Below, piece after piece: positions 1 through 64,000 of a DNA stretch of 64,000 nucleotides; position 1 is the first letter of the stretch, and the number at the start of each line of letters is the position of its first letter. The translations under genes were made by a program, and so were the position numbers. Source of the stretch: a virus; IMG/VR virus record IMGVR_UViG_3300013111_000141, positions 32,761 to 96,760 of that record; one strand, 5' to 3'. The notes beneath the pieces were generated by a model. That model was not told the origin of the DNA, searched no databases, and saw only the letters and a list, made by a program, of their open reading frames with translations.

Positions 1-597
1 ACAATCAAAATATTTTAATAATCCAATATGTCTGAATCCAACAAGTTCTAATGGGTGTCGTGTAACTATATCACAATTATTTTTAAATCTATAAAATGTT
101 GGAGTAAACGAATCAGCAAACTCAGAATCACCCACTCTAGGCGACCCAAATGTATATCCTATAGAATCTTTCCCACCAAACCGTGATGAAGCTAAAGTAC
201 ATAAAGCAGCTCCCAAACTATGACCTGTAAAATATACATTCCTGTGTTTATCTCCGGCCATTGAATAATCTACATAATGTTGAAGCAAATCATCATATAT
301 CAAGTCTAATGCACCTTTAAATCCCCTATGAACACTACCAATACTGTCTGATTCAACCTTTCTAAATTTTATATCTGCCTCAATATCTGACAATTGTGTT
401 GGTTCCGTCCCACGAAATACATATATAATATCTTCATCATCCCATAATCCATAACATTGAGTAGACCCATTATTAAAAAACTTAATATCATATTTCTCTG
501 AATATATTTCTGAGAAATCTACAACATCCAAATAAGCATTCATAGACAATCCAGAAAAAAACATTGCATTTTTATAACTAAATTCCCTATTTAACAT
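1..597 (-). CDS. Class 3 lipase (alpha/beta hydrolase), truncated by the window edge
   Basis: Manual translation from ATG 597 (absent from the ORF track): MLNREFSY...YVFRGTEP...VHRGFKGA...YFTGHSLGAAL...YTFGSPRVGD...DIVTRHP; these are the Lipase_3 motifs, including GxSxG. Confidence 0.9.
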   Translation of the reverse strand, partial: MLNREFSYKNAMFFSGLSMNAYLDVVDFSEIYSEKYDIKFFNNGSTQCYGLWDDEDIIYVFRGTEPTQLSDIEADIKFRKVESDSIGSVHRGFKGALDLIYDDLLQHYVDYSMAGDKHRNVYFTGHSLGAALCTLASSRFGGKDSIGYTFGSPRVGDSEFADSFTPTFYRFKNNCDIVTRHPLELVGFRHIGLLKYFDC

Positions 598-598
598 A

Positions 599-805
599 TC
601 AATCTCCAGAGCAATTAACAGAAATAGAATTTGGTGATACTGCCTTAGCTACTTGTTTCCTAAGTGCAACCCTCCCCCCTTCAGGGATTGAACAATAACG
701 TTCTACTGTATGGGATGCTGCCAATTTTACAGTATCCATCTTAGAACAACCTTGTATAAGTATAATACTTAATATCACTAAACACCACTTAAATAATTTC
801 TTCAT
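599..805 (-). CDS. Small putative lipoprotein
   Basis: Basic N-terminus, hydrophobic stretch and lipobox-like IQGC; two further Cys. Confidence 0.6.
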   Translation of the reverse strand: MKKLFKWCLVILSIILIQGCSKMDTVKLAASHTVERYCSIPEGGRVALRKQVAKAVSPNSISVNCSGD

Positions 806-972
806 TTCCCACTCCTTAATAAGTTTTCAAATCGTTTTTCTTGTTTCACCTTTGACTCCTTCTCAACATTTAATGCCGACATTTCACGGACAATAACCCT
901 ATACCGTAAAGCACATATAAGAATATCCTTATCAATATTTTCAATTGATCGATCAAATTTATTACAATTCAT
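802..972 (-). CDS. Hypothetical protein (56 aa)
   Basis: Manual ORF MNCNKFDRSIEN...RSGK; ATGA overlap with the next gene. Confidence 0.5.
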   Translation of the reverse strand: MNCNKFDRSIENIDKDILICALRYRVIVREMSALNVEKESKVKQEKRFENLLRSGK

Positions 973-991
973 TATATATCTCTTCTTGTTA

Positions 992-1022
992 GAATAATTC
1001 CGCCAAAATTGACGGAATATTC
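992..1022 (-). terminator. Intergenic hairpin (terminator or processing stem)
   Basis: GAATA-TTCCGTCA-ATTT-TGGCGGAA-T-TATTC stem; no clear U-tract. Confidence 0.35.
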
Positions 1023-1034
1023 ATAATAAATATA

Positions 1035-1355
1035 TTATTTAAAATTATATCGGTACTCTACCGCTACATTTTCTGCATGTTGATCAGTACCCTCAAATAA
1101 ATCCCATGGTCCAGACATATTGAATCGATTATACATTAAACCAACTTCATGAACCTTTCCAGTTCCAATATAAGCATTAGTAAAAAGTCGTAACGCGTTA
1201 GTATCTTGTGAACCAGACCAAAAATTACTCATTCCATCTGCATCTTGTGTCCAACGAAATCCAGCATCTTTCATCTGAATTGAAAATGCATCCTCGGCCA
1301 TAGATGTTGTTGTAAACGCAAATAATACTGTAAATAACATTAATATTTTTTTCAT
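1035..1355 (-). CDS. Exported beta-rich protein
   Basis: Probable start ATG 1355 after AGAGGA; signal peptide MKKILMLFTVLFAFTTTSMA; ends VAVEYRYNFK. Confidence 0.6.
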   Translation of the reverse strand: MKKILMLFTVLFAFTTTSMAEDAFSIQMKDAGFRWTQDADGMSNFWSGSQDTNALRLFTNAYIGTGKVHEVGLMYNRFNMSGPWDLFEGTDQHAENVAVEYRYNFK

Positions 1356-1385
1356 ATTTTTTCCTCTTTGTTGTAAAAATGAAAC

Positions 1386-1417
1386 ATAATGTGGATATTT
1401 TCCAACACCCACATTAT
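1386..1417 (-). terminator. Hairpin downstream of the tmRNA coding piece (likely terminator)
   Basis: ATAATGTGGGTGTT-GGAA-AATATCCACATTAT 14-bp stem followed by GTTTCATTTTT. Confidence 0.65.
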
Positions 1418-1418
1418 A

Positions 1419-1915
1419 TATATAAGAGGATTTCTGTTGCCAAGTATCCCCAAACTCCGCATACTTATATACTAAGCTGCAACCGCAAAATTATCATCTG
1501 CATTTATTTTTTTGATTTTTACATCTTTCTTGATGAATAGTCCATATACAATATAATACATTGTCGAATCTGTTCTCCCCCACAAAAATTGTCTAGTCAC
1601 AACCCAAAAGTCCTGCAGAACTTCATGAACGCCACTTGCGGCTAAGGATACCCGGGAGTTTGTTGTCCCGTGTTCACATACGTCCATATATACATTGTAG
1701 AACCCATCATCGCTGGTTTGGTGCTAAGTTAAATGAACCCGTTGGCTCTGGGGGAATTCCCCCTCACCATCTCTCGTACGCTCCATCTATTCTACTAAGT
1801 ATACCGTGTGTCACACATTCCGTATACATTGAATAATATACATCTACACTAAACAATTTATGTGGAAGAGGTGGGAATCGCACCCACGTCCAACATACAT
1901 AAAATATACTTCAAA
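1419..1915 (-). ncRNA. ssrA: Circularly permuted (two-piece) tmRNA: acceptor piece ~1915-1863, intervening segment 1862-1582, coding piece 1581-~1419
   Basis: T-arm/acceptor GGAC-GTGGG-TGCGATT-CCCAC-CTCTTCC-A precedes the 5' end GGGGGAG-AACAGATTCGAC. The acceptor stem pairs with G3.U70 and has discriminator A. Tag (A)ADDNFAVAA* at 1501-1472 follows an A-rich resume context. 3' motif TTGGCAACAGAA. Confidence 0.9.
1582..1862 (-). ncRNA. Unidentified structured RNA within the tmRNA intervening segment
   Basis: Ends pair (AAATTGTTTAGT/ACTAGACAATTT); several internal hairpins; GC-richer than the flanks. Confidence 0.55.
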
Positions 1916-1918
1916 CTA

Positions 1919-2221
1919 TTATGCTTTTAACTTTAAATCTTCCTCCGTTACAATATCTTCATACCCATCATACTCACGAACATAAAACTTTAACCCCTCT
2001 GTAACATATGACAATTTCATATTATCAAACTCATATAAATTATGAGTTGGTTCTGACATCGCCATCACCTGTTTATGAAATGATTTCTCATCCCCATGCA
2101 AAAATTCATAAATTAATTCAGCATCCATTCTAAGTGATTGGGGTTTAATGGCAAATCCACTACCCCAACCAGCATGTATAAGAACCCCTACTTTACCATC
2201 TGCACTATAATATTTACCCAC
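1919..2221 (-). CDS. Hypothetical phage protein
   Basis: 100-aa ORF overlapping the fadJ stop; GKVGVL..GWGSGF...EYDGYE. Confidence 0.65.
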   Translation of the reverse strand: MGKYYSADGKVGVLIHAGWGSGFAIKPQSLRMDAELIYEFLHGDEKSFHKQVMAMSEPTHNLYEFDNMKLSYVTEGLKFYVREYDGYEDIVTEEDLKLKA

Positions 2222-4202
2222 CTACGTTCTCCACTAATTGCGAACCTTGTGAATGATATTGTTTAGTAATTTCTTTGTTTACTTCATCTGAATAATGTAA
2301 TGGTCCACCCCTAAATGGAGCAAATCCAGTACCAAAAATAATACCAGAATCTATAAGGTCAGAAGATTCTACAATACCCTCATCTAAACATAATTTACAC
2401 TCTGAAATAATTTTCCCTATTAACCTTGACTTTATCTCTATTTTAGGATCTGCATAAATCTTATCTACGGGTTTACCTTTATTATATATATAAAACCCCC
2501 TACCAGATTTAATACCCAATTTACCTTTGTCTACTAACTTCTTTAATCTCTTTGGAACAGTAATTCCAAGATCCTCACTTATTATATCCGTAACAAAATA
2601 ACAAACATCAAGTCCTACAGTATCTGCCAATAATAAAGGTCCCATTGGCATACCAAAATCAGTAAAAGAATTGTCAATTTCTTCTTTACTATATCCTTCA
2701 TCTAACATATTAATAGCCTCAATAAGTGTAGGCATTAACACACGATTAACTAAAAATCCTGGACTTGATTTAACTTTTAATGGTAACTTATCAATATGTC
2801 TACAAAATGACATAGACTTCTCTATAACATCCTCTGAAGTAATATCTGAATATACCACTTCAACCAAAGGCATTTTTGCAACTGGATTAAAAAAGTGTAT
2901 ACCAACTAATCTCTCAGGATTTTTCATTTCACTTGATAATACTTCCAACTTGATAGAAGATGTATTAGTGCCCAATATAGCGGTACTTTTCATTTCAGAT
3001 TCTAATTCACTATATAAGTGACGTTTAATATCCGCATTTTCAACAATAGCCTCAATGACTATATCTGCGGAAGATATACCATATCCATTTTTATCAGGAA
3101 TCAACCTATCATACACTTCATTGATTAAATAATCCTTCCCAGAAAATCTTTTTGCATAAAATTTATACGATCTTTTCATTGCGGCAGCTATGGTGTTATC
3201 ATCAATATCCTGTAAAGTCACCTTATATCCCCTTAGAGACGCCCACATTGCAATATCTCCACCCATTGCACCAGCACCTATAACGTGGACATGTTTAAGA
3301 TCTAACTTAGATTTATCACCAGAAGATTTAAGTAAATCCTGTAACTTAAACACTCGTAATAAATTCTTCGCAGTATCTGTCATTGCTAACTTAGAAACTG
3401 ACTCCGCCTCTGCATTCATAAGATGATGCTCATTATATCCATATTTTTCCCATATATCAACTAAAGCATATGGTGCTGGATAGTGTGATTTTTTTACCTC
3501 TTTCCTTAAAGTTCTACGCAATTGCATTGATAATAACCTTCTACCAATACCAGAATTCAATACATAATCTAATTTATCTGGTCTTCTAACTGGTGGACAC
3601 TTTGCAAGTACATCTTCCGCAGATTTAACTAATAAACGTTCAGGAACCGCATAATCAACTAATCCCATCTTTTTTGCTTGATATACTGATAAAGTACGTC
3701 CACTTAACATCATACCCATAGCCTTAATAACACCAAGAACTCTAATAGACCTAACAGAACCACCAAATCCAGGATGTATACCCAACTTAACTTCAGGAAA
3801 TCCGACTCGGATATTAGGTGAATCTAATATAATTCTATAATCACATGATAATGCAAGTTCCAATCCACCACCAAGACACAATCCATTAATTAATGCTAAT
3901 GTAGGAAATTCCATGTCATCAATTAACCACATCACTTCTTGTCCTTTAGTAATGGCTTCATAAGCATCATCATACTCATGAAAATCCTTAAATTCTGTAA
4001 CATCAGCACCAGCAATAAACCCAGTTGATTTATCAGAACAAATAACCATACCATCAGGATTATCAGATTTAACCTCTAATAATACATCTTTTAATTCCGT
4101 TAATACTTCACCAGATAATACATTCATACTACCATAAGAATAATCAAAATGTACCCATGCTATATTGCTAAAATATTTTAATTTGAAATGTTTATAATTC
4201 AT
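2214..4202 (-). CDS. fadJ: Fatty-acid oxidation multifunctional alpha subunit (enoyl-CoA hydratase + 3-hydroxyacyl-CoA dehydrogenase; FadJ/FadB-like)
   Basis: Crotonase domain FIAGAD, GGGLELAL, GFPEVKLGIHPGFGG; HAD domain GAGAMG, EAIVE, NTSS, HFFNP, PGFLVNR, GMPMGP. Confidence 0.93.
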   Translation of the reverse strand: MNYKHFKLKYFSNIAWVHFDYSYGSMNVLSGEVLTELKDVLLEVKSDNPDGMVICSDKSTGFIAGADVTEFKDFHEYDDAYEAITKGQEVMWLIDDMEFPTLALINGLCLGGGLELALSCDYRIILDSPNIRVGFPEVKLGIHPGFGGSVRSIRVLGVIKAMGMMLSGRTLSVYQAKKMGLVDYAVPERLLVKSAEDVLAKCPPVRRPDKLDYVLNSGIGRRLLSMQLRRTLRKEVKKSHYPAPYALVDIWEKYGYNEHHLMNAEAESVSKLAMTDTAKNLLRVFKLQDLLKSSGDKSKLDLKHVHVIGAGAMGGDIAMWASLRGYKVTLQDIDDNTIAAAMKRSYKFYAKRFSGKDYLINEVYDRLIPDKNGYGISSADIVIEAIVENADIKRHLYSELESEMKSTAILGTNTSSIKLEVLSSEMKNPERLVGIHFFNPVAKMPLVEVVYSDITSEDVIEKSMSFCRHIDKLPLKVKSSPGFLVNRVLMPTLIEAINMLDEGYSKEEIDNSFTDFGMPMGPLLLADTVGLDVCYFVTDIISEDLGITVPKRLKKLVDKGKLGIKSGRGFYIYNKGKPVDKIYADPKIEIKSRLIGKIISECKLCLDEGIVESSDLIDSGIIFGTGFAPFRGGPLHYSDEVNKEITKQYHSQGSQLVENVGG

Positions 4203-4205
4203 AAG

Positions 4206-5510
4206 TTATCTCTTTAAATTTTCAACTAATATTGCACCACCTTGCCCATGCCCAATACATAAAGATGCAACCCCATAATGACCACCATTTGATTCTAACG
4301 TCTTAATTAAATGATATACTATCCGTGTTCCAGAAGCACCTACAGGATGACCCATACTAATAGAACCACCATGAACATTTAGTTTTTCATCAGGTATTAA
4401 CCCAAATGGTTCATCCAATCCAAACTCAGATAAACAATAATCCACATCATTCATTGCCCTTGTACAACCAATAACTTGTGATGCAAAAGCTTCATTTAAT
4501 TCCCAACTATCAATATCATCACATCGTAACCCATTTCTCATAACAAGAGGAACTATTGACTGAACTGGACCCAATCCCATCTCTGATGGATCTACTCCAG
4601 CCCACTTAGTATCAATAATTTTTGCAATAGCTTTATCACGTAACCCATACTTATCCAAGGCATCCTCACTTGCCAACAAAACAAATGAAGCACCATCCGT
4701 AATAGGTGAAGAATTACCCGCAGTCACATTACCAAATATTTTATCAAAAACTGGTCTTAATTTCCCTAATTTTTCAATAGTGTTCTTAGATCTAACAGAT
4801 TCGTCTTTATTATAAAAATTCCCATCAGTATCATATATAGTAACAATCTCATCCTCTAATACATTAGTATTTTGTGATATCGACGCTTTCATATGACTGT
4901 TTAATGAATAATCATCCATATCATTTCTAGATATATTAAACTTATATGCCAAATTCTCAGCAGTCTGACCCATTGATAAATTAATAGTTGGATCTTTTAA
5001 TGCACGTAATAAACTAATCACTGGGACTAATAACTTAGGTCTAAACTTAAGTAACACAGACAACTTCTTAGATAATGTCTTAGCTAATGTAAATTCAGAC
5101 AACCACATAGTCATATCATCATTAAATAATAATGGTGCCCTACTCATAGTTTCCGTACCACCAGCAATAATCAAATCGGACTGTCCACAAGATATACTCC
5201 TATATGCCGAATCAATTGACTGCAAACCAGAAGCACAATTTCGTTGTACCGTATATGCCGGTATATTAACATTAAGACCTAATCGTAATGCTAACAATTT
5301 TGCAATATTACACTCATCAGCGTTAGGATTCATACAACCAACAACCAATTCATCCACATCATCATTACTAATATCATTACGAATTAACATAGGTCTAACC
5401 GCCTGAATCGCCAAATCCAATGCCTTAAACTTTCCAGGACTTCCCTTCGCCTTTAAAAAAGGTGTCCTACTACCATCTACAATATATACATCATTTAACT
5501 TGTATTTCAT
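4206..5510 (-). CDS. fadI: 3-ketoacyl-CoA thiolase (FadI/FadA-like)
   Basis: RTPF, NCASG (catalytic Cys), GNSSPITDGA, NEAFA, GHPVGASG, CIGHGQG. Confidence 0.93.
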   Translation of the reverse strand: MKYKLNDVYIVDGSRTPFLKAKGSPGKFKALDLAIQAVRPMLIRNDISNDDVDELVVGCMNPNADECNIAKLLALRLGLNVNIPAYTVQRNCASGLQSIDSAYRSISCGQSDLIIAGGTETMSRAPLLFNDDMTMWLSEFTLAKTLSKKLSVLLKFRPKLLVPVISLLRALKDPTINLSMGQTAENLAYKFNISRNDMDDYSLNSHMKASISQNTNVLEDEIVTIYDTDGNFYNKDESVRSKNTIEKLGKLRPVFDKIFGNVTAGNSSPITDGASFVLLASEDALDKYGLRDKAIAKIIDTKWAGVDPSEMGLGPVQSIVPLVMRNGLRCDDIDSWELNEAFASQVIGCTRAMNDVDYCLSEFGLDEPFGLIPDEKLNVHGGSISMGHPVGASGTRIVYHLIKTLESNGGHYGVASLCIGHGQGGAILVENLKR

Positions 5511-5527
5511 AACTACTATCTCCCTTC

Positions 5528-5698
5528 TTAAGGGTCATCCTTTAAATTCATAAATTTCTTACGTTCCAATAATAACATATAACACCTACCACAATGCCAC
5601 GTGCTATCGTCTTTTAATAATTCTTCAATCAATGTCAAATTCATCTCACTATAACTAATATCATTACATAAACATATTATATTCCTATGTCTATTCAT
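5528..5698 (-). CDS. Bfd-like [2Fe-2S] small protein (56 aa)
   Basis: Manual ORF MNRHRNIICLCNDIS...WHCGRCYM; CxC...CGxC pattern. Confidence 0.55.
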   Translation of the reverse strand: MNRHRNIICLCNDISYSEMNLTLIEELLKDDSTWHCGRCYMLLLERKKFMNLKDDP

Positions 5699-5711
5699 AT
5701 TTTGATATATC

Positions 5712-5900
5712 CTATATCGGTATGTTATCCTTAACTAAAATAAGTCCTGTTGCAATAATTATCCATATCGGTATTAATACAAATAAAATACCTAACAATA
5801 TTTTATTTGTAATATCTTCAGCTTTCACCGACATAGACATAACGTTACATAAAATCACAAATGAAAGTACACATAACCAAACTATTTCAAACCACCCCAT
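5712..5900 (-). CDS. Small membrane protein
   Basis: Two hydrophobic segments. Confidence 0.55.
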   Translation of the reverse strand: MGWFEIVWLCVLSFVILCNVMSMSVKAEDITNKILLGILFVLIPIWIIIATGLILVKDNIPI

Positions 5901-5909
5901 ATTAAACTC

Positions 5910-6929
<1,020 letters not shown>

Positions 6930-6941
6930 TAAATCACCGCA

Positions 6942-8873
6942 TTATTTGGTTTCGGGTTTACCCTCTGGAACAGGATCCACTGGTTCTTCAACCACCTCTG
7001 CATTGACAACTTCGGCATCTACAGTCTCGGATGTTGTAGTGGAATCATCTCCAACATCTTCCCCTGTTGGTTCTGGTTTTTGTAATTTTGCAGACAACTC
7101 TACTAATGATTGTACTTTAGTATTAATATCATCTAAATCTTCACCAGACATAGACTCTTTTAATTCTGCAACACTATTTACAATATCAGTTCTTTCTTCA
7201 TCAGTAATTACAATTTCCTCATCTGATAATTTACCCTCAACATCATTAATAAATCCTTCAGCCATATTTCTAGCACCAACTAATGCAGTATACTTCTCAT
7301 CTGCCTCTTTATGTTCTTCACCCTCTTTAATCATACGTTCTACATCCTCATCAGATAATCCAGATGAAGATTTAATTTCAATGGACTGTTCCTTACCAGT
7401 ATTTTTATCTTTGGCAGAAACATGCATAATACCATTAGCATCAATATTGAATTCAACTTCAATTTGTGGTGTTCCGCGTGGTCCTGGTTGAATTTCTGTC
7501 AAATCAAACCTACCTAAAGAATTGTTACCAGAAGCAACTGAACGTTCACCTTGCAGAACATGAATAGTAACTGCCGGTTGATTATCTTCGGCAGTTGAAA
7601 ATACTTCACTTTTTTTCGTTGGAATAGTAGTATTCTTTTCAATTAATGTGGTCATTACACCACCCATAGTTTCAATACCTAATGATAATGGAGTTACATC
7701 AAGCAATAATACATTATCAATACCACCAGATAACACACCACCCTGTGTAGCAGCACCAAGAGCAACTGACTCATCAGGATTTACATCCTTTCTCGGTTCA
7801 ATACCAAAAATAGATTTTACCATTTCTTGAACTTTAGGCATTCTAGTTTGTCCACCAACTAAAATAACATCATCAACCTTAGTAACATCTGCATCCTTTA
7901 AAGCAGTAACACATGGGGTTTTTGTACGTTCAATTAATTCAGATACCATCTTCTCCAATTTAGAACGTGAAATCTTAACATTTAAATGTTTAGGACCAGT
8001 TGCATCCGCAGTAATATATGGTAAATTTACTTCAGTTTCTTGAGTCGATGACAACTCAATTTTACACTTCTCTGCCGATTCTTTTAATCGTTGTAATGCA
8101 ATAGGGTCATTATGAAGATCCACCCCGTTTTCTTTTTTAAATTCATCACAAAGATAATCAATAAGTCGTAAATCAAAATCCTCACCACCTAAAAATGTAT
8201 CACCATTAGTAGACAATACTTCAAAGGAATATTCTCCATCCACATTAGACATCTCAATAATAGAAACATCAAAAGTACCACCACCAAGATCATAAACAGC
8301 AACTACCTTATCATCTTTAACATCACCTTTATCTAAACCATAAGATAAAGCTGCAGCTGTAGGTTCATTGATAATTCGCATAACATCTAGTCCAGCAATC
8401 TTACCAGCATCCTTTGTTGCTTGTCTTTGTGAATCATTAAAATAAGCAGGAACAGTAATAACTGCCTGTGTCACTTCAGAACCCAAATATGACTCCGCAT
8501 CTTTTTTTAATTTCATTAAAATTTTTGATGAAATTTCTGGGGGAGATAATAACTCACCACCAGATTTTACCCACGCATCACCATTATCCGCCTCTACAAT
8601 GTCATAAGGCACCATGGATATGTCCTTTTGAACTGCATCATCTTTAAACTTTCTGCCAATTAATCTCTTAACCGCAAACAATGTATCTTTTGGATTAGTC
8701 ACCGATTGTCTCTTAGCTGACTGTCCTACTAATATTTCCGAATCCGAATGTGAAACTATAGATGGTGTCGTCCTAGAACCTTCACCATTTTCAATTACTA
8801 CTGCCTTACCATTCTCTAACACAGCTGCGCATGAATTAGTAGTACCCAAATCAATACCAATAATATTACCCAT
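6942..8873 (-). CDS. dnaK: Chaperone DnaK (Hsp70)
   Basis: [53 protein letters not shown]. Confidence 0.97.
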
Positions 8874-8894
8874 TTTACTTCTCCTTTCTCAATT

Positions 8895-9200
8895 TTAAAT
8901 TAAACCACTCTTCTTTCTTGCATTATCAATAATCTCTGTATTCTTTACAGTTTTCGCATCCCTACCACCCATTTTTTCTGCAAATGGAGTATAAGGATTT
9001 TGATCTGCAACTTTACGCAATACATCATTAAATCCATCGGACGGTTTCATACCACCCATCCTACCAGATATTATTTTAGGTGCCCCTATTATTTGTGTTA
9101 TATGTGAATTTTCTGACAAAAATACATCCTTTTCAGATATACTAATAAACCTATCAAATACTTCTTCAGTATCATTATTTTTAAATGTATACGTTGGCAT
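8895..9200 (-). CDS. Conserved T4-like phage protein (FmdB-like N-terminus, no Cys)
   Basis: MPTYTF...GAPKIISG...KPSDGFNDVL. Confidence 0.55.
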   Translation of the reverse strand: MPTYTFKNNDTEEVFDRFISISEKDVFLSENSHITQIIGAPKIISGRMGGMKPSDGFNDVLRKVADQNPYTPFAEKMGGRDAKTVKNTEIIDNARKKSGLI

Positions 9201-9692
9201 TTATTTATTCCTCTCCACTATCCTGAGATCCAATTCATTAGTTACATTATTAAACACATTATAATATTCATCTTCAAAAACATCCATATAATAACCGGGT
9301 ATATGAATATTACTATCTATCTTCTTGTCTAAAATTTTTGCAATATAAAACTTATCAATAAGTTTCCAGTATGTCATATATATATAATACCCACCAACTA
9401 CATGTATATCAACATGTGAATGAGAATGTAACCACGACACAGCATCCGATATATTAACTTTAAACGAATTCTTATCATAATTTATTTCATTATTTGTTAT
9501 AACATATTTAATTAACTCTGATGGTAATATATCAAATAATTCCTTATATGCATTATGACCCATTACCAATATAGCATTTCTCGATATACTACGATTAAAC
9601 CATCTGCGAGTTGTATTATTATAGAATATAAGACTATTACCATTGTCATCAATACCATAATCATTACTTAATATCAAACTAGACGTAATCAC
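9201..9692 (-). CDS. Dihydrofolate reductase-like protein, degenerate
   Basis: DHFR length and fold motifs (GI..N, WF, LVMG, VVGG.YIY, DKFYI); LPW motif and catalytic Asp not seen. Confidence 0.55.
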   Translation of the reverse strand: MITSSLILSNDYGIDDNGNSLIFYNNTTRRWFNRSISRNAILVMGHNAYKELFDILPSELIKYVITNNEINYDKNSFKVNISDAVSWLHSHSHVDIHVVGGYYIYMTYWKLIDKFYIAKILDKKIDSNIHIPGYYMDVFEDEYYNVFNNVTNELDLRIVERNK

Positions 9693-9704
9693 CTAAAACA
9701 AACC

Positions 9705-10109
9705 TCAATCTAATAAATTAGGAAATACCTCGTCTACTAATTTTCTAGTCAACCATTTTACTTTCATTTTTTTATTCAATATATTAAAAACAACATCAGA
9801 TTCACCACGATGTAAACTCTCCATAAATTGAATAAATCTACGTTCACTTCTACCAGTAATAACATAAGATTCCTCTAAAAAGACTTCCAATTCAGGCAAA
9901 GTTTTATTTAAATTAGTATAACTGTATCCTTCTGGTGAATCATCAGGTATATAATTAGGCATTTTGTCAAATGCAAAATGAAAATCATCAAACATCAACT
10001 TTAATATTCGTAATAATAATGTACTATTATTCATTAATAGTACATTCTTCCTTTCTTGTGTATTTTTAGCATTATCAAATTCAAAAAACACTTCGTGTAT
10101 AAGTTTCAT
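9705..10109 (-). CDS. Conserved T4-like hypothetical protein
   Basis: C-terminal RFIQFMESLH...LVDEVFP; lies next to rnh. Confidence 0.65.
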   Translation of the reverse strand: MKLIHEVFFEFDNAKNTQERKNVLLMNNSTLLLRILKLMFDDFHFAFDKMPNYIPDDSPEGYSYTNLNKTLPELEVFLEESYVITGRSERRFIQFMESLHRGESDVVFNILNKKMKVKWLTRKLVDEVFPNLLD

Positions 10110-10974
10110 TTATATCCTCTTTTAAATTATTCATTTCTGAATATAACATAATCATTTTATTTTTAGTAAAATATTCCATCATGGTGTTATTATTTCCACC
10201 AGGCATTTTAACAAAATCATTCAATATAGATTCTGATATAACCTCTGGTATAAAATTAAAATCAATTAATTTCTCATTTCGTTTATATGCATCCACTAAA
10301 TCATCATCCAAAAGTTCATAAGGATTCTTACTCAAATCTAACCATTCGATAAGTTTATTCTTTCTCAATGGGGTTTGTCTATAATCACTCAAAAACACAT
10401 CATCTGGTGATAATACATTAGGAATACCATCTGATCTATCACCACGTAATATATGTTCTCTTAAATATTTTTTAGGATCTGTAGTTTTAATAAATTTACC
10501 AGTATTATAACTATACTGAGAAACCCCTTTATATATTTGTAGTTGTTTAAAATCTTTATCTGATGATAATATTAATATATTTTCTCTATCATGATATTCC
10601 TTTGTCAAAATAGCAATAATATCATCAGCCTCAACGGTATCTAACTCTAACAATCTATAAGGAAACCAATCAACCAAATCTTTTTTCACCGTTCTAATCG
10701 TATCAAATATAACTTTCCAATCTATATTAGAATTCTCTCTATCCTTTTTACGAGAATGTTTATAATAAGGAAATACTTCCTTTCTCCAAAAATTCTTACT
10801 GTCACAGCATATAACAACATTACCATATTTATCAGAATAACGTTTCTTTATCGATAATATATAAGTAATAAATGAATTCATCACCGACATATCTCTAATA
10901 GACTCATCAGTATTCTTCTTTTCTTCATTAATAGATAATGAAATTATAATCTGATTAAAATCCAACAATATCAT
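10081..10974 (-). CDS. rnh: T4-like RNase H (5'-3' exonuclease)
   Basis: ILLDFNQI, WRKEVFPYYK, EADDIIA, SSDKDFKQL, GDRSDGIPN. Confidence 0.92.
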   Translation of the reverse strand: MILLDFNQIIISLSINEEKKNTDESIRDMSVMNSFITYILSIKKRYSDKYGNVVICCDSKNFWRKEVFPYYKHSRKKDRENSNIDWKVIFDTIRTVKKDLVDWFPYRLLELDTVEADDIIAILTKEYHDRENILILSSDKDFKQLQIYKGVSQYSYNTGKFIKTTDPKKYLREHILRGDRSDGIPNVLSPDDVFLSDYRQTPLRKNKLIEWLDLSKNPYELLDDDLVDAYKRNEKLIDFNFIPEVISESILNDFVKMPGGNNNTMMEYFTKNKMIMLYSEMNNLKEDINETYTRSVF

Positions 10975-10983
10975 AAAATTCCT

Positions 10984-11133
10984 TCAATCATTATTAAAAT
11001 CCAAATTATTATAATCACACACCTCAACTACTGACCCACACATAGAACAATACTTAATTTCTAATACATCATCAGTAACAGTCTGTATCACATACTCCAC
11101 ATTACAATTAGTACATACCACTTCCGTTTCCAT
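10984..11133 (-). CDS. Small zinc-ribbon protein (49 aa)
   Basis: Manual ORF METEVVCTNC...YCSMCG. Confidence 0.6.
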   Translation of the reverse strand: METEVVCTNCNVEYVIQTVTDDVLEIKYCSMCGSVVEVCDYNNLDFNND

Positions 11134-11158
11134 TCAACACATCCATTTGTATCATATA

Positions 11159-11344
11159 TTAATATTCATCATCTTGTTGATGATGACCCCTTCGATTATT
11201 CTTTGGAACATATTCTTTAGAATATCTTTTATCTATCTGTTCCCATACTCTTTTACCATACATAGAAATAAAACTTTCTTTATCCATTTCTAACCAATCA
11301 TTCTCAGACTCAAAATCGATATCATGTAAATTCATTTTAGACAT
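11159..11344 (-). CDS. Hypothetical protein
   Basis: ORF with an upstream purine-rich RBS (AGGAGA/AGGTG). Confidence 0.6.
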   Translation of the reverse strand: MSKMNLHDIDFESENDWLEMDKESFISMYGKRVWEQIDKRYSKEYVPKNNRRGHHQQDDEY

Positions 11345-11367
11345 AATACTACACCTACTCTCCTAAC

Positions 11368-11499
11368 TCATTTTTTTAACAATTCTTCTATATGATCAAC
11401 TACAGAAGTACTCCTTGCGGCCAACCATACATTAATATACTTATATCCATATTTTTTACCAAATTCAATCATACTCATACTTTCAACATCATCACTCAT
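11368..11499 (-). CDS. Hypothetical protein (43 aa)
   Basis: Manual ORF MSDDVESMSMIEFGKKYG...; motif shared with both neighbours. Confidence 0.5.
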   Translation of the reverse strand: MSDDVESMSMIEFGKKYGYKYINVWLAARSTSVVDHIEELLKK

Positions 11500-11501
11500 A
11501 C

Positions 11502-11921
11502 TCATACTCCAATAACCCTATTAGCCTCTTCTATCATATCATCCGCCTCTTTTGAATATGTATAAAATTCATATTCATGTCTATCCCAATCTTCAATACA
11601 GTATTTATTGACAAAATCTTCTTTTGTCATATCATACCACTCTTCCGACTGTCCTGCATAATTATATAAATACTTAAATTCGGTAACATTCTCTGGTCGA
11701 AATGATCGCCAACCTTGTGACTTTACATCCCACACAGAGATAACTAATTCAGATACATTACCATTACCCTTTGGTAAAAACGATTCAGGAACAAAAATCA
11801 TATCTAATGTACATGACATAACACGTAAATCACCATTAACTTTATTAAAAGTTACTTCACACACACCCTCTTTTAAAGAGTTAACCATTCCACTCTTACT
11901 TCTAATATCATTCATAATCAA
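11502..11921 (-). CDS. SH3/WYL-like beta-barrel phage protein with C-terminal extension
   Basis: VTFNKVNGDLRVMSCTL...VWDVKSQGWRSFR, typical of this T4-like family. Confidence 0.7.
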   Translation of the reverse strand: MIMNDIRSKSGMVNSLKEGVCEVTFNKVNGDLRVMSCTLDMIFVPESFLPKGNGNVSELVISVWDVKSQGWRSFRPENVTEFKYLYNYAGQSEEWYDMTKEDFVNKYCIEDWDRHEYEFYTYSKEADDMIEEANRVIGV

Positions 11922-12076
11922 TCACCCTCATATAACGACACACCAGCAATCATTGATAAAAACCCAACAAACGAATATGAAATCATAGAACCAATATCAT
12001 ACGTCACAGAATCAACAACACCTAGAATAACAAAAAAACCCAAAACACTCAATAAAACACATAAAAAATTATACAT
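11918..12076 (-). CDS. Small membrane protein (52 aa)
   Basis: Manual ORF with two hydrophobic helices; GAGG RBS. Confidence 0.5.
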   Translation of the reverse strand: MYNFLCVLLSVLGFFVILGVVDSVTYDIGSMISYSFVGFLSMIAGVSLYEGD

Positions 12077-12158
12077 ATATCCTCATGTTAAACTAATTAA
12101 AAAACAAAACCAAACTATATTAATACATATCAACTCTATTAATATATCTACTATAAAA

Positions 12159-12341
12159 TCACTTATTCTTTTTAGCAATATAATCATGACTATAGTCTAT
12201 CTCACTATGCATATCCCTCTCATGATCGTGAACACTCGCATAATCACCATTTATAATCGGTATAACAAATAATATCCATAAAAAACCAACTACTATACAC
12301 CATATAGTAAGTATAATTTTCTGTATAGTTAACTTATCCAT
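12159..12341 (-). CDS. Small membrane-anchored protein, His/Asp-rich tail
   Basis: One TM helix followed by HDHERDMHSEIDYSHD. Confidence 0.5.
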   Translation of the reverse strand: MDKLTIQKIILTIWCIVVGFLWILFVIPIINGDYASVHDHERDMHSEIDYSHDYIAKKNK

Positions 12342-12347
12342 GATAGA

Positions 12348-12494
12348 TTACCCCACTAATATACTCTTTTGTACTTCCTCTATCTCAACATCAGTAAATA
12401 CCTTATTACCAACTAAAGCTGGAAACACTAATAACATTATAACTAAACCAAACATCAATCCCAATAAAACCAATCTTCTTATTAAAATACTCAT
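12348..12494 (-). CDS. Small membrane protein (48 aa)
   Basis: Manual ORF MSILIRRLVLLGLMFGLV... Confidence 0.45.
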   Translation of the reverse strand: MSILIRRLVLLGLMFGLVIMLLVFPALVGNKVFTDVEIEEVQKSILVG

Positions 12495-12512
12495 TTTAAT
12501 ACCCCATTAAAT

Positions 12513-12734
12513 TTAAAAAAACCATCTATAAACCGCAAAAGAATCAATTATAAAATAAACAACGTTCATCCACATTAGAGAATATTCATGTATCCTATAT
12601 GCATAAATACACCAAAGAACAGACGAAATACCAAACAATATAAAAGAATATGGACTAATAGTTATATTCAATGCCAACAATATTGCAGCAACAATACCAA
12701 AAATAGTTCCCCAATCATCAATATTAAGTTTCAT
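12513..12734 (-). CDS. Small three-TM membrane protein
   Basis: Three hydrophobic helices; directly downstream of a sigma70 promoter. Confidence 0.6.
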   Translation of the reverse strand: MKLNIDDWGTIFGIVAAILLALNITISPYSFILFGISSVLWCIYAYRIHEYSLMWMNVVYFIIDSFAVYRWFF

Positions 12735-12739
12735 AACAC

Positions 12740-12768
12740 ATTATACCATAACAACAACTAATTGTCAA
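12740..12768 (-). promoter_or_regulatory. Sigma70-type early promoter
   Basis: TTGACA-17 nt-TATAAT with extended TG. Confidence 0.8.
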
Positions 12769-13049
12769 GTCTTTCTTTGTAATAATTCAAAAACAATATT
12801 CACTAATTTTTCATGTGAATTGCGTCTATCCAACTCTACATTTAAAAACTCTCTAGCATAACACTCTAATTGTAATTTACTCATCAATAACAAATCATCA
12901 CGAACTAATGAATTTGGATAATTATCCAAATCATTTAAATCTAATTCAACATTAGATCGTTCTTCAATATTATCTACTGGTTTAGGTATAACACCTGCCG
13001 GTTCTTGTATTGAAGATACAAACATATCTTTAATCCATTCAAATATCAT
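12765..13049 (-). CDS. Hypothetical protein
   Basis: ORF with GAGGTG RBS; MSKLQLE.YAR...VELDRR motif. Confidence 0.6.
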   Translation of the reverse strand: MIFEWIKDMFVSSIQEPAGVIPKPVDNIEERSNVELDLNDLDNYPNSLVRDDLLLMSKLQLECYAREFLNVELDRRNSHEKLVNIVFELLQRKT

Positions 13050-13058
13050 ATTAACACC

Positions 13059-13724
13059 TCATAAACTATTATTATATCTATATATAATATCCTTAAGATT
13101 TGTTGTCCAATTGTCACGATGTTCTTTAAATACTTGTGGTGTATTATCATCAACCGCAATAATAATTACCAATTGTACTATTGGTATATTAGTACGTTCT
13201 TCCCACATTATTGCATAAGCAGCACATTGCATAAAATATGAAGATATCCATTCTTTCTTTTTCAGTTTCTTCGATGTTTTAAAATCTATAATACTTAACT
13301 TTCCATCAAATTCAGCAACACAATCTACTCTACCAGCCAACTTTAAATGATTAGAATATAACGCACATTCTTGTTCATATATACTACCAATACGGTCAAG
13401 CGTCGGTTTCACCGATGATAAGGATGATATTATATTAGGAAAATATCCTTTCGTATAATTAACATCATTATCAAGATACTTCTCTATTATTTCATGTACT
13501 TGTGTTCCACGATAAGACGCAGCATAAGAAATCTTATTAGCCTCTTCAATACCAACACGTCTTTTCCATTTATCAATAAATTCCTTTGATAATATAGATA
13601 GGACAGTTGTAACAGACGGATATTCAATACCATCTGGTGTCACATATTTCCTAGAACCATCAGATGACGTGACCGATTCCAAATCATCATAATCCTTAAA
13701 ATTAATCGGGCAATGTTCAAACAC
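13059..13724 (-). CDS. PD-(D/E)XK exonuclease
   Basis: YPSVTTVL, RGTQVH, AGRVDC, IIDFKTS, QCAAYA. Confidence 0.85.
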   Translation of the reverse strand: MFEHCPINFKDYDDLESVTSSDGSRKYVTPDGIEYPSVTTVLSILSKEFIDKWKRRVGIEEANKISYAASYRGTQVHEIIEKYLDNDVNYTKGYFPNIISSLSSVKPTLDRIGSIYEQECALYSNHLKLAGRVDCVAEFDGKLSIIDFKTSKKLKKKEWISSYFMQCAAYAIMWEERTNIPIVQLVIIIAVDDNTPQVFKEHRDNWTTNLKDIIYRYNNSL

Positions 13725-14245
13725 TAATTAACTCCAGTTGAACCAAATCCACCAGATCCCCTACTAGAAGAACCATCACCAGTACTTGGTAATTCATGCA
13801 AATCACTACATACAACTATATCAGGACTTTCATGTGGTATAAACATAATCTGAGCAATCCTATCTCCATCATTTACTCTAAATTTCTCTGAACCATGATT
13901 CTGCAATACAACACCAACAACACCACGATAATCAGAATCTATCACACCAGCTAATACATCAATCCCATGTCTTAATGCCAACCCCGACCTTGGTTTAATT
14001 ATACCTACAAATCCTTGACGTATACCAAACACCACACCAGTAGATATCAATAAACGTTCTCCTGGATATACATATGACGTTCTATGTTTTATACCAGTAG
14101 GATTATATTCATATGTAATTGTTTCATCTACAGATGCATATAAGTCGTACCCAGCAGAATAATTAGTACCTCTAGTTGGTTTTTTAGCGGTCTCATTCAT
14201 TAATATAACTTTCACACCTAATAGAGAATTTTCATCATATATCAT
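13724..14245 (-). CDS. dut: Trimeric dUTPase
   Basis: AGYDL, PRSGLA, GVIDSDYRG, DRIAQ, RGSGGFGSTG. Confidence 0.95.
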   Translation of the reverse strand: MIYDENSLLGVKVILMNETAKKPTRGTNYSAGYDLYASVDETITYEYNPTGIKHRTSYVYPGERLLISTGVVFGIRQGFVGIIKPRSGLALRHGIDVLAGVIDSDYRGVVGVVLQNHGSEKFRVNDGDRIAQIMFIPHESPDIVVCSDLHELPSTGDGSSSRGSGGFGSTGVN

Positions 14246-14436
14246 TCCCCACCCCCTATTTGATATTCATATCTCAGAACATTCCAATTCAACTTATCAT
14301 ACGGTAACATACCTTCATCTGTTGGTTTCGGTAAATTAACCCAAACCATATTAGTACCCCTATATCTAACTCTAATACGTTTATTAGATTTCCATTCATA
14401 ATTCAAATGTAACGGATTTAACACATTTTTACTCAT
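14242..14436 (-). CDS. Hypothetical protein
   Basis: ORF tightly overlapping both neighbours. Confidence 0.5.
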   Translation of the reverse strand: MSKNVLNPLHLNYEWKSNKRIRVRYRGTNMVWVNLPKPTDEGMLPYDKLNWNVLRYEYQIGGGE

Positions 14437-15193
14437 AATCTCTTACCACCTTAGTCATAGTTAATGCTTCCCACGAAATAGGGTACAACGCCCCTAATAT
14501 CCTATTCCACTCATCAGCAAGTTCACGTATCTCCAATTGAGCAGTAGAACTTTTTCTTAAATTATATGCCCGGGCCCAAGCATATAATGACCCTGTTACG
14601 AAATATTCAGTCATCATTGACTGTGGTAGAACCATTCTAGCTTGTTCTGGACACACCCCCGACGAAATCATCTCCGTATATAATCTATTTGATTTAATGA
14701 TATGAGTCATATACTCTTCTTCTAATAAGGTAGAAGTTAATCCATTCATGAATGGTTCTTTGAAATGAGTTACAAAATCAGTAGTAGAAGAACCCTGTTT
14801 AACTTTTTCTGGACGAGTTCTCCAACCATTAGTCTCTGGTACATGAAAATCAGGAACATCTGATACATATCGTCTAGACACCTCATTATAACTAAATCCA
14901 ACAACATGCTTAAATCGTTGTCTAGCAACAAAAATAGGCACCTTCTCACGTAACGTAACCATTTCATGTGTAAATGGTGTAAAATGATTATGTTTGGCCA
15001 AATACCTAATCAACTTCTTATCACCATCTTTAAGATTTGGAATAAATGCGTGTAATGTACACTCTCCATCCTCATCCACATGTTCTACAATTTCATCAAT
15101 ACCAACACCTTCAGAAAACTTATCAAATGAAACACGAGCAGAATTAACTACCGTAATATCATCACCCATATGATTAACATATTCCACTTTCAT
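14429..15193 (-). CDS. thyX: Flavin-dependent thymidylate synthase
   Basis: VNSARVSF, HFTPF, PIFVARQ..KH, NEVSRRY, PEQARMVLPQS, AQLEIR. Confidence 0.93.
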   Translation of the reverse strand: MKVEYVNHMGDDITVVNSARVSFDKFSEGVGIDEIVEHVDEDGECTLHAFIPNLKDGDKKLIRYLAKHNHFTPFTHEMVTLREKVPIFVARQRFKHVVGFSYNEVSRRYVSDVPDFHVPETNGWRTRPEKVKQGSSTTDFVTHFKEPFMNGLTSTLLEEEYMTHIIKSNRLYTEMISSGVCPEQARMVLPQSMMTEYFVTGSLYAWARAYNLRKSSTAQLEIRELADEWNRILGALYPISWEALTMTKVVRDYE

Positions 15194-15203
15194 ATATACC
15201 CCT

Positions 15204-15617
15204 TCATAACCTATTTAAATGTGACTTCCGAACCTTAACCATTATCCATGAATTATAATATTCATCACTCTCTAATACCTTGTAATCAAATTGATACTTA
15301 GCCTCAAAATACGCACATTCAGACTTAGTTTTACACAACCTTAAAATCTTTCTATCAAATTGTTCAACACCAATTTTATTTAAATCTTCTAATAATAATT
15401 CAGAAGAACCATAATAATCTCGCCAATCAGATTCTACCTTCTTCTTCTTTCTCTTTTTATTCTTTTGATATGACTTAATAGACCAAAAGAATTTCTTACC
15501 TATATACTTCTTACCATTATCTTTATTAGTTATTTCATATACAAACCCATATAAAAGTTTTGGATCTAAATTCTTGGGTACATATACCTTATTCCTATAC
15601 ATCCATGTCATACACAC
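15204..15617 (-). CDS. GIY-YIG endonuclease (endonuclease II/DenA-like)
   Basis: GFVYEITN...KYIGKK, DWRDYYGSS, YYN. Confidence 0.75.
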   Translation of the reverse strand: MCMTWMYRNKVYVPKNLDPKLLYGFVYEITNKDNGKKYIGKKFFWSIKSYQKNKKRKKKKVESDWRDYYGSSELLLEDLNKIGVEQFDRKILRLCKTKSECAYFEAKYQFDYKVLESDEYYNSWIMVKVRKSHLNRL

Positions 15618-15626
15618 ATCCTTATA

Positions 15627-16232
15627 TTACAAAATAATATCCCTCCAATCCTTATCATCAATATGTTCAATACTTCTTAATGATATTGGACCAAAATCAG
15701 TCCTACTAATTAAATTATATGATTCAAATACAAATGCCCTATTATTTACCCTAGAAAATCCACTTATTCCGGTTTTACCAAACTTAGGTTTACCCAACTT
15801 TTCTTTAACTCCAACCTTACCAAATCCTGGCCAACTGTTCTCACACATATTAGTAGATACTGCATAATAATCAGACTCCTTTTCTGCATACGTTATTGCA
15901 TCCTGTTCAAAATCCTTTCCAAGTTCAATAAGATCTTTTAATAACTTACCAGAATCCTTAAGATCAACAACATAATATGATGCCTCTGATACCTCTTTAC
16001 CACCATTCTCAATCCAAGAACCCTTTATTTTAGTAATACCATATCCACGTTTTAGTAACTTAGAACGTAAAATACTATTCTTACCCATATTCTGTTTCTT
16101 TGTATACCTAACCCCATCACCACATTCAGTCATATCTCTAAATGCCGTAATAGTACCAGTATCGTGTTCTGTCCACGCCGTCCGAATACGATTTAATGTC
16201 GATTCCGATAGAATCTTTGTTATACTGCTCAT
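15627..16232 (-). CDS. Conserved phage protein, possibly a head-internal protein
   Basis: ILSESTLNRI, TITAFR, GYG...GSWIE, LGKDFEQDAI. Confidence 0.6.
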   Translation of the reverse strand: MSSITKILSESTLNRIRTAWTEHDTGTITAFRDMTECGDGVRYTKKQNMGKNSILRSKLLKRGYGITKIKGSWIENGGKEVSEASYYVVDLKDSGKLLKDLIELGKDFEQDAITYAEKESDYYAVSTNMCENSWPGFGKVGVKEKLGKPKFGKTGISGFSRVNNRAFVFESYNLISRTDFGPISLRSIEHIDDKDWRDIIL

Positions 16233-16241
16233 AAATTTCCC

Positions 16242-17435
16242 CTAATAAACATCCGTCCAATCTCCCCTTAAACCACCAACTTCATATTCTGTAACACGAT
16301 TCTCAAAAAAGTTAGTATGATCAGGTGCATTTAATACCCAATCTAACCACGGTAACGGATTCTCTTTAACTCTATAATTAGGTTTGAATCCTAATTGTAA
16401 TAACCTTCTATCAGCAATATATCGGATATATTGTTTTACATCATCTTTATCTAAACCTTCTATACTACCGTCACCATATGACAGGTCTATAAATTTATCT
16501 TCCAATTTAACAACTTTACGTAACATACTATATATATCTTTCTTAAATTCATCAGTAACAATTCTTGGATGTTCTTCACAAAATTTCTTAAAAATTTGTG
16601 TCATACCATCAACATGCATTGTTTCATCACGGATTGACCATTCTACAACTTTACACATTCCTTTCATTTTACCAAATCTTTGAAAATTTAATAACATTAC
16701 AAATGAAGCAAATAATGAGATACCTTCAGAAAATACAGATTTGGCAATAGCAAATGTCAAATTAGAATAATTAGAGTTATCATTATCTCGCATAAAGTCA
16801 ACCTTATTAGACATTTCTTTATATTCTAAGAATGCATGAAACTCTGATTCAGGAAGTCCTAATGTATCATTCAGTAGAGCATATGCTCTTTGATGTATAC
16901 CTTCTCTAGCCGCAAACGAACCTAACATATTACGTATCTCGTTATTCTTTAACTTAGGAATAAAAAAATCATAATAATTTTGTCCTACTGCAACATCAGA
17001 TTGTGTAAATAATCTTAACACTTGAGTAATATAATCCCTTTCAGACTCCGATAATTTACCATTCTTCCAATCAGCAACGTCATCAGATAAATCAATCTCA
17101 TCTTCAATCCAATGTGACTGTTCATGTCTTTTTGTCAATTCAACAGCCCACGGATACCTAAATGGTTTATATGTTTCTGATGGTGTATTCATATTAACAG
17201 GAGTATTAAATAAAAATTTCTCTTTATTTTTCATCAATGTATCATAATTACCAAAATACTCACCATCCACAACAATTTGCGGTACAGTTCTTTGATTTAA
17301 CTTTGCAAACTCGTCCCAAACATCCCCACTTGACTGTATATCTCTTACCGTATACGTAACATCATGTTTATCAAACCATTGCTTTACATTCAAACAAAAT
17401 GAACAAGTCGGTTGTGAATATACTATTATCTCCAT
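16242..17435 (-). CDS. nrdB: Glutaredoxin-fused ribonucleotide reductase class Ia beta subunit
   Basis: N-terminal CSFC/TVPQI Grx domain; EGIHQRAY, EGISLF, RDETMH, NFFENRVTEY. Confidence 0.92.
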   Translation of the reverse strand: MEIIVYSQPTCSFCLNVKQWFDKHDVTYTVRDIQSSGDVWDEFAKLNQRTVPQIVVDGEYFGNYDTLMKNKEKFLFNTPVNMNTPSETYKPFRYPWAVELTKRHEQSHWIEDEIDLSDDVADWKNGKLSESERDYITQVLRLFTQSDVAVGQNYYDFFIPKLKNNEIRNMLGSFAAREGIHQRAYALLNDTLGLPESEFHAFLEYKEMSNKVDFMRDNDNSNYSNLTFAIAKSVFSEGISLFASFVMLLNFQRFGKMKGMCKVVEWSIRDETMHVDGMTQIFKKFCEEHPRIVTDEFKKDIYSMLRKVVKLEDKFIDLSYGDGSIEGLDKDDVKQYIRYIADRRLLQLGFKPNYRVKENPLPWLDWVLNAPDHTNFFENRVTEYEVGGLRGDWTDVY

Positions 17436-17447
17436 TTATTTCTCCCT

Positions 17448-18728
17448 TTATAAAAAACTATCCAAATCAGTCACAGGTTCAACCGAATCTATTCTTGATG
17501 TTGCAATCTCAAAATACTCTTGTTCTTTCTCGATACCGATAAAATCAAAACCCTCATCTTTTGCAGCCATTCCAGTTGAACCACTTCCCATAAATGGGTC
17601 AAGAACAGTTCCACCTTTTGGTGTTACGAGTCTGCATAGGTATTTCATTAACTCTACAGGTTTAACCGTTGGATGTATATTCTTTCGTTCTGTTACAAAT
17701 CTTCCAGTAACATCATTATCTATCTTTGATTTATCCATTTCATGTGGATCTCGTCTACCAGACATACTTGATGTCTTTTTGATAGGCATTTCATCACAAC
17801 CCTGATTTCTTTCTTTCTTAGACACCTTTGGCGAATAGAAATATCTTGCAGCTGAACCATCATCTCCATATTCTCTACCGGATGGGGATCCTGTTGATTT
17901 ATCCCAAATACCACCAGATTTTGAACCTTCACCTTTGTATTTACCAGCTTTAGTATATGGAAATACCTCTTTCACAACATCAGAACCATCATGCATTACA
18001 TTTGATGGGAATCTACCAATTGAAGTGGATTCAATATCAGACGGTTTCCAATTATCATCATGCATTACACCTAATGAAGACATTCCCCTATGTGTTCTTT
18101 CTTCATTTCGTACTCTACAACCATCAATATTAATACCACCAGTTCCATGTTTCAATACATTTGTGACAATAGTCTTTTCTGATAATGGTTTCCTAGCCAT
18201 TACAATCGGTTCGTGTGCCGGTTTTAATGCAGTTCCCCAACCTTCCCATTCTGAATTACCTCTATCTACAACAACCTCTGTAGTTGCATTTGTCTCGTTT
18301 GGTCTATAACCCTGTTCTTTTCTAGTTTTAGAAATACTTACCTGATATCCACAACTTTTAGTTCCAACTACTTCTCTTTCATTGCCCTGTTTTGCATCTA
18401 CCGATTTTCCGATGTTGTGCGACTTTGGAAACCCAGAACCATAGAGCCACATAATCTGATCTCGTATCTCAAACCCTGCGTCCTCAATAGCAACTGCCAT
18501 TCTATGATAGGTTCTAGAACCAGAAAATGCAAGTAAATGACCACCGGGTTTCAATAACTTTAATGCAAGTTCCCACGTTTCTTTAGAAAATGCTATACCA
18601 GTATCATCCCATTGTTTCCCCATAAATCCTAACTCATATGGAGGATCCGTAACAATTGATTCAACTTGCACACCATCATCTATCATCTGTTTCATTCTAT
18701 CAATACAATCATCACAATACAGTATCAT
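17448..18728 (-). CDS. Amino (N6A/N4C) DNA methyltransferase, beta class
   Basis: TDPPY, HPTVKP, DPFMGSGST; start moved to ATG 18728. Confidence 0.9.
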   Translation of the reverse strand: MILYCDDCIDRMKQMIDDGVQVESIVTDPPYELGFMGKQWDDTGIAFSKETWELALKLLKPGGHLLAFSGSRTYHRMAVAIEDAGFEIRDQIMWLYGSGFPKSHNIGKSVDAKQGNEREVVGTKSCGYQVSISKTRKEQGYRPNETNATTEVVVDRGNSEWEGWGTALKPAHEPIVMARKPLSEKTIVTNVLKHGTGGINIDGCRVRNEERTHRGMSSLGVMHDDNWKPSDIESTSIGRFPSNVMHDGSDVVKEVFPYTKAGKYKGEGSKSGGIWDKSTGSPSGREYGDDGSAARYFYSPKVSKKERNQGCDEMPIKKTSSMSGRRDPHEMDKSKIDNDVTGRFVTERKNIHPTVKPVELMKYLCRLVTPKGGTVLDPFMGSGSTGMAAKDEGFDFIGIEKEQEYFEIATSRIDSVEPVTDLDSFL

Positions 18729-18990
18729 CACCACCATCCTTACTGGGGAAAAAATCATTTACTTGATGACCTTTAAATTTAATAGTATCAGGTTTTTCAA
18801 AACACGACACATACACACGCCCCAATTCTTCCATTCTCAACTCAAATAATTTAGATACTGCAACTACATCTTCACGTTCTGAACTATCCTTCATTTTTTT
18901 AATGATTAATTCTAAATCATCAGAAAATCCCCACACCCTCATTATTAATTGATCTAACTCATACAACTTATCTATTTTATCTTTCTTCAT
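18712..18990 (-). CDS. Hypothetical protein
   Basis: ORF overlapping both neighbours. Confidence 0.55.
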   Translation of the reverse strand: MKKDKIDKLYELDQLIMRVWGFSDDLELIIKKMKDSSEREDVVAVSKLFELRMEELGRVYVSCFEKPDTIKFKGHQVNDFFPSKDGGDDTVL

Positions 18991-19232
18991 AATATACCTC
19001 TATACTTGTTATACATCCCCATATAATAATTATAACACATAGCAGAACAATACATATTTTCACACTTTTCTATCCATTCATCACTAGGATATCCATCACC
19101 ATAATAAACCATCAATGGGTTATATATCGGTGCATTTATATCAAAAAAGGCATACTTCCCATTTACTCGTTGTAATTCTGGTATATTAATAAGTCCAGCA
19201 GCCACTTTCTTTATCACATATAAATGTTTCAT
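18987..19232 (-). CDS. Hypothetical protein
   Basis: ORF in operon. Confidence 0.5.
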   Translation of the reverse strand: MKHLYVIKKVAAGLINIPELQRVNGKYAFFDINAPIYNPLMVYYGDGYPSDEWIEKCENMYCSAMCYNYYMGMYNKYRGIL

Positions 19233-19235
19233 ATA

Positions 19236-19451
19236 TCACCCACGTTCTGGAACTTCAGTACAAGTCACAAACCTTCTCATATAAAAAAAACAAAGTCTCC
19301 ATTTATTATCCTCTAATATCCACCTAGAAGTCAACCCCCACAATGCAAATTCTTCCATATTATCAGGTTTCACACCATCCATATATCTTGGTTCAGAATA
19401 TACATTAATAGATAACATAAACAATAACATAAATGTAATTAAAATCTTCAT
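19236..19451 (-). CDS. Small exported protein
   Basis: Signal-peptide-like N-terminus; two Cys. Confidence 0.5.
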   Translation of the reverse strand: MKILITFMLLFMLSINVYSEPRYMDGVKPDNMEEFALWGLTSRWILEDNKWRLCFFYMRRFVTCTEVPERG

Positions 19452-19631
19452 AGACCACTTTTGACATTAGTCAACGAACACACCCATTTAACACCATATC
19501 TATCAAATGAAACCTTATAAATATTAAACACATTACATATATTAACATCTAATACAATACCATATCCATATCGTCCAGATATAACACCATCTCCACTACA
19601 TATTTCTTTCATAACTATTCCTTACTAAAAC

Positions 19632-19707
19632 TGGTGGGTCTGGTAGGAGTCGAACCTACACTCGGCCGATTATGAGTCGGATGCATTAACCATTATGCTA
19701 CAGACCC
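19632..19707 (-). tRNA. tRNA with CAT anticodon, most likely tRNA-Ile2 (lysidine); Met not excluded
   Basis: GGGTCTGTAGCATAATGGTTAATGCATCCGACTCATAATCGGCCGAGTGTAGGTTCGACTCCTACCAGACCCACCA; 76 nt, full cloverleaf, encoded CCA. Confidence 0.92.
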
Positions 19708-19820
19708 TATTATTTAAAACAAATGATAAGCAAAATATATTCCAGTTGCAACCAAATGAAATAAAACTAAATTCGGTTCAAACGTTATTTTTCTATCTAT
19801 TAAATTAATTAACATATTTT

Positions 19821-20312
19821 TTATCTCAACAAACGATAAGAACGATTAATATTAACCCGAACACTTTCTCCTGGCTCATAACTTAAAACAGATGACATAA
19901 GATTACCATCAACTTTATACGACACACTATAACCACTAACATATTGCTCTGTATGCGTATTTTCTTCAATAACACAATCATTCACATACTGTTTTTTTGA
20001 TTTATAACTATCTTCAATACTAGAACCAATCATAGCACCAGCCGCAGTACCAAGCATTCTATTAACAGTAGAACCTGTTAATTTTCTAGTAATAACGTGT
20101 CCAGCAAAAGCACCAACAACCCCACCAAGCAAATTAGAGGAATTAGAATCAACATATACCTCACGTTTAACACATGTTCTAGTTGGTGTATCATACACCA
20201 CTCTGTTATTATATATAGGGGTTGACGATATAACTGGAACCGTAACCACCTCAGCATATGCATTAGTCGTTAACATTAATGACGTTAATAACAATAATTT
20301 ACCACCTTTCAT
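19821..20312 (-). CDS. Glycine-zipper 2TM (YcfJ-like) envelope protein
   Basis: Signal peptide, V.VISSTP, LGGVVGAFAG...GTAAGAMIG, GYSVSY. Confidence 0.8.
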   Translation of the reverse strand: MKGGKLLLLTSLMLTTNAYAEVVTVPVISSTPIYNNRVVYDTPTRTCVKREVYVDSNSSNLLGGVVGAFAGHVITRKLTGSTVNRMLGTAAGAMIGSSIEDSYKSKKQYVNDCVIEENTHTEQYVSGYSVSYKVDGNLMSSVLSYEPGESVRVNINRSYRLLR

Positions 20313-20345
20313 GACTTTACTCCAATATTTCTAACTAATATATAT

Positions 20346-20374
20346 ATAATAACACAAAAACAACTATAAGTCAA
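20346..20374 (-). promoter_or_regulatory. Sigma70-type early promoter
   Basis: TTGACT-17 nt-TATTAT with extended TG. Confidence 0.65.
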
Positions 20375-22646
20375 GTCTTTTTTCAATAAAAATTGAAATT
20401 CTTTCCCATATTAAATCCGAATTATTATACAATATACCATGACAATCTGAACCAATAATATGCATTTCCTTATCAGAGGAAACCACATTATTATATATAT
20501 AATCAGCACCCCTAACTGAAACCAATGAATCATCTTTAGAATATATAATCAACATAGGAACTGTTACATTAGATAATGTACTCTTAATACTTTTAACCAA
20601 TCTTCCTACCTCATATATACTAAACGTTGGTATTATCCAATAATTAATATGTTCATTCTCAGGGATATTCTTAAAAAATGTTTTAACTCCATTACATGAT
20701 AATAATGTACTAACAACCTTATTAATACCGTTAATTATAGGTACAAACTTAATTCTAGTATCATCATAAAAAATAGGAGCAGATATAACAACTATAGATT
20801 TAACCCTAGAATCATTTATAAACTCTTTACGTAATGCAATTGCACCACCAGTAGAAAACCCAACAATCACAATATTTTTAGACAACATAGAAGCCATGTC
20901 AAAATAACTATAAACCGATTTTATCCAATCATTATGGTTATATTGCATCAACTCATATGGTGACGTACCATGACCAACGATTCTAGCACCAACAACAATA
21001 TAACCAATTCCACACAAATAATCACCAAACCCCCTAACTTCTGCCGGTGATGACAATAATCCATGAATTAACAATATTACCACACCATTAGACTTTTTAG
21101 GAAATAAAATAAAAGGATTATCATCAGAAGTATTAATTTCAGAAAATTTAGAATTATATTTATCATTACTATATAATTTCTTATCATATGTTAACGATAG
21201 TTTCTGATCATCCAATAAATGTAATGCTATATCTTTATTAGTAACCTTATGCATATCACTAATAACACTCTTAACAACATTACCAACCAAAGAAACTGGT
21301 TGTATCTCATTATAATATACAACTAATAAATTCTCAACCCTAACTGTTAATGGATCAACATTAAAATTAAACTTACCAGATAAATATATAGTATTACTCC
21401 CTATGACCAATACACCTTGTTTCTCAAGAGACTCAATATATTTTAATACATCTACATTATTACCACTTAATATATCACCATAAAGATGTGGAGTTAATAA
21501 CCCACTATGTAATCTAATTCCAGACTTCTGTTGTAATGTCTTTAACACCAAATATAATTCTTTATGTAATTGATCCTTGGAAATAGATACTATATTTTGT
21601 TTAAATCTATACATCAATAAGCAAGATATTAAATGACTTAAATTAATAGTAACATAAGAATAAATACTCTTAGTGTAATAGTCACGTGTAAGATTAGAAC
21701 ACTTTATAAGATGCTTATGCAACATATCGACTTTCCAAGACTTATCAACATCACCAATAGAAAACACATCATCTAAGGATTTTATAGAATCAGTAAATGT
21801 TTCAGTTAACGACGACTTCCATGAATGCCAAATACCGGAGGTAGATATCACTTTGCTCATAACAACATCCATATCAGTATCTTTAGTAATTAAATTACCC
21901 TCAACTAACAACTCTTCTGTTTGTCGTAATGTGAGTCCATTAGAAATATATTCAACTGCCTTCAATAAAACATTATCAGTTACACGCAAAGGATAAAACG
22001 TTATATTAGATGCAACTATATTAGTAGGTTTTGATACTGCATCCAATAACTCATCCAAACTATTAAAATCTAATTCCTTTTGCCACATTAATAATCTATC
22101 CATGTCCATATCTCTATGAGCATTACGAACTATAAACTTAAACACCTCCAACCCATGTGACAAAACAGCTGCCCCAGTATGTTGTTTCCGTACTTTCATA
22201 GTTGTTTGACATAACATATTATAATGTCCTTCATCATCAACAACCCTATGATCCTTTACCATTCCACCTTCAGGAAAAATAACAACTTTATGTCCGTGTA
22301 ATATTTGTTTCGCTAAAATAGGAAATAATCTGGGGTGATTATGAGGGACAACTCCTAACTTACTTAAATAGGATGATAATATATTATCATTTTTAAAAAA
22401 TTCACCAGACCCAACAGAATAACAATAACTACCATTTTCTTCATGTATCAAATATTGAGGGATAAATGTTTCTATACGAGAAAAATGATTAAATACAAAT
22501 ATACTACCATCGTCAATATTAATATCAGAATGAATATTAATATTAATTCTTAATAATCGTTTCAGAATTCTAAATGAACGTATAGATAATCTATACATAC
22601 GTTTATCTATATCAATCCAATCACGATTATACTTAAACCCACTCAT
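20364..22646 (-). CDS. Glycerolipid acyltransferase (PlsB/PlsC-like) fused to an alpha/beta hydrolase
   Basis: N-terminal FVFNHFSRIE and VIFPEGG; C-terminal LLIHG, GHG, GFSTGG (nucleophile), DDSLV, HG. Confidence 0.8.
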   Translation of the reverse strand: MSGFKYNRDWIDIDKRMYRLSIRSFRILKRLLRININIHSDINIDDGSIFVFNHFSRIETFIPQYLIHEENGSYCYSVGSGEFFKNDNILSSYLSKLGVVPHNHPRLFPILAKQILHGHKVVIFPEGGMVKDHRVVDDEGHYNMLCQTTMKVRKQHTGAAVLSHGLEVFKFIVRNAHRDMDMDRLLMWQKELDFNSLDELLDAVSKPTNIVASNITFYPLRVTDNVLLKAVEYISNGLTLRQTEELLVEGNLITKDTDMDVVMSKVISTSGIWHSWKSSLTETFTDSIKSLDDVFSIGDVDKSWKVDMLHKHLIKCSNLTRDYYTKSIYSYVTINLSHLISCLLMYRFKQNIVSISKDQLHKELYLVLKTLQQKSGIRLHSGLLTPHLYGDILSGNNVDVLKYIESLEKQGVLVIGSNTIYLSGKFNFNVDPLTVRVENLLVVYYNEIQPVSLVGNVVKSVISDMHKVTNKDIALHLLDDQKLSLTYDKKLYSNDKYNSKFSEINTSDDNPFILFPKKSNGVVILLIHGLLSSPAEVRGFGDYLCGIGYIVVGARIVGHGTSPYELMQYNHNDWIKSVYSYFDMASMLSKNIVIVGFSTGGAIALRKEFINDSRVKSIVVISAPIFYDDTRIKFVPIINGINKVVSTLLSCNGVKTFFKNIPENEHINYWIIPTFSIYEVGRLVKSIKSTLSNVTVPMLIIYSKDDSLVSVRGADYIYNNVVSSDKEMHIIGSDCHGILYNNSDLIWERISIFIEKRLDL

Positions 22647-23650
22647 GTTATTAAAAACTCATCAAGCGTGACAGCATTCTTACGTTCAGTCTCAGTATTA
22701 ACATTCTCTTTAGTTATCTTAAAAAACTGTTCTGATGCTTCAAATCCAATATACTTTCTACCAAGTTGTGATGCTCTAACTAATGTAGTGCCTGTGCCAG
22801 AAAAGGGGTCAAGAACAACACCACCTACTGGACAACCCGCAATTATAGGTTTATCAATTAATTCTGAATTATATGAAGCAAGGTGTGAAGAACGATTACC
22901 CTTTATCGTGATATTCCAAAAATCAGCAACATCACCCGGGTTCTTTCCTTTTGGATTTAATGAAGTATTACCACTATTGTATTCATCAATATCACGTCCA
23001 CCATTCTTTGGTCTAGAAAGACTTTGAGCAGAACTCACCCCAATACCAGTAGAATACTTATTTTCATTAGTACCACGTAAGGCTCTTTTAATAGAAGTAG
23101 TCATATTCTCATCACGAATAGAATCAAGGTCAAAATAATAACCTTTAGGTTTCTTCGTCATTAAAAATATATATTCGTGTTTCTTTGAGAATCTATCACG
23201 AACTGATTCCGGCATACCATTTCTCTTTGCCCAGATTATATCATTACGAATAGTCCAACCACGATCATAACAACCAATAGCAAATCTATGAGGAATCAAT
23301 AATAAACTTTTAGATCTCAAATCAGATGGTTGTTTTATCACCATACCACCCAAATATTCACCAGTTCTACTTCCGGTATATCCCATATTAAGTCCACCAG
23401 ATTTAGTAGAATATGTGTCGCCAAGATTGATCCACACAGTACCAGTATCTTTTAAAACTCTATATATCTCATCCATCATTTCCCATAAATGTTCAAGATA
23501 TTCTTGAAATGTGGGTTCTAATCCCCACTGCCCATCAAACCCATAGTCTCTTAATTGCCAATATGGCGGTGACGTAATGACACAATCAATAGATGCATCA
23601 TCTAACTTTTTGAAACCTTCCATGATGTCACAATTATATATTTTATCCAA
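22643..23650 (-). CDS. N4-cytosine-type DNA methyltransferase, beta class
   Basis: TSPPYW, DIIWAK, DPFSGTGTT; probable start TTG 23650 after GGAGGG (the track start lies inside the promoter). Confidence 0.88.
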   Translation of the reverse strand: MDKIYNCDIMEGFKKLDDASIDCVITSPPYWQLRDYGFDGQWGLEPTFQEYLEHLWEMMDEIYRVLKDTGTVWINLGDTYSTKSGGLNMGYTGSRTGEYLGGMVIKQPSDLRSKSLLLIPHRFAIGCYDRGWTIRNDIIWAKRNGMPESVRDRFSKKHEYIFLMTKKPKGYYFDLDSIRDENMTTSIKRALRGTNENKYSTGIGVSSAQSLSRPKNGGRDIDEYNSGNTSLNPKGKNPGDVADFWNITIKGNRSSHLASYNSELIDKPIIAGCPVGGVVLDPFSGTGTTLVRASQLGRKYIGFEASEQFFKITKENVNTETERKNAVTLDEFLIT

Positions 23651-23673
23651 ATCAAACCCTCCACTATATTCAT

Positions 23674-23702
23674 AGTATACCACACCCCAACTTAATTGTC
23701 AA
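23674..23702 (-). promoter_or_regulatory. Sigma70-type early promoter
   Basis: TTGACA-17 nt-TATACT with extended TG. Confidence 0.75.
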
Positions 23703-23710
23703 GGTGTTTA

Positions 23711-24355
23711 TTAATTTTTTTCCAATGCTAATTGAAACGAAGGTCTGACTATACAACGGTCAACATACGATTTAAGATGTGGGAAGTCATGTAAAAGTTC
23801 TGGGAACCAATTCAATGTAGATGATACCATTATATCAACAACAGAAAATTCATGTCCTATCATATATGGACGTTGAACCATCATTGGATTATTACCATTC
23901 ATAGAATTGTCTATAACTACTAATATTTTTTTATATCGTTCTAAAGAATATTCAACAACCGACTGTCTACGTTTTTCTTTAGGCAACAACTTACTATGTA
24001 AAAATATATCCACCAACGGATACTCCATAGTAGAAGTAACATAAAACATCCACTTCAAATACTCAGTCCGATACAAACTAGACACGTCAGGAGACAACCC
24101 CGATTCAGGATTCATATCACACAAATACATACAAATAGCACCAGCCTCCCATATAACATTATTATTATACTTTAATGTCGGTACGGATGCATTTGGATTC
24201 AATGTCAAATAATCTCTATCTGTTTTACCATCACCAAATATATTGATTGGTGTTAACTGATACTCAATACCTAATTCTTCTAATAACCATAAAGGTCTAA
24301 ATGACCTCGTATCAGTACAATGATACAACTCAATAATATCGTTACTCATATTCAC
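23711..24355 (-). CDS. Glutathione S-transferase family protein
   Basis: TRSFRPLWLLEELG, LNPNASVPTL, EAGAICMYL, FSVVDI, RPSFQ. Confidence 0.9.
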   Translation of the reverse strand: MNMSNDIIELYHCTDTRSFRPLWLLEELGIEYQLTPINIFGDGKTDRDYLTLNPNASVPTLKYNNNVIWEAGAICMYLCDMNPESGLSPDVSSLYRTEYLKWMFYVTSTMEYPLVDIFLHSKLLPKEKRRQSVVEYSLERYKKILVVIDNSMNGNNPMMVQRPYMIGHEFSVVDIMVSSTLNWFPELLHDFPHLKSYVDRCIVRPSFQLALEKN

Positions 24356-24357
24356 TC

Positions 24358-24675
24358 CTACAGATTAGTTGGGTTCACTGAGAAATATAATGCAAATGTC
24401 TTTACCGTATCTGGGTATACATGTTCATTATATTCTAATACCTTTCCTTCCTCTAAAAATTCACGTTTTAATAAACACTTATCCACGTGATTTGGTAAAT
24501 TGTCAAAATTGTCATATAAATGTTTCATCACCTCATAATGTCTTATCTCTGAATATATATTATTACTATCTGGATGATGAGTAAACATATATGAATACAT
24601 TAAATAATATCCTATTTCCTTTTCTAATTTATATTTATCAGACTCCATATACTCATAATACTTATCAATCTTCAT
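24358..24675 (-). CDS. Hypothetical protein, weakly resembling stand-alone NAD-ligase domain Ia-like phage proteins
   Basis: YLMYSYMF...IYSE..HYEVMKHLYDNFD..H. Confidence 0.45.
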   Translation of the reverse strand: MKIDKYYEYMESDKYKLEKEIGYYLMYSYMFTHHPDSNNIYSEIRHYEVMKHLYDNFDNLPNHVDKCLLKREFLEEGKVLEYNEHVYPDTVKTFALYFSVNPTNL

Positions 24676-24676
24676 A

Positions 24677-25381
24677 TTATTTATTTCGTCTATTACCTAT
24701 AGAATCACCATAAGCTACTGCCAATGGTAACAACTTAGCTAAAGGTAAACTAATCTTTAAAACATTAAGTTTCATATCTCTATCTAACAATATAGCAGAT
24801 AAAAACCTATGGTGTCCATCAATAATGCGATTATCCGATGATACTATTAATACTTTGGAATTTAATAATTTTATAGTCCCATTAACACCATTCTTAGCTA
24901 TAGTACCAAGTCCCTTATCAAAATATATTTGATCCTGAATTGGAGTCAAATCTTTCGCTGAAATTTTATCACGTGTAACTTTTACCACATCATCCCGTTC
25001 ATTACCATCATTCTTTTTTAACCCAGCCTTTAAAAACTTATCAGCCTTATCACCTGATAATCCTTCTGGAAATGGATTTGACGGAACTGTATCTTTAGAA
25101 AATGGTTTTATTATATCCAATTTTCCCTTTGACAATCTCTTTTGAAATTTATCAATATCTTTAGATGTTATAACGGGCATATCCTTTCTCTTAGTATGAC
25201 CTTTATATGATAGTTTCTGAGCCAAAACATAATTCTTATCAAAATCTGGAATATCTTTATCTAGTGTTGGTAGTTTAGATAACGCATATTCCCTTGCATC
25301 TTCTAAGGACGTAGTAACAACTTCAAGTTTACCAGCCGCAGCACCACCATTTTCCATTAAATAACTCTTAAATGTCTTCAT
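24677..25381 (-). CDS. ParB/Srx-like domain protein with capsid-targeting-like N-terminus
   Basis: MKTFKSYLME start (ATGA overlap); LTPIQDQIY...VSSDNRIIDGHHRF. Confidence 0.65.
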   Translation of the reverse strand: MKTFKSYLMENGGAAAGKLEVVTTSLEDAREYALSKLPTLDKDIPDFDKNYVLAQKLSYKGHTKRKDMPVITSKDIDKFQKRLSKGKLDIIKPFSKDTVPSNPFPEGLSGDKADKFLKAGLKKNDGNERDDVVKVTRDKISAKDLTPIQDQIYFDKGLGTIAKNGVNGTIKLLNSKVLIVSSDNRIIDGHHRFLSAILLDRDMKLNVLKISLPLAKLLPLAVAYGDSIGNRRNK

Positions 25382-26595
25382 TTCTCCCAACCTTTTATTA
25401 TATCTTTTGAAAAATTATTTGCTGAAAATTCCATTCGGTTTACCAATTTAACAGCATTATCATCACGATCAATTGCAACAAATCCCTCTGAACCAGATAC
25501 TTTAAATCCATTCTTAGTTCTTACAAAGGTGGATATATCAGACACACTCTCCATTTTATCTATTAAAATCTCTTTAGCATCAACTAAATGATTTTGTAAT
25601 TCAAACATCAATCTTAAATTCTTTTTATTAGAATCCGAAAAAAAACTTAAAACATCTTCTCTTGATTTAGACTTTTTAGCTTTACCTTTATCCGACTTCA
25701 ATTTGTCAATATCTTTTTGATACTTATCTGAAATATATTTAATAAGTTCATCTGTATGTTTTCTAGTATTTGTAATCTTCTCTTGTGACCTAACTTTAGT
25801 ATTATTAAACGTATTAATCAACTGATTAATAACTGAATTGGTAGAAACATCATTTAATGTTGTTGCAGATATTTTTCTAAATATCTTACCAGCATCAGAT
25901 AAATGTGATGTAACTATATCAGTCTCAGATTTAGTCATAGTAGCAGTACCAGACAAATCAGTAAGATCAGCAGTTCTCATCCATACACTTGAAGTCTTTT
26001 TAAAATCACGAATACTAATATTAAATGATGCAGACATATTCTCAAAAGAATCACCAGTATATTTTGTATGCCAAACAACTCCTATCTTTGATTGTAATAT
26101 AGAACCAGCCTGTGATGTTGGTACAGCGTATACTATCGTATTAGGATGAAAGGTAACATAAGACTCACCATCAATTGTTTCATTCTTAAGATCAGAATTA
26201 GTATACATAATATCACCTTGCACGACACCCTTAATACCAAGTTTCTTTAATTCAGTATATGCAATCTTTAACTTACTAGACAAATCACCAGAAGTATCAT
26301 CATCTATATCACTATGTGACTTGTATACTTTTGGATTCTTATTAAATATACCCTTCTTCGCAACAAAAAACTGTCCATCTGTCGGGTCAATACCAGCAAA
26401 CACAGCAGGTGCGCCATCCCACTTAACAGTCACTGAATGTGAAGTATTAGAATTACCAGACAACATATCTCTCAATGACCTTAAAGCGTTAATGGCACCA
26501 CGTGTACCATTAACGCCACCATCAAGGACAAGATCCTCAATATGAGTCATATGAGTATTTTTAGCTTCTGTTACATATTCTTGAAATGTTAACAT
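25378..26595 (-). CDS. Ligase-like nucleotidyltransferase (DUF6267-like), capsid-targeting-like N-terminus
   Basis: MLTFQEYVTE; KNTHMTHIED, VKWDGAP, QGD, EGFV, VKLVNRMEFS. Confidence 0.7.
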   Translation of the reverse strand: MLTFQEYVTEAKNTHMTHIEDLVLDGGVNGTRGAINALRSLRDMLSGNSNTSHSVTVKWDGAPAVFAGIDPTDGQFFVAKKGIFNKNPKVYKSHSDIDDDTSGDLSSKLKIAYTELKKLGIKGVVQGDIMYTNSDLKNETIDGESYVTFHPNTIVYAVPTSQAGSILQSKIGVVWHTKYTGDSFENMSASFNISIRDFKKTSSVWMRTADLTDLSGTATMTKSETDIVTSHLSDAGKIFRKISATTLNDVSTNSVINQLINTFNNTKVRSQEKITNTRKHTDELIKYISDKYQKDIDKLKSDKGKAKKSKSREDVLSFFSDSNKKNLRLMFELQNHLVDAKEILIDKMESVSDISTFVRTKNGFKVSGSEGFVAIDRDDNAVKLVNRMEFSANNFSKDIIKGWEK

Positions 26596-26621
26596 ATATT
26601 ACAACTCTAATTGTAAAATTA

Positions 26622-26629
26622 TATTTATA
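26622..26629 (-). promoter_or_regulatory. T4-type late promoter
   Basis: TATAAATA in the intergenic gap. Confidence 0.7.
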
Positions 26630-26632
26630 ATA

Positions 26633-27910
26633 TTAAAACTGTTCCTCTTCAGTAGAACCGTCCATAGCAGTAACAGATGATTTACCACCTTGTATAACAT
26701 TTGTAACAGAATCAAAATAACCAGCACCAACTTCCTCTTGATGCCTTGCAAATGTATATCCATCTTTAACCGAAGCAAACTCAGGTTCTTGGACACCCTC
26801 CACATAAGCAGTCATACCACGTTCAACATAATCCTTTGACAACTCAAACATAGAATGCCACATATCATGAATACCAGCCAACGTAATAAATTGCCATTTG
26901 AACCCCATCTCCCCCAATTTTTGTTGATAGTGTCTTATTTCTTCGTCACTTAAATTCTTCTTCCAGTTGAATGACGGAGAGCAATTATACGCCAACAATT
27001 TTCCAGGGTACTGTTGATGGATTGCCGTAGCGAACTTCTGTGCCTCTTCTAAGTTCGGGACCGCAGTTTCGCACCATAACATATCAGCATACGCCGCATA
27101 AGATAATCCCCTTGATATCGCCTGATCTATTCCGCAGTTAACTCGGAAAAACCCTTCCTCAGTTCTCTCCCCTGTGACGAATTCCTTGTCACGGACATCA
27201 ATATCAGATGTTAACAAAGTTGCTGCATTAGCGTCGGTTCTTGCGATAATAACGATAGGCACTCCCATAACATCAGATGCCAATCTGGCAGAAATTAATT
27301 TCTGAATCGCCTCTTGTGTTGGTACTAACACCTTACCACCCATATGTCCACATTTCTTAGCAGATGATAATTGATCTTCTAAATGAATACCCGATACACC
27401 ACACTCTATCATAGATTTAGTCAACTCATAAGAATTCAACACCCCGCCAAACCCAGCCTCAGCATCAGCGATAATTGGAGCAAAGTAATCAATATCATTT
27501 CTTCCCTTATTCCATTGAATTTCATCTGCTCTACGGAATGTATTATTAATACGTCTTACCATCATTGGTACTGAATTATATGCATATAATGATTGATCTG
27601 GATACATTGTTTCTGACGAATTACCATCAGCAGCAACTTGCCAACCTGATAAATATATAACCTTAATACCAGCCTTAACTTGTTGCATAGCCTGTCCAGC
27701 AGTTATAGCCCCCATAGAATTAACATATCCATCTTCGTTAATCAATTTCCAAAGTTTTTTAGAACCCACGGTAGACACTGTATATTCTTCATCAAACGAA
27801 CCGCTTAACCTAATAACATCTTCTGCCGAATAATCACGTTTGACATTCAACCAACGTTCATTCTCACTCCAATCTTTCTCTAAAGTTCGTACTCTACCCA
27901 ATTGTTCCAT
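26633..27910 (-). CDS. aceA: Isocitrate lyase
   Basis: [66 protein letters not shown]. Confidence 0.97.
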
Positions 27911-27931
27911 AAATAAATCATCCTATTTTAA

Positions 27932-29695
27932 TTAACCTTCACAACTACTGCAACCATCCTGACTAACAAACTCACCCCTTACACCTGTTAACAAATCTTG
28001 TCCAGATGGGGTTTCTGTATAATCAGTCATAGTATTCTGTTCTATCTTCTCCGATAATATTTCTGTACGATTCGATGTTTCTGTTCTTAAATAATATAAC
28101 GACTTATTACCCAATTTCCAAGCATTATAATGGACTTCATGTAAATATTTCTTATCAACTCCGGCGGGGAAAAACACATTAAGTGATTGTGATTGACAAA
28201 TATATTTTGCACGTTGTCCCCCCAATCTAACAATATCATTTTGATCTATTTCTATTGCAGTCTTAAATACTTCTTTTTCATGATCAGATAAAAATGATAA
28301 ATGTTGAACAGAACCATTATTAGAAATGATAGAATTCCATACATATTCAGTATCATGTCCATACCCCTTAAGTACCTTTTCTATGTATTTATTTTTAATT
28401 AAATGACTACCAACTCTAGTCCTATGAACAAATGCATTAGCCTTAATAGGTTCAATTGATGGAGATGTTGCGGCAATACTTGAACTATTAGCATTTGGAG
28501 CGATTGCTAATAAATTGGCATTCCTACGGCCAGTACCTATCATATCTGGACATTCACCACGTTCTTCCCCTAGTATCAATGATTGTTTAACAGCCTCAGA
28601 TTTAATATATGAAAAAATTTCTTCATTATATTCTGCAGCAGTCTGACTACCAAACGGAACAGACTTACTCATTAAAAAATTATGCCAACCCATTGTACCA
28701 ACACCAATAGATCGTTCCTGACTAGCAGAAAAACTAGCCTTTGATATTTCATTTGGGGCATGTTCTATAAAATAAGTTAATACGTTATCTAAAAATGTAA
28801 TTAAATCCGCAACTAACTTACTACCTTTCCACTCATCATAAGTTTCAAGATTCAACGAACTTAAACAACAGACAGCTGTGCGTTCTTCATTAGTCGGCAA
28901 TGTGATTTCACAACAAAGATTAGAACCTCTTGAAAACAATCCTTTATCCTTTTGTGTTTGTGGATATGCATCATTTGCTTTATCAATAAAATATATGTAT
29001 GGTTCACCTGTACGATATCGTGTTTCTAATAAAGTTTCCCATAACTCCCTAGCCATAACAGTATCAGTTGATTCACCTGTTTTTGGATCAATCAATTCCC
29101 AGACTAAATCTTGTTCAACTGACTCCATAAAACTATCAGGTACATTAACACCATGATGTAGATTAAGACACTTCCTATTAACATCACCAGTAGGTATTCT
29201 AAGTGACATAAATTCCATAATATCAGGGTGAGATATATCTAAATAAGAAGCATAAGACCCCTTTCGTGTTATACCCTGTTTATATGCAGTCATATCGGCA
29301 TCTACAGTATGTAAAAATGGAATAGGACCAGGTGCTATATCTGAAACAGAACGAACATCTGACCAATGTCCACCAACACCACCCCCCTTAACTGACAACC
29401 ACCGTAATTCAGATGTATGATCTATTAATCCATCCAATGTATCTGGTACATATCCTAAAAAACATGATATTGGTAATCCTCTTACATGTTCTTCCTTTTC
29501 TGGAGCATTTGATAAAACAGGAGATGAAAACATAAACCAATTCTTATCTATATATGAATATATTCTAGTTGCTAACTTTTCATCATTAAAACTAAATGCA
29601 TTTGAAGTCCTCTTAAATGCTTCCTCTGGGGTATCTTCATACTCCCTCATATAATAATCACGTAATAATTTCAACCCCTGTTCACTTATATTCAT
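27932..29695 (-). CDS. nrdA: Ribonucleotide reductase class Ia alpha subunit (no ATP cone)
   Basis: PISCF, GGGVG, SNLCCEI, CCLSS, IAPNANSS, CQSQSLN, SLYYLR, C-terminal CSSCEG. Confidence 0.93.
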   Translation of the reverse strand: MNISEQGLKLLRDYYMREYEDTPEEAFKRTSNAFSFNDEKLATRIYSYIDKNWFMFSSPVLSNAPEKEEHVRGLPISCFLGYVPDTLDGLIDHTSELRWLSVKGGGVGGHWSDVRSVSDIAPGPIPFLHTVDADMTAYKQGITRKGSYASYLDISHPDIMEFMSLRIPTGDVNRKCLNLHHGVNVPDSFMESVEQDLVWELIDPKTGESTDTVMARELWETLLETRYRTGEPYIYFIDKANDAYPQTQKDKGLFSRGSNLCCEITLPTNEERTAVCCLSSLNLETYDEWKGSKLVADLITFLDNVLTYFIEHAPNEISKASFSASQERSIGVGTMGWHNFLMSKSVPFGSQTAAEYNEEIFSYIKSEAVKQSLILGEERGECPDMIGTGRRNANLLAIAPNANSSSIAATSPSIEPIKANAFVHRTRVGSHLIKNKYIEKVLKGYGHDTEYVWNSIISNNGSVQHLSFLSDHEKEVFKTAIEIDQNDIVRLGGQRAKYICQSQSLNVFFPAGVDKKYLHEVHYNAWKLGNKSLYYLRTETSNRTEILSEKIEQNTMTDYTETPSGQDLLTGVRGEFVSQDGCSSCEG

Positions 29696-29869
29696 ATATC
29701 ATTCCTATTTTCGTATTTCGTTATAATCATTATCCATGGCATCCCACAAGACTTCATCTTTAACTTGATGTTCCGCATTATCATATTCCAAATCCTTTAT
29801 CTTATGTTTTAATTCGTCATTCTCTTTTTTTAAAAAGTCAAGTTCATCTCTAATTTCCATAAATCTCTC

Positions 29870-30889
29870 CTAACATCGTTTCCATTGATTAAGACACGCC
29901 TTCGCCGATAATCCATATTTTATGTTATTACGTATTAATGTTTGTAATTTATCCTCCGTATATCCATTAACTACCATATCGTTAATATCTTTTTCTTTAA
30001 CATCTTCAGGCCATATAAATATCCCATATGAGTTATCAACGACATTCTGCATTTTTTTTACTATTTGACTATTTCTAGGTTCATTATCATATATAAAAAC
30101 TACATCCTTAAATTTTTTAAAATACTCTAAATCACAATCACTTCCAGCCATTGCAACCGAATTATCAATAAATAATGAATCTAATGGACCCTCTAATACA
30201 TATACCGTATTATCCTTTTTAACATTGTCCAATCCATATAACTTCAAAACATCATCTTTTATTTTTATAGTTATATACCTAATAGATGAATCATTAATTG
30301 TCCTACCTTGTATTGCAACTAAATTATATTTATCATCAAAAAATGGTATCACAATTCTAGGATCATTCTTAATTAAATTATAAGAATGATTTGGTAATAT
30401 AGATTTAACCAAAAGTTCAAAATCATCAGAATAATATAACAAATCTAATTTAGTAATCTTTCTATTCTTTATATACTGTAATGCTATATGTCCTTCTTCT
30501 AGTTCAGACAATTTAATAACATTATCATAATCAAAACGTCTTCTTTTCCTATTATAAGAAAAATTCATATTATATTCAGGGTCATCGGATTTCTTTACCT
30601 TATCCGATAAACTCTTACCATACTTCCACAATTCCATAACATATTCATCATACAAAGGTTTATCAATCATCTTAATAAAATTCTTAAAATTCATTGATGC
30701 ACCACAATTATGACACATATAAAAATAATTATTCTTTTTTAAATATAAAAACCCTCTAGATTTTGTTTTATTTTTCTTAGAGTCACCACATAATGGACAT
30801 CTAAAATTGTACAAATTATCCTTTTTCTTCACAAACATATCAAACTTATAAGACATTCTCATAATATAAGAATTATCTATATAACTCAT
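29870..30889 (-). CDS. 61: DNA primase gp61
   Basis: CPLCGDS..K.R, CHNCG, RIVIPF, EGPLDSLF, DNEPRN, KDINDM. Confidence 0.93.
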   Translation of the reverse strand: MSYIDNSYIMRMSYKFDMFVKKKDNLYNFRCPLCGDSKKNKTKSRGFLYLKKNNYFYMCHNCGASMNFKNFIKMIDKPLYDEYVMELWKYGKSLSDKVKKSDDPEYNMNFSYNRKRRRFDYDNVIKLSELEEGHIALQYIKNRKITKLDLLYYSDDFELLVKSILPNHSYNLIKNDPRIVIPFFDDKYNLVAIQGRTINDSSIRYITIKIKDDVLKLYGLDNVKKDNTVYVLEGPLDSLFIDNSVAMAGSDCDLEYFKKFKDVVFIYDNEPRNSQIVKKMQNVVDNSYGIFIWPEDVKEKDINDMVVNGYTEDKLQTLIRNNIKYGLSAKACLNQWKRC

Positions 30890-30917
30890 ATCACCACCTC
30901 ACATCATATTAAATAAA

Positions 30918-31586
30918 TTACACCTCATTATGTCTATATAATATCATCATATTACCATAAGTATCATCCTGAATCACAACATTCTTTTTTGGGTTATTTT
31001 TAATATACTTCCTAACATCCTTTGACTCTTCTGACGACATATAATTCTTCCATCTCGCATACTTCTTCTTACCTTTCATCAAATTGACATATGTATCAAA
31101 TTTTACAGGATATACTGCAAACCCACCAAATTTAAATGGGGGAGTTTTCCCCAACCCTGCAAAATTACTAGTCTCTCCAGATGATCCAATAGGTCCAATA
31201 GCATTTGCAAAATTCTCATCAATACATTTCTTTTCACAATTATCAAATTCCATAACATTAACATACTCAATCAAACAACCTTTAAGTATCCTTTGACTTT
31301 CATCCGACAACTCACTCTCACGAATTAATGCAAAAGCAGCAACATATGATGCTATTTGACTACCACCACCCGGAATTTTAGACAATATACGTTTTATATT
31401 AAATACCAATCTATGAAGAAGTGTATATGACTCCTTTTCCTTTTTGGTCTTTAAAGTTTTACTAGTCCTCAAATTTTTACCATTCTTATCAATAATACCA
31501 TGTTTATAAGCTTCTTGTTTATGCCATGGTGTAGTCAAAATTCTCAAAAACTTATATGATATATAACCATCTATCATTGCCGACAT
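30918..31586 (-). CDS. Conserved T4-like hypothetical protein
   Basis: YKFLRIL..PW...AYKHGIIDKNG, HRLVFNIKR. Confidence 0.7.
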   Translation of the reverse strand: MSAMIDGYISYKFLRILTTPWHKQEAYKHGIIDKNGKNLRTSKTLKTKKEKESYTLLHRLVFNIKRILSKIPGGGSQIASYVAAFALIRESELSDESQRILKGCLIEYVNVMEFDNCEKKCIDENFANAIGPIGSSGETSNFAGLGKTPPFKFGGFAVYPVKFDTYVNLMKGKKKYARWKNYMSSEESKDVRKYIKNNPKKNVVIQDDTYGNMMILYRHNEV

Positions 31587-31966
31587 TATATCTCCTTTAA
31601 CTTTGTATATATATATGGGTCAGCATTAATAGTTTTTATATTAACACCATCCACATCAACCCTTGTGGGCAACCTGTCTATAAATAATAAAAATGTTTTC
31701 AAAATATAATGATATTCCCCATCAATCTTAAAAAACAATAATCTAGTACACGGTTCGCCATCTAAAACATTATACAATACTATTAAATGATTCAATATTA
31801 ATCTCTCTTTAAGAATACCACGATTATGATACCTATAAAATAATCGTTTAATATACTCAAATCGTTTCATATCATCCGTAAACTCTTCCAACGTATGACA
31901 ATTATAATTAACATACGACCTCATCTGATATATAACTATATTTTTATCATTTAAAATTTCAAACAT
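31586..31966 (-). CDS. Conserved T4-like hypothetical protein
   Basis: EFTDDMKRFEYIKRL, ERLILNHLIVLYNV. Confidence 0.7.
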   Translation of the reverse strand: MFEILNDKNIVIYQMRSYVNYNCHTLEEFTDDMKRFEYIKRLFYRYHNRGILKERLILNHLIVLYNVLDGEPCTRLLFFKIDGEYHYILKTFLLFIDRLPTRVDVDGVNIKTINADPYIYTKLKEI

Positions 31967-31989
31967 ACATTAAACTATTAAATAATATT

Positions 31990-32190
31990 TCAATCTTTTT
32001 TAACTGTTTTTTTAGAGGGTTTAGGTTTTTTCTTTACTTTTTCTACAGTCTCAACAACTTTCTCTGTATTAACAAGATCTAATAATCCTTTACGAGAAAT
32101 TAATAATTCATTAGTTCTGGGGTGTCTCCAACCCTCATTACTAGGTACTGCATCCGAACACCACTTTGGTGGATCTATTTTAACTGACAT
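31990..32190 (-). CDS. Conserved small phage protein
   Basis: PPKW..DAVP...GW.HPRTNELL. Confidence 0.6.
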   Translation of the reverse strand: MSVKIDPPKWCSDAVPSNEGWRHPRTNELLISRKGLLDLVNTEKVVETVEKVKKKPKPSKKTVKKD

Positions 32191-32962
32191 TTTTTTCTCC
32201 TATTTCTTTTAAATTTTTAAATTTAGTTGACTTTTCGTTCAAGTAACTGTTATATTTATATAACTCTTCAATAATAAAATACTCAGATATATTATCTTGT
32301 GTTGAATCTATCATATCATACGAATCCACACAATCAAAATACTCACTTAACATATCACCACCTTGCAGAAAATCAAATACATGTTCTTCCACATTCATAT
32401 TTTTTCTAATGGTATCAAATAATAATTTACCATCCTTAAAGTTTGACGGTAATCCTTTTTTAAAATTATCATAATCATTAGAAACTGCGGCAACTCTCAT
32501 CTTCGAAGCTGACATACCAATCACTCCATCCGAATCCGGATCACGTTTTCCAGCAGATTTCACTTCAATACTTGTAAAATTATAATACCCATGTCTAGAC
32601 TTAATATCATTATACTTATCCATTAACATTTTAAATTCATTAACACGGTCAGAACCAACAACCATAACAACATTATTAAAACCATCATCATATAATTTAA
32701 CTAAAATATCAAAAACATTACGTATATTATCATCATTAATAATACTTTTAGAATGTTTTGGAAACATTTTCTTTATAAATTTAACCTTATCTTTCAATGA
32801 AAGTGGGTTTTTCTTAGAATCATGACTCTTTGATAAATACATTCTATATTCACCAGAAGACACAGACGCCAACGCATCTAATAATTTACCGTGTCCTGTT
32901 GTTGGTGGATTCAATCTACCAAATGAAAAGGTAATTTCTTTACTCATTATCGCTATCCCCAC
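32180..32962 (-). CDS. Cytidylyltransferase-like (HxGH-family) protein
   Basis: FGRLNPPTTGH, KNPL, VVGSDR, SAGKRDPD, MSASKMR. Confidence 0.82.
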   Translation of the reverse strand: MGIAIMSKEITFSFGRLNPPTTGHGKLLDALASVSSGEYRMYLSKSHDSKKNPLSLKDKVKFIKKMFPKHSKSIINDDNIRNVFDILVKLYDDGFNNVVMVVGSDRVNEFKMLMDKYNDIKSRHGYYNFTSIEVKSAGKRDPDSDGVIGMSASKMRVAAVSNDYDNFKKGLPSNFKDGKLLFDTIRKNMNVEEHVFDFLQGGDMLSEYFDCVDSYDMIDSTQDNISEYFIIEELYKYNSYLNEKSTKFKNLKEIGEKNVS

Positions 32963-33359
32963 CAGTTAATAACAATATATCGTCAATCTGTTTTTTTATT
33001 ATTACTTCACGATTTGGCCAATAAATATAATCTTTATCATCATTCTTCATTAAATTATATAATAAAGGCATAATCATACGTTCAACTTGCAATAGTTTAT
33101 CCTCTACCACTTCTTTACTTATATCCATACTACTAGATTTATCTTCATACAATTGTTTTGTAGATAATAATTCACGCAATACATCATTTTGTTTCTCCAG
33201 AAAAACATCCATCTTCTCTAATACATGTTTTACTTCCACATTAGTAGTATCTATCTTTTTTGAAACTTCATCATTTGTTGATTTTATACTAACCAATTCT
33301 TCTTCATCTACTGCTGTAAATCCGAAATCTATCTCATCATATTTATATTCATTAACCAT
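32940..33359 (-). CDS. Conserved hypothetical protein
   Basis: DFGFTAVDE, PLLYNL...KDYIYWPNR. Confidence 0.65.
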   Translation of the reverse strand: MVNEYKYDEIDFGFTAVDEEELVSIKSTNDEVSKKIDTTNVEVKHVLEKMDVFLEKQNDVLRELLSTKQLYEDKSSSMDISKEVVEDKLLQVERMIMPLLYNLMKNDDKDYIYWPNREVIIKKQIDDILLLTGGDSDNE

Positions 33360-33367
33360 GTTAATTC

Positions 33368-33679
33368 CTACTTATTAAATATATATTTATCTTTTTCATG
33401 ATATAGTTCTTCCATAAGTCCATCTACAATAATTTCTACATTCTCAATATTACTAGATTCTATAGTCTCAGACCTACAAGTGAACCATCTTTTTAATTCA
33501 TTTAATATTGTTTTTTCTAAAGAAAAAATATCTTTCTTTTCAATATCAAGTTCATAAATTTTATAATAACTCAAGGTTGGATCACTAGTTCTATATGACT
33601 TAATCCGTTGGTCTGTGTTCTTTGTGATACCAACCTTGACTCTACTATCATGTATCTTTATTATATAATAGTAATACAT
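33368..33679 (-). CDS. GIY-YIG/T5orf172-like protein
   Basis: YYYII...VKVGITKN..QRIKSY.T, E...L. Confidence 0.55.
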   Translation of the reverse strand: MYYYYIIKIHDSRVKVGITKNTDQRIKSYRTSDPTLSYYKIYELDIEKKDIFSLEKTILNELKRWFTCRSETIESSNIENVEIIVDGLMEELYHEKDKYIFNK

Positions 33680-34101
33680 TACTCCAATCTACTTTCAATA
33701 AACATCTTTCGATTACGTTGCAACATATCCCACTTTTCATCCGTTTCCATCTTCGATCCACCATCATATGGCACGGCAAATCCTTCCATAACAAGAGTAT
33801 CATTAATACTTCTATCATCAGATTCTGTTATAAACAACTCACCTAGTACTCTACCATACTTACCAACACCATGAGATTTTATAATAAACTCACCATCGTT
33901 CTCATCTATTATCTCATATAAACGATGTTTGGCAGCTATCCCCAATTCCTTTTCTTCAAGAAACTTAGTCCTTGACTCTGCCGTATCAATAAACATTAAT
34001 CTAATTCGTTTTGTAACTGATACATCAAATCCTAAATCAATATAAGCATCTAATGTATCACCGTCAACAATGCGTTTTAAAATGGCATTATAGGTATACA
34101 C
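33679..34101 (-). CDS. Thermonuclease (SNase)-like nuclease
   Basis: RIVDGDT, IDLGF, RIRL..IDTAES, GKYGRVLG. Confidence 0.82.
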   Translation of the reverse strand: MYTYNAILKRIVDGDTLDAYIDLGFDVSVTKRIRLMFIDTAESRTKFLEEKELGIAAKHRLYEIIDENDGEFIIKSHGVGKYGRVLGELFITESDDRSINDTLVMEGFAVPYDGGSKMETDEKWDMLQRNRKMFIESRLE

Positions 34102-34844
34102 TATTCTTTCTCAGACGTTTCATCAACTTCTTCAATAGAACCATCTAAATAATGCATATATGTACCCATAATATATTTATCATTGGATTTAGGTTGTTCT
34201 CCTAAATGCGGGTGTGTCCAAAATGGAGGAAATATAGCAATACTCCCTTTTTTAGCAGGTATAGTAATGCCATATTCAGGGAACACCGTTTGTCCACCTT
34301 CTTCAACATCATTTAAATATAACAATATAACCAAAAACCTTCTTGCAGATGCATGGTCACCAACGTCAACATGATAATTAAAAAAATGATTTTCTTTATG
34401 TTCATACTTCTTTATACGAATTTCCTCACACGCAGCATTAGATGGAAAAAATGATATGTTATAAAATCTACGATAACTCTCAATATAATCATAAATTTTA
34501 TGCATAAATTCAACCGATAATTTAGACGAGTCAGTAGTCGGTTTAGACCCCTTAACCAGTTCTTCATCAAATAAATTAACTTCTTTAAAACATCTATAAT
34601 CCTCATGTTCGGTCAATTGTTGTCTATCTTCATTTTCATCAAAAAACTTAACAACCTTATCACACCATTCATCATCCACCGCATTTTCATATACAGTAAT
34701 AAAAGCCTTATTCATATCAGGTTCAATAACTACAAAATCATCTTTACTTTCAGTAGAATCTTCTGTTATATCTTCCAACTCAAGGGTTGGTTCAACACTT
34801 TCTTCAACTTCAACTTCAACTGTCTCTACATCCTTTTTACTCAT
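34101..34844 (-). CDS. 2OG-Fe(II) oxygenase
   Basis: HVD, LYLNDVEEGGQTVF, FPPFWTHPH, KYI. Confidence 0.88.
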   Translation of the reverse strand: MSKKDVETVEVEVEESVEPTLELEDITEDSTESKDDFVVIEPDMNKAFITVYENAVDDEWCDKVVKFFDENEDRQQLTEHEDYRCFKEVNLFDEELVKGSKPTTDSSKLSVEFMHKIYDYIESYRRFYNISFFPSNAACEEIRIKKYEHKENHFFNYHVDVGDHASARRFLVILLYLNDVEEGGQTVFPEYGITIPAKKGSIAIFPPFWTHPHLGEQPKSNDKYIMGTYMHYLDGSIEEVDETSEKE

Positions 34845-36214
34845 AATACTATCTCCACATTTCCTATACGTTTATTAAAATTCTTAGTCGCAACATCATT
34901 ACTACTTGTTTCATTAGTTATAGTTGATTGTGCATTATCAGACACATCATATAACCTCATTTTAGATTTATCAATCCCAACAACAAACCGCTTGGTTACA
35001 TTGGGATCATTATATCTATTCTTTAATTGTTTCACCATAATCTGATTCATTTGTTCTAATTCATCATTAGACATTAACGCAAACATCAAATCAGCCGTAG
35101 CCGGTAATCCAAAACTCTCTGACGTATCTTCTAAACCAATATCAGAAGATACAAATCCTTGTCTATTAACTTGAGTAGCACTAAATATTGGAACGTTATG
35201 TTCTACCGCAAGACCACGCACTTCTTCTGCTATTGATTTAATTAAAGTGTACGAATTTACATTACTACCATTCTTCAATCTAGAAGAACTACATATATTC
35301 AAATAGTCTATAAAAATAACATCCGGTTTAAATGTATTCTTAATCCATAACTCATTTAACAAATGATTAAAATGACTAACCGACGCAGATGCAGTTGGAT
35401 ATTCTTTTATTATCAACCTACCCGTACTCTTTTTCTTAACACGGTCAATGCGTTTAGTATATACATCAAAACTAAGTTCCTTCAATTGATGTATTGGAAT
35501 GTCCAATAAATTAGTGTCAACACGTTCAGCAATTTTTTCTTCCGACATCTCCAATGTAATATATAATACATTATACCCACCCATCATATGAGAAGCAGCA
35601 AGATCACACATAAATAAAGATTTCCCAACACCAGTTCCTGCCATTGCAATATTTAAGGTCTTTCTTGGTACACCACCATTAGTTATCTTATTAAATTTAT
35701 CTAAATGAAATGGGATTTTTTCTTCCTTTTCATTATAAAAATCAAATCGTTTCTTATAATCATCTATGAAATCATGCCCAACATTATTATCAAATGAAAC
35801 TGCCAAAGCATCACTCAATATCTTTGGCAGTTGTCCTTTATCCTTTTCACCATCACCATCAATTATACTAATTGACTCCAAAACAGCATTGTATAAAGCT
35901 CGTTCTTGACACCAATCTTCCGTAGTATTAACTACATATTCCAAATCCTCTTTAATATATTCATCTAATACTTCAACAACACTAACCACATTACTATACA
36001 AATTATCGTTTATATTAACAGAATCTAAACTAATCCGTAAAGCATTTGTAGTTGGAACATTATTATAATGTTCAAAATAATTATCAATTATATCATATAA
36101 GGTTCTATATTTATCTTCACTAAAATAATCACTCTTAACATAAGGCAATACCTTTCTACAATATTCTTCATTATGTGTTAAGTTCTTCAGTATCATCAAT
36201 TCCGTTAGACTCAT
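34841..36214 (-). CDS. 41: Replicative helicase gp41
   Basis: AGTGVGKS, LEMSEE, KEYPT, IDYLNIC, SATQVNR, TSESFGLPATAD, KQLKNRY. Confidence 0.95.
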   Translation of the reverse strand: MSLTELMILKNLTHNEEYCRKVLPYVKSDYFSEDKYRTLYDIIDNYFEHYNNVPTTNALRISLDSVNINDNLYSNVVSVVEVLDEYIKEDLEYVVNTTEDWCQERALYNAVLESISIIDGDGEKDKGQLPKILSDALAVSFDNNVGHDFIDDYKKRFDFYNEKEEKIPFHLDKFNKITNGGVPRKTLNIAMAGTGVGKSLFMCDLAASHMMGGYNVLYITLEMSEEKIAERVDTNLLDIPIHQLKELSFDVYTKRIDRVKKKSTGRLIIKEYPTASASVSHFNHLLNELWIKNTFKPDVIFIDYLNICSSSRLKNGSNVNSYTLIKSIAEEVRGLAVEHNVPIFSATQVNRQGFVSSDIGLEDTSESFGLPATADLMFALMSNDELEQMNQIMVKQLKNRYNDPNVTKRFVVGIDKSKMRLYDVSDNAQSTITNETSSNDVATKNFNKRIGNVEIVL

Positions 36215-36566
36215 CTACACTCTCATATTTATCAACATATTCATATAAAACAAAATTTAAAATCTTACCAACCAATACTTTAAATTCATCTGAACTATCT
36301 GCGGTTTTAACGCTAAAGTCATCATTACCAACCAAAGTATTATACCCATACTTGATTGTTAATTCATCACCACTTTCATCAATATTAACACCATCATATT
36401 TATATATAATGTCTTTAAACTCCCCCGTCTTAATTCTAATAGCATAATAATCCTCATGCTCAGACTCCACCACTTCATACATTTTCTTAAATTCCGATAC
36501 ACCATCTTCAGAAGTCATAAATGTAGCACAATCACTTAATTTCTTTAACTCATCTATATTATCCAT
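36171..36566 (-). CDS. Hypothetical protein in the gp40 position
   Basis: Located between uvsX and 41, as in T4. Confidence 0.55.
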   Translation of the reverse strand: MDNIDELKKLSDCATFMTSEDGVSEFKKMYEVVESEHEDYYAIRIKTGEFKDIIYKYDGVNIDESGDELTIKYGYNTLVGNDDFSVKTADSSDEFKVLVGKILNFVLYEYVDKYESVDESNGIDDTEELNT

Positions 36567-36575
36567 AATAATTCC

Positions 36576-37631
36576 CTACTTAATATTAAACAAATAATCA
36601 TCATCTGTCATAATCGTCTTATTACTTGATATACAATATCTGTTGCTTAAATAAGTTAAAAATTTCTCAGATTTCAGTATAGGTTTCCAAAATTCTATAT
36701 TATTAGTAGTAGACCCCCTAAACTTTTTATCTATAATCTCACCAGTTTCTAAATCAATAAGATTATACCAACCACCAGATCTCTTTATTATACCACAATC
36801 CACAGCCATGTCAAGTAACCCAGACCATCTATCTAATCCATCCTCAAAGGAAACATTTATAGGTATCTTCGACTTCTCTTTAACATACCTAGATTTCTCT
36901 ATATTAATTATAAAATTATAACCAGCCAAATCAGAACCAACCTTTTCTTGTTGTCTACCAACAATCCATATATTATCGGAAGAATAGTATGCACCCTTAC
37001 CACCAGACACCACTTGTTTTGAAAACATTTCCTGTGTGTCATACGTATGATTAATAACAATCATTGGAATGTCATTTAATGTAAGATGTGGTGTAACCAT
37101 CCTAAATAATGACTTGAATTGTTTTGCCCTTGTCATATCAGTAGCACTCTTCTCAGCATGAGCATCATCTACCTCTTTTTTCGATGCCAAATTACCAACA
37201 GAATCTATCATAATAAATATTCTATCATCACGACTAATTTCCTTCACTTGATTCATAATATCAAATTTAAGTTCCTCTAAATCTGTAACAGGAACATGTA
37301 ACACTCTACTAGTATCAATCTCAAATGTGTCAAAATATGATTGTGGTGTACCAAATTCACTGTCATAAAATATACATATAGACTCTTCATACTTATCCAT
37401 ATACGATTTCATACATAATAAACCGAATGCCGTCTTAAAATGTTTTGATGGTCCAGCAATCATAGTTAACCCAGAACTAAATCCACCAAAAGGACTTCCA
37501 GAAAAAGCAATATTAATAGCAGGAACTTTAGTAGTAACCACATCATTGCTATTCAAATAAATAGAATCTTGTAATACAGAAATTCTATCTTGTAAAGTAG
37601 AATTCTTCCTCATTCGTTCCATTAACCCCAT
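36576..37631 (-). CDS. uvsX: RecA-like recombinase UvsX
   Basis: AGPSKHFKT, YDSEFG, DSVGNLASKKE, DMTRAK, INHTY. Confidence 0.95.
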   Translation of the reverse strand: MGLMERMRKNSTLQDRISVLQDSIYLNSNDVVTTKVPAINIAFSGSPFGGFSSGLTMIAGPSKHFKTAFGLLCMKSYMDKYEESICIFYDSEFGTPQSYFDTFEIDTSRVLHVPVTDLEELKFDIMNQVKEISRDDRIFIMIDSVGNLASKKEVDDAHAEKSATDMTRAKQFKSLFRMVTPHLTLNDIPMIVINHTYDTQEMFSKQVVSGGKGAYYSSDNIWIVGRQQEKVGSDLAGYNFIINIEKSRYVKEKSKIPINVSFEDGLDRWSGLLDMAVDCGIIKRSGGWYNLIDLETGEIIDKKFRGSTTNNIEFWKPILKSEKFLTYLSNRYCISSNKTIMTDDDYLFNIK

Positions 37632-37643
37632 ATACTTCTCTCC

Positions 37644-40196
37644 TTATAAAAAATCATCTAAAACATTCCTATGTTCAACATCCCAACCAATAGAGTCGGT
37701 TATTGTCTTAATTGGATCTAAAAACGCTTTAGTAAATTGAACATCATAATTAATATACTTATTCAATTTAAATTCTGGCGGTAACACATCCAACATAGAA
37801 ATAGTATTATTATTAATAGGATTCGGTACTATTAAATAACAAAACTTTATCTTATCTCCCGATTTAATCGTTTGATATTTACCATTCAACCCCAAATCAC
37901 CAAGTAGAAAATTATAAAATAAAGCACCCTTTACGTGTATTGGAGTACCTTTAGTATATACATCTCTACTACTATAATATTTGTTAATACCCTCATTAAT
38001 ACCGCGTGGAAATGATATATCCATTATATCCATTTTTTTAAATTCCGTCCTGAAATCATCAATAAAATCTATTAAATCATCATTATTTTTATTAATTATA
38101 ATTCCCAAAGACTCTTTAATTTTTTCTCTACATCGTTCTGGAGTAGAACTTCTAACTGCCTCTATACCCATCATCTTCAATTTAGGTGTAGAATATCTAA
38201 CACCCTCATCATCAAATACATTTAATATATATCGTTTCTTGGATGTCCATATACCAACATCTGCAATAACTTCACGTGACATAACCATCTTATTTTCATA
38301 ACAACCCATATAATTATATAAATCCAAATACGCAGATAACAACATCGGTTCAAACTTTTCTTTACATATCTTATCAAGAATATCAACAACCTTAGATTTA
38401 TCAGAAACCGGTAATCCCAATTTACTAACTAAAGGAGTAAAATTAACATATAATGAATCAGTATCAATAGCAACAACATAATCACCACCAGTTGTTCCTA
38501 CAATAGAATCAATATAATCATTCATATATTTCTCTGCCCACTTAATAGACAGTTGTCCAGATAAAGTAACAGCCTCCGCAATTCTCAAATCATAATATCT
38601 AAAATAAGGATTACCCATAGCACCATATAATGCATTCATCATAATCTTAATAGCTAATTGTTGATTATGTAATGATGATATATTATTATCTAAATCATTA
38701 CCAACTTCCACTTCACGTTTCTTCTTAAGTGTAATCATGTCAGATTTAATCACACGACGTTCAGAATACAACTTATCAATTACAGATGGTATCACACCAA
38801 CAACATCTGTTCTATAATGTGTTCCATTCGCCGCCATAGTTGTTTCTGTCGAATCATATTGTCTGTCAAACTCTTTCACACTCAAACACCCCTCAACATC
38901 AACACCACTAGTACTAGATGGTAATATTGTCTCAGGAGACATGTTATATTGTTGTAATAACATAGGATATAGACTGTTTAAATCAAATGACACAACCCAC
39001 TCATGTTTACCTAAAATCGGTGGTTTAACATATCCACCGGCAAATGTAGACTTAATATTTTCCTTTTTTGGTGGGGGAACCATATTACTACCACACAATA
39101 ATCTATATATATAAGTATCCCATATCAATGTAGTACCGAACACAGAATCATAATTAACACCAGCTTTATATGCCATCGTAAAACACAAAGACATCAACCG
39201 TAATTTATCATCCAACCTGTCAACAATTTCAACATCTTTTATATTATAATCAATATACAATTGAAAATCATTTAAATATAACTCATGCAAACTGGAATGT
39301 TCAGAATAATCTAATTTACGATCACCCAATTCAACATACGCAATATGATCTAATCTATATGACTCTCTATTTACATATGTAAACTTTTTATATAAATCTA
39401 TATAATCCACCTGTTCAACACCAACAATACTATAATATTGATGGTCCTTTCCCATCTTAACAGCACTATGGTTACGAACAATTTTCCATGGTGAAATCTT
39501 ACTAACATAATATTTACCAAGTACTTTTTCTACTCTATTAACAATATATGGAATATCAAAAAATTTAATATTCCACCCAGTTATTACATCTGGTCTATGT
39601 TTTGGTGATGACCAAAAATTTATAAAACGTTTTAAAAGATCATCCTCATCTAAACACCTAATATACTTAATATTTAAATGTTTATGTGGTGATTTATCAA
39701 CATCATAATCCCTATAACCGAAAACATAATAGATATTCTCATTATCTTTAACAGTTATTGCAGTTATAGGTTGGGCACTTATTTGTGGATCTGGGAAACC
39801 ATCACTAGATTCAACTTCAATATCAATATTAGATACATTAATAAACTTCTCATTATATTCTATATCATTTGGATATCTATTATAGATATATTGAGATATA
39901 TAATTAGACATACCATGAATAGAAACATCAGTATCATTATATCTAGAAATAAATTCAGTAGACTCTTTCATACTACTGAATTGCATTTCCTTTAAAGGTA
40001 CTCCTTGAATAGACAACCAATCTTTATTAGGATTGCCAAATTTGTAGTAATCTTCTGCATTAGAATTACACTCTAAATACATAGTGGGTTCAAACTTAGT
40101 TCTCTCTGATTTGAAATTCCCATCTCTATCATACCCATTATACAATATATCATTACCTGAACGAGCAACAGTAGTATAGAAAAAATCAACACTCAT
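37644..40196 (-). CDS. 43: Family B DNA polymerase gp43
   Basis: DIEV, GWNIKFFDIPY, DYNIKDV, FDLNSLYP, KIMMNALYG, IDTDS, KKRY. Confidence 0.97.
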   Translation of the reverse strand: MSVDFFYTTVARSGNDILYNGYDRDGNFKSERTKFEPTMYLECNSNAEDYYKFGNPNKDWLSIQGVPLKEMQFSSMKESTEFISRYNDTDVSIHGMSNYISQYIYNRYPNDIEYNEKFINVSNIDIEVESSDGFPDPQISAQPITAITVKDNENIYYVFGYRDYDVDKSPHKHLNIKYIRCLDEDDLLKRFINFWSSPKHRPDVITGWNIKFFDIPYIVNRVEKVLGKYYVSKISPWKIVRNHSAVKMGKDHQYYSIVGVEQVDYIDLYKKFTYVNRESYRLDHIAYVELGDRKLDYSEHSSLHELYLNDFQLYIDYNIKDVEIVDRLDDKLRLMSLCFTMAYKAGVNYDSVFGTTLIWDTYIYRLLCGSNMVPPPKKENIKSTFAGGYVKPPILGKHEWVVSFDLNSLYPMLLQQYNMSPETILPSSTSGVDVEGCLSVKEFDRQYDSTETTMAANGTHYRTDVVGVIPSVIDKLYSERRVIKSDMITLKKKREVEVGNDLDNNISSLHNQQLAIKIMMNALYGAMGNPYFRYYDLRIAEAVTLSGQLSIKWAEKYMNDYIDSIVGTTGGDYVVAIDTDSLYVNFTPLVSKLGLPVSDKSKVVDILDKICKEKFEPMLLSAYLDLYNYMGCYENKMVMSREVIADVGIWTSKKRYILNVFDDEGVRYSTPKLKMMGIEAVRSSTPERCREKIKESLGIIINKNNDDLIDFIDDFRTEFKKMDIMDISFPRGINEGINKYYSSRDVYTKGTPIHVKGALFYNFLLGDLGLNGKYQTIKSGDKIKFCYLIVPNPINNNTISMLDVLPPEFKLNKYINYDVQFTKAFLDPIKTITDSIGWDVEHRNVLDDFL

Positions 40197-40221
40197 AATA
40201 AAAAAAACTCCAAATTATAAA

Positions 40222-40584
40222 CTATATTTTAACAAATGCAGAACTACCAGATTTAATAGGTTTGTTCGAACTCGGTATTACTATACCAGCACCAAATATT
40301 TTATTATATTCATTCACCAAATCAACCACGGGATCAACAACAAATGCAACAAAATCAACACTCATATTAATACAATCTTTCGCATCAGTATATGGCATAA
40401 ACGGTGCCAACCCAATCCTAGCAGTGGCAGTAGTAGGGTCAGAATATGAAGTAGCTAATTGACAAACATTTTTTAATTCGTAAATACCATCTTCTAACTT
40501 AACCTCACCCATTAATTCCTCACCAGATATCAATCTGACCACTTTAATACTACTCACTTTTTGTTTCTTCGTCTTTTTGTGCAA
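40222..40584 (-). CDS. Conserved Sm-like phage protein (true start probably GTG ~40557)
   Basis: IKVVRLISGEELMG, APFMPY, EYNKIFG. Confidence 0.65.
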   Translation of the reverse strand: MHKKTKKQKVSSIKVVRLISGEELMGEVKLEDGIYELKNVCQLATSYSDPTTATARIGLAPFMPYTDAKDCINMSVDFVAFVVDPVVDLVNEYNKIFGAGIVIPSSNKPIKSGSSAFVKI

Positions 40585-40804
40585 AATGCACTAACAAACT
40601 TTTTAATTTATTTTCAGCATCACTCAATTTATGTAACCATGAATCCAACTCATCAGTGATAGACGGTTCACTGTTTGTTTGATAATCCGAAACAACCGGA
40701 TTATCAAACAAATTTTTAATATGTGCTATAGCATCATCTCTCTCATACTCATACTTACGTATCATAGTTCTCATAAACAAATTATTTACATAGTTATTAC
40801 TCAT
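40550..40804 (-). CDS. Hypothetical protein
   Basis: Helical ORF in operon. Confidence 0.55.
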   Translation of the reverse strand: MSNNYVNNLFMRTMIRKYEYERDDAIAHIKNLFDNPVVSDYQTNSEPSITDELDSWLHKLSDAENKLKSLLVHFAQKDEETKSE

Positions 40805-40825
40805 TACACTCTCCCATTAATTAAA

Positions 40826-41098
40826 TCAATCTTCCCAATCATAAGACTCACCTTCTTTAAGTCCATATTTTCTTGCCATTCTTCTGGCATGTTCTCCAAC
40901 ATAATTACCTTCTCCATATGTAGAAACAATCCATTTTCTTTCTTCTAATATTTCATCTCTCCGTATTGAACATACACGAACAATATCCAATAAGCAACGG
41001 CGTGCTCTTTTAGATGCAGAATAATTATTATTTAAAAATTTATCATTTTCTATCTTATACTCATCAACCAATCGTTGCAATTGTTCATGAGTCTCCAT
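40826..41098 (-). CDS. Histone H1/Hc1-like small basic protein
   Basis: ENDKF..N.SASKRARR.L......RRDEI. Confidence 0.5.
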   Translation of the reverse strand: METHEQLQRLVDEYKIENDKFLNNNYSASKRARRCLLDIVRVCSIRRDEILEERKWIVSTYGEGNYVGEHARRMARKYGLKEGESYDWED

Positions 41099-41099
41099 A

Positions 41100-41513
41100 T
41101 TATTTACGTTTCCCTATATTATATTTTGGAATCAACTCCCATTCTTCTTTTTCTTTGTATGGTATCACCTTTATCTGTGATATTGGTGCAATTTCAAACT
41201 CATCAGGTCTAACAACCGTAATCAATCCCCATTCATCAAGTAACTCAACAATCTTGTTTCTTCTAGCACGATCATTGTCAGAAAAATCTGACATTTTACC
41301 ATCTAATAAAAACAATTCCTTAAAATGTACAATATAATACTTATTCTTTTTGTGTAATATATGACACGATTGAAACAGTTTCTTCTCACGTTTAGAAGAA
41401 ACCCCAATACGTGTTAATGTTTCAATAACCCTAAGAAAATTATCCTCATCTTCTAATTCCACTTGAACCAATCTATCTACGACATCCATCATCTCCATAA
41501 ACTCCCATGTCAA
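41100..41513 (-). CDS. regA: Translational repressor RegA
   Basis: FLRVIETLTRIGV, LFQSCHILHK, YYIVHFKELF.LDG, KYNIG. Confidence 0.95.
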   Translation of the reverse strand: MTWEFMEMMDVVDRLVQVELEDEDNFLRVIETLTRIGVSSKREKKLFQSCHILHKKNKYYIVHFKELFLLDGKMSDFSDNDRARRNKIVELLDEWGLITVVRPDEFEIAPISQIKVIPYKEKEEWELIPKYNIGKRK

Positions 41514-41917
41514 TCACCCTTATACATAATATTTTTAATATCTTCAATTTGACACTCCGTTAAGATATCCATTACAACCTCAGTTTTTTTATTACTATAA
41601 TTATAATACTCCTTAACAAAGTCAAAATCCCTATGTTTTTTCTTCTTTGGCCAAGTCGCATATCGCTTACTCGGACGTATTATATTTAGTAAATAATCAA
41701 ACTGTAACTTATTATCTAAGTGATGTAACATATTCATTTCGTTTGAATATAAAATAGTATCCTTATACATAGAAAACACTTTACATATCATATATGGACT
41801 ATAATTAGTTGTCCAATTTTCATCATCAGAATCTAATAACTTCTCCTTCGTATATGATATAGAATTAACATAATCTTTAAAAAGGTCATAACTCATATCA
41901 TTTCCACTCACATTCAA
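41510..41917 (-). CDS. 62: Clamp loader small subunit gp62
   Basis: NEMN, QFDYLLN.IRP.KRY, VKEYYNYS; synteny. Confidence 0.88.
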   Translation of the reverse strand: MNVSGNDMSYDLFKDYVNSISYTKEKLLDSDDENWTTNYSPYMICKVFSMYKDTILYSNEMNMLHHLDNKLQFDYLLNIIRPSKRYATWPKKKKHRDFDFVKEYYNYSNKKTEVVMDILTECQIEDIKNIMYKGD

Positions 41918-42827
41918 CCATTAATTCAGTCAAACACGCAACTAAATTAATCTCATCGTTTGCAACAAAATATGATTTATACTGATACTCACCAAGAATA
42001 ATAACAGCCTGTGGGATTGACCGACTCTCAACATACTGATATAACCCATCATATATCAGTCGGAATATAGTATTAACATCATTATCTAAATTAGACACCA
42101 CCCACTTTCTCATTTCACTAAACTTTTTATTTTTTAATGAAACACATAAGTCTTTAATATCAGTAACATCCGATAATATGCCAACATCAATTACACCATT
42201 ACTAGAATATGACTGTAATTCATTAATACACCTACGCCAATCTGGGAAATAATCAACTAATAATGATCTAACAACATCTGATTCATATGTAACACCTTCT
42301 TCCTTTAAGATATAACACAGACGATTATAAAATTTAGAAGCTAATTTAGACTTTTCTTTATTATCTATATTAAAGTCAACAACACTACACCTACTATGTA
42401 GTGGTTTTATTATCTTATTCTTAAAATTACATGTGAAAATAAACCTACAATTATGTGAAAATTCTTCAATAAATCCACGTAAAGCTGGTTGTGCCATATG
42501 AGATAAATAGTCAGCCTCATCAATAATAATAACTTTATCTTTTCCATCCAAAGATACTGATGATGCATATTGTCTCAAAGTAGTACGTATACCATCTATA
42601 CCATTATCTTCAGTACCATTAACAAAGAGATAATCATAATTCAATTCTTCACACAAAGCCTTTGCAACCGTAGTTTTACCAACACCCGGTCCACCAGATA
42701 ACAACAGATTAGGCATAACACCGTTTTCCACTATAGAACTAAAGGTTCTACCTATACCATCTGGTAATATACAGTCATTAATAGTTTTAGGTCTGTATTT
42801 TTCCACCCATAAAAAATTATCACTCAT
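41898..42827 (-). CDS. 44: Clamp loader large subunit gp44
   Basis: LWVEKYRP, GPGVGKTT, IIDEADYL, LHSRC, FPDWRR. Confidence 0.95.
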   Translation of the reverse strand: MSDNFLWVEKYRPKTINDCILPDGIGRTFSSIVENGVMPNLLLSGGPGVGKTTVAKALCEELNYDYLFVNGTEDNGIDGIRTTLRQYASSVSLDGKDKVIIIDEADYLSHMAQPALRGFIEEFSHNCRFIFTCNFKNKIIKPLHSRCSVVDFNIDNKEKSKLASKFYNRLCYILKEEGVTYESDVVRSLLVDYFPDWRRCINELQSYSSNGVIDVGILSDVTDIKDLCVSLKNKKFSEMRKWVVSNLDNDVNTIFRLIYDGLYQYVESRSIPQAVIILGEYQYKSYFVANDEINLVACLTELMVECEWK

Positions 42828-42855
42828 AATAAAAACCCCATAATATATACATCAA

Positions 42856-43554
42856 TCAAACAGACTTATAATAAGAATCAGACTCCAATGACACCCAATA
42901 TTGAATAGATTCACTCTGATGTTTAAATGTTGCTAATTTACCACCAGAAACATCAATCTCATACGCACCATCATATAACTTAAGATTCTCAGACTTAAAA
43001 TATATCTTGAAATCATCATCAGATTTACCAACTGGTTCTCTAGCAATATCCGATAAATCACTCTTTTTATCTATTGCCACAAAATAAATAATGCCACTAT
43101 CCGTCATTAATGCATAATCTGGCAACGAATTAATGTAAGATACTTTCTTAATTCGTTGCAAACAATCATCAGACAAGACAACTGAAAAATCAATCTCTGG
43201 GAAATCCTTACTATTGTCGGGATTATGGTCAGAACCACCCATCTTAAATGTTTTTTTAGGATGAACAATTACAGTTTCATCCGAAGATCTAAACTCATAA
43301 GTTCTATCATCATTTGACATCATAATACAGTTTTCCATAAATTCCAAATTAGGATATATCTGTAAATTAGATAAAAATCTAGGCAAATCATATATGCCTA
43401 TCTTGTTAGGAAATACTTCATCAACATCAGCAGATACCAAAACATTTCTCATAATAGACATAGACGACAAACGGCTACCACTATTCAATAAAATTGATGG
43501 ATTTACTAATGCAAAATTTCTTAAAATTTGTTGTGTTTTCTCACTAATTATCAT
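42856..43554 (-). CDS. 45: Sliding clamp gp45
   Basis: ILRNFALVNPSI, IYDLPRFL, ENLKL..G.Y, YWVSLE. Confidence 0.88.
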   Translation of the reverse strand: MIISEKTQQILRNFALVNPSILLNSGSRLSSMSIMRNVLVSADVDEVFPNKIGIYDLPRFLSNLQIYPNLEFMENCIMMSNDDRTYEFRSSDETVIVHPKKTFKMGGSDHNPDNSKDFPEIDFSVVLSDDCLQRIKKVSYINSLPDYALMTDSGIIYFVAIDKKSDLSDIAREPVGKSDDDFKIYFKSENLKLYDGAYEIDVSGGKLATFKHQSESIQYWVSLESDSYYKSV

Positions 43555-43775
43555 GTTGTACTCTCCTGTTCATCTTTATATTCCAATTCATATCTACTTT
43601 GGGTATCTTCCTCCACCATTCTTTCTGATAAGTTATCTGAAGAAAATCGTCTCATCCTATCGAATTTTCTTTTCATCCCCATCATCATCTTTTCAATATT
43701 ATATTTTTTCGTGATAAGTTTCGTTCTTCTTATCTTCTTCAATTGTTTCCGTTTCTGCATATTTGTCATAGACAT
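43551..43775 (-). CDS. Basic hypothetical protein
   Basis: ORF downstream of a promoter with GAGG RBS. Confidence 0.5.
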   Translation of the reverse strand: MSMTNMQKRKQLKKIRRTKLITKKYNIEKMMMGMKRKFDRMRRFSSDNLSERMVEEDTQSRYELEYKDEQESTT

Positions 43776-43810
43776 TACTTTATATCCTCAATTATCATTC
43801 AATCAATACA

Positions 43811-43839
43811 AGTATAACACATAATTACATAATTGTCAA
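43811..43839 (-). promoter_or_regulatory. Sigma70-type early promoter for the gp45-44-62-regA-43 operon
   Basis: TTGACA-17 nt-TATACT with extended TG. Confidence 0.78.
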
Positions 43840-43842
43840 GTA

Positions 43843-45552
43843 TTATTGAATAATACTGAAATTACCAACCTTTTTATACGATATTATATTCTTAAACTTA
43901 TCATATAAAATATCACCTTTATGTGATATAATAAATATATTATGATCCACAAAAAATCCAATCAACCTCAAAAAATCTTCAGTACCATTAAAATCTAAAC
44001 TAGAATCAAATACTTCATCTAATATTAATAAATTAGTGTTTACTGAATTCTTCATCCTTGCAATATCTCTCCACGTGAACAATAAAGCCAAATCAATTCG
44101 CATTCGCTCACCTTCAGAAAAGGAACTATATGTGAACTTATCACGATTCCTAGAATTTATAGTTTCATTAAACTTCTCATCCAATTGGAAATTAACGTAA
44201 AAATTCATCTCCCTAAGATACTTATTAATATAATTATTAATAAGAGGTAAATAATATCTTATTATTGAATTCTTAACACCATCATCATTTAATATCCTAG
44301 ACACAATATCATAATAATGTCTATCTTCCAATAACTCTCGTTTTCGTTCTACATAATCATCATGTTCGTGAGTATATGATTCAAGATCGTCATATAACCC
44401 ATTGATTGAAGTATTATCATTTTGCATTGTTTCAGTTTCATTTTGAATGGATGTTATATTATTATTAATATGTTCAACATTCCAATTACACTCTGCAATA
44501 ATTGATTTATATTCTGAAATTTCACGTTCAACTAACTCAACCCTTTCTATATTCTCACTTATTCTTTCACATTCTAAAACAACTTCACTTAATGATGAAT
44601 TAATTTTATCAACCTTAGTATCACAATCACTAACCATGAACTCTTTATATTCGGAACATATGTTTTGTTTACATGATGGACATTCATCATTATTATGAAA
44701 CCATTCTATCATATCAACTTTAGTACGTATTATATTCTCAAGTTTATACCTTATCTTATCAATAGCAACCTTACGTGTCTTCAATTCAGTAATATCCAAA
44801 ACATCATCAGATATATTAACAATTTTAATTTCATTTTCTTTAATCTTGTCAACATGTTCTTTAATATTTAAGTTATACGTTAATATCTTATTATCATTTC
44901 GTTTAATAATATCATCAGTATTACGCTCAGTATCTTTAATATATCCTTCTTGTAATGATATTTTTTGTTCTAATAGATCTATTCTACCCGATACATCCAA
45001 TAATTCCACCTTACACTCAGAACTTTTAACCTTAATATTCTCATTCATAATGGAAAATATCTTAATATCAAGGATATCTTCAATTATATCTCGTCTATCT
45101 GATGTATTCAACTGCATAAATGGTATGAACGTGGCAGACCCTAATAAAACAGTTTGTGTAAATGATTTATAATTCAATTTTAATATATTACATTCTAAAT
45201 ACTTTTGAGAATCTTTAATCTTTGAATCCTGATCTAGTAAAATATCATTTATATATAACCTAAAATTATTAGGTTTAATTGAGCGGATTACCTTGTATTC
45301 ATTATCTCCTATTGTAAACTCTATCTCAATTACACAATCCTTATTATTAACAGAATTAACTAATTGGGGTTTATTAATCTTCCTAAATGATTTACCAAAC
45401 AATCCAAAAGTAAGTGCATCCAATATAGTAGATTTCCCAGAACCATTATCTCCAACTATTAATGTAGAATGATTAACATTTAACTCAACCTCCGTAAACC
45501 TATCACCAGTAGATAAAAAATTCTTCCATCTAATTCTTTCAAATATAATCAT
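43843..45552 (-). CDS. 46: Recombination nuclease ATPase subunit gp46 (Rad50-like)
   Basis: WKNFLSTG, GDNGSGKST, CPSC zinc hook, FSEGE, LILDEVFD, ISH. Confidence 0.95.
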   Translation of the reverse strand: MIIFERIRWKNFLSTGDRFTEVELNVNHSTLIVGDNGSGKSTILDALTFGLFGKSFRKINKPQLVNSVNNKDCVIEIEFTIGDNEYKVIRSIKPNNFRLYINDILLDQDSKIKDSQKYLECNILKLNYKSFTQTVLLGSATFIPFMQLNTSDRRDIIEDILDIKIFSIMNENIKVKSSECKVELLDVSGRIDLLEQKISLQEGYIKDTERNTDDIIKRNDNKILTYNLNIKEHVDKIKENEIKIVNISDDVLDITELKTRKVAIDKIRYKLENIIRTKVDMIEWFHNNDECPSCKQNICSEYKEFMVSDCDTKVDKINSSLSEVVLECERISENIERVELVEREISEYKSIIAECNWNVEHINNNITSIQNETETMQNDNTSINGLYDDLESYTHEHDDYVERKRELLEDRHYYDIVSRILNDDGVKNSIIRYYLPLINNYINKYLREMNFYVNFQLDEKFNETINSRNRDKFTYSSFSEGERMRIDLALLFTWRDIARMKNSVNTNLLILDEVFDSSLDFNGTEDFLRLIGFFVDHNIFIISHKGDILYDKFKNIISYKKVGNFSIIQ

Positions 45553-45555
45553 ATA

Positions 45556-46599
45556 CTACATCTCTCTCAGAACATCCATATATACATCATTCAATATAAC
45601 CTTCAATCTAGATTTATCTACATTAACATCATATCCATCTATATATTTTGATAATAATGATATAGTATCATCTTCTAATGATAATACATTTTCATTTAAT
45701 CTATCTTCAATTTCAATATCATCTATAATATCAACATCGGCTACATTATTTTTATACAACATATCAATAAATAAATCAAACTTATATATATCCAACTTTT
45801 CACGAACAATAACCTTAACAAATTTACCAGTATATTTAAGATAATCAACAGTCATATCATCATAATATTCAATCTTCTCAAACATGGTATAAGTATTCTG
45901 TATAAATTCTAACTCACGTGTCTCTGTATCAAATATATGGAATCCTCTTTTATCTTTATAATCCGACCAAGTTAACTCATAAGGATTACCTAGATATGTA
46001 ACATTTCCATCTGTAGATTTATGATGAAAATGTCCGCTATATACAACATCAAATTTATTAAATTTAGATTTATCAACACCATCAATACATTTAATACCAC
46101 CATTCATCAAAAACCCAGATATCTCTAAATGCCCCATTAAAATATCAGCATTAGTATCAGATATATGACTATCCACTTCATTATAATTATCATCATTTAT
46201 CCACGGACACATACATATATCAACCCCATCAAACTCAACAGTTTCAATAGAAGAATAAATTTTAGGTGAGTGTACATTATTACTATCTATCAAAGAATCC
46301 ATTGCATTAACTTTATTAGAATTCTTAAAATAAGTATCATGATTACCTATAATAATATGCATATCAATTTCATTATCATAAATCTTTTTAAGAAACCCAT
46401 TCTTAAATTTATGCAATATATTAAAATTTATAAATTTCCTACGATCTACTACATCACCCAAATGAATAACCGTATTAATATGTCTATCCTTTAATTCTTT
46501 AAAAAATATATTATCATAAAATTTCATCATATAATCATAAAATAATAAAGAATCGTTCCTGGCTCCCCAATGTGTATCAGTTATCAATGCTATTTTCAT
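45556..46599 (-). CDS. 47: Recombination nuclease subunit gp47 (Mre11-like)
   Basis: MKIALITDTHWG, HLGD, GNHD, GHLE, SGHFH. Confidence 0.95.
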   Translation of the reverse strand: MKIALITDTHWGARNDSLLFYDYMMKFYDNIFFKELKDRHINTVIHLGDVVDRRKFINFNILHKFKNGFLKKIYDNEIDMHIIIGNHDTYFKNSNKVNAMDSLIDSNNVHSPKIYSSIETVEFDGVDICMCPWINDDNYNEVDSHISDTNADILMGHLEISGFLMNGGIKCIDGVDKSKFNKFDVVYSGHFHHKSTDGNVTYLGNPYELTWSDYKDKRGFHIFDTETRELEFIQNTYTMFEKIEYYDDMTVDYLKYTGKFVKVIVREKLDIYKFDLFIDMLYKNNVADVDIIDDIEIEDRLNENVLSLEDDTISLLSKYIDGYDVNVDKSRLKVILNDVYMDVLREM

Positions 46600-47281
46600 T
46601 ATGTTTCTCACTTTTCTTAAGTTTTACAGGTTTAACACTGTTACGTGATATACGCTTATCTTCCTGAAATTTCTCAAATTCATGTAAGAATTTATCAATA
46701 TTACTTCTATTATCCCTAATATAATCTAAATAAGAATCCTTAACGCTAGTAACGTCATTATCATTCATACCATCAGATTCTAATGCATTAGAACTATATA
46801 TCGATTTATATTTGATATATAATTGTTTCTTCTCTTTCTGAATTCTTCTAATAAATGCAAAATATATTATCTGAGTGAAATATGAAAACGGATTATCTGA
46901 CTTGTCAGGATTAAAATTATTAATATATAATAAACAATTCTCAATACCATCACTAACCATATCATCTCTATAAGTATAATTTATAAAATTAGGTCTGTAC
47001 GATAAACCCTCGGATATTTTCATTATACATTCACATATATATGATGATACTTTAGGCGAAACTCTATATAAATGATAACTCTGTCGGGGTATTGGTAAAA
47101 TAAGATTTTCTAAAATATATATATTAATGTCTATATCGATAATATACCATGAGTAACGATTACCAACAGTATCTGAATAAGACTTATAATTAACATATGA
47201 TGTCCTATATATTATCATCTGTTTTAAAAACTCAGAATTATCAACATAATGTTGGGTTTTTTTAATATACCCTTTCTTCAT
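46577..47281 (-). CDS. 55: Late sigma factor gp55
   Basis: HYVDN.EF, RPNFINYTYRDDMVSDGIENC, NPFSYFTQI, AFIRRIQKEKKQ. Confidence 0.93.
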   Translation of the reverse strand: MKKGYIKKTQHYVDNSEFLKQMIIYRTSYVNYKSYSDTVGNRYSWYIIDIDINIYILENLILPIPRQSYHLYRVSPKVSSYICECIMKISEGLSYRPNFINYTYRDDMVSDGIENCLLYINNFNPDKSDNPFSYFTQIIYFAFIRRIQKEKKQLYIKYKSIYSSNALESDGMNDNDVTSVKDSYLDYIRDNRSNIDKFLHEFEKFQEDKRISRNSVKPVKLKKSEKHNENSIDN

Positions 47282-47315
47282 TTATATTCTCCATAATTAA
47301 ATACACATAATATGT

Positions 47316-47344
47316 ATTATACACTAATATTACCTATTTGTCAA
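47316..47344 (-). promoter_or_regulatory. Sigma70-type promoter for gp55-47-46
   Basis: Perfect TTGACA-17 nt-TATAAT. Confidence 0.82.
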
Positions 47345-47349
47345 CCAGC

Positions 47350-47378
47350 TTGACAATTCATCAATTTTATGTTATTAT
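47350..47378 (+). promoter_or_regulatory. Divergent sigma70-type promoter firing antisense (no downstream plus-strand gene)
   Basis: TTGACA-17 nt-TATTAT with extended TG; back-to-back with the gp55 promoter. Confidence 0.65.
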
Positions 47379-47400
47379 GGTTCTGTTGGGGGTTAAAGTT

Positions 47401-47718
47401 TTAATTAATATAGTATTTTCCAATTGGTTTAAAATCTATTAGATCATCCATAGTATTTTCAGTCACAATTGTCGATGTGAATTTATTATATATCATCATT
47501 ACTTCATTTGTTGGATTGTTAATTGTTATTATTTTATCATATGATAAAAATGATGTAATGTCATCTGTAAATATATTATCTTCCATAATATATATGTTGT
47601 TTTCTTTATATGATAATTTTAATATATTTGTAATATTAACACCACCATTATCCTCATCATATTCTAAGTCACCTATGATAAATTCATTTGTAATTAATTT
47701 AATAACATATATTGTCAT
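47401..47718 (-). CDS. Hypothetical Sm-like phage protein
   Basis: YVIKLITNEFIIG; lies between uvsW and 55. Confidence 0.6.
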   Translation of the reverse strand: MTIYVIKLITNEFIIGDLEYDEDNGGVNITNILKLSYKENNIYIMEDNIFTDDITSFLSYDKIITINNPTNEVMMIYNKFTSTIVTENTMDDLIDFKPIGKYYIN

Positions 47719-49214
47719 TCTATATTCATATTATTAATTTTAAAGTTAAATTTCTCTTCATTATATATATTTAATCTTTCATAAAAATGTTTACATACAA
47801 AGTTTACATATTTCTTATATCTTAAATCATCAACAATATCATATAAAATTGATATATTATTATTATCACTTTTACGTAATGCACGCCCAATTGACTGTAA
47901 ACTTCTAATACGACTTTTCGTTGGAGATGCAAATATAATATTGTGTAGATTTTTTATATTGATACCCGTAGAATAAGTTCCATATGATGCTATTATTATA
48001 GATTCAGTATCATTATTCTCAACCTTTAATCTTATTTCTTCTCTAATATCAGCTGATACTTGTCCAGAAATAAAATATATAGACTTATTTTTAATATTAT
48101 GTTTTATTAATTTATGTAATGGTATGCCATGTTTTTCTACATAATTATATAATATTAAAGTATTACCATTTAAGGATTGTGCTAAGTTACTTATTATTAT
48201 ATTCCTTCGTTTATTAGATATTATCCAATCCAGTTCTTCATGATATTTAAGTTTTCTTACTTCTTTACATTGAGATTCTTTATATTTTAATACAATACAT
48301 TGTATTTTAAAATCAGATAATGTGTTCGAATCTATTAACTTTTTTGTTGTTGTTATTTGTTTTATGTCACCAAATAATCCATTTAATACTAATTTATGTG
48401 TGTGTGTACCATCTAATGTGCCGGTTGTACCAAACCTATATTTACAATGAACTAAATTATTCATTATTTTTATAAGAGAGTTCGATTTAAAAGAATGACA
48501 TTCATCACCAATAACTAAACCAAATTGATCATAATATTCTCGTTTAAGTTTATATATCGACTGCCAAGTTGATATAATTACACATTTATCAGTATCTTTA
48601 GACTGCCCTTGATAGATTTTATGACACGACTTTTCAACGTTGAATCCATAATCTTTAAAGTCACCATACATTTGAGACACTAATGATGTGGTGGGCACAA
48701 TTATAAGAACTTTCTTATCGTTTAAATCTGGATGTAACAAGAAAAATCTAATAATAGAGTATATTATCAACGATTTACCGGAAGCAGTAGGAGACAACAA
48801 CACGGCACGACTGTTGTTAATCGCGTGCATAATGGCATCAAGCTGGTAGTCTCGGTAGACAATATCTTTACCCTTAGACTTTGGAGAAATATAACGAGAT
48901 AATTGACCCATGTCTGATTTGTTGAACTCTGTATTAGGGTCGGGAGTCTCAGTATCAACAACCCCATATCCGTTGATGTTGCAGAATTCTATTACTTTAT
49001 TTTTTAATCCTGTATATATTTTTCTGTCAACGGGATTAAATAATCTTATATTACCATCCCATATTTTCTTTTTATATGTGGGCATGAATTCTGCACCAGG
49101 AACTTTAAATGTAAAATAATCAACTAATTCTTTGAGTATATACATTTCCGGAGAATCAATTTGCAGATAAGACTCATCCAGTTTATGAATTATAATATGA
49201 TTATTATCCGTCAA
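47715..49214 (-). CDS. uvsW: SF2 helicase UvsW
   Basis: WDGNIRLF, RDYQ, SPTASGKS, STWQS, GDECH, GTTGT, QSIGRALR. Confidence 0.95.
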   Translation of the reverse strand: MTDNNHIIIHKLDESYLQIDSPEMYILKELVDYFTFKVPGAEFMPTYKKKIWDGNIRLFNPVDRKIYTGLKNKVIEFCNINGYGVVDTETPDPNTEFNKSDMGQLSRYISPKSKGKDIVYRDYQLDAIMHAINNSRAVLLSPTASGKSLIIYSIIRFFLLHPDLNDKKVLIIVPTTSLVSQMYGDFKDYGFNVEKSCHKIYQGQSKDTDKCVIISTWQSIYKLKREYYDQFGLVIGDECHSFKSNSLIKIMNNLVHCKYRFGTTGTLDGTHTHKLVLNGLFGDIKQITTTKKLIDSNTLSDFKIQCIVLKYKESQCKEVRKLKYHEELDWIISNKRRNIIISNLAQSLNGNTLILYNYVEKHGIPLHKLIKHNIKNKSIYFISGQVSADIREEIRLKVENNDTESIIIASYGTYSTGINIKNLHNIIFASPTKSRIRSLQSIGRALRKSDNNNISILYDIVDDLRYKKYVNFVCKHFYERLNIYNEEKFNFKINNMNIE

Positions 49215-49657
49215 GAAGCTTCCATGAATCGTTTAAAATCAATTAAATTCTTAACAGACCATCGTTTGTCACCCAATAAATCTAATGTTTTATCTATTAA
49301 GTATAATGTCTGTTTTGTCATTTCATATTTTAATTTATATTCACTTATATATTTATCACAATCTATCCATGACATTAATTCAGATTTAGATATTTTATTA
49401 CCATGTATTTCCCAACCTAAATCATTTATTTCTTTATCAGATAATTTACCATAATAATACAAAGTTCTTAATGCTGTTATTTTTTTATATTCTATAGATA
49501 TAGTTAATAACTTAGACTTATATATTTGTTGATATTCTAGCCATTTCCCAATCATTAATTGTGTATTAACTATTTCACCATTTTGATCACCAATAGTTAA
49601 TATATCAATTTCTAAATCGGATTTAGATTCTTTTATTAATGTTTCTAATGTAATCAT
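49211..49657 (-). CDS. uvsY: Recombination mediator UvsY
   Basis: Size, YYYGK, C-terminal WSVKNLIDFKRF; synteny gp3-uvsY-uvsW. Confidence 0.75.
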   Translation of the reverse strand: MITLETLIKESKSDLEIDILTIGDQNGEIVNTQLMIGKWLEYQQIYKSKLLTISIEYKKITALRTLYYYGKLSDKEINDLGWEIHGNKISKSELMSWIDCDKYISEYKLKYEMTKQTLYLIDKTLDLLGDKRWSVKNLIDFKRFMEAS

Positions 49658-50175
49658 ATTATATTATTTATTTTCTCCACTTTTAAATTAGTAAATTGAA
49701 AATCAACAATACAAGCAACATTATTAGTCATAGTATCAGTTGTCGTCAGTGTGACCTCAGATAATGAGGTAGGGAATACATCATAAAAAGATAATTTCAT
49801 TACTGGTTGTTGGTTATTATCATATAACAATAAAAATGCAGTTGATGTTATATGGTCAATAGTTTCTGTTAAAAATTCTCTTGACTTAAATCCCGAATAT
49901 TGTTGAAAATTATCTGGGAATCCTAATCCAGTAAACCATTCATATAATTCAAACCAGTTTTGTAAATCCTCATTAACTATAAATGAGATATTTATAGTAC
50001 CATAGGTTAACCTATCTCCAGGTTCTTTCCTTTGTATAAATGTAGTATCATGTGGAGTTTCACCTAGATTTATGGATGGAATGCCTATCGTCTGGATGAA
50101 CCCACTCAAAGAAGGACATAAGTCTACTTCAAATTTGAATGATTGGTTGTTAAAATAATTTGAGTTTATTTCCAT
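49654..50175 (-). CDS. 3: Tail tube terminator / tail completion protein gp3
   Basis: IPSINLG, PGDRLTYG, FIVNEDLQNW.ELYEW, FPTSLS. Confidence 0.82.
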   Translation of the reverse strand: MEINSNYFNNQSFKFEVDLCPSLSGFIQTIGIPSINLGETPHDTTFIQRKEPGDRLTYGTINISFIVNEDLQNWFELYEWFTGLGFPDNFQQYSGFKSREFLTETIDHITSTAFLLLYDNNQQPVMKLSFYDVFPTSLSEVTLTTTDTMTNNVACIVDFQFTNLKVEKINNII

Positions 50176-50203
50176 AATAATATACTGTTAGTTAGTTATA
50201 TTA

Positions 50204-50211
50204 TATTTATA
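50204..50211 (-). promoter_or_regulatory. T4-type late promoter
   Basis: TATAAATA upstream of gp3. Confidence 0.7.
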
Positions 50212-50228
50212 ACACAAATATTAAGCAT

Positions 50229-50254
50229 AAAAAAAGGGTCACCTAAGTGACCCC
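50229..50254 (-). terminator. Rho-independent terminator after gp23
   Basis: GGGTCAC-TTAG-GTGACCC followed by T7. Confidence 0.88.
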
Positions 50255-50291
50255 TTAATAATTTCTTAATGTTTATTATTGTTATATTAAA

Positions 50292-51689
50292 TTAACTCAT
50301 TAAGTTGTCAATTCTAAATAAACGATAATATACATTTGAACGGGCAGTTAAACCAGAACCAGCATTTGCACCTTGAGAGAATGGGTTTGAAGCCAATCCA
50401 TAACGAGTTTTAAAACCGATTTTAGGTTGAAAAGTTTCATGTCCAACTGCACGAACCATTTGTAGTGGAACATATGGGCAATAGAAAATACCAGCATCAT
50501 AAGGTGAAGTACCTTTATATGCCAAACATGCCATTTCATAAGCACCAGCTGCATCAAAATATGGATCAATATAAACTCTTAATCTACCATTAAGAACACC
50601 AACAAATGTATTACCAGTGTCGTCAGGTGTTAATGATTTATTACCAGATAATGCTGGGTTAAAATCTAATACACCAGCCATTGATAATGCAGATGCAACA
50701 TCAGAAGAACATATTAAGATGTTAGCTTTACCACGACGAGTTAAACGAGCAATAACGTTCATTTCTCTTTCTAATTGAAACATTAAACCTTTAAATTTCT
50801 CAACAGACCAACGACCATCTGCATCAGCACCTAAATCAAAAACACCTTTAGTAGTTGTACCAGTTTGAGCACCTAATTTGGCAGCACCATATACAGTACG
50901 AATAACTTCACGATTTATTTCTGATACAATTTCAGTTGAAAGAATATTAGATAATTCAGACTCAGCGTCTAAACCATGAACAGCTTTTAAGTCTTGTGCT
51001 AATTCAGTAGTATACTCGGCTTTCAATGCACGACTTTCTGCGGTAACAGTAACACGTTCAATTGAGAATGCCATTTCGTTAAAGTCACCACCATGACCTA
51101 AAGAATTAGAACCAAACGCACCAGTTGCATCACGTGAACCTAGTTTTTCAGCATCTGATACTGGTCCACCTGTTCCAGATGTATGTCCATGTGAACCTGT
51201 ACCAGTATCAACCAATACTCCAGCTTCAACAACATTTCCAGCAAAAGGATCTGTTGAGGCATGTGTACCAAGACCAGAAAATGATGTATCTGATTCGTTA
51301 TAAAACGCTTCTGGACGAGAATCATCACTACGATCAACATAACGTGAACGCATTGCAAAGATTAATCCAGTTGGACCAGACATTGGTTGAACACCTAAAA
51401 CATCATATGCCATTAAATTAGGCATAGTACGTCTAACTAGTGCGATAAGTACTGGATCCATTCCTTGGAATTGACCCTCACCACCAACTGTTGGACTCAT
51501 ACCACCACCAACTACGTTAGCTTCTGACATGATTAAACGTTCTTCTTTAACTGCTTTTTCTTGGTTTTCAAGTAAAATAGCACATACTGCTTTTTTGTAT
51601 GGGTCTGAAATTGGGGCAATATTTTCATGCTCTAGAACAGGTTTCCATTTTTGTTGTAATTCTTCTGATAAATGCATTTCAGTGTACAT
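50292..51689 (-). CDS. 23: Major capsid protein gp23
   Basis: KWKPVL, LLENQE, GVQPMSGPTGLIFAMR, RALKAEYT.ELAQDLKAVHGLDAE, FQPKIGFKTRYG. Confidence 0.98.
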   Translation of the reverse strand: MYTEMHLSEELQQKWKPVLEHENIAPISDPYKKAVCAILLENQEKAVKEERLIMSEANVVGGGMSPTVGGEGQFQGMDPVLIALVRRTMPNLMAYDVLGVQPMSGPTGLIFAMRSRYVDRSDDSRPEAFYNESDTSFSGLGTHASTDPFAGNVVEAGVLVDTGTGSHGHTSGTGGPVSDAEKLGSRDATGAFGSNSLGHGGDFNEMAFSIERVTVTAESRALKAEYTTELAQDLKAVHGLDAESELSNILSTEIVSEINREVIRTVYGAAKLGAQTGTTTKGVFDLGADADGRWSVEKFKGLMFQLEREMNVIARLTRRGKANILICSSDVASALSMAGVLDFNPALSGNKSLTPDDTGNTFVGVLNGRLRVYIDPYFDAAGAYEMACLAYKGTSPYDAGIFYCPYVPLQMVRAVGHETFQPKIGFKTRYGLASNPFSQGANAGSGLTARSNVYYRLFRIDNLMS

Positions 51690-51747
51690 CTCTTTCTCCT
51701 TTATTAATTTTTATTTTTTTATATTAAATTATTATAATATGTTTATA

Positions 51748-51755
51748 TATTTATA
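51748..51755 (-). promoter_or_regulatory. T4-type late promoter
   Basis: TATAAATA upstream of gp23. Confidence 0.72.
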
Positions 51756-51759
51756 ATTA

Positions 51760-52995
51760 TTACTTTTTACATCTTGACAATGTACTTGCATAATAACTCA
51801 TTAAGTCATTTGACCCCGTTACTTCAAGTTCTTCTTTCACCATAGGAGAATCTTCAATAGCAGTATCTGATGCACTTTCATCTAATATACGACTCTCTGT
51901 CACTTCTGATTCAGATGAAAAATAACTTTCAACGAAAATCTTTACTTTTTCCTTAAAAACTTCTTCTGAATTGAATTCTAAATGTTCACTCAACTTCTTA
52001 ACTTTTTCAATTTGAGTTAATGTTAATCCTTCAGTTAACTCTGTGACAATAGTATCACGTTGAATATGAACTAATTTTTCTGTTAATTCAATATTCTTGT
52101 TAATCTGAAAGTTTAAATCTTCTTGTAGTTTTTGTTCACTTTCTTTAGAAGTTTCATATATATCTAATTTATTTTCGGGAATATCAATATAATTTTCCTC
52201 AAAAACATCTTTAAGACCAGATACAAAATTTTCTAATATGGATGATTTAATACCAGATTCTATAGCTATTTTATTTTCTGATACCCATTCATCAACTGCA
52301 TATGATAAATATTTGTCAACATCTTCTAATAATTCAGTATGAATTAATTCCACTGATTCATTTAATTGTTTTTCATATTTTTCTTTATATTTTTCTTCTA
52401 ATATTTCTAAATGTTCATTAATCTTAGTTAATACCGCTGATTCATATATACTTTTAACTTTTTCTTTATATTCATCTGAAAAGTCATGTCCAGATAAAAT
52501 AGCATCAGTATCTTCTGAAATATCAATATCACTAGGTGTTAATTTAAATATTTCTTCTGTATCTTCTACTACTTCTTCTTCAGTATCTTCAGTATCTTCA
52601 GTATCTTCTACTACTTCCTCGGTATCTTCTACCACTTCTTCAGTATCTTCTACCACTTCTTCAGTATCTTCTACCACTTCTTCAGTATCTTCTACCACTT
52701 CATTTGTAACCAATTCATCTTCTGATTCATCAATTACGTCAGTATCATCTACCACTTCTTCACGTAATTCGTTATATATAGATTTCCAATCAATACTATC
52801 CCAATTAATACTAGAATAATCTTCAAATTGTTTTTTTAGTTTAGTCATATTCTTTTCCAAATCACCAACCGATTTAGACTTCAATGCAACCTTTAAAAGT
52901 TTAGCATCATTAAGAATATCTAGACTGGCCAATGACGTAGAAACCTTATCTTCTATCAAAGTTTCGTCATCTTTAATTGTTGTATCGTTGCCCAT
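51760..52995 (-). CDS. 22: Prohead core scaffold gp22
   Basis: IYESAV, VDKYLSYAVDEWVSENKIAIESG, LKDVFEENYIDIP; synteny. Confidence 0.9.
   Translation of the reverse strand: MGNDTTIKDDETLIEDKVSTSLASLDILNDAKLLKVALKSKSVGDLEKNMTKLKKQFEDYSSINWDSIDWKSIYNELREEVVDDTDVIDESEDELVTNEVVEDTEEVVEDTEEVVEDTEEVVEDTEEVVEDTEDTEDTEEEVVEDTEEIFKLTPSDIDISEDTDAILSGHDFSDEYKEKVKSIYESAVLTKINEHLEILEEKYKEKYEKQLNESVELIHTELLEDVDKYLSYAVDEWVSENKIAIESGIKSSILENFVSGLKDVFEENYIDIPENKLDIYETSKESEQKLQEDLNFQINKNIELTEKLVHIQRDTIVTELTEGLTLTQIEKVKKLSEHLEFNSEEVFKEKVKIFVESYFSSESEVTESRILDESASDTAIEDSPMVKEELEVTGSNDLMSYYASTLSRCKK
52552..52701 (-). repeat. In-frame 21-bp tandem repeat encoding (EEVVEDT)n
   Basis: About 6 copies of GAAGAAGTGGTAGAAGATACT-like units plus partial EDT units. 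Confidence 0.9.
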
Positions 52996-53039
52996 CAGTA
53001 TCTCCCAATTTTTTTATTTTAATTTATTTAGATATATAT

Positions 53040-53047
53040 TATTTATA
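53040..53047 (-). promoter_or_regulatory. T4-type late promoter
   Basis: TATAAATA upstream of gp22. Confidence 0.7.
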
Positions 53048-53059
53048 ATATTTGTAAAG

Positions 53060-53704
53060 TTATAACTTATTTAAAAAATCTTCAAATATTAATATTTTAG
53101 TCTTTTCTAAATTAGTCATTTTTTCACGTTTAATTATATTATGATAATCATTTATATTACATTCTTGTATAACACCATTATTCCAAACCCAATCTACCCC
53201 TTCCATTATCCCATTAACAAATGCATCTGGTGCTGATGGATCAGCAACTATATCAGCAGCTGTTGCTAAATAGAAATCATCTTGTACCGTATTAACACCT
53301 TTACTTGTATTAACCGTACCCATACCCCTAGAAGAAACACCTAGTTTAGCACCTTCATTTATTAAATTCTTTACAATAGACCCATATGGTGTTTCCGACA
53401 TTATTTTAGCTTTTCCAATGAAGTTATTACCATCCTTATGTAAACTTTTAATTATATGTGAAACTCTTTCTAAATTAATAGATGGACCATTTGGATGTCC
53501 AAGTTCACCAAATGCACGACCTTTGTTTATATAATTATCACTATATCGTTTAACTTCTTTTTCTAAAATTTCTGTAGGATATAATCTACCGTTGCGGTTT
53601 TTTATACCAGATTGTAAAAAAATACCTTCAATATATAAACTTTTAGATTTATCATCTTCTACAATATAACTTAAATCTTCATGAATTTCTGTTATAAGTT
53701 TCAT
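53060..53704 (-). CDS. 21: Prohead protease gp21
   Basis: MKLITE, IEGIFLQ, NRNGRLYP, GELGHP, GVSSRGMG, DIVADPSAPDA. Confidence 0.95.
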   Translation of the reverse strand: MKLITEIHEDLSYIVEDDKSKSLYIEGIFLQSGIKNRNGRLYPTEILEKEVKRYSDNYINKGRAFGELGHPNGPSINLERVSHIIKSLHKDGNNFIGKAKIMSETPYGSIVKNLINEGAKLGVSSRGMGTVNTSKGVNTVQDDFYLATAADIVADPSAPDAFVNGIMEGVDWVWNNGVIQECNINDYHNIIKREKMTNLEKTKILIFEDFLNKL

Positions 53705-53705
53705 G

Positions 53706-53963
53706 TTAGAATCCTTTTCTCTTATTCATTGAAATTGAACGTTTCCTATTACTTTGAGCTCTCTTTCCCTTACTTTTTTTCGCTGATTTCTTATTTCTAA
53801 GCTTCATCATTATTCGTTCTTTATTATCTATACGTACTTCTTTGCCGTTTATGACTTTATATCCACCTTTAGTGGATATTTTTTTAACAACACGTTTTCC
53901 TTTTCTGATAACTTTTTTTCTAGTTATTCCTTCAAGTATCAAAAAATCTATAAAATTTTCCAT
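53706..53963 (-). CDS. Basic prohead core protein (gp67/68 position)
   Basis: Highly basic; located between 20 and 21. Confidence 0.6.
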   Translation of the reverse strand: MENFIDFLILEGITRKKVIRKGKRVVKKISTKGGYKVINGKEVRIDNKERIMMKLRNKKSAKKSKGKRAQSNRKRSISMNKRKGF

Positions 53964-53978
53964 ATAATTACCTACAAT

Positions 53979-55466
53979 TTATCTAAAATTATTACCAGAA
54001 CCTTCATCGTCTTGTTCTTTAAACTTAGTGTCTTTTAATTCATCTTTCATTTGTTTATCAATTGATGATATATCATCAATTGTCATCTTTAATATATTTT
54101 TTCTAACCCAATCATGTGAATAATATTTACCAATAGCACCTATATTTACCATATCTGATATAATTGAAATACGGTCACGTAATAACTCGGAATCTTGTAT
54201 TTCATCATAATATGAATCTTCATTATATACAAAATTTATTTCATATTTAATATTATCCCATTCTTCCAATGTTATTATATTCTTTAATATAAGTTGTTTC
54301 TTTAATAAATCATAAAACAAATTGTTAAATTTATTCCTTAATCTTTTAATGAATCTATCAAATTTCATCTCATCTCTAGTTATTTCAGTTGCCCTACCCA
54401 ATGCCATTGAATTATCTGATTCTAACCTAGATACTGGTACATTTAATGATTTATATAATTTCTTTTGAAAATATACTATATCTTCAATTTCACCTAAATT
54501 AGTACCACCCGGCAATGTTTCAATTTGTGCCGAATTACCTTCTCGTCTAGGAAACCAATAATCCTCTAACATAGACATATGATTCTTACCATCTTTAACT
54601 TCACCAGTAACACCATCATATACTACTTTATTCTTATATTTATTCATAACATCACTAAGATATTGTTCCGCTTTCATCTTAGGTAAATTACCAACATCTA
54701 TATAAAATACTCGTCTTTCTGGTGCGCGTGTATATCTATATATAACAGCAGAATTCTCAAGCATAACTAATTGATTTAAAGGTTTTATAGCTTTATGTAA
54801 ATGACCAACCGAATGATTCTTAGTAGAATTTCTCAAACCAGACGATATAAAACTTATAGAATCTAATTCTATCGGAATGCCTTTAAGATCTATATCCTTA
54901 TCAATACCATTCTCACTATATACATAATATTCCTTAACCGATTCAATAATATCATCTGCATTACGTTTAACTTCTTTAACCTTTTTAATCTTTCTTGGGT
55001 CAATTCTTCGTAATTCTTGTATACCCTCTTTACGTTTACTTGGATCTATTATTATATGATAATAAAGTTTTCCATCAATATACCAATTACGAAATATATC
55101 ATATGATGACATATTAAAATCTAATTTCTGTAATATTTTAGAAAATTCATTAGATATCTTTTCCGCTACCGGTTTAGATATCTCATCTGATATTGCAATT
55201 TTAATAATTTCAGAATCTTCAGTTATAACTGATTCCGAAACTATATCATCTATTGCCAATTCAACTTCAGCATTCATTGACATTTGACGATACTTATTTA
55301 TTAATTCGTTATCGCTCTTAAATTTATCATCAAAATTATAAAAGGAACCAGAAAAATTAGTGCTAGACACCATGGTGGAGTCATCGAGAATATTACCATC
55401 TTTCGGTACGAAAGATGGTAAACTCTTTTTCTTTTCTTTACCTAATGTAAACCCAAATAATTTCAT
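53979..55466 (-). CDS. 20: Portal protein gp20
   Basis: WYIDG, IDPRKI, LHKAIK, RAPERRVFYIDVGN, EDYWFPRR, ITRDE. Confidence 0.97.
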   Translation of the reverse strand: MKLFGFTLGKEKKKSLPSFVPKDGNILDDSTMVSSTNFSGSFYNFDDKFKSDNELINKYRQMSMNAEVELAIDDIVSESVITEDSEIIKIAISDEISKPVAEKISNEFSKILQKLDFNMSSYDIFRNWYIDGKLYYHIIIDPSKRKEGIQELRRIDPRKIKKVKEVKRNADDIIESVKEYYVYSENGIDKDIDLKGIPIELDSISFISSGLRNSTKNHSVGHLHKAIKPLNQLVMLENSAVIYRYTRAPERRVFYIDVGNLPKMKAEQYLSDVMNKYKNKVVYDGVTGEVKDGKNHMSMLEDYWFPRREGNSAQIETLPGGTNLGEIEDIVYFQKKLYKSLNVPVSRLESDNSMALGRATEITRDEMKFDRFIKRLRNKFNNLFYDLLKKQLILKNIITLEEWDNIKYEINFVYNEDSYYDEIQDSELLRDRISIISDMVNIGAIGKYYSHDWVRKNILKMTIDDISSIDKQMKDELKDTKFKEQDDEGSGNNFR

Positions 55467-55486
55467 AATATACTCACCATTCTATA

Positions 55487-56068
55487 TTAAGTTATTGCCT
55501 GAACAATACCAGCAGCTTGACCAACCACACCTGACAGTTGTGAAGCAGTACTAACATTGCCACGTGTCCATAAGTCATATGCAAACGTCACAGTAAATTC
55601 TTCAATTTCATCATTAGTGCCCCAATTTAAATCAATAGCTTCAATCTCTGTGGGAAACATGTTTTTAAAATCATATACCGCAAGAGAACTACCATTTTTA
55701 CCTAACTGTTCGACAAACCCGTCCTGATATACGTTAGATGCCGAGGTGACTCCAAAGGGATCAATTCTAATATTTGATTCTGGAGTATTTATCTCTTCCA
55801 TCCATTTCTCAAATTTACTCCTAATTGACCAATTCTCATCATTAATAATAGTTACTGTCCAATCTTCATATGTTCTATTACCAGGTACTTTTAAAATTCT
55901 ACCCATATAATTAACATCAACTGATGATATGGTTGATGACGGTATATTCGCAGCCTTACACATGAATGAGAAGGTTGGGGAATTCATACCACCAATGTGA
56001 ACCTTAAATAAATTAGGTCTAGCACCGCCTCCATATAAGTTTGTTTTAAACGTGTTAACATTAAACAT
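55487..56068 (-). CDS. 19: Tail tube protein gp19
   Basis: GARPNLF, GRILKVPGNRTYEDWTVTIIND, IEEFTVTF.YD. Confidence 0.93.
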   Translation of the reverse strand: MFNVNTFKTNLYGGGARPNLFKVHIGGMNSPTFSFMCKAANIPSSTISSVDVNYMGRILKVPGNRTYEDWTVTIINDENWSIRSKFEKWMEEINTPESNIRIDPFGVTSASNVYQDGFVEQLGKNGSSLAVYDFKNMFPTEIEAIDLNWGTNDEIEEFTVTFAYDLWTRGNVSTASQLSGVVGQAAGIVQAIT

Positions 56069-56103
56069 TTTTTATTCTCCTTATTTTAAAATTATTCTTA
56101 TTA

Positions 56104-56111
56104 TATTTATA
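56104..56111 (-). promoter_or_regulatory. T4-type late promoter
   Basis: TATAAATA upstream of gp19. Confidence 0.68.
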
Positions 56112-56112
56112 T

Positions 56113-58821
56113 TTAGTTACCAACGACTTCATTAAACTCAATGCCGGTAGCAACTGCAACAAAATTTAATTGAATAAAGTTAATTGAACGACTTGGTTTT
56201 ATGTATATATCACCAATGAATCTATTAGAATCAATAACCGTTGGTGTATTATTAGTAGTATCACATACAACTTTAAAATCATATATTCCACGTCGTCCTT
56301 TAACATCACGTAAGAATGGTTCTACCATAGATACAAACTGAGCTCTAGTAAAATCATCATTAAACTCAAATAATAATTGATTTGAGGCAGACTCTATTAA
56401 TTTTTCTAAAACTATAAATAATCTCCGAACATTAATTCTATCAAAAGATGTAGATTTTCTAGTGAATGTCTTATCACCATACAATATAGTACCTTGTCCT
56501 GGGAATGTACATACAGGATTTATTGACTTCTTATACAACTCATCACGGTCTGCTCTATCTTGTGCAAACCGTAATTTAGTAACATTTTTAATACCACCAC
56601 GATTAAATCCTGCAGGAGAGAACCATGGGTCTCTGTCCTCATCAGTTCTAGACATCACACCCGCTATATCACCACATAATGGCACCCATCGATAAGTGTC
56701 ACCAAATACATCATATTGATATTTAAAATTAGAATCGGCAAATGCATAAGTCTGCATAGTATGATCACCCATAGTAGATCTAAGAGAATCAAAAAAATCA
56801 ACAACGTCACTGGTTTTAGTTGACTTTAATATATGTGGGGATAAAAGTGCCACAATATCTTTTCTCAAATACGCAGCATCTACTAAATTTAATAAAAACG
56901 TCTTATAATCAGATATATCTAGATTGTCACCAGCACCAAACAATAAAGATATATCAGATACTTCTTTATTCCTAAATGGTAGCATTGCACGTGTCCAATC
57001 ACCTAAATTAACATCACCGTTATTCCCATCCGCTAATATATATTTATGGTCTCCACTTGCCAAGAGATTTACATAAGTACGAACACCACCAGCAAAACTA
57101 CTATTCCAAACATTTCTCTGTAATGAACTTTCCCTATAAGAAAGTGGTACACCTAGTACCCATATTAACTCTGATTGTGCATTAATGGTATTAATCCAAT
57201 TTGAAGTACCTTGGGATTTAGTAAGGTTAATATAAACCTCTTCAATATTTTCATTACCACTATCGTCTACCACTGTTACCACAACTGCTAAGTCATTAGA
57301 TTCATCAAATATCATATCTAACCTATACTCCCACTTGTGCTGATAGATAGTGTCCATATCAATTAGATAAATTTTGATTCTATTGCCATATTCACCTGCA
57401 TATCTGGCAGCAAAAATAGAATCACCAGTATAGTCATCAAATGATTTTAATTCTCCATTTTCAAAAACAGTATATTCATTTAAAACTAAAAACCCTGTTG
57501 CAGTCCTAACATCATATGATGCACCCACACTTTCCAATATAAACTCACGCAAAACACTACCGTCATATAATGTATCAGTAATGTATATAAATTCATTTGT
57601 AGTGCTATCTGGTAAAATACCATATTGTGATACTGAACTTAATTCAGAACCACCTGAAAATAATTTAATAGAACCACCAGTATCTCTTACAGCTGTAGGT
57701 AAGTTGAAAGTATTACGTTGTGGTACACCGACTTCAATACCAGTTACCTCAGTAAAAGATGCCTCGGATGATAATCCACTATAATCATATGTAAGAGCAT
57801 TTAAATCTAAATTGGCACCAGGTGTCATACTAGTAACCACTATAGTACTAACACCCGACGCATCTATTGTGACAGTAACTGTTAATACTGCTGGAGTTGC
57901 ACCAGATGAAGTAACAGTTATAGTTCCACCAGTAACCGCACTTAAACCAAATGATGACCCAAATAGAATAGTAGTAAGATCAGCAGGCACATCTAACTCT
58001 CCACTTACTGCGGTATCAGTCCACGTACTAGATACATCACCAACTGGATTTTTTCTAAGATTTGGTAAAGTTGCAAAACTAAGTCTCACATCATCACCCA
58101 GTACATCAATGATCCATGGGTTATAAGTATCACCATATAATGGAGAATCTCCGGTTGAAGGATTAGATGCCGTTAAGAGTTTTACCCAGACTAATTCATT
58201 AAGAGTTACAAAATTTGTTGGTTGTCCTAATACATGATCAAAATTCCCTGTCCAATCAGTAGGCACTCCAGTTAATATATTATTTTCAGATACACTACTA
58301 CCATTACTATAGACTGCACCAATCTCAAATGTATCTCCTACAAAAAATGATCCCATACTATATGGGGAAGTTGTAAACTCCGAACCAAAAGTGCCAGACC
58401 AACTAGAAGGTAAAAGTGACACACCATCATTCACATAATTATTGTTTGTTTGTATCACACCACCAGCGTCAGTATTAGAAAAACTTATAAATTTATGAAT
58501 AGTTTCGGCAGTTGCAACTGGTACAGAATCTACTGCATTTGTTGTTGAGTCTTCACTATATATACGTGATACTTTTAAATCACGTGAGTAACTTAAGTAG
58601 TTTTTAGCAGTCATAAACGACATAATACTGTCACTTTTTGGTAAACCAAAAATTTCTTTTAATTCTGTAGATGTTGAAACTGTAGTTACTCTGTCAGGTA
58701 ACCCTAATGGACCCCACGAAAATATACCAACCAAACCACCAGCGGTTGTTGCGGTTTGTGGTACTGAGTCTGTTAAATCGATTTCCGATACGTTTACCCC
58801 TGGACTAATTTGAAAAGCCAT
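56113..58821 (-). CDS. 18: Tail sheath protein gp18 (long, 902 aa)
   Basis: SPGVNVSEIDLT, F.WGP, WFSPAGFNRG, GDKT, FDRINVRRLF, IKPSRSINFI. Confidence 0.95.
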   Translation of the reverse strand: MAFQISPGVNVSEIDLTDSVPQTATTAGGLVGIFSWGPLGLPDRVTTVSTSTELKEIFGLPKSDSIMSFMTAKNYLSYSRDLKVSRIYSEDSTTNAVDSVPVATAETIHKFISFSNTDAGGVIQTNNNYVNDGVSLLPSSWSGTFGSEFTTSPYSMGSFFVGDTFEIGAVYSNGSSVSENNILTGVPTDWTGNFDHVLGQPTNFVTLNELVWVKLLTASNPSTGDSPLYGDTYNPWIIDVLGDDVRLSFATLPNLRKNPVGDVSSTWTDTAVSGELDVPADLTTILFGSSFGLSAVTGGTITVTSSGATPAVLTVTVTIDASGVSTIVVTSMTPGANLDLNALTYDYSGLSSEASFTEVTGIEVGVPQRNTFNLPTAVRDTGGSIKLFSGGSELSSVSQYGILPDSTTNEFIYITDTLYDGSVLREFILESVGASYDVRTATGFLVLNEYTVFENGELKSFDDYTGDSIFAARYAGEYGNRIKIYLIDMDTIYQHKWEYRLDMIFDESNDLAVVVTVVDDSGNENIEEVYINLTKSQGTSNWINTINAQSELIWVLGVPLSYRESSLQRNVWNSSFAGGVRTYVNLLASGDHKYILADGNNGDVNLGDWTRAMLPFRNKEVSDISLLFGAGDNLDISDYKTFLLNLVDAAYLRKDIVALLSPHILKSTKTSDVVDFFDSLRSTMGDHTMQTYAFADSNFKYQYDVFGDTYRWVPLCGDIAGVMSRTDEDRDPWFSPAGFNRGGIKNVTKLRFAQDRADRDELYKKSINPVCTFPGQGTILYGDKTFTRKSTSFDRINVRRLFIVLEKLIESASNQLLFEFNDDFTRAQFVSMVEPFLRDVKGRRGIYDFKVVCDTTNNTPTVIDSNRFIGDIYIKPSRSINFIQLNFVAVATGIEFNEVVGN

Positions 58822-58870
58822 TTCGATCTCCTTATATGTTAATGGAATGTTATTTTATATACGATAATAA

Positions 58871-58878
58871 TATTTATA
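58871..58878 (-). promoter_or_regulatory. T4-type late promoter
   Basis: TATAAATA upstream of gp18. Confidence 0.7.
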
Positions 58879-58905
58879 ATATTTAACATTCGGTAAGTCA
58901 ATATT

Positions 58906-60516
58906 CTATATTGATTCCCATATATTCCCATCGTTATCCATCGTTATTTCTTTTTCTTCCTTATTATTTATAAACCCAAATGGAAGTATTTGTTCTTCCA
59001 TATATCGGACTCTCTCTTTATATAATTCTTCTCTGATATTAATATCAGACAAATCCTTAAAATAATTATCAGTAGTTGCCCATGAAAACAATACCAAAGT
59101 ATCTACTAAATCATCATTTCTACCACTATCTGCTTCAAATTTTAACCCTTTAGATATAAATGATGATAATTCATCAATAGTATTAAAATCATTCACTATT
59201 AATTTATCTTCTTCTATTAGTGATTTTAAGTTAAAACAACCAGTTTTTTTTGTAGCTTTTGTTGTTCTTACTCCTATATTAATATTCTTTCCTGTTTCAT
59301 TTGATATAAATTGTCCTTTCCTTGTGTCAGTTTTAGTGTATATCATATTAGGATACTCTAATTCTGAGTGTAATATATCAGAAACCTGTGCGCCTATATC
59401 ATTTATTTCAACTAATATATAAGATTCATTATATAAATCTGCAACTAATTTAATAATATTTGGATATACTAATGGCGGAATTTCATTAGATCTATATGTT
59501 GCAACTTGAACATAAGGTAATTCTGTAACGTCTAATACAGAAAATGCAGAATAATCACTCCCCCTTGCACGTGATACATCAACAGTTAACCAATATATAT
59601 GATTAATTATAGGTTCATGATAAGTAAACAAAGTTCCATCATATTGTACCTTTATTGGATTCATATATGACAATGACTTTAACTTACTACCAGTAATTAA
59701 TGTATTGGAACTACCTAAAAAATCACACTCAAACTCTTGTTGAAATTGTAATTCTGAAGTGTTATTTATCGTTGTCTGTTTCCATTCCGCATCTCTGCCT
59801 GGAAGTTCAGACCAATGAACTTCTATATTTTCATAAGAATTTCTTTTGTGTATTGAATCATTCCATAATTTATAAAAATGATTCATACCATATGGTGTAG
59901 ATACTATGATTACTTTAGTAGACTTACCTGATGATATAGTAGGATATACTGAACGGAAAAAATCTTCTGCCATTTCATTAGGAACAAATGCAAACTCATC
60001 TAAAAAAAGTATATTAAAAGAACTACCACGTACTGCACTAGAAGATGTTGCAGATGCTAGAATTTTACACCCATTTTCTAATTCTATATTGGTTCTATTC
60101 CAAACAATAACACCCTGTTGTAACCAAAATGGTAAATTCTCATAACTTCTTTGCAATCTTCCCAATAATTCTCTTGCAGTAGACAGTTTATTTGCCAAAA
60201 TGGCAATAGATATATCGCTATTAAATAATACCTGATGTAAAAAAAAACTAATACATGTAATAGATTTACCAGATTGTCTTGCCATTTTACATATAGTAAA
60301 CCTAGATTCACTAAAAGTATTAATCATTTGTTCTTGAAAATCATATAACTCAAATGGTACCAATCCTTCATCCAAGTTAATTATTTTAACATATTTCCTT
60401 ATAAAATAGATAGGGTCGTTCATACATAATTTGTATTCCCTTACTGTTTCTTCAGTCCATTGTATCTCAACTTCTGGTGATTTTAATCTCGGATTTTTAT
60501 TATATATCTCTGTCAT
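58906..60516 (-). CDS. 17: Terminase large subunit gp17
   Basis: DPIYF, ARQSGKS, LDEFAF, VSTPYG, QEFEC, DVSRARGSDYS, DDLVD. Confidence 0.96.
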   Translation of the reverse strand: MTEIYNKNPRLKSPEVEIQWTEETVREYKLCMNDPIYFIRKYVKIINLDEGLVPFELYDFQEQMINTFSESRFTICKMARQSGKSITCISFFLHQVLFNSDISIAILANKLSTARELLGRLQRSYENLPFWLQQGVIVWNRTNIELENGCKILASATSSSAVRGSSFNILFLDEFAFVPNEMAEDFFRSVYPTISSGKSTKVIIVSTPYGMNHFYKLWNDSIHKRNSYENIEVHWSELPGRDAEWKQTTINNTSELQFQQEFECDFLGSSNTLITGSKLKSLSYMNPIKVQYDGTLFTYHEPIINHIYWLTVDVSRARGSDYSAFSVLDVTELPYVQVATYRSNEIPPLVYPNIIKLVADLYNESYILVEINDIGAQVSDILHSELEYPNMIYTKTDTRKGQFISNETGKNINIGVRTTKATKKTGCFNLKSLIEEDKLIVNDFNTIDELSSFISKGLKFEADSGRNDDLVDTLVLFSWATTDNYFKDLSDINIREELYKERVRYMEEQILPFGFINNKEEKEITMDNDGNIWESI

Positions 60517-60931
60517 GGTCTTTCATCATCTTCAAAAAATCCTTTGTATTACCAACAAAAACATTATTATTAACAACATTTTTTCTAGTAGAATCTTTAA
60601 TATCAAGTTTGTCCATATTTTTTTGTAATACCACAAGTTCTTTTGTCAAATCACCAGTAGTTTTCAACAATTGTGATACTACTTCAAATGCACGTGGATG
60701 TTCACTTTCTTTAGCTAAAGAAATTATTGACGAAATTGAATCTTCACCATTCCGTATAAGATTATGTAATGTATTTCTTGCATGATTATAATCATTCTTT
60801 ATCTGTATATCTCTACCTTCATCTATATCTGGCAAAGTTTCTATTATACTGATTTCATTATTATCAGATTGTGGTAATATTTCAATATCAAGAACTTTAT
60901 TTAATTTTTCATCTATATTATTCATAATCAA
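60500..60931 (-). CDS. 16: Terminase small subunit gp16
   Basis: DYNHAR, ESEHPRAFEV, NNNVFVG.T. Confidence 0.9.
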   Translation of the reverse strand: MIMNNIDEKLNKVLDIEILPQSDNNEISIIETLPDIDEGRDIQIKNDYNHARNTLHNLIRNGEDSISSIISLAKESEHPRAFEVVSQLLKTTGDLTKELVVLQKNMDKLDIKDSTRKNVVNNNVFVGNTKDFLKMMKDHDRDI

Positions 60932-61656
60932 GTATTAGTAATATCAGTTGAAAACCCATAATCGTCAACAGGAGTAGATGTTATAGGATCAGGTGTAGTA
61001 ACAGAAGTTGATGATGCGCTATTATTAGTATCAGATACATTTGAAGTGATTTCTCGTATAATTGGAATATCTTTATCATTACCATATAAAAAACCTTTCA
61101 TCGTAAAGGATATAGTCCAAGTAATTGACCTTTTCGTATAAAAATCACCATCATAATCATCTTCTAATGATACCATATTTAATACTAATGGTGTATTCCT
61201 AAGTAAAGAATCACTAGATAATTCCTTTATGGGTATAGAAAATGATGGAGTGAAATACGGTAATATTTGTTCTAATATTTGTGTACCGTCATCTGCATTC
61301 TTTACCATTATAAATAAATCAAATTCAATATCATATGGAACTGGATTATATACAAATTTCTTTGATATAGATGTTATATCATGTGTATGACCACCAAGTT
61401 TAGATAATTTACGTTCTGAATCATATTGTAACGTAGTTATTTCAAATGCAATTCTAGGTAATTCTATGGTTTTATCATTACCATATATTAATGCCAAAAA
61501 TTTCTCACTAGGACCATACGCTAATGGTACTTTAATACTTTTTTGTATAGTATCATCCGAATTGCGTCTTACTATTGTTATATCATTGAAAATAGAACCA
61601 AATGCAATTACATAATTTCGTATTATACTGTTATATTGTTCATCATTACCTAACAT
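60928..61656 (-). CDS. 15: Tail sheath stabilizer gp15
   Basis: AFGSIFNDI, KVPLAYGP, LPRIAFE, PVPY, QILEQILPYF.P. Confidence 0.92.
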   Translation of the reverse strand: MLGNDEQYNSIIRNYVIAFGSIFNDITIVRRNSDDTIQKSIKVPLAYGPSEKFLALIYGNDKTIELPRIAFEITTLQYDSERKLSKLGGHTHDITSISKKFVYNPVPYDIEFDLFIMVKNADDGTQILEQILPYFTPSFSIPIKELSSDSLLRNTPLVLNMVSLEDDYDGDFYTKRSITWTISFTMKGFLYGNDKDIPIIREITSNVSDTNNSASSTSVTTPDPITSTPVDDYGFSTDITNT

Positions 61657-61667
61657 ATTATATCCTA

Positions 61668-62531
61668 TTAATAAGTTTCACTAAATGGGTTTTTAACTGA
61701 AAAATCTATAACTTCATCAGATTTACCATTAACACTAAAATTATCATTATCTGCGGTTACACTTGTTTCATTAAATATATATTCATGTGTTGCACCTAAC
61801 ATATATATAGAACCAGAAGTATCACCTTTCACATTATTATTTTGAATGAAATTACCATTCAAATCGTTTAATTTCAATACCTTAGTACCATTATTCCATG
61901 ATATAACCTTACCGGATGCGGTTAATGTATCAATATCAACACCTTGATATACTATTTCATCTATAATAAAATCACCAGAACCAGAACCTAATGTAAAATC
62001 AACTGTCACTATATTAAGATTAATGTCAACATTATCATCAATAAAGTCTAGTCCGGTGTCAATAACTTCATGTGAAAAATCAAATAATTCTGTAGTTATT
62101 TTATATATGTATTGCTTTCCTAATTGAAAAAATGGAACATCATCTTCAACAAATGTTATTGAAAATAGTTTATCGGCCATTGGGAAATATAATAAATCTC
62201 CTGCTAATGGTTGATCCATTCCAGTTTCATATTGAAATCTTTCAATAGATACATGTGTTATTAATTGATCTTTAATTTCCAAACCAAATTTAGACAAAAA
62301 GTCACCTTCACCCTCCCAACCATTGGCAGTTTCTATATACATTTCAATTAAAAATGAGTCACGAAATTCAACTAATGTCCGTTCATTAAAAATAGTGTCT
62401 TCATTCACACTATCTCGTTTTATATAATAAAAATTTACACCATGTATTTGAATAACTTCAGAAACAACATCAGATACTAAATTCTGTTCATTAACAATAT
62501 CTACTTGATTAAATATAGGATTAACTGCCAT
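61668..62531 (-). CDS. 14: Neck protein gp14
   Basis: EQNLV, IEMY, FLSKFG, GDLLYFP, PFFQLGK, DFSVKNPF. Confidence 0.9.
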   Translation of the reverse strand: MAVNPIFNQVDIVNEQNLVSDVVSEVIQIHGVNFYYIKRDSVNEDTIFNERTLVEFRDSFLIEMYIETANGWEGEGDFLSKFGLEIKDQLITHVSIERFQYETGMDQPLAGDLLYFPMADKLFSITFVEDDVPFFQLGKQYIYKITTELFDFSHEVIDTGLDFIDDNVDINLNIVTVDFTLGSGSGDFIIDEIVYQGVDIDTLTASGKVISWNNGTKVLKLNDLNGNFIQNNNVKGDTSGSIYMLGATHEYIFNETSVTADNDNFSVNGKSDEVIDFSVKNPFSETY

Positions 62532-62534
62532 ATC

Positions 62535-63278
62535 TTATCCAACCATGAAATCGCAAGGCAATTCGTATTTTAACGACATTTCTTCTTGTAATTTATTAAT
62601 CATTTCTGTGGATTCTGATATTAATCTAGCACCACTTAATGTAACACCACCTACCATTTCAACACCTTCATATTTGGATATATTTTCACCCCATTGACGT
62701 TTTATCAATGCAGTTGCATATTCTTTTAACCATCTATCATTCCATACATCTGTATAGGTATCGGGGTCTAAGATTTTCATAACTTCAATAATTATAATAT
62801 CACCTATACCCAATTTATTCCAATCCATATCTAATGATAATTTATTTAAATGTCTATTATATCTAATAGGTATATTATTAGTAGTATGTAATAAATCATT
62901 AATCATAGATATGTGTGATTGTGCCATATGATACGATACTAAATCCAATTGATTTAAATGATAAACATCATTCAATCTCATTTGATATTCTATACTAAAC
63001 ATATTATTAGAATGCAATTGTGTTAATGGTATAACTCGTTTAACACCTATAATTGTATCATTAATTGGTATATATCTATTAGTGAAGTCATCTTCAACTA
63101 ATATATGTTTCATGAAAACTTTCTCAACGGCATCATAATGATAATCACGATAGTATTCAAATGCATCATCCACACGATCTTCTATTTGTTCGGTAGATAC
63201 ATTAATTGTGATCACACCTTTCCCAAGTTTACGTAAACAATATTCCTTGAAATCTTCTCTATTTAATAATGTGGGCAT
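62535..63278 (-). CDS. 13: Neck protein gp13
   Basis: YCLRKLG..VI.INV...QIEDR, WLKEYATALIKRQWG.N. Confidence 0.92.
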   Translation of the reverse strand: MPTLLNREDFKEYCLRKLGKGVITINVSTEQIEDRVDDAFEYYRDYHYDAVEKVFMKHILVEDDFTNRYIPINDTIIGVKRVIPLTQLHSNNMFSIEYQMRLNDVYHLNQLDLVSYHMAQSHISMINDLLHTTNNIPIRYNRHLNKLSLDMDWNKLGIGDIIIIEVMKILDPDTYTDVWNDRWLKEYATALIKRQWGENISKYEGVEMVGGVTLSGARLISESTEMINKLQEEMSLKYELPCDFMVG

Positions 63279-63312
63279 TATAGTAATCCTTTATTATTTT
63301 CCATTTATTCTA

Positions 63313-63320
63313 TATTTATA
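63313..63320 (-). promoter_or_regulatory. T4-type late promoter
   Basis: TATAAATA upstream of gp13. Confidence 0.7.
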
Positions 63321-63334
63321 ATAATTCTTAAACA

Positions 63335-64000
63335 CTAACTAAAAATACCATGAGGTGACATAGATATTACCTCATATGAACCATAAACTCCATCAGTCGG
63401 AACTGTTGATATTATTAATTTTATTGGTGTGGTGCTAGACGATAAAGTAATACTTCTAGCAATTAATTCCGCACTGATGGCGTTGTTTGGATCATCATCC
63501 ACATCATTACAAGTTAAAGTTAATGTAGACCCATTACGAACCCATGTAAATCTACACCTCTTTGACGCTGGATACACACCATATGTATATGGATGAAATG
63601 CCCTCCATAAATCAGGACCATACGAAGAGTAATCTGTAAACTCGACATACCATTGAATACCAGTTCCACTAAGAGTATTATTATTTACAGAAATATCCCA
63701 AGATGATGGTATATCATGCACAGAATTAAAAGTAGTGACTCCTAATGTTATTTGTCCGTAGTTCTGTGGTTTATTACCAGCAATCACTATTGAACCAGAA
63801 TCCCCATTATTAATAAAATCAGACATATATAGATTCAACCCATTATAAAAATTAGTAGATGTTGTCTGACTTGTTGGAGAAAAAACAATATATTCTAACG
63901 GAAAAATCAAACTAAAGTTACTTATCGCATCTGCTACATTTGTTCCATCTGTCGCTCTGAATGTTATACTAAATGAACCCTCATTTGATTCATCCGTTGA
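63335..64000 (-). CDS. C-terminal part of a virion structural or fibre-like protein (5' end outside the window)
   Basis: Frame stays open to the window edge: STDESNEGSFSITFRATDGTN (Ig/cadherin-like strand), then a beta-rich domain. Confidence 0.6.
   Translation of the reverse strand, partial: STDESNEGSFSITFRATDGTNVADAISNFSLIFPLEYIVFSPTSQTTSTNFYNGLNLYMSDFINNGDSGSIVIAGNKPQNYGQITLGVTTFNSVHDIPSSWDISVNNNTLSGTGIQWYVEFTDYSSYGPDLWRAFHPYTYGVYPASKRCRFTWVRNGSTLTLTCNDVDDDPNNAISAELIARSITLSSSTTPIKLIISTVPTDGVYGSYEVISMSPHGIFS

What the first reader, a model, noticed from the sequence alone, without database searches (positions are those of the whole stretch)
1..27910. Candidate phage-encoded lipid-mobilisation pathway: lipase, beta-oxidation and glyoxylate shunt
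Seen: class-3 lipase (1-597), FadJ-like (2214-4202), FadI-like thiolase (4206-5510), acyltransferase-hydrolase fusion (20364-22646) and isocitrate lyase (26633-27910). All are co-oriented, AT-rich, interleaved with phage genes, and keep their catalytic motifs. Established: in bacteria these steps release fatty acids, convert acyl-CoA to acetyl-CoA plus NADH, and route acetyl-CoA carbon to succinate without CO2 loss. Inference: the phage may burn host membrane or storage lipids to fuel virion and dNTP synthesis in carbon-starved hosts. Acyl-CoA synthetase, acyl-CoA dehydrogenase and malate synthase are not in this window and would have to come from elsewhere in the genome or from the host.
Basis: partly seen in the sequence, partly recalled or inferred. 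Interest (0 to 1): 0.85.

Follow-up and report, generated by a model that had tools for sequence, protein, structure and literature searches.

The report
Phage-borne fatty-acid oxidation and glyoxylate module
An uncultured marine T4-like phage, and at least two related phage lineages, carry intact genes for a lipase, the fatty-acid beta-oxidation enzymes, isocitrate lyase and a malyl-CoA lyase, so the phage can probably turn host lipid into energy and C4 building blocks during infection.

Summary
The window is the last 64 kb of a 96.8-kb IMG/VR T4-like phage contig, about 54% complete.

- **Genes found:** all five reported genes are present, intact and on the phage strand.
- **The two "missing" steps:** a FadE-type acyl-CoA dehydrogenase lies 16.4 kb upstream of the window. 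An L-malyl-CoA lyase lies about 30 kb upstream. No malate synthase was found.
- **Sister contig:** a collinear 115-kb contig from another metagenome adds malate dehydrogenase and PEP synthase.
- **Co-occurrence:** the FadE, FadI-FadJ, ICL and Mcl set recurs in three phage lineages. In one of them ICL, Mcl and FadE are contiguous.
- **Selection and origin:** all these genes are under purifying selection (dN/dS 0.03-0.25) and have phage-like codon composition. FadJ, ICL and Mcl form phage-specific clades next to marine gammaproteobacterial enzymes.
- **Not found:** FadD is absent from about 134 kb of this phage type.
- **Novelty:** GenBank phages and PHROGs lack FadJ, FadI and Mcl. ICL occurs in one GenBank phage.

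Verdict: a genuine, conserved phage metabolic module and a new variant of known auxiliary metabolic genes. First-stage readers of this scan noted the same module only on this same contig.

The parts
1..597 (-). Class-3 lipase, N-terminal 199 of 260 aa. The gene runs off the window start; the whole gene is L003:16576-17358:-.
   Evidence: Pfam Lipase_3 E 6e-20. Matches phrog_21992 esterase/lipase. GHSLG, Asp and His present. dN/dS 0.25 against G001. A 61%-identical orthologue lies next to PRPP synthase and Mcl in lineage B.
2214..4202 (-). FadJ/FadB-type multifunctional enoyl-CoA hydratase / 3-hydroxyacyl-CoA dehydrogenase, 662 aa.
   Evidence: Pfam domains. Catalytic residues kept against E. 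coli FadJ 8bnu. Sits in a phage-specific clade of 25 rows, SH 97. dN/dS 0.20.
4206..5510 (-). FadI / trifunctional-enzyme-beta-like 3-ketoacyl-CoA thiolase, 434 aa, 3 bp upstream of FadJ.
   Evidence: Thiolase_N and Thiolase_C. Passes PRK08170 at 607 bits. Cys-His-Cys kept. Adjacent to FadJ in every relative where both genes are seen. dN/dS 0.09.
20364..22646 (-). GPAT/PlsB-like acyltransferase (HX4E) fused to a monoacylglycerol-lipase-like alpha/beta hydrolase, 760 aa. An accessory gene, seen only in the window's own lineage.
   Evidence: Absent from the held parts of lineages B and C. No PHROG match. dN/dS 0.22.
26633..27910 (-). Isocitrate lyase, 425 aa, 21 nt downstream of the RNR large subunit.
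   Evidence: NCBIfam equivalog met at 737 bits. KKCGH kept. Phage clade of 8 rows, SH 100, inside gammaproteobacterial ICLs. dN/dS 0.025.

Best explanation
A family of marine T4-like phages carries a conserved auxiliary metabolic module. During infection it keeps fatty-acid breakdown running and passes the acetyl-CoA into a glyoxylate bypass that loses no carbon.

**Shown from sequence**
- The phage encodes an intracellular class-3 lipase.
- It encodes the three enzyme functions of the beta-oxidation cycle: FadE, FadJ and a FadI-type thiolase.
- It encodes isocitrate lyase and an L-malyl-CoA/beta-methylmalyl-CoA lyase.
- A sister contig also encodes malate dehydrogenase and PEP synthase.

**Inferred flow**
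1. The lipase (and, in one lineage, the MGL-like domain) frees fatty acids from host lipid.
2. Host FadD activates them to acyl-CoA.
3. FadE, FadJ and FadI yield acetyl-CoA plus reduced cofactors for ATP.
4. ICL splits isocitrate into succinate and glyoxylate.
5. Mcl condenses glyoxylate with acetyl-CoA to malyl-CoA. A host thioesterase or CoA-transferase releases malate.
6. MDH and PpsA lead on to oxaloacetate and PEP. From there carbon reaches the phage's own PRPP synthase, DHODH, PurN, RNR and ThyX nucleotide genes.

The genes lack the T4 late-promoter motif, so they are probably expressed early or in the middle of infection, like other auxiliary genes.
For: - **Missing steps found:** FadE (717 aa, NCBIfam PRK09463 905 bits against 600) and Mcl (E 3e-100 to solved Mcl 5ugr, 3e-83 to Rhodobacter Mcl1 4l9y) are on the same contig. 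The FadE catalytic-Glu motif EGAN is conserved in all phage variants.
- **Sister contig:** G001 is collinear at 77-97% nt identity and comes from another metagenome. It adds MDH, PpsA and FtsH just beyond the contig end.
- **Co-occurrence, lineage B:** G002 (PolB 43%, UvsX 56% identical) has FtsH-PpsA-ICL..Mcl-PRPPs-lipase..FadJ-FadI..FadE-RNR.
- **Co-occurrence, lineage C:** FadI-FadJ is present, and ICL-Mcl-FadE-PurN lie contiguous on L112.
- **Selection:** dN/dS is 0.03-0.25, as for core genes.
- **Composition:** GC3 is 0.16-0.23, as for core genes.
- **Phylogeny:** phage-specific clades for FadJ (25 rows, SH 97), ICL (8 rows, SH 100) and Mcl (10 rows, SH 100).
- **Promoters:** TATAAATA precedes structural genes but none of the lipid genes.
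- **Published physiology:** host fatty-acid degradation proteins are enriched in Pseudoalteromonas virocells under low phosphate (PMC11170926).
Against: - No expression, enzyme or flux data exist, and the host is unknown.
- FadD (PF00501) was not found in G000 or G001-G005. These records are 11-64% complete.
- No malyl-CoA thioesterase was recognised, and the direction in which Mcl works is not determined by sequence.
- ICL stands alone in phage C48C1, a complete genome without FadJ, Mcl or this lipase. T4-like phages gained ICL at least twice. So ICL does not need phage beta-oxidation.
- The lipase substrate is unknown.
- The genes are scattered over about 60 kb in the window's own genome, not arranged as one operon.
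Confidence: 0.6

Rival explanations
1. There are two unlinked modules. ICL and Mcl serve glyoxylate and C2 metabolism on their own, and FadE/FadJ/FadI only add energy. The ICL-Mcl roles could be an anaplerotic bypass that avoids CO2 loss and NADH overproduction, for example under iron limitation. They could also supply glyoxylate for glycine, one-carbon units and purine synthesis. No coupling to lipid is intended.
For: - ICL occurs without fad genes in phage C48C1, and a second T4-like ICL clade exists.
- The phage also carries PurN, ThyX, DHFR and an FTR1 iron permease.
- The nearest cellular Mcl sequences come from Methylococcales and Nitrosomonas. My own knowledge, not a tool result: in serine-cycle methylotrophs Mcl cleaves malyl-CoA.
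- ICL was reported alone in viruses assigned to Pelagibacter (PMC10721903).
Against: - ICL-Mcl-FadE are contiguous in lineage C.
- The full set recurs in three lineages.
- Cleavage by Mcl would need a source of malyl-CoA (malate thiokinase or a CoA-transferase). None was recognised among the proteins scanned.
Confidence: 0.22
2. The lipase and the acyltransferase-hydrolase fusion act on the envelope, in membrane remodelling, lysis or exclusion of other phages. They do not feed beta-oxidation. Only the CoA-level enzymes form a metabolic pathway.
For: - The fusion has a GPAT-like (synthetic) half and belongs to a broad family of about 770-aa proteins of unknown function.
- It is absent from the held parts of lineages B and C.
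- Lipase substrates cannot be read from sequence.
- My own knowledge, not a tool result: lipolytic lysis enzymes are known in mycobacteriophages (LysB).
Against: - My reading of the lipase N-terminus shows no obvious signal peptide.
- It lies beside PRPP synthase and Mcl in lineage B, and about 45 nt from the TPP enzyme with PRPP synthase next in line in the window's genome.
- No late promoter precedes it.
Confidence: 0.25
3. The finding is an artefact: a chimeric assembly or cellular DNA joined to a phage contig.
For: It is a metagenome-derived, incomplete contig. Many 'phage' database hits for these enzymes are bacterial contamination.
Against: - The same gene order is found in more than 10 independent contigs from other metagenomes, including 115-kb and 55-kb contigs.
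- The metabolic genes are flanked on both sides by T4-like core genes and are co-oriented with them.
- GC3 equals that of core genes.
- There is no compositional break along the window.
Confidence: 0.02

Closest known systems
Bacterial beta-oxidation, E. coli FadE + FadB/FadA or FadJ/FadI
   Same: The same three enzyme functions and domain architectures are present. Catalytic residues are kept. The thiolase and multifunctional genes are adjacent. FadE is 53% identical to an E. coli FadE fragment.
   Different: The genes are encoded by a virus. FadJ is shortened (662 aa) and falls below the equivalog score. No FadD or FadL homologue turned up; FadD was searched as a family (PF00501), FadL and FadR were not searched specifically. 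The genes sit in separate places in the genome, and those places differ between lineages.
Canonical glyoxylate shunt (AceA + AceB/GlcB)
   Same: A true isocitrate lyase, E 2e-189 to solved ICLs and 64.6% identical by tblastn to Salmonella ICL.
   Different: No malate synthase was found. An L-malyl-CoA lyase takes its place.
Malyl-CoA lyase plus malyl-CoA thioesterase acting as an 'apparent malate synthase' (Rhodobacter Mcl1/Mcl2; Methylobacterium MclA of the serine and ethylmalonyl-CoA pathways). The pathway roles come from my own knowledge.
   Same: The phage protein aligns over its full length with solved Mcl structures 5ugr (E 3e-100) and 4l9y (E 3e-83).
   Different: It is paired with ICL rather than with the ethylmalonyl-CoA or serine cycle. 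No Mcl2-type thioesterase was recognised. Its direction of action is unknown.
Virome-level reports of fatty-acid and glyoxylate auxiliary genes (Hurwitz et al. 2013, PMC4053976), and ICL in viruses assigned to Pelagibacter (PMC10721903)
   Same: The same idea and some of the same genes: fadB, fadL, aceA and aceB were seen as reads, and ICL on viral contigs.
   Different: Those were read or single-gene observations. Here the enzymes are linked on long phage contigs, recur as a set, and include FadE, the thiolase and Mcl.
Beta-oxidation and TCA genes of giant eukaryotic viruses (review PMC9270025)
   Same: Virus-encoded fatty-acid oxidation enzymes.
   Different: Those viruses are Nucleocytoviricota that infect eukaryotes. 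This is a tailed T4-like phage of about 180 kb.
Phage C48C1 (OQ984149, Kyanoviridae)
   Same: A T4-like marine phage with an ICL gene, 52% identical.
   Different: It has no FadJ, Mcl or this lipase. Its ICL sits on a separate long branch, so it was probably gained independently.

Membership tests
Isocitrate lyase (AceA) | Score above the curated equivalog cut-off | tested here: met
   NF011645 scores 737 bits against a cut-off of 562.
Isocitrate lyase (AceA) | KKCGH active-site loop | tested here: met
   Present in the alignment to 3lg3.
FadJ/FadB multifunctional enzyme | ECH + 3HCDH_N + 3HCDH architecture with both hydratase Glu and the dehydrogenase His/Glu | tested here: met
FadJ/FadB multifunctional enzyme | Equivalog score (FadJ 869, FadB 870) | tested here: not met
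   493 and 457 bits. It is a diverged family member and is not filed as FadJ proper.
Thiolase (FadI type) | Cys-His-Cys catalytic set | tested here: met
Thiolase (FadI type) | FadI equivalog score (560) | tested here: not met
   311 bits. It passes PRK08170 (607 against 593) instead.
FadE-type acyl-CoA dehydrogenase | Four ACAD domains including the bacterial ACDH_C, and the subfamily score | tested here: met
   Pfam domains. PRK09463 scores 905 against 600. The FadE_coli exception model is not met (846 against 1300).
FadE-type acyl-CoA dehydrogenase | Catalytic Glu in the EG(T/A)N motif. The motif is known to me from MCAD and VLCAD, not from a tool. | tested here: met
   TVEGANILTR is conserved in five phage variants.
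L-malyl-CoA/beta-methylmalyl-CoA lyase | Full-length similarity to solved Mcl rather than to CitE or HpcH | tested here: met
   5ugr E 3e-100 and 4l9y E 3e-83, against CitE-like entries at 1e-32 or weaker.
L-malyl-CoA/beta-methylmalyl-CoA lyase | Curated equivalog score | tested here: inconclusive
   Only a haloarchaeal Mcl model is in NCBIfam (131 bits against 500). RipC and CitE are also below their cut-offs.
Class-3 lipase | Pfam Lipase_3 above threshold, with a GXSXG Ser, an Asp and a His | tested here: met
   72 bits against 22. The Ser and Asp align with fungal lipases. The His is assigned by my reading of NDHSS.
Glycerolipid acyltransferase (PlsC/GPAT) | HX4D motif and the Pfam threshold | tested here: not met
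   The motif is HX4E, and it is invariant across the family. Pfam gives 22.4 against 23. The fold is GPAT1-like at Z 19.2, so it has the fold of the family but is not a canonical member.
Monoacylglycerol-lipase-like alpha/beta hydrolase | The fold plus a Ser-Asp-His triad | tested here: met
   7e04 at Z 31.5 with 240 residues aligned. Ser598, Asp706 and His736 are conserved.
Auxiliary metabolic gene (AMG) | A host-type metabolic gene inside a phage genome, flanked by phage genes and reproducible across assemblies | tested here: met
Auxiliary metabolic gene (AMG) | Expressed during infection | not testable with these tools
There is no cultured host.
Complete fatty-acid degradation pathway | Acyl-CoA synthetase (FadD) | tested here: not met
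   PF00501 is absent from G000 and G001-G005. These records are incomplete.
Canonical glyoxylate shunt | Malate synthase | tested here: not met
   PF01274 gives only sub-threshold hits, inside Mcl.

The most novel reading that the evidence does not exclude
These phages carry a portable lipid-to-C4 pipeline, and its glyoxylate bypass is built from ICL plus malyl-CoA lyase instead of malate synthase. As far as I could find, that pairing has not been described for any virus. Related phages share the module and place it in different genomic slots: ICL follows RNR in one lineage, and FadE follows RNR in another. With MDH, PEP synthase, PRPP synthase and the nucleotide genes, it would let the phage turn host membrane or storage lipid into nucleotides almost on its own. 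A more speculative extension concerns the host. The nearest cellular FadJ, Mcl and ICL sequences come from marine Methylococcales- and Thiotrichales-like Gammaproteobacteria. The host might therefore be a membrane-rich methane or sulfur oxidiser whose internal membranes are the fuel.
Probability: 0.35. Interest if true: 0.88.

Novelty: new variant of a known kind. Interest (0 to 1): 0.74.

Why it matters
Phage auxiliary genes usually patch single bottleneck steps. Here a tailed phage carries nearly a whole catabolic route: lipase, all three beta-oxidation cycle functions, and a two-enzyme glyoxylate bypass. A sister contig adds MDH and PEP synthase.

Published virome work suggested such genes only from unlinked reads, where contamination could not be excluded. 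These contigs give linked, reproducible genes under purifying selection that can be cloned and assayed.

If the module works as inferred, three things follow.
- Infected cells in the dark or nutrient-poor ocean would oxidise their own lipid under viral control. That changes what is released on lysis.
- ICL plus Mcl would be a natural alternative to the malate-synthase shunt.
- The model that virocells rely on fatty-acid degradation would become directly testable.

Tried and rejected
**Tools unavailable**
The genomic context of the 60-62% FadJ group and of the nearest cellular homologues could not be read.
There is therefore no expression or read-level check.

**Searches that led nowhere**
- The genome-contig scan with FadJ returned only relatives at 36% identity or less.
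- A DnaK search over 401 Pseudomonadota genomes gave at most 68% identity and showed no taxonomy, so it did not help identify the host. That sample included one unpublished genome, G390. No claim in this report rests on it.
- The listing of cluster members returned no names for the nearest cellular ICL, FadJ and Mcl proteins.
- The sigma-70 promoter scan was no better than shuffled sequence: 49 sites found against 52.8 expected.
- The paper searches found nothing on phage malyl-CoA lyase or on a phage FadE/FadJ/FadI set.

**Absences**
- PF00501 (FadD) and PF01274 (malate synthase) were not found in G000-G005.
- Two unknown ORFs inside the lineage-B module have no Pfam match: L111:5186-6802 (538 aa) and L111:11776-13917 (713 aa).

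**Ideas rejected**
- Chimeric assembly.
- The 729-aa ORF next to FadE as a missing pathway enzyme. It is phrog_459, a peptidase.
- My first reading that FadE lacks its catalytic Glu. That came from an unreliable end of the ACAD9 alignment and was corrected.

Full report
**What the window is**

All sizeable ORFs lie on the minus strand. GC is about 0.30 and GC skew is strongly negative throughout, with no compositional break.

The right half holds T4-type core genes: the gp23 major capsid protein, scaffold, gp20 portal, sheath, TerL, PolB, UvsX, UvsW, a gp41-like helicase and primase. The left half holds RNR large and small subunits, ThyX, DHFR, dUTPase and RNase H.

The window is bases 32761-96760 of a single 96,760-bp IMG/VR virus record. 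CheckV rates it 54% complete, so the genome is about 180 kb. The nearest isolates by gp23 are the OM43 phage Melnitz (60%), Pelagibacter phage HTVC008M (58%) and cyanomyophages (57%). It is therefore an uncultured marine T4-like phage.

**Check of the five genes**

- **Lipase.** Pfam Lipase_3, E 6e-20. The window cuts the gene; the full gene encodes 260 aa. GHSLG and the Asp align with fungal lipases, and a DHS His follows near the C-terminus. I saw no obvious signal peptide.
- **FadJ-like protein (662 aa).** It has the ECH and both 3-hydroxyacyl-CoA dehydrogenase domains and aligns end to end with E. coli FadJ. Both hydratase glutamates, the NAD motif and the dehydrogenase His/Glu/Asn are kept. 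It scores below the FadJ and FadB equivalog cut-offs.
- **Thiolase.** It lies 3 bp upstream of FadJ and keeps Cys-His-Cys. It passes PRK08170 but not the FadI equivalog. Among the best solved structures, the one aligned over its full length is the trifunctional-enzyme beta subunit.
- **ICL.** It passes its equivalog cut-off, aligns at E 2e-189 to solved ICLs (64.6% identical by tblastn to Salmonella ICL) and keeps KKCGH.
- **The 760-aa fusion.** I examined this further.
  - A search of 1.84 billion representatives found 349 related clusters. Most are 720-790 aa, so the whole fusion is a conserved architecture.
  - In a 66-sequence alignment the phage protein keeps every invariant position: FNHFxRFET (HX4E, not the canonical HX4D), FPEGG, the HG oxyanion pair, GFSTGG, Asp706 and His736.
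  - The AlphaFold model has pLDDT 90.3. Residues 486-760 match bacterial monoacylglycerol lipases (Z 31.5). Residues 1-465 match human GPAT1 (Z 19.2, 335 residues aligned, rmsd 4.4).
Its function is unknown, and its first half is a synthetic type of enzyme.

**The rest of the contig supplies the "missing" steps**

The 32.8 kb upstream of the window holds two pathway genes.

- **FadE-type acyl-CoA dehydrogenase** (genome 14210-16363, 717 aa). It has all four ACAD domains. PRK09463 scores 905 bits against a cut-off of 600. It is 53% identical to an E. coli FadE fragment. The catalytic-Glu motif is conserved.
- **HpcH-family protein** (genome 1691-2701). Its best solved relatives are L-malyl-CoA/beta-methylmalyl-CoA lyases: 5ugr at E 3e-100 and Rhodobacter Mcl1 at 3e-83. 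CitE-like proteins score far lower.

The same stretch also holds alanine dehydrogenase, PurN, a tryptophanase-like lyase, PanD, DHODH, inorganic pyrophosphatase, an FTR1 permease, PRPP synthase and a TPP-dependent 2-keto-acid decarboxylase-like enzyme.

No AMP-binding (FadD) or malate-synthase domain occurs in this record.

**Relatives**

IMG/VR holds the same phage type (93-99% protein identity for FadJ and ICL) on more than ten contigs from other metagenomes.

The 115-kb contig G001 is collinear with G000 over 78 kb at 77-97% nucleotide identity. This excludes a chimera. G001 reaches 37 kb further upstream. There lie malate dehydrogenase, PEP synthase, FtsH, gp32 and gp59. G001 also lacks FadD and malate synthase.

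Two more distant lineages carry the set.

- **Lineage B** (G002, 61 kb; PolB 43%, UvsX 56%, gp41 55% identical). Gene order is FtsH-PpsA-ICL ... Mcl-PRPPs-lipase ... FadJ-FadI ... FadE-RNR, all co-oriented.
- **Lineage C** (gp23 53% identical). FadI-FadJ lie between UvsW and recombination genes, with the TPP enzyme and AlaDH nearby. A 12-kb contig from the same metagenome has ICL, Mcl, FadE and PurN as consecutive genes.

FadI-FadJ are adjacent in every relative where both genes are seen, but they sit in different genomic places. The slot after the RNR large subunit holds ICL in the window's lineage and FadE in lineage B. The fusion protein is seen only in the window's lineage.

**Selection, composition and origin**

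- **Selection.** Nei-Gojobori dN/dS between G000 and G001 is ICL 0.025, FadI 0.09, FadE 0.12, FadJ 0.20, fusion 0.22, Mcl 0.23 and lipase 0.25. Core genes give UvsX 0.10 and RNR 0.12. Values against lineages B and C are similar.
- **Composition.** GC3 of the metabolic genes is 0.16-0.23, matching core genes at 0.13-0.24. ICL is somewhat higher at 0.31.
- **FadJ tree.** In FastTree trees of the 120 best database hits plus phage sequences, phage FadJ forms one clade of 25 rows (SH 97). That clade is sister to 103 gammaproteobacterial-type proteins.
- **ICL tree.** Window-type ICL forms a clade of 8 (SH 100) inside 124 ICLs that include Thiotrichales, Methylococcales and Ca. Thioglobus. A second T4-like phage ICL clade and C48C1 sit elsewhere.
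- **Mcl tree.** Phage Mcl forms a clade of 10 (SH 100). The nearest cellular proteins, 65-68% identical, come from Methylococcales and Nitrosomonas.

These are quick trees on top hits only. They show old, phage-maintained genes but do not identify the donors.

**Timing**

The T4 late-promoter motif TATAAATA precedes sheath, gp23, scaffold and other structural genes, DUF6267 and Hsp20. It precedes none of the lipid genes. ICL starts 21 nt after the RNR large subunit. This suggests early or middle expression. It is an inference only.

**What is known**

- Hurwitz et al. 2013 reported fadB, fadL and aceA/aceB as virome reads and proposed fatty-acid oxidation and the glyoxylate shunt during infection (PMC4053976).
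- ICL was noted on viruses assigned to Pelagibacter (PMC10721903).
- Giant eukaryotic viruses carry beta-oxidation genes (PMC9270025).
- Host fatty-acid degradation proteins rise in virocells under low phosphate (PMC11170926).
- Among 50,697 GenBank phage records, the FadJ and Mcl hits and the FadE-type hits lie on records named or annotated as bacterial, or at low identity, which I take as contamination or unrelated paralogues. ICL occurs only in phage C48C1. The lipase has one weak hit.
- PHROGs has no family for FadJ, the thiolase, ICL, Mcl, MDH or the fusion.
- No paper on a phage malyl-CoA lyase or a linked phage beta-oxidation set was found.

**Mechanism and its limits**

Shown by sequence:
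- The enzymes are intact.
- They are phage-encoded.
- They are conserved as a set.

Inferred:
- The direction of flux, that is degradation. FadE favours this, because as far as I know it is not a physiological enoyl-CoA reductase.
- The coupling of ICL with Mcl as a substitute for malate synthase.
- The supply of FadD and of a malyl-CoA thioesterase by the host.
- The lipid source.

ICL stands alone in C48C1, so ICL is useful without phage beta-oxidation. The two-module rival therefore keeps real weight.

The host is unknown. The nearest cellular homologues point to marine Gammaproteobacteria. The structural genes resemble phages of OM43 and SAR11. The phage also carries a permuted tmRNA.

Noticed in passing
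window 1472-1920 (-): A permuted (two-piece) tmRNA lies between the lipase and FadJ. Rfam RF04321 scores 89.9 bits against a gathering score of 47. ARAGORN did not call it. It could help identify the host.
   Followed up: partly
window 5910-8873 (-); L002:5808-6260:-; L107:7224-9035:-: The phage carries a chaperone and protease set: DnaK (819 bits), DnaJ and Hsp20. The sister contig and lineages B and C also carry FtsH. DnaJ is only 59% identical between G000 and G001 while its neighbours are above 93%, which indicates mosaic exchange.
   Followed up: partly
L107:9045-11435:- and L107:13768-14745:- (G001, just beyond the start of the window's contig): PEP synthase (PPDK_N + PEP-utilizers) and an Ldh/Mdh-family malate dehydrogenase. 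PpsA is also present in lineage B at 85-87% identity, next to ICL.
   Followed up: partly
L003:7698-9056:-, L002:12492-13601:-, L003:14801-16531:-: A tryptophanase-like beta-eliminating lyase (684 bits), an alanine dehydrogenase (equivalog met) and a TPP-dependent indolepyruvate/phenylpyruvate-decarboxylase-like enzyme. This may be an amino-acid-to-pyruvate branch. The TPP enzyme and AlaDH travel with FadI-FadJ in lineage C.
   Followed up: no
L003:7175-7696:-, L003:11953-12438:-, L003:12608-13249:-: Aspartate decarboxylase PanD (the beta-alanine step of CoA synthesis), inorganic pyrophosphatase and an FTR1-family iron permease, all encoded by the phage.
   Followed up: no
L111:5186-6802:+ and L111:11776-13917:+ (lineage B contig G002): Two large ORFs (538 and 713 aa) with no Pfam match sit inside the lipid/glyoxylate module, between FadJ and the lipase and between Mcl and ICL. 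They are candidates for the unrecognised steps.
   Followed up: partly
window 23711-24355 (-), 15627-16232 (-), 17448-18758 (-), 22643-23683 (-): A glutathione S-transferase, a SAM-lyase-family protein and two N6/N4 DNA methylases. Further methylases lie upstream, including a split one noted by another first-stage reader.
   Followed up: no
window 25378-26595 (-): A DUF6267 protein (phrog_455) sits directly behind a TATAAATA late promoter, immediately downstream of ICL.
   Followed up: no
L063, L074, L076, L088, L089: A different group of T4-like phage contigs carries its own ICL clade (55-59% identical) next to tail or baseplate genes. In three of them (L074, L076, L089) a distant class-3 lipase homologue (29% identical) lies beside it.
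   Followed up: partly

Follow-up and report, generated by a model that had tools for sequence, protein, structure and literature searches.

What occupies the 281 nt that separate the two pieces of a tmRNA gene in a marine T4-like phage? The phage is represented by a 96.8-kb IMG/VR virus record that is ~54% complete and encodes a T4-type major capsid protein, and we analyzed a stretch of 64,000 nt of this record (the window; positions without a contig name refer to it). A first-pass annotation had proposed that the segment between the two tmRNA pieces is a highly structured cargo RNA, released by tRNA-type processing, rather than a short discarded spacer. The spacers of two-piece tmRNAs are usually regarded as disposable; here we find a portable RNA module under selection, and the spacer is probably a small phage RNA gene and not a throw-away segment.

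A permuted tmRNA gene without an encoded CCA

The locus gives a complete match to the Rfam model of permuted tmRNAs and is also matched by the Rfam alpha_tmRNA model (46.6 bits), while ARAGORN misses the tmRNA itself. The 7-bp acceptor stem, the G3-U70 pair, the T-arm and the tag frame with its alanine resume codon and stop are all present. The features of the gene are the following:

1472-1920, minus strand: permuted two-piece tmRNA, spacer included (Rfam RF04321 tmRNA_permuted, 89.9 bits, gathering threshold 47, model positions 1-213 complete)
1863-1920, minus strand: tmRNA acceptor piece (RF04321 alignment and sequence)
1871-1887, minus strand: T-arm (RF04321 alignment)
1864-1870, minus strand: acceptor 3' strand, paired with 1575-1581
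1863, minus strand: discriminator A, with CAU next instead of CCA
1582-1862, minus strand: intervening segment (spacer), 281 nt
1472-1581, minus strand: tmRNA coding piece (RF04321 alignment), starting at G1581
1575-1581, minus strand: acceptor 5' strand, with G3 opposite U70
1472-1501, minus strand: tag frame, ADDNFAVAA and stop (codons read from the sequence)
1384-1419, minus strand: intrinsic-terminator-like hairpin ending the tmRNA transcript, a 16-pair stem followed by a T-rich tail

The sequence and the RF04321 alignment place the spacer at exactly the coordinates that the first-pass annotation had given it. The acceptor piece does not encode CCA, since A1863 is followed by CAU. An encoded CCA after the discriminator is not universal in tmRNAs according to the 2025 tmRNA database paper (PMC11915505). 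In contrast to this CCA-less tmRNA, the tRNA-Met (CAT) gene of the same phage (19635-19707, minus strand) does encode its CCA. No promoter-like site was found on the sense strand inside the spacer element.

Spacer length and composition among related phage tmRNAs

At 43% GC the spacer is richer than the window (30.8%), as had been noted from the sequence before, and also richer than the tmRNA pieces (34.5%). To place its length among relatives, we used a 22-nt T-arm probe that pulled at least 119 viral contigs, in 109 of which both halves of the permuted tmRNA were located. Spacer lengths among these 109 T-arm-sharing phage tmRNAs fall into discrete classes of 8, ~32, 72 and 97 nt and up to 125 nt, followed by classes of 246 nt and of 279-282 nt, the last of which is confined to the lineage of this phage. 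The same class is the only one in which ACAU replaces ACCA after the acceptor strand; the other spacer classes encode CCA. The discrete lengths suggest that spacers in T-arm-sharing phage tmRNAs are cassette-like in general. The earlier view that the length of this spacer is unusual therefore holds among its relatives, but the accompanying rule that such spacers measure tens of nucleotides was too strong, given the ~140-nt spacer of phage Melnitz, the 246-nt class and the cargo-bearing spacers described in the tmRNA database paper (PMC11915505).

The 246-nt class was seen in two contigs (L081:486-1047 and L113:2479-3040). Its sequence is unrelated to that of the 281-nt spacer, and it carries a perfect hairpin of ~19 bp directly before the coding piece. 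An exact 21-mer of the T-arm was also present in 13 contigs from metagenome-assembled genomes (MAGs; L135-L147) assigned to Patescibacteria, Saccharibacteria, Dehalococcoidia, Verrucomicrobiales and others. They probably belong to phages and entered the MAGs during binning.

We then asked whether the spacer resembles any described RNA. A search of Rfam 15 with three copies of the module gave no family beyond noise, either at gathering thresholds or at E-values up to 10 for the window copy and up to 5 for the copies in L124 and L129, and ARAGORN reported no tRNA-like element within or near the module. The match to a known family that the first-pass annotation had named as refuting its proposal is thus absent from Rfam 15. 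Further, a blastn search of the GenBank phage collection with positions 1400-2000 returned no match, and we found no published account of a structured RNA within the spacer of a phage tmRNA.

A conserved RNA fold

Scans of viral and metagenome sequences yielded ten copies of the element, nine of them distinct, with a mean identity of 93% (alignment A1). The module is 274 nt long in the window and 271-275 nt (~272 nt) in the other copies. Its parts are as follows:

1586-1859, minus strand: conserved RNA module, bounded by the two outermost bases of the closing stem, 274 nt (covariance model R1, 313.8 bits; alignment A1)
1848-1859, minus strand: closing stem, 5' strand, 12 bp, paired with 1586-1597
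1586-1597, minus strand: closing stem, 3' strand, paired with 1848-1859
1688-1847, minus strand: 5'/central domain, with long-range helices, a G5/C5 hairpin and two competing pairings for 1765-1769
1598-1685, minus strand: 3' domain, a three-way junction and a terminal hairpin, with helices 11-15 almost invariant

The consensus fold comprises 15 helices with 83 pairs in total, and pairing is kept in 98.8% of its cells across the nine distinct copies. Seven pairs have changed on both sides, compared with 3.3 +/- 1.1 in shuffles; none of 500 shuffles reached seven, and sliding the partners left 0-2 such changes. In the closing stem, alignment pairs 4/275 and 8/271 covary, and in the 5'/central domain double-sided changes are found at pairs 66/164, 78/124, 99/110 and 101/108. 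Support falls on the closing stem, the long-range helices that pair 1789-1804 with 1688-1703, the helix enclosed by them, the G5/C5 hairpin (1750-1763) and a single hairpin within the 3' domain. The covariation is modest because the set comprises only nine distinct sequences at 93% mean identity, and helices of the 3' domain that never vary are uninformative in this respect. For the central domain, the data fit two alternative pairings equally well.

Several helices had been proposed from the window sequence alone, and they fared differently when compared across copies. The 12-bp closing stem next to the acceptor stem is real, with its two covarying pairs, and all copies retain the G5/C5 hairpin, the 6-bp junction helix of the 3' domain with its two inner hairpins, and the TGGTG/CACCA helix. 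The last of these is intact in every copy and either competes with a part of the consensus fold or forms a pseudoknot with it. However, the proposed TTATTC/GAATAG pairing is confined to the window copy (57.9% of cells paired), the GAGCC/GGTTC helix is broken in one-third of the copies, and the local GTATAC/GTATAC hairpin (81.5% paired) is outdone by a long-range helix that is 100% paired with adjacent covariation. Taken as a whole, the first-pass list of helices is 90.7% paired across copies, against 98.8% for the consensus fold.

The description of the spacer as highly structured depends on what is folded. By energy the spacer alone does not qualify (z = -1.43), since 18 of 200 shuffles fold equally well. 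When folded together with the acceptor strands it reaches z = -2.97, and the corresponding value for the free-standing copy in L129, described below, is -3.99. In the window, the closing stem stacks on the acceptor stem, and together with the pairing of 1860-1870 with 1575-1585 it forms a basal helix of 22 bp with a single U-U mismatch. The fold is also strand-asymmetric, at -77.3 kcal/mol for the sense strand versus -57.0 kcal/mol for the antisense strand (z = -1.43 versus -0.11), and the sense-strand fold contains many G-U pairs.

The two halves of the element are conserved in different ways. Contigs that share the window's tmRNA backbone are 80-95% identical in their flanks and 82-95% in the 5' half of the element (81-95% between copies overall), whereas the 3' half is 97-100% identical within one backbone and ~91% across backbones. 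The conservation of the 3' half equals that of the tmRNA pieces, while the 5' half has diverged like the fastest flank and nonetheless kept its pairing. Judged by these sequences, the 5' half drifts freely under a pairing constraint and the 3' domain (1598-1685) is constrained in sequence, its unpaired stretches included. This conservation of nine copies with their pairing kept bears out the idea of a discrete structured module as opposed to a random spacer.

One element in three contexts

The proposal that the spacer holds an inserted element or cargo gains support from the distribution of the module, which occurs in two divergent tmRNA backbones and once free-standing. In contig L126 the element (81% identical in the 5' half and 91% in the 3' half) sits in a tmRNA with a divergent backbone. 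Identity between its coding piece and that of the window is only 68%, no higher than for tmRNAs with unrelated spacers. A recombinant between these two types was found in L124:346-915 when compared with L126 and with window positions 1417-1986. It matches the window type exactly in the upstream part of its acceptor piece and the L126 type exactly in its element and coding piece, with the crossover near the shared T-arm. Both backbones have the special acceptor stem, and the exchanged unit therefore probably covers everything from the invariant T-arm to the conserved beginning of the coding piece.

The third context is a full free-standing copy (L129:228-502; 305.8 bits with R1) on one metagenome contig of 1078 nt, around which neither Rfam nor ARAGORN found a tmRNA. 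One pair of its closing stem is flipped with pairing retained. The outer flanks of this copy are unrelated to the acceptor stem and yet pair with each other, giving a basal helix of 28 contiguous bp (z = -3.99). Next to this copy, on the downstream side, lies a gene with 85% identity to one of the phage studied here (G000:C1:8242-8448). Neither this phage nor any of five related contigs has an element at the corresponding site, and three of these contigs have one in their tmRNA. In every context the module rests on a long helix formed by different flanks, which is hard to reconcile with an assembly artefact or with transposition and is the expected product of RNA-level selection for a processing stalk. 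Two further features of this contig were observed. Upstream of the element, L129:150-222 contains a 17-bp hairpin with a short direct repeat in its loop; because the 3' arm of this hairpin and the outer portion of the 28-bp stalk overlap, alternative folds are possible. Downstream of the element lies a perfect sigma-70-type promoter (561-590).

The family appears narrow in the collections that were searched. Model R1 found one copy per record in six records, which served as positive controls, no copy in 45 whole related phage records and only the known copies over ~1 Mb of loci. No copy was found in ~186,000 bacterial and archaeal genomes, and further viral scans with patterns of the 3' domain returned the same 7-8 contigs only. 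Matches in L121, L123 and L130 are located inside protein-coding DNA and were rejected as chance matches.

Alternative explanations

The spacer could be a cis-acting maturation device that folds the precursor, presents the stalk, times or gates tmRNA maturation and is then degraded, with no role in trans. Closing stems beside the acceptor stem are indeed common in the lineage (Melnitz has one of ~10 bp), and the loss of the encoded CCA coincides with the element, suggesting that the end-processing route and the spacer co-evolved. However, the element is equally conserved without a tmRNA in L129, spacers of 8-97 nt suffice in most relatives, and a mere stalk has no need of invariant unpaired stretches in the 3' domain, so we consider a purely cis-acting device unlikely. 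It would seem improbable, too, that the element is selfish MITE-like DNA whose terminal inverted repeats settled in an insertion-tolerant spacer and whose RNA fold is incidental. Its inverted-repeat ends, its discrete unit of ~272 bp, its presence in two kinds of loci and the varied content that the spacer slot accepts would all fit such DNA. Against this stand the single copy per record in the six records, the absence from the 45 related phage records and from bacterial genomes, and the lack of a visible target-site duplication at either junction (window and L129). Moreover, transposition does not produce flanks that are complementary beyond the shared unit, as they are in both contexts, and selection at the RNA level is indicated by the compensatory changes in the interior and by the strand-asymmetric fold.

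The element might also excise itself from the precursor, as a ribozyme by self-cleavage or self-splicing or as a degenerate group I intron. This idea deserves mention because group I introns invade tmRNA genes (PMC11915505); the size suits small introns and the 3' domain could be an invariant core. We nevertheless give this explanation very little weight. No Intron_gpI or ribozyme family matched, at E-values up to 10 in the window copy and 5 in L124 and L129, and the paired ends resemble a nuclease stalk rather than splice sites. Known tmRNA introns lie in the T-loop and have their exons rejoined, but this element separates the 3' end of the tRNA-like domain from its 5' end, and the two pieces must remain apart. 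Finally, a small protein gene on the antisense (plus) strand of the spacer can be practically discounted. A stop-free frame of 79-90 codons does exist on that strand in six of the ten copies, including an ORF at 1636-1836 with a TTG start in the window, but frameshifts and stops interrupt it in L023, L111, L127 and L129, and it is oriented opposite to all neighboring genes. Its codon differences comprise 1 synonymous and 15 nonsynonymous changes, with the fewest changes at third positions. The open antisense frame (1636-1836 in the window, likewise in L009 and L126) is probably a by-product of composition. Single-base indels at six alignment columns argue against coding altogether, and no frame is conserved across the copies, in agreement with the first-pass annotation, which had seen no credible ORF.

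A model for release and function

We favor the reading of the module as a self-contained structured non-coding RNA of ~272 nt that is carried in the pre-tmRNA, freed from its stalk and active in trans, and we estimate the probability of this reading at roughly 0.55. The anatomy of the module, its conservation, covariation and strand, its non-coding nature and its modularity over three contexts are established, and from these we infer that it is probably released as a stable RNA, by the nuclease proposed below, and that it probably has a function in trans.

According to this model, the module and the tmRNA would be transcribed as one unit from the minus strand, and the paired ends of the module would extend into the tmRNA acceptor stem to form a helix of ~22 bp. 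A host nuclease specific for double strands (RNase III type) would most likely cut this stalk and free the module with its paired ends. Such a host endonuclease is the most likely candidate because leader and trailer are fully paired, and a flank helix of ~20 bp or longer, as an RNase III-type stalk needs, is present both here (22 bp) and in L129 (28 bp). RNase P would trim the 5' end of the tmRNA coding piece, and 3' trimming together with a host CCA-adding enzyme would complete the acceptor piece, in which CCA is not encoded. The phage record, which is half complete, was found to contain no RNase III, Rnl2-type ligase, CCA-adding enzyme or SmpB, implying that the processing enzymes are those of the host. 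Release of the segment by tRNA-type processing, as proposed earlier, is thus probably not the whole story, given a paired leader and trailer of 22 bp and, in L129, a 28-bp helix without tRNA-like handles; the ends of the tmRNA itself would still be made by RNase P and 3' trimming. Once freed, the RNA would probably act in trans through its invariant 3' domain, for which protein binding is our most plausible guess, with the variable 5' domain as a scaffold. A circular form, or a role as ribozyme, decoy or anti-defence RNA as suggested in the first-pass annotation, would be conjecture.

A broader hypothesis, which we offer only tentatively, is that the spacer of phage two-piece tmRNAs is an exchangeable expression slot for otherwise unrelated cargo RNAs, with the invariant T-arm and the start of the coding piece as recombination anchors, and that the module represents a new class of stable non-coding RNA, portable between tmRNA and free-standing loci by means of its own stalk, whose invariant 3' domain binds or inhibits a host factor during early infection. 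Given the narrow family, the module may instead be a lineage-specific passenger without function. The favored reading, a trans-acting RNA released from the pre-tmRNA, would suggest that phages use the precursors of stable RNAs as delivery vehicles for other RNAs. The element adds an uncharacterized structured RNA family from abundant marine T4-like phages, and it provides a small and concrete object for studies of RNA processing, namely stalk cleavage and the repair of a CCA-less 3' end, and for a search for protein partners.

Relation to known systems

Phage T4 encodes two small stable RNAs in its tRNA gene cluster, species 1 and 2 (rnaC and rnaD), whose function is unknown; they are co-transcribed with tRNA-type genes and released by the RNA-processing enzymes of the host. 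We regard them as the nearest analogy for the way the element may work, with no relation in sequence or structure claimed. Species 1 and 2 are shorter and lie between tRNAs, whereas this element lies inside a tmRNA. In rRNA operons and in the early transcripts of phage T7, flanking sequences pair into helices of at least 20 bp that RNase III cuts to release the RNA. The predicted helices of the element, 22 bp here and 28 bp in L129, are like such RNase III stalks, but in the tmRNA context, unlike in those systems, part of the stalk is the acceptor stem, which must survive.

The nearest cultured example of the gene itself is the ssrA gene of Methylophilales phage Melnitz EXVC044M (MZ577097, 45984-46436; Buchholz et al. 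2022, PMC9004378). Melnitz and this phage are both marine and T4-like and have in common the order of acceptor piece, spacer and coding piece, the alpha-type features and a stem-closed spacer beside the acceptor stem. However, the ~140-nt spacer of Melnitz is unrelated in sequence and structure and has no R1 match, and Melnitz encodes the CCA that the tmRNA of this phage does not. A published glutamine riboswitch lies downstream of ssrA in Melnitz (52.8 bits), and Rfam identified none here. Cargo in tmRNA spacers has been reported before in the form of a tRNA-Ala gene in one spacer and a repetitive element in another (PMC11915505). Like this element, these cargoes make the excised segment more than a plain spacer, but they are a known RNA type and a repeat, whereas the element described here is conserved, structured, without a family and also free-standing.

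Neighboring phage genes

Host-like genes lie immediately upstream of the tmRNA, on the minus strand, in the first part of the window (1-8873):

1-597, minus strand: class 3 lipase
2214-4202, minus strand: FadB-like enoyl-CoA hydratase/3-hydroxyacyl-CoA dehydrogenase
4206-5510, minus strand: thiolase
5910-6929, minus strand: DnaJ
6942-8873, minus strand: DnaK, 65% identical to bacterial DnaK

The region from the lipase to DnaK thus holds a set of fatty-acid beta-oxidation and chaperone genes in a marine T4-like phage. Elsewhere in the record (L132:1100-2500, corresponding to G000:C1:8100-9500), a promoter-like block consisting of an A-rich run, TTGAC, ~17 nt and a -10 element of the TATGAGA type is repeated before successive small genes. 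These repeated blocks are likely phage early promoters.
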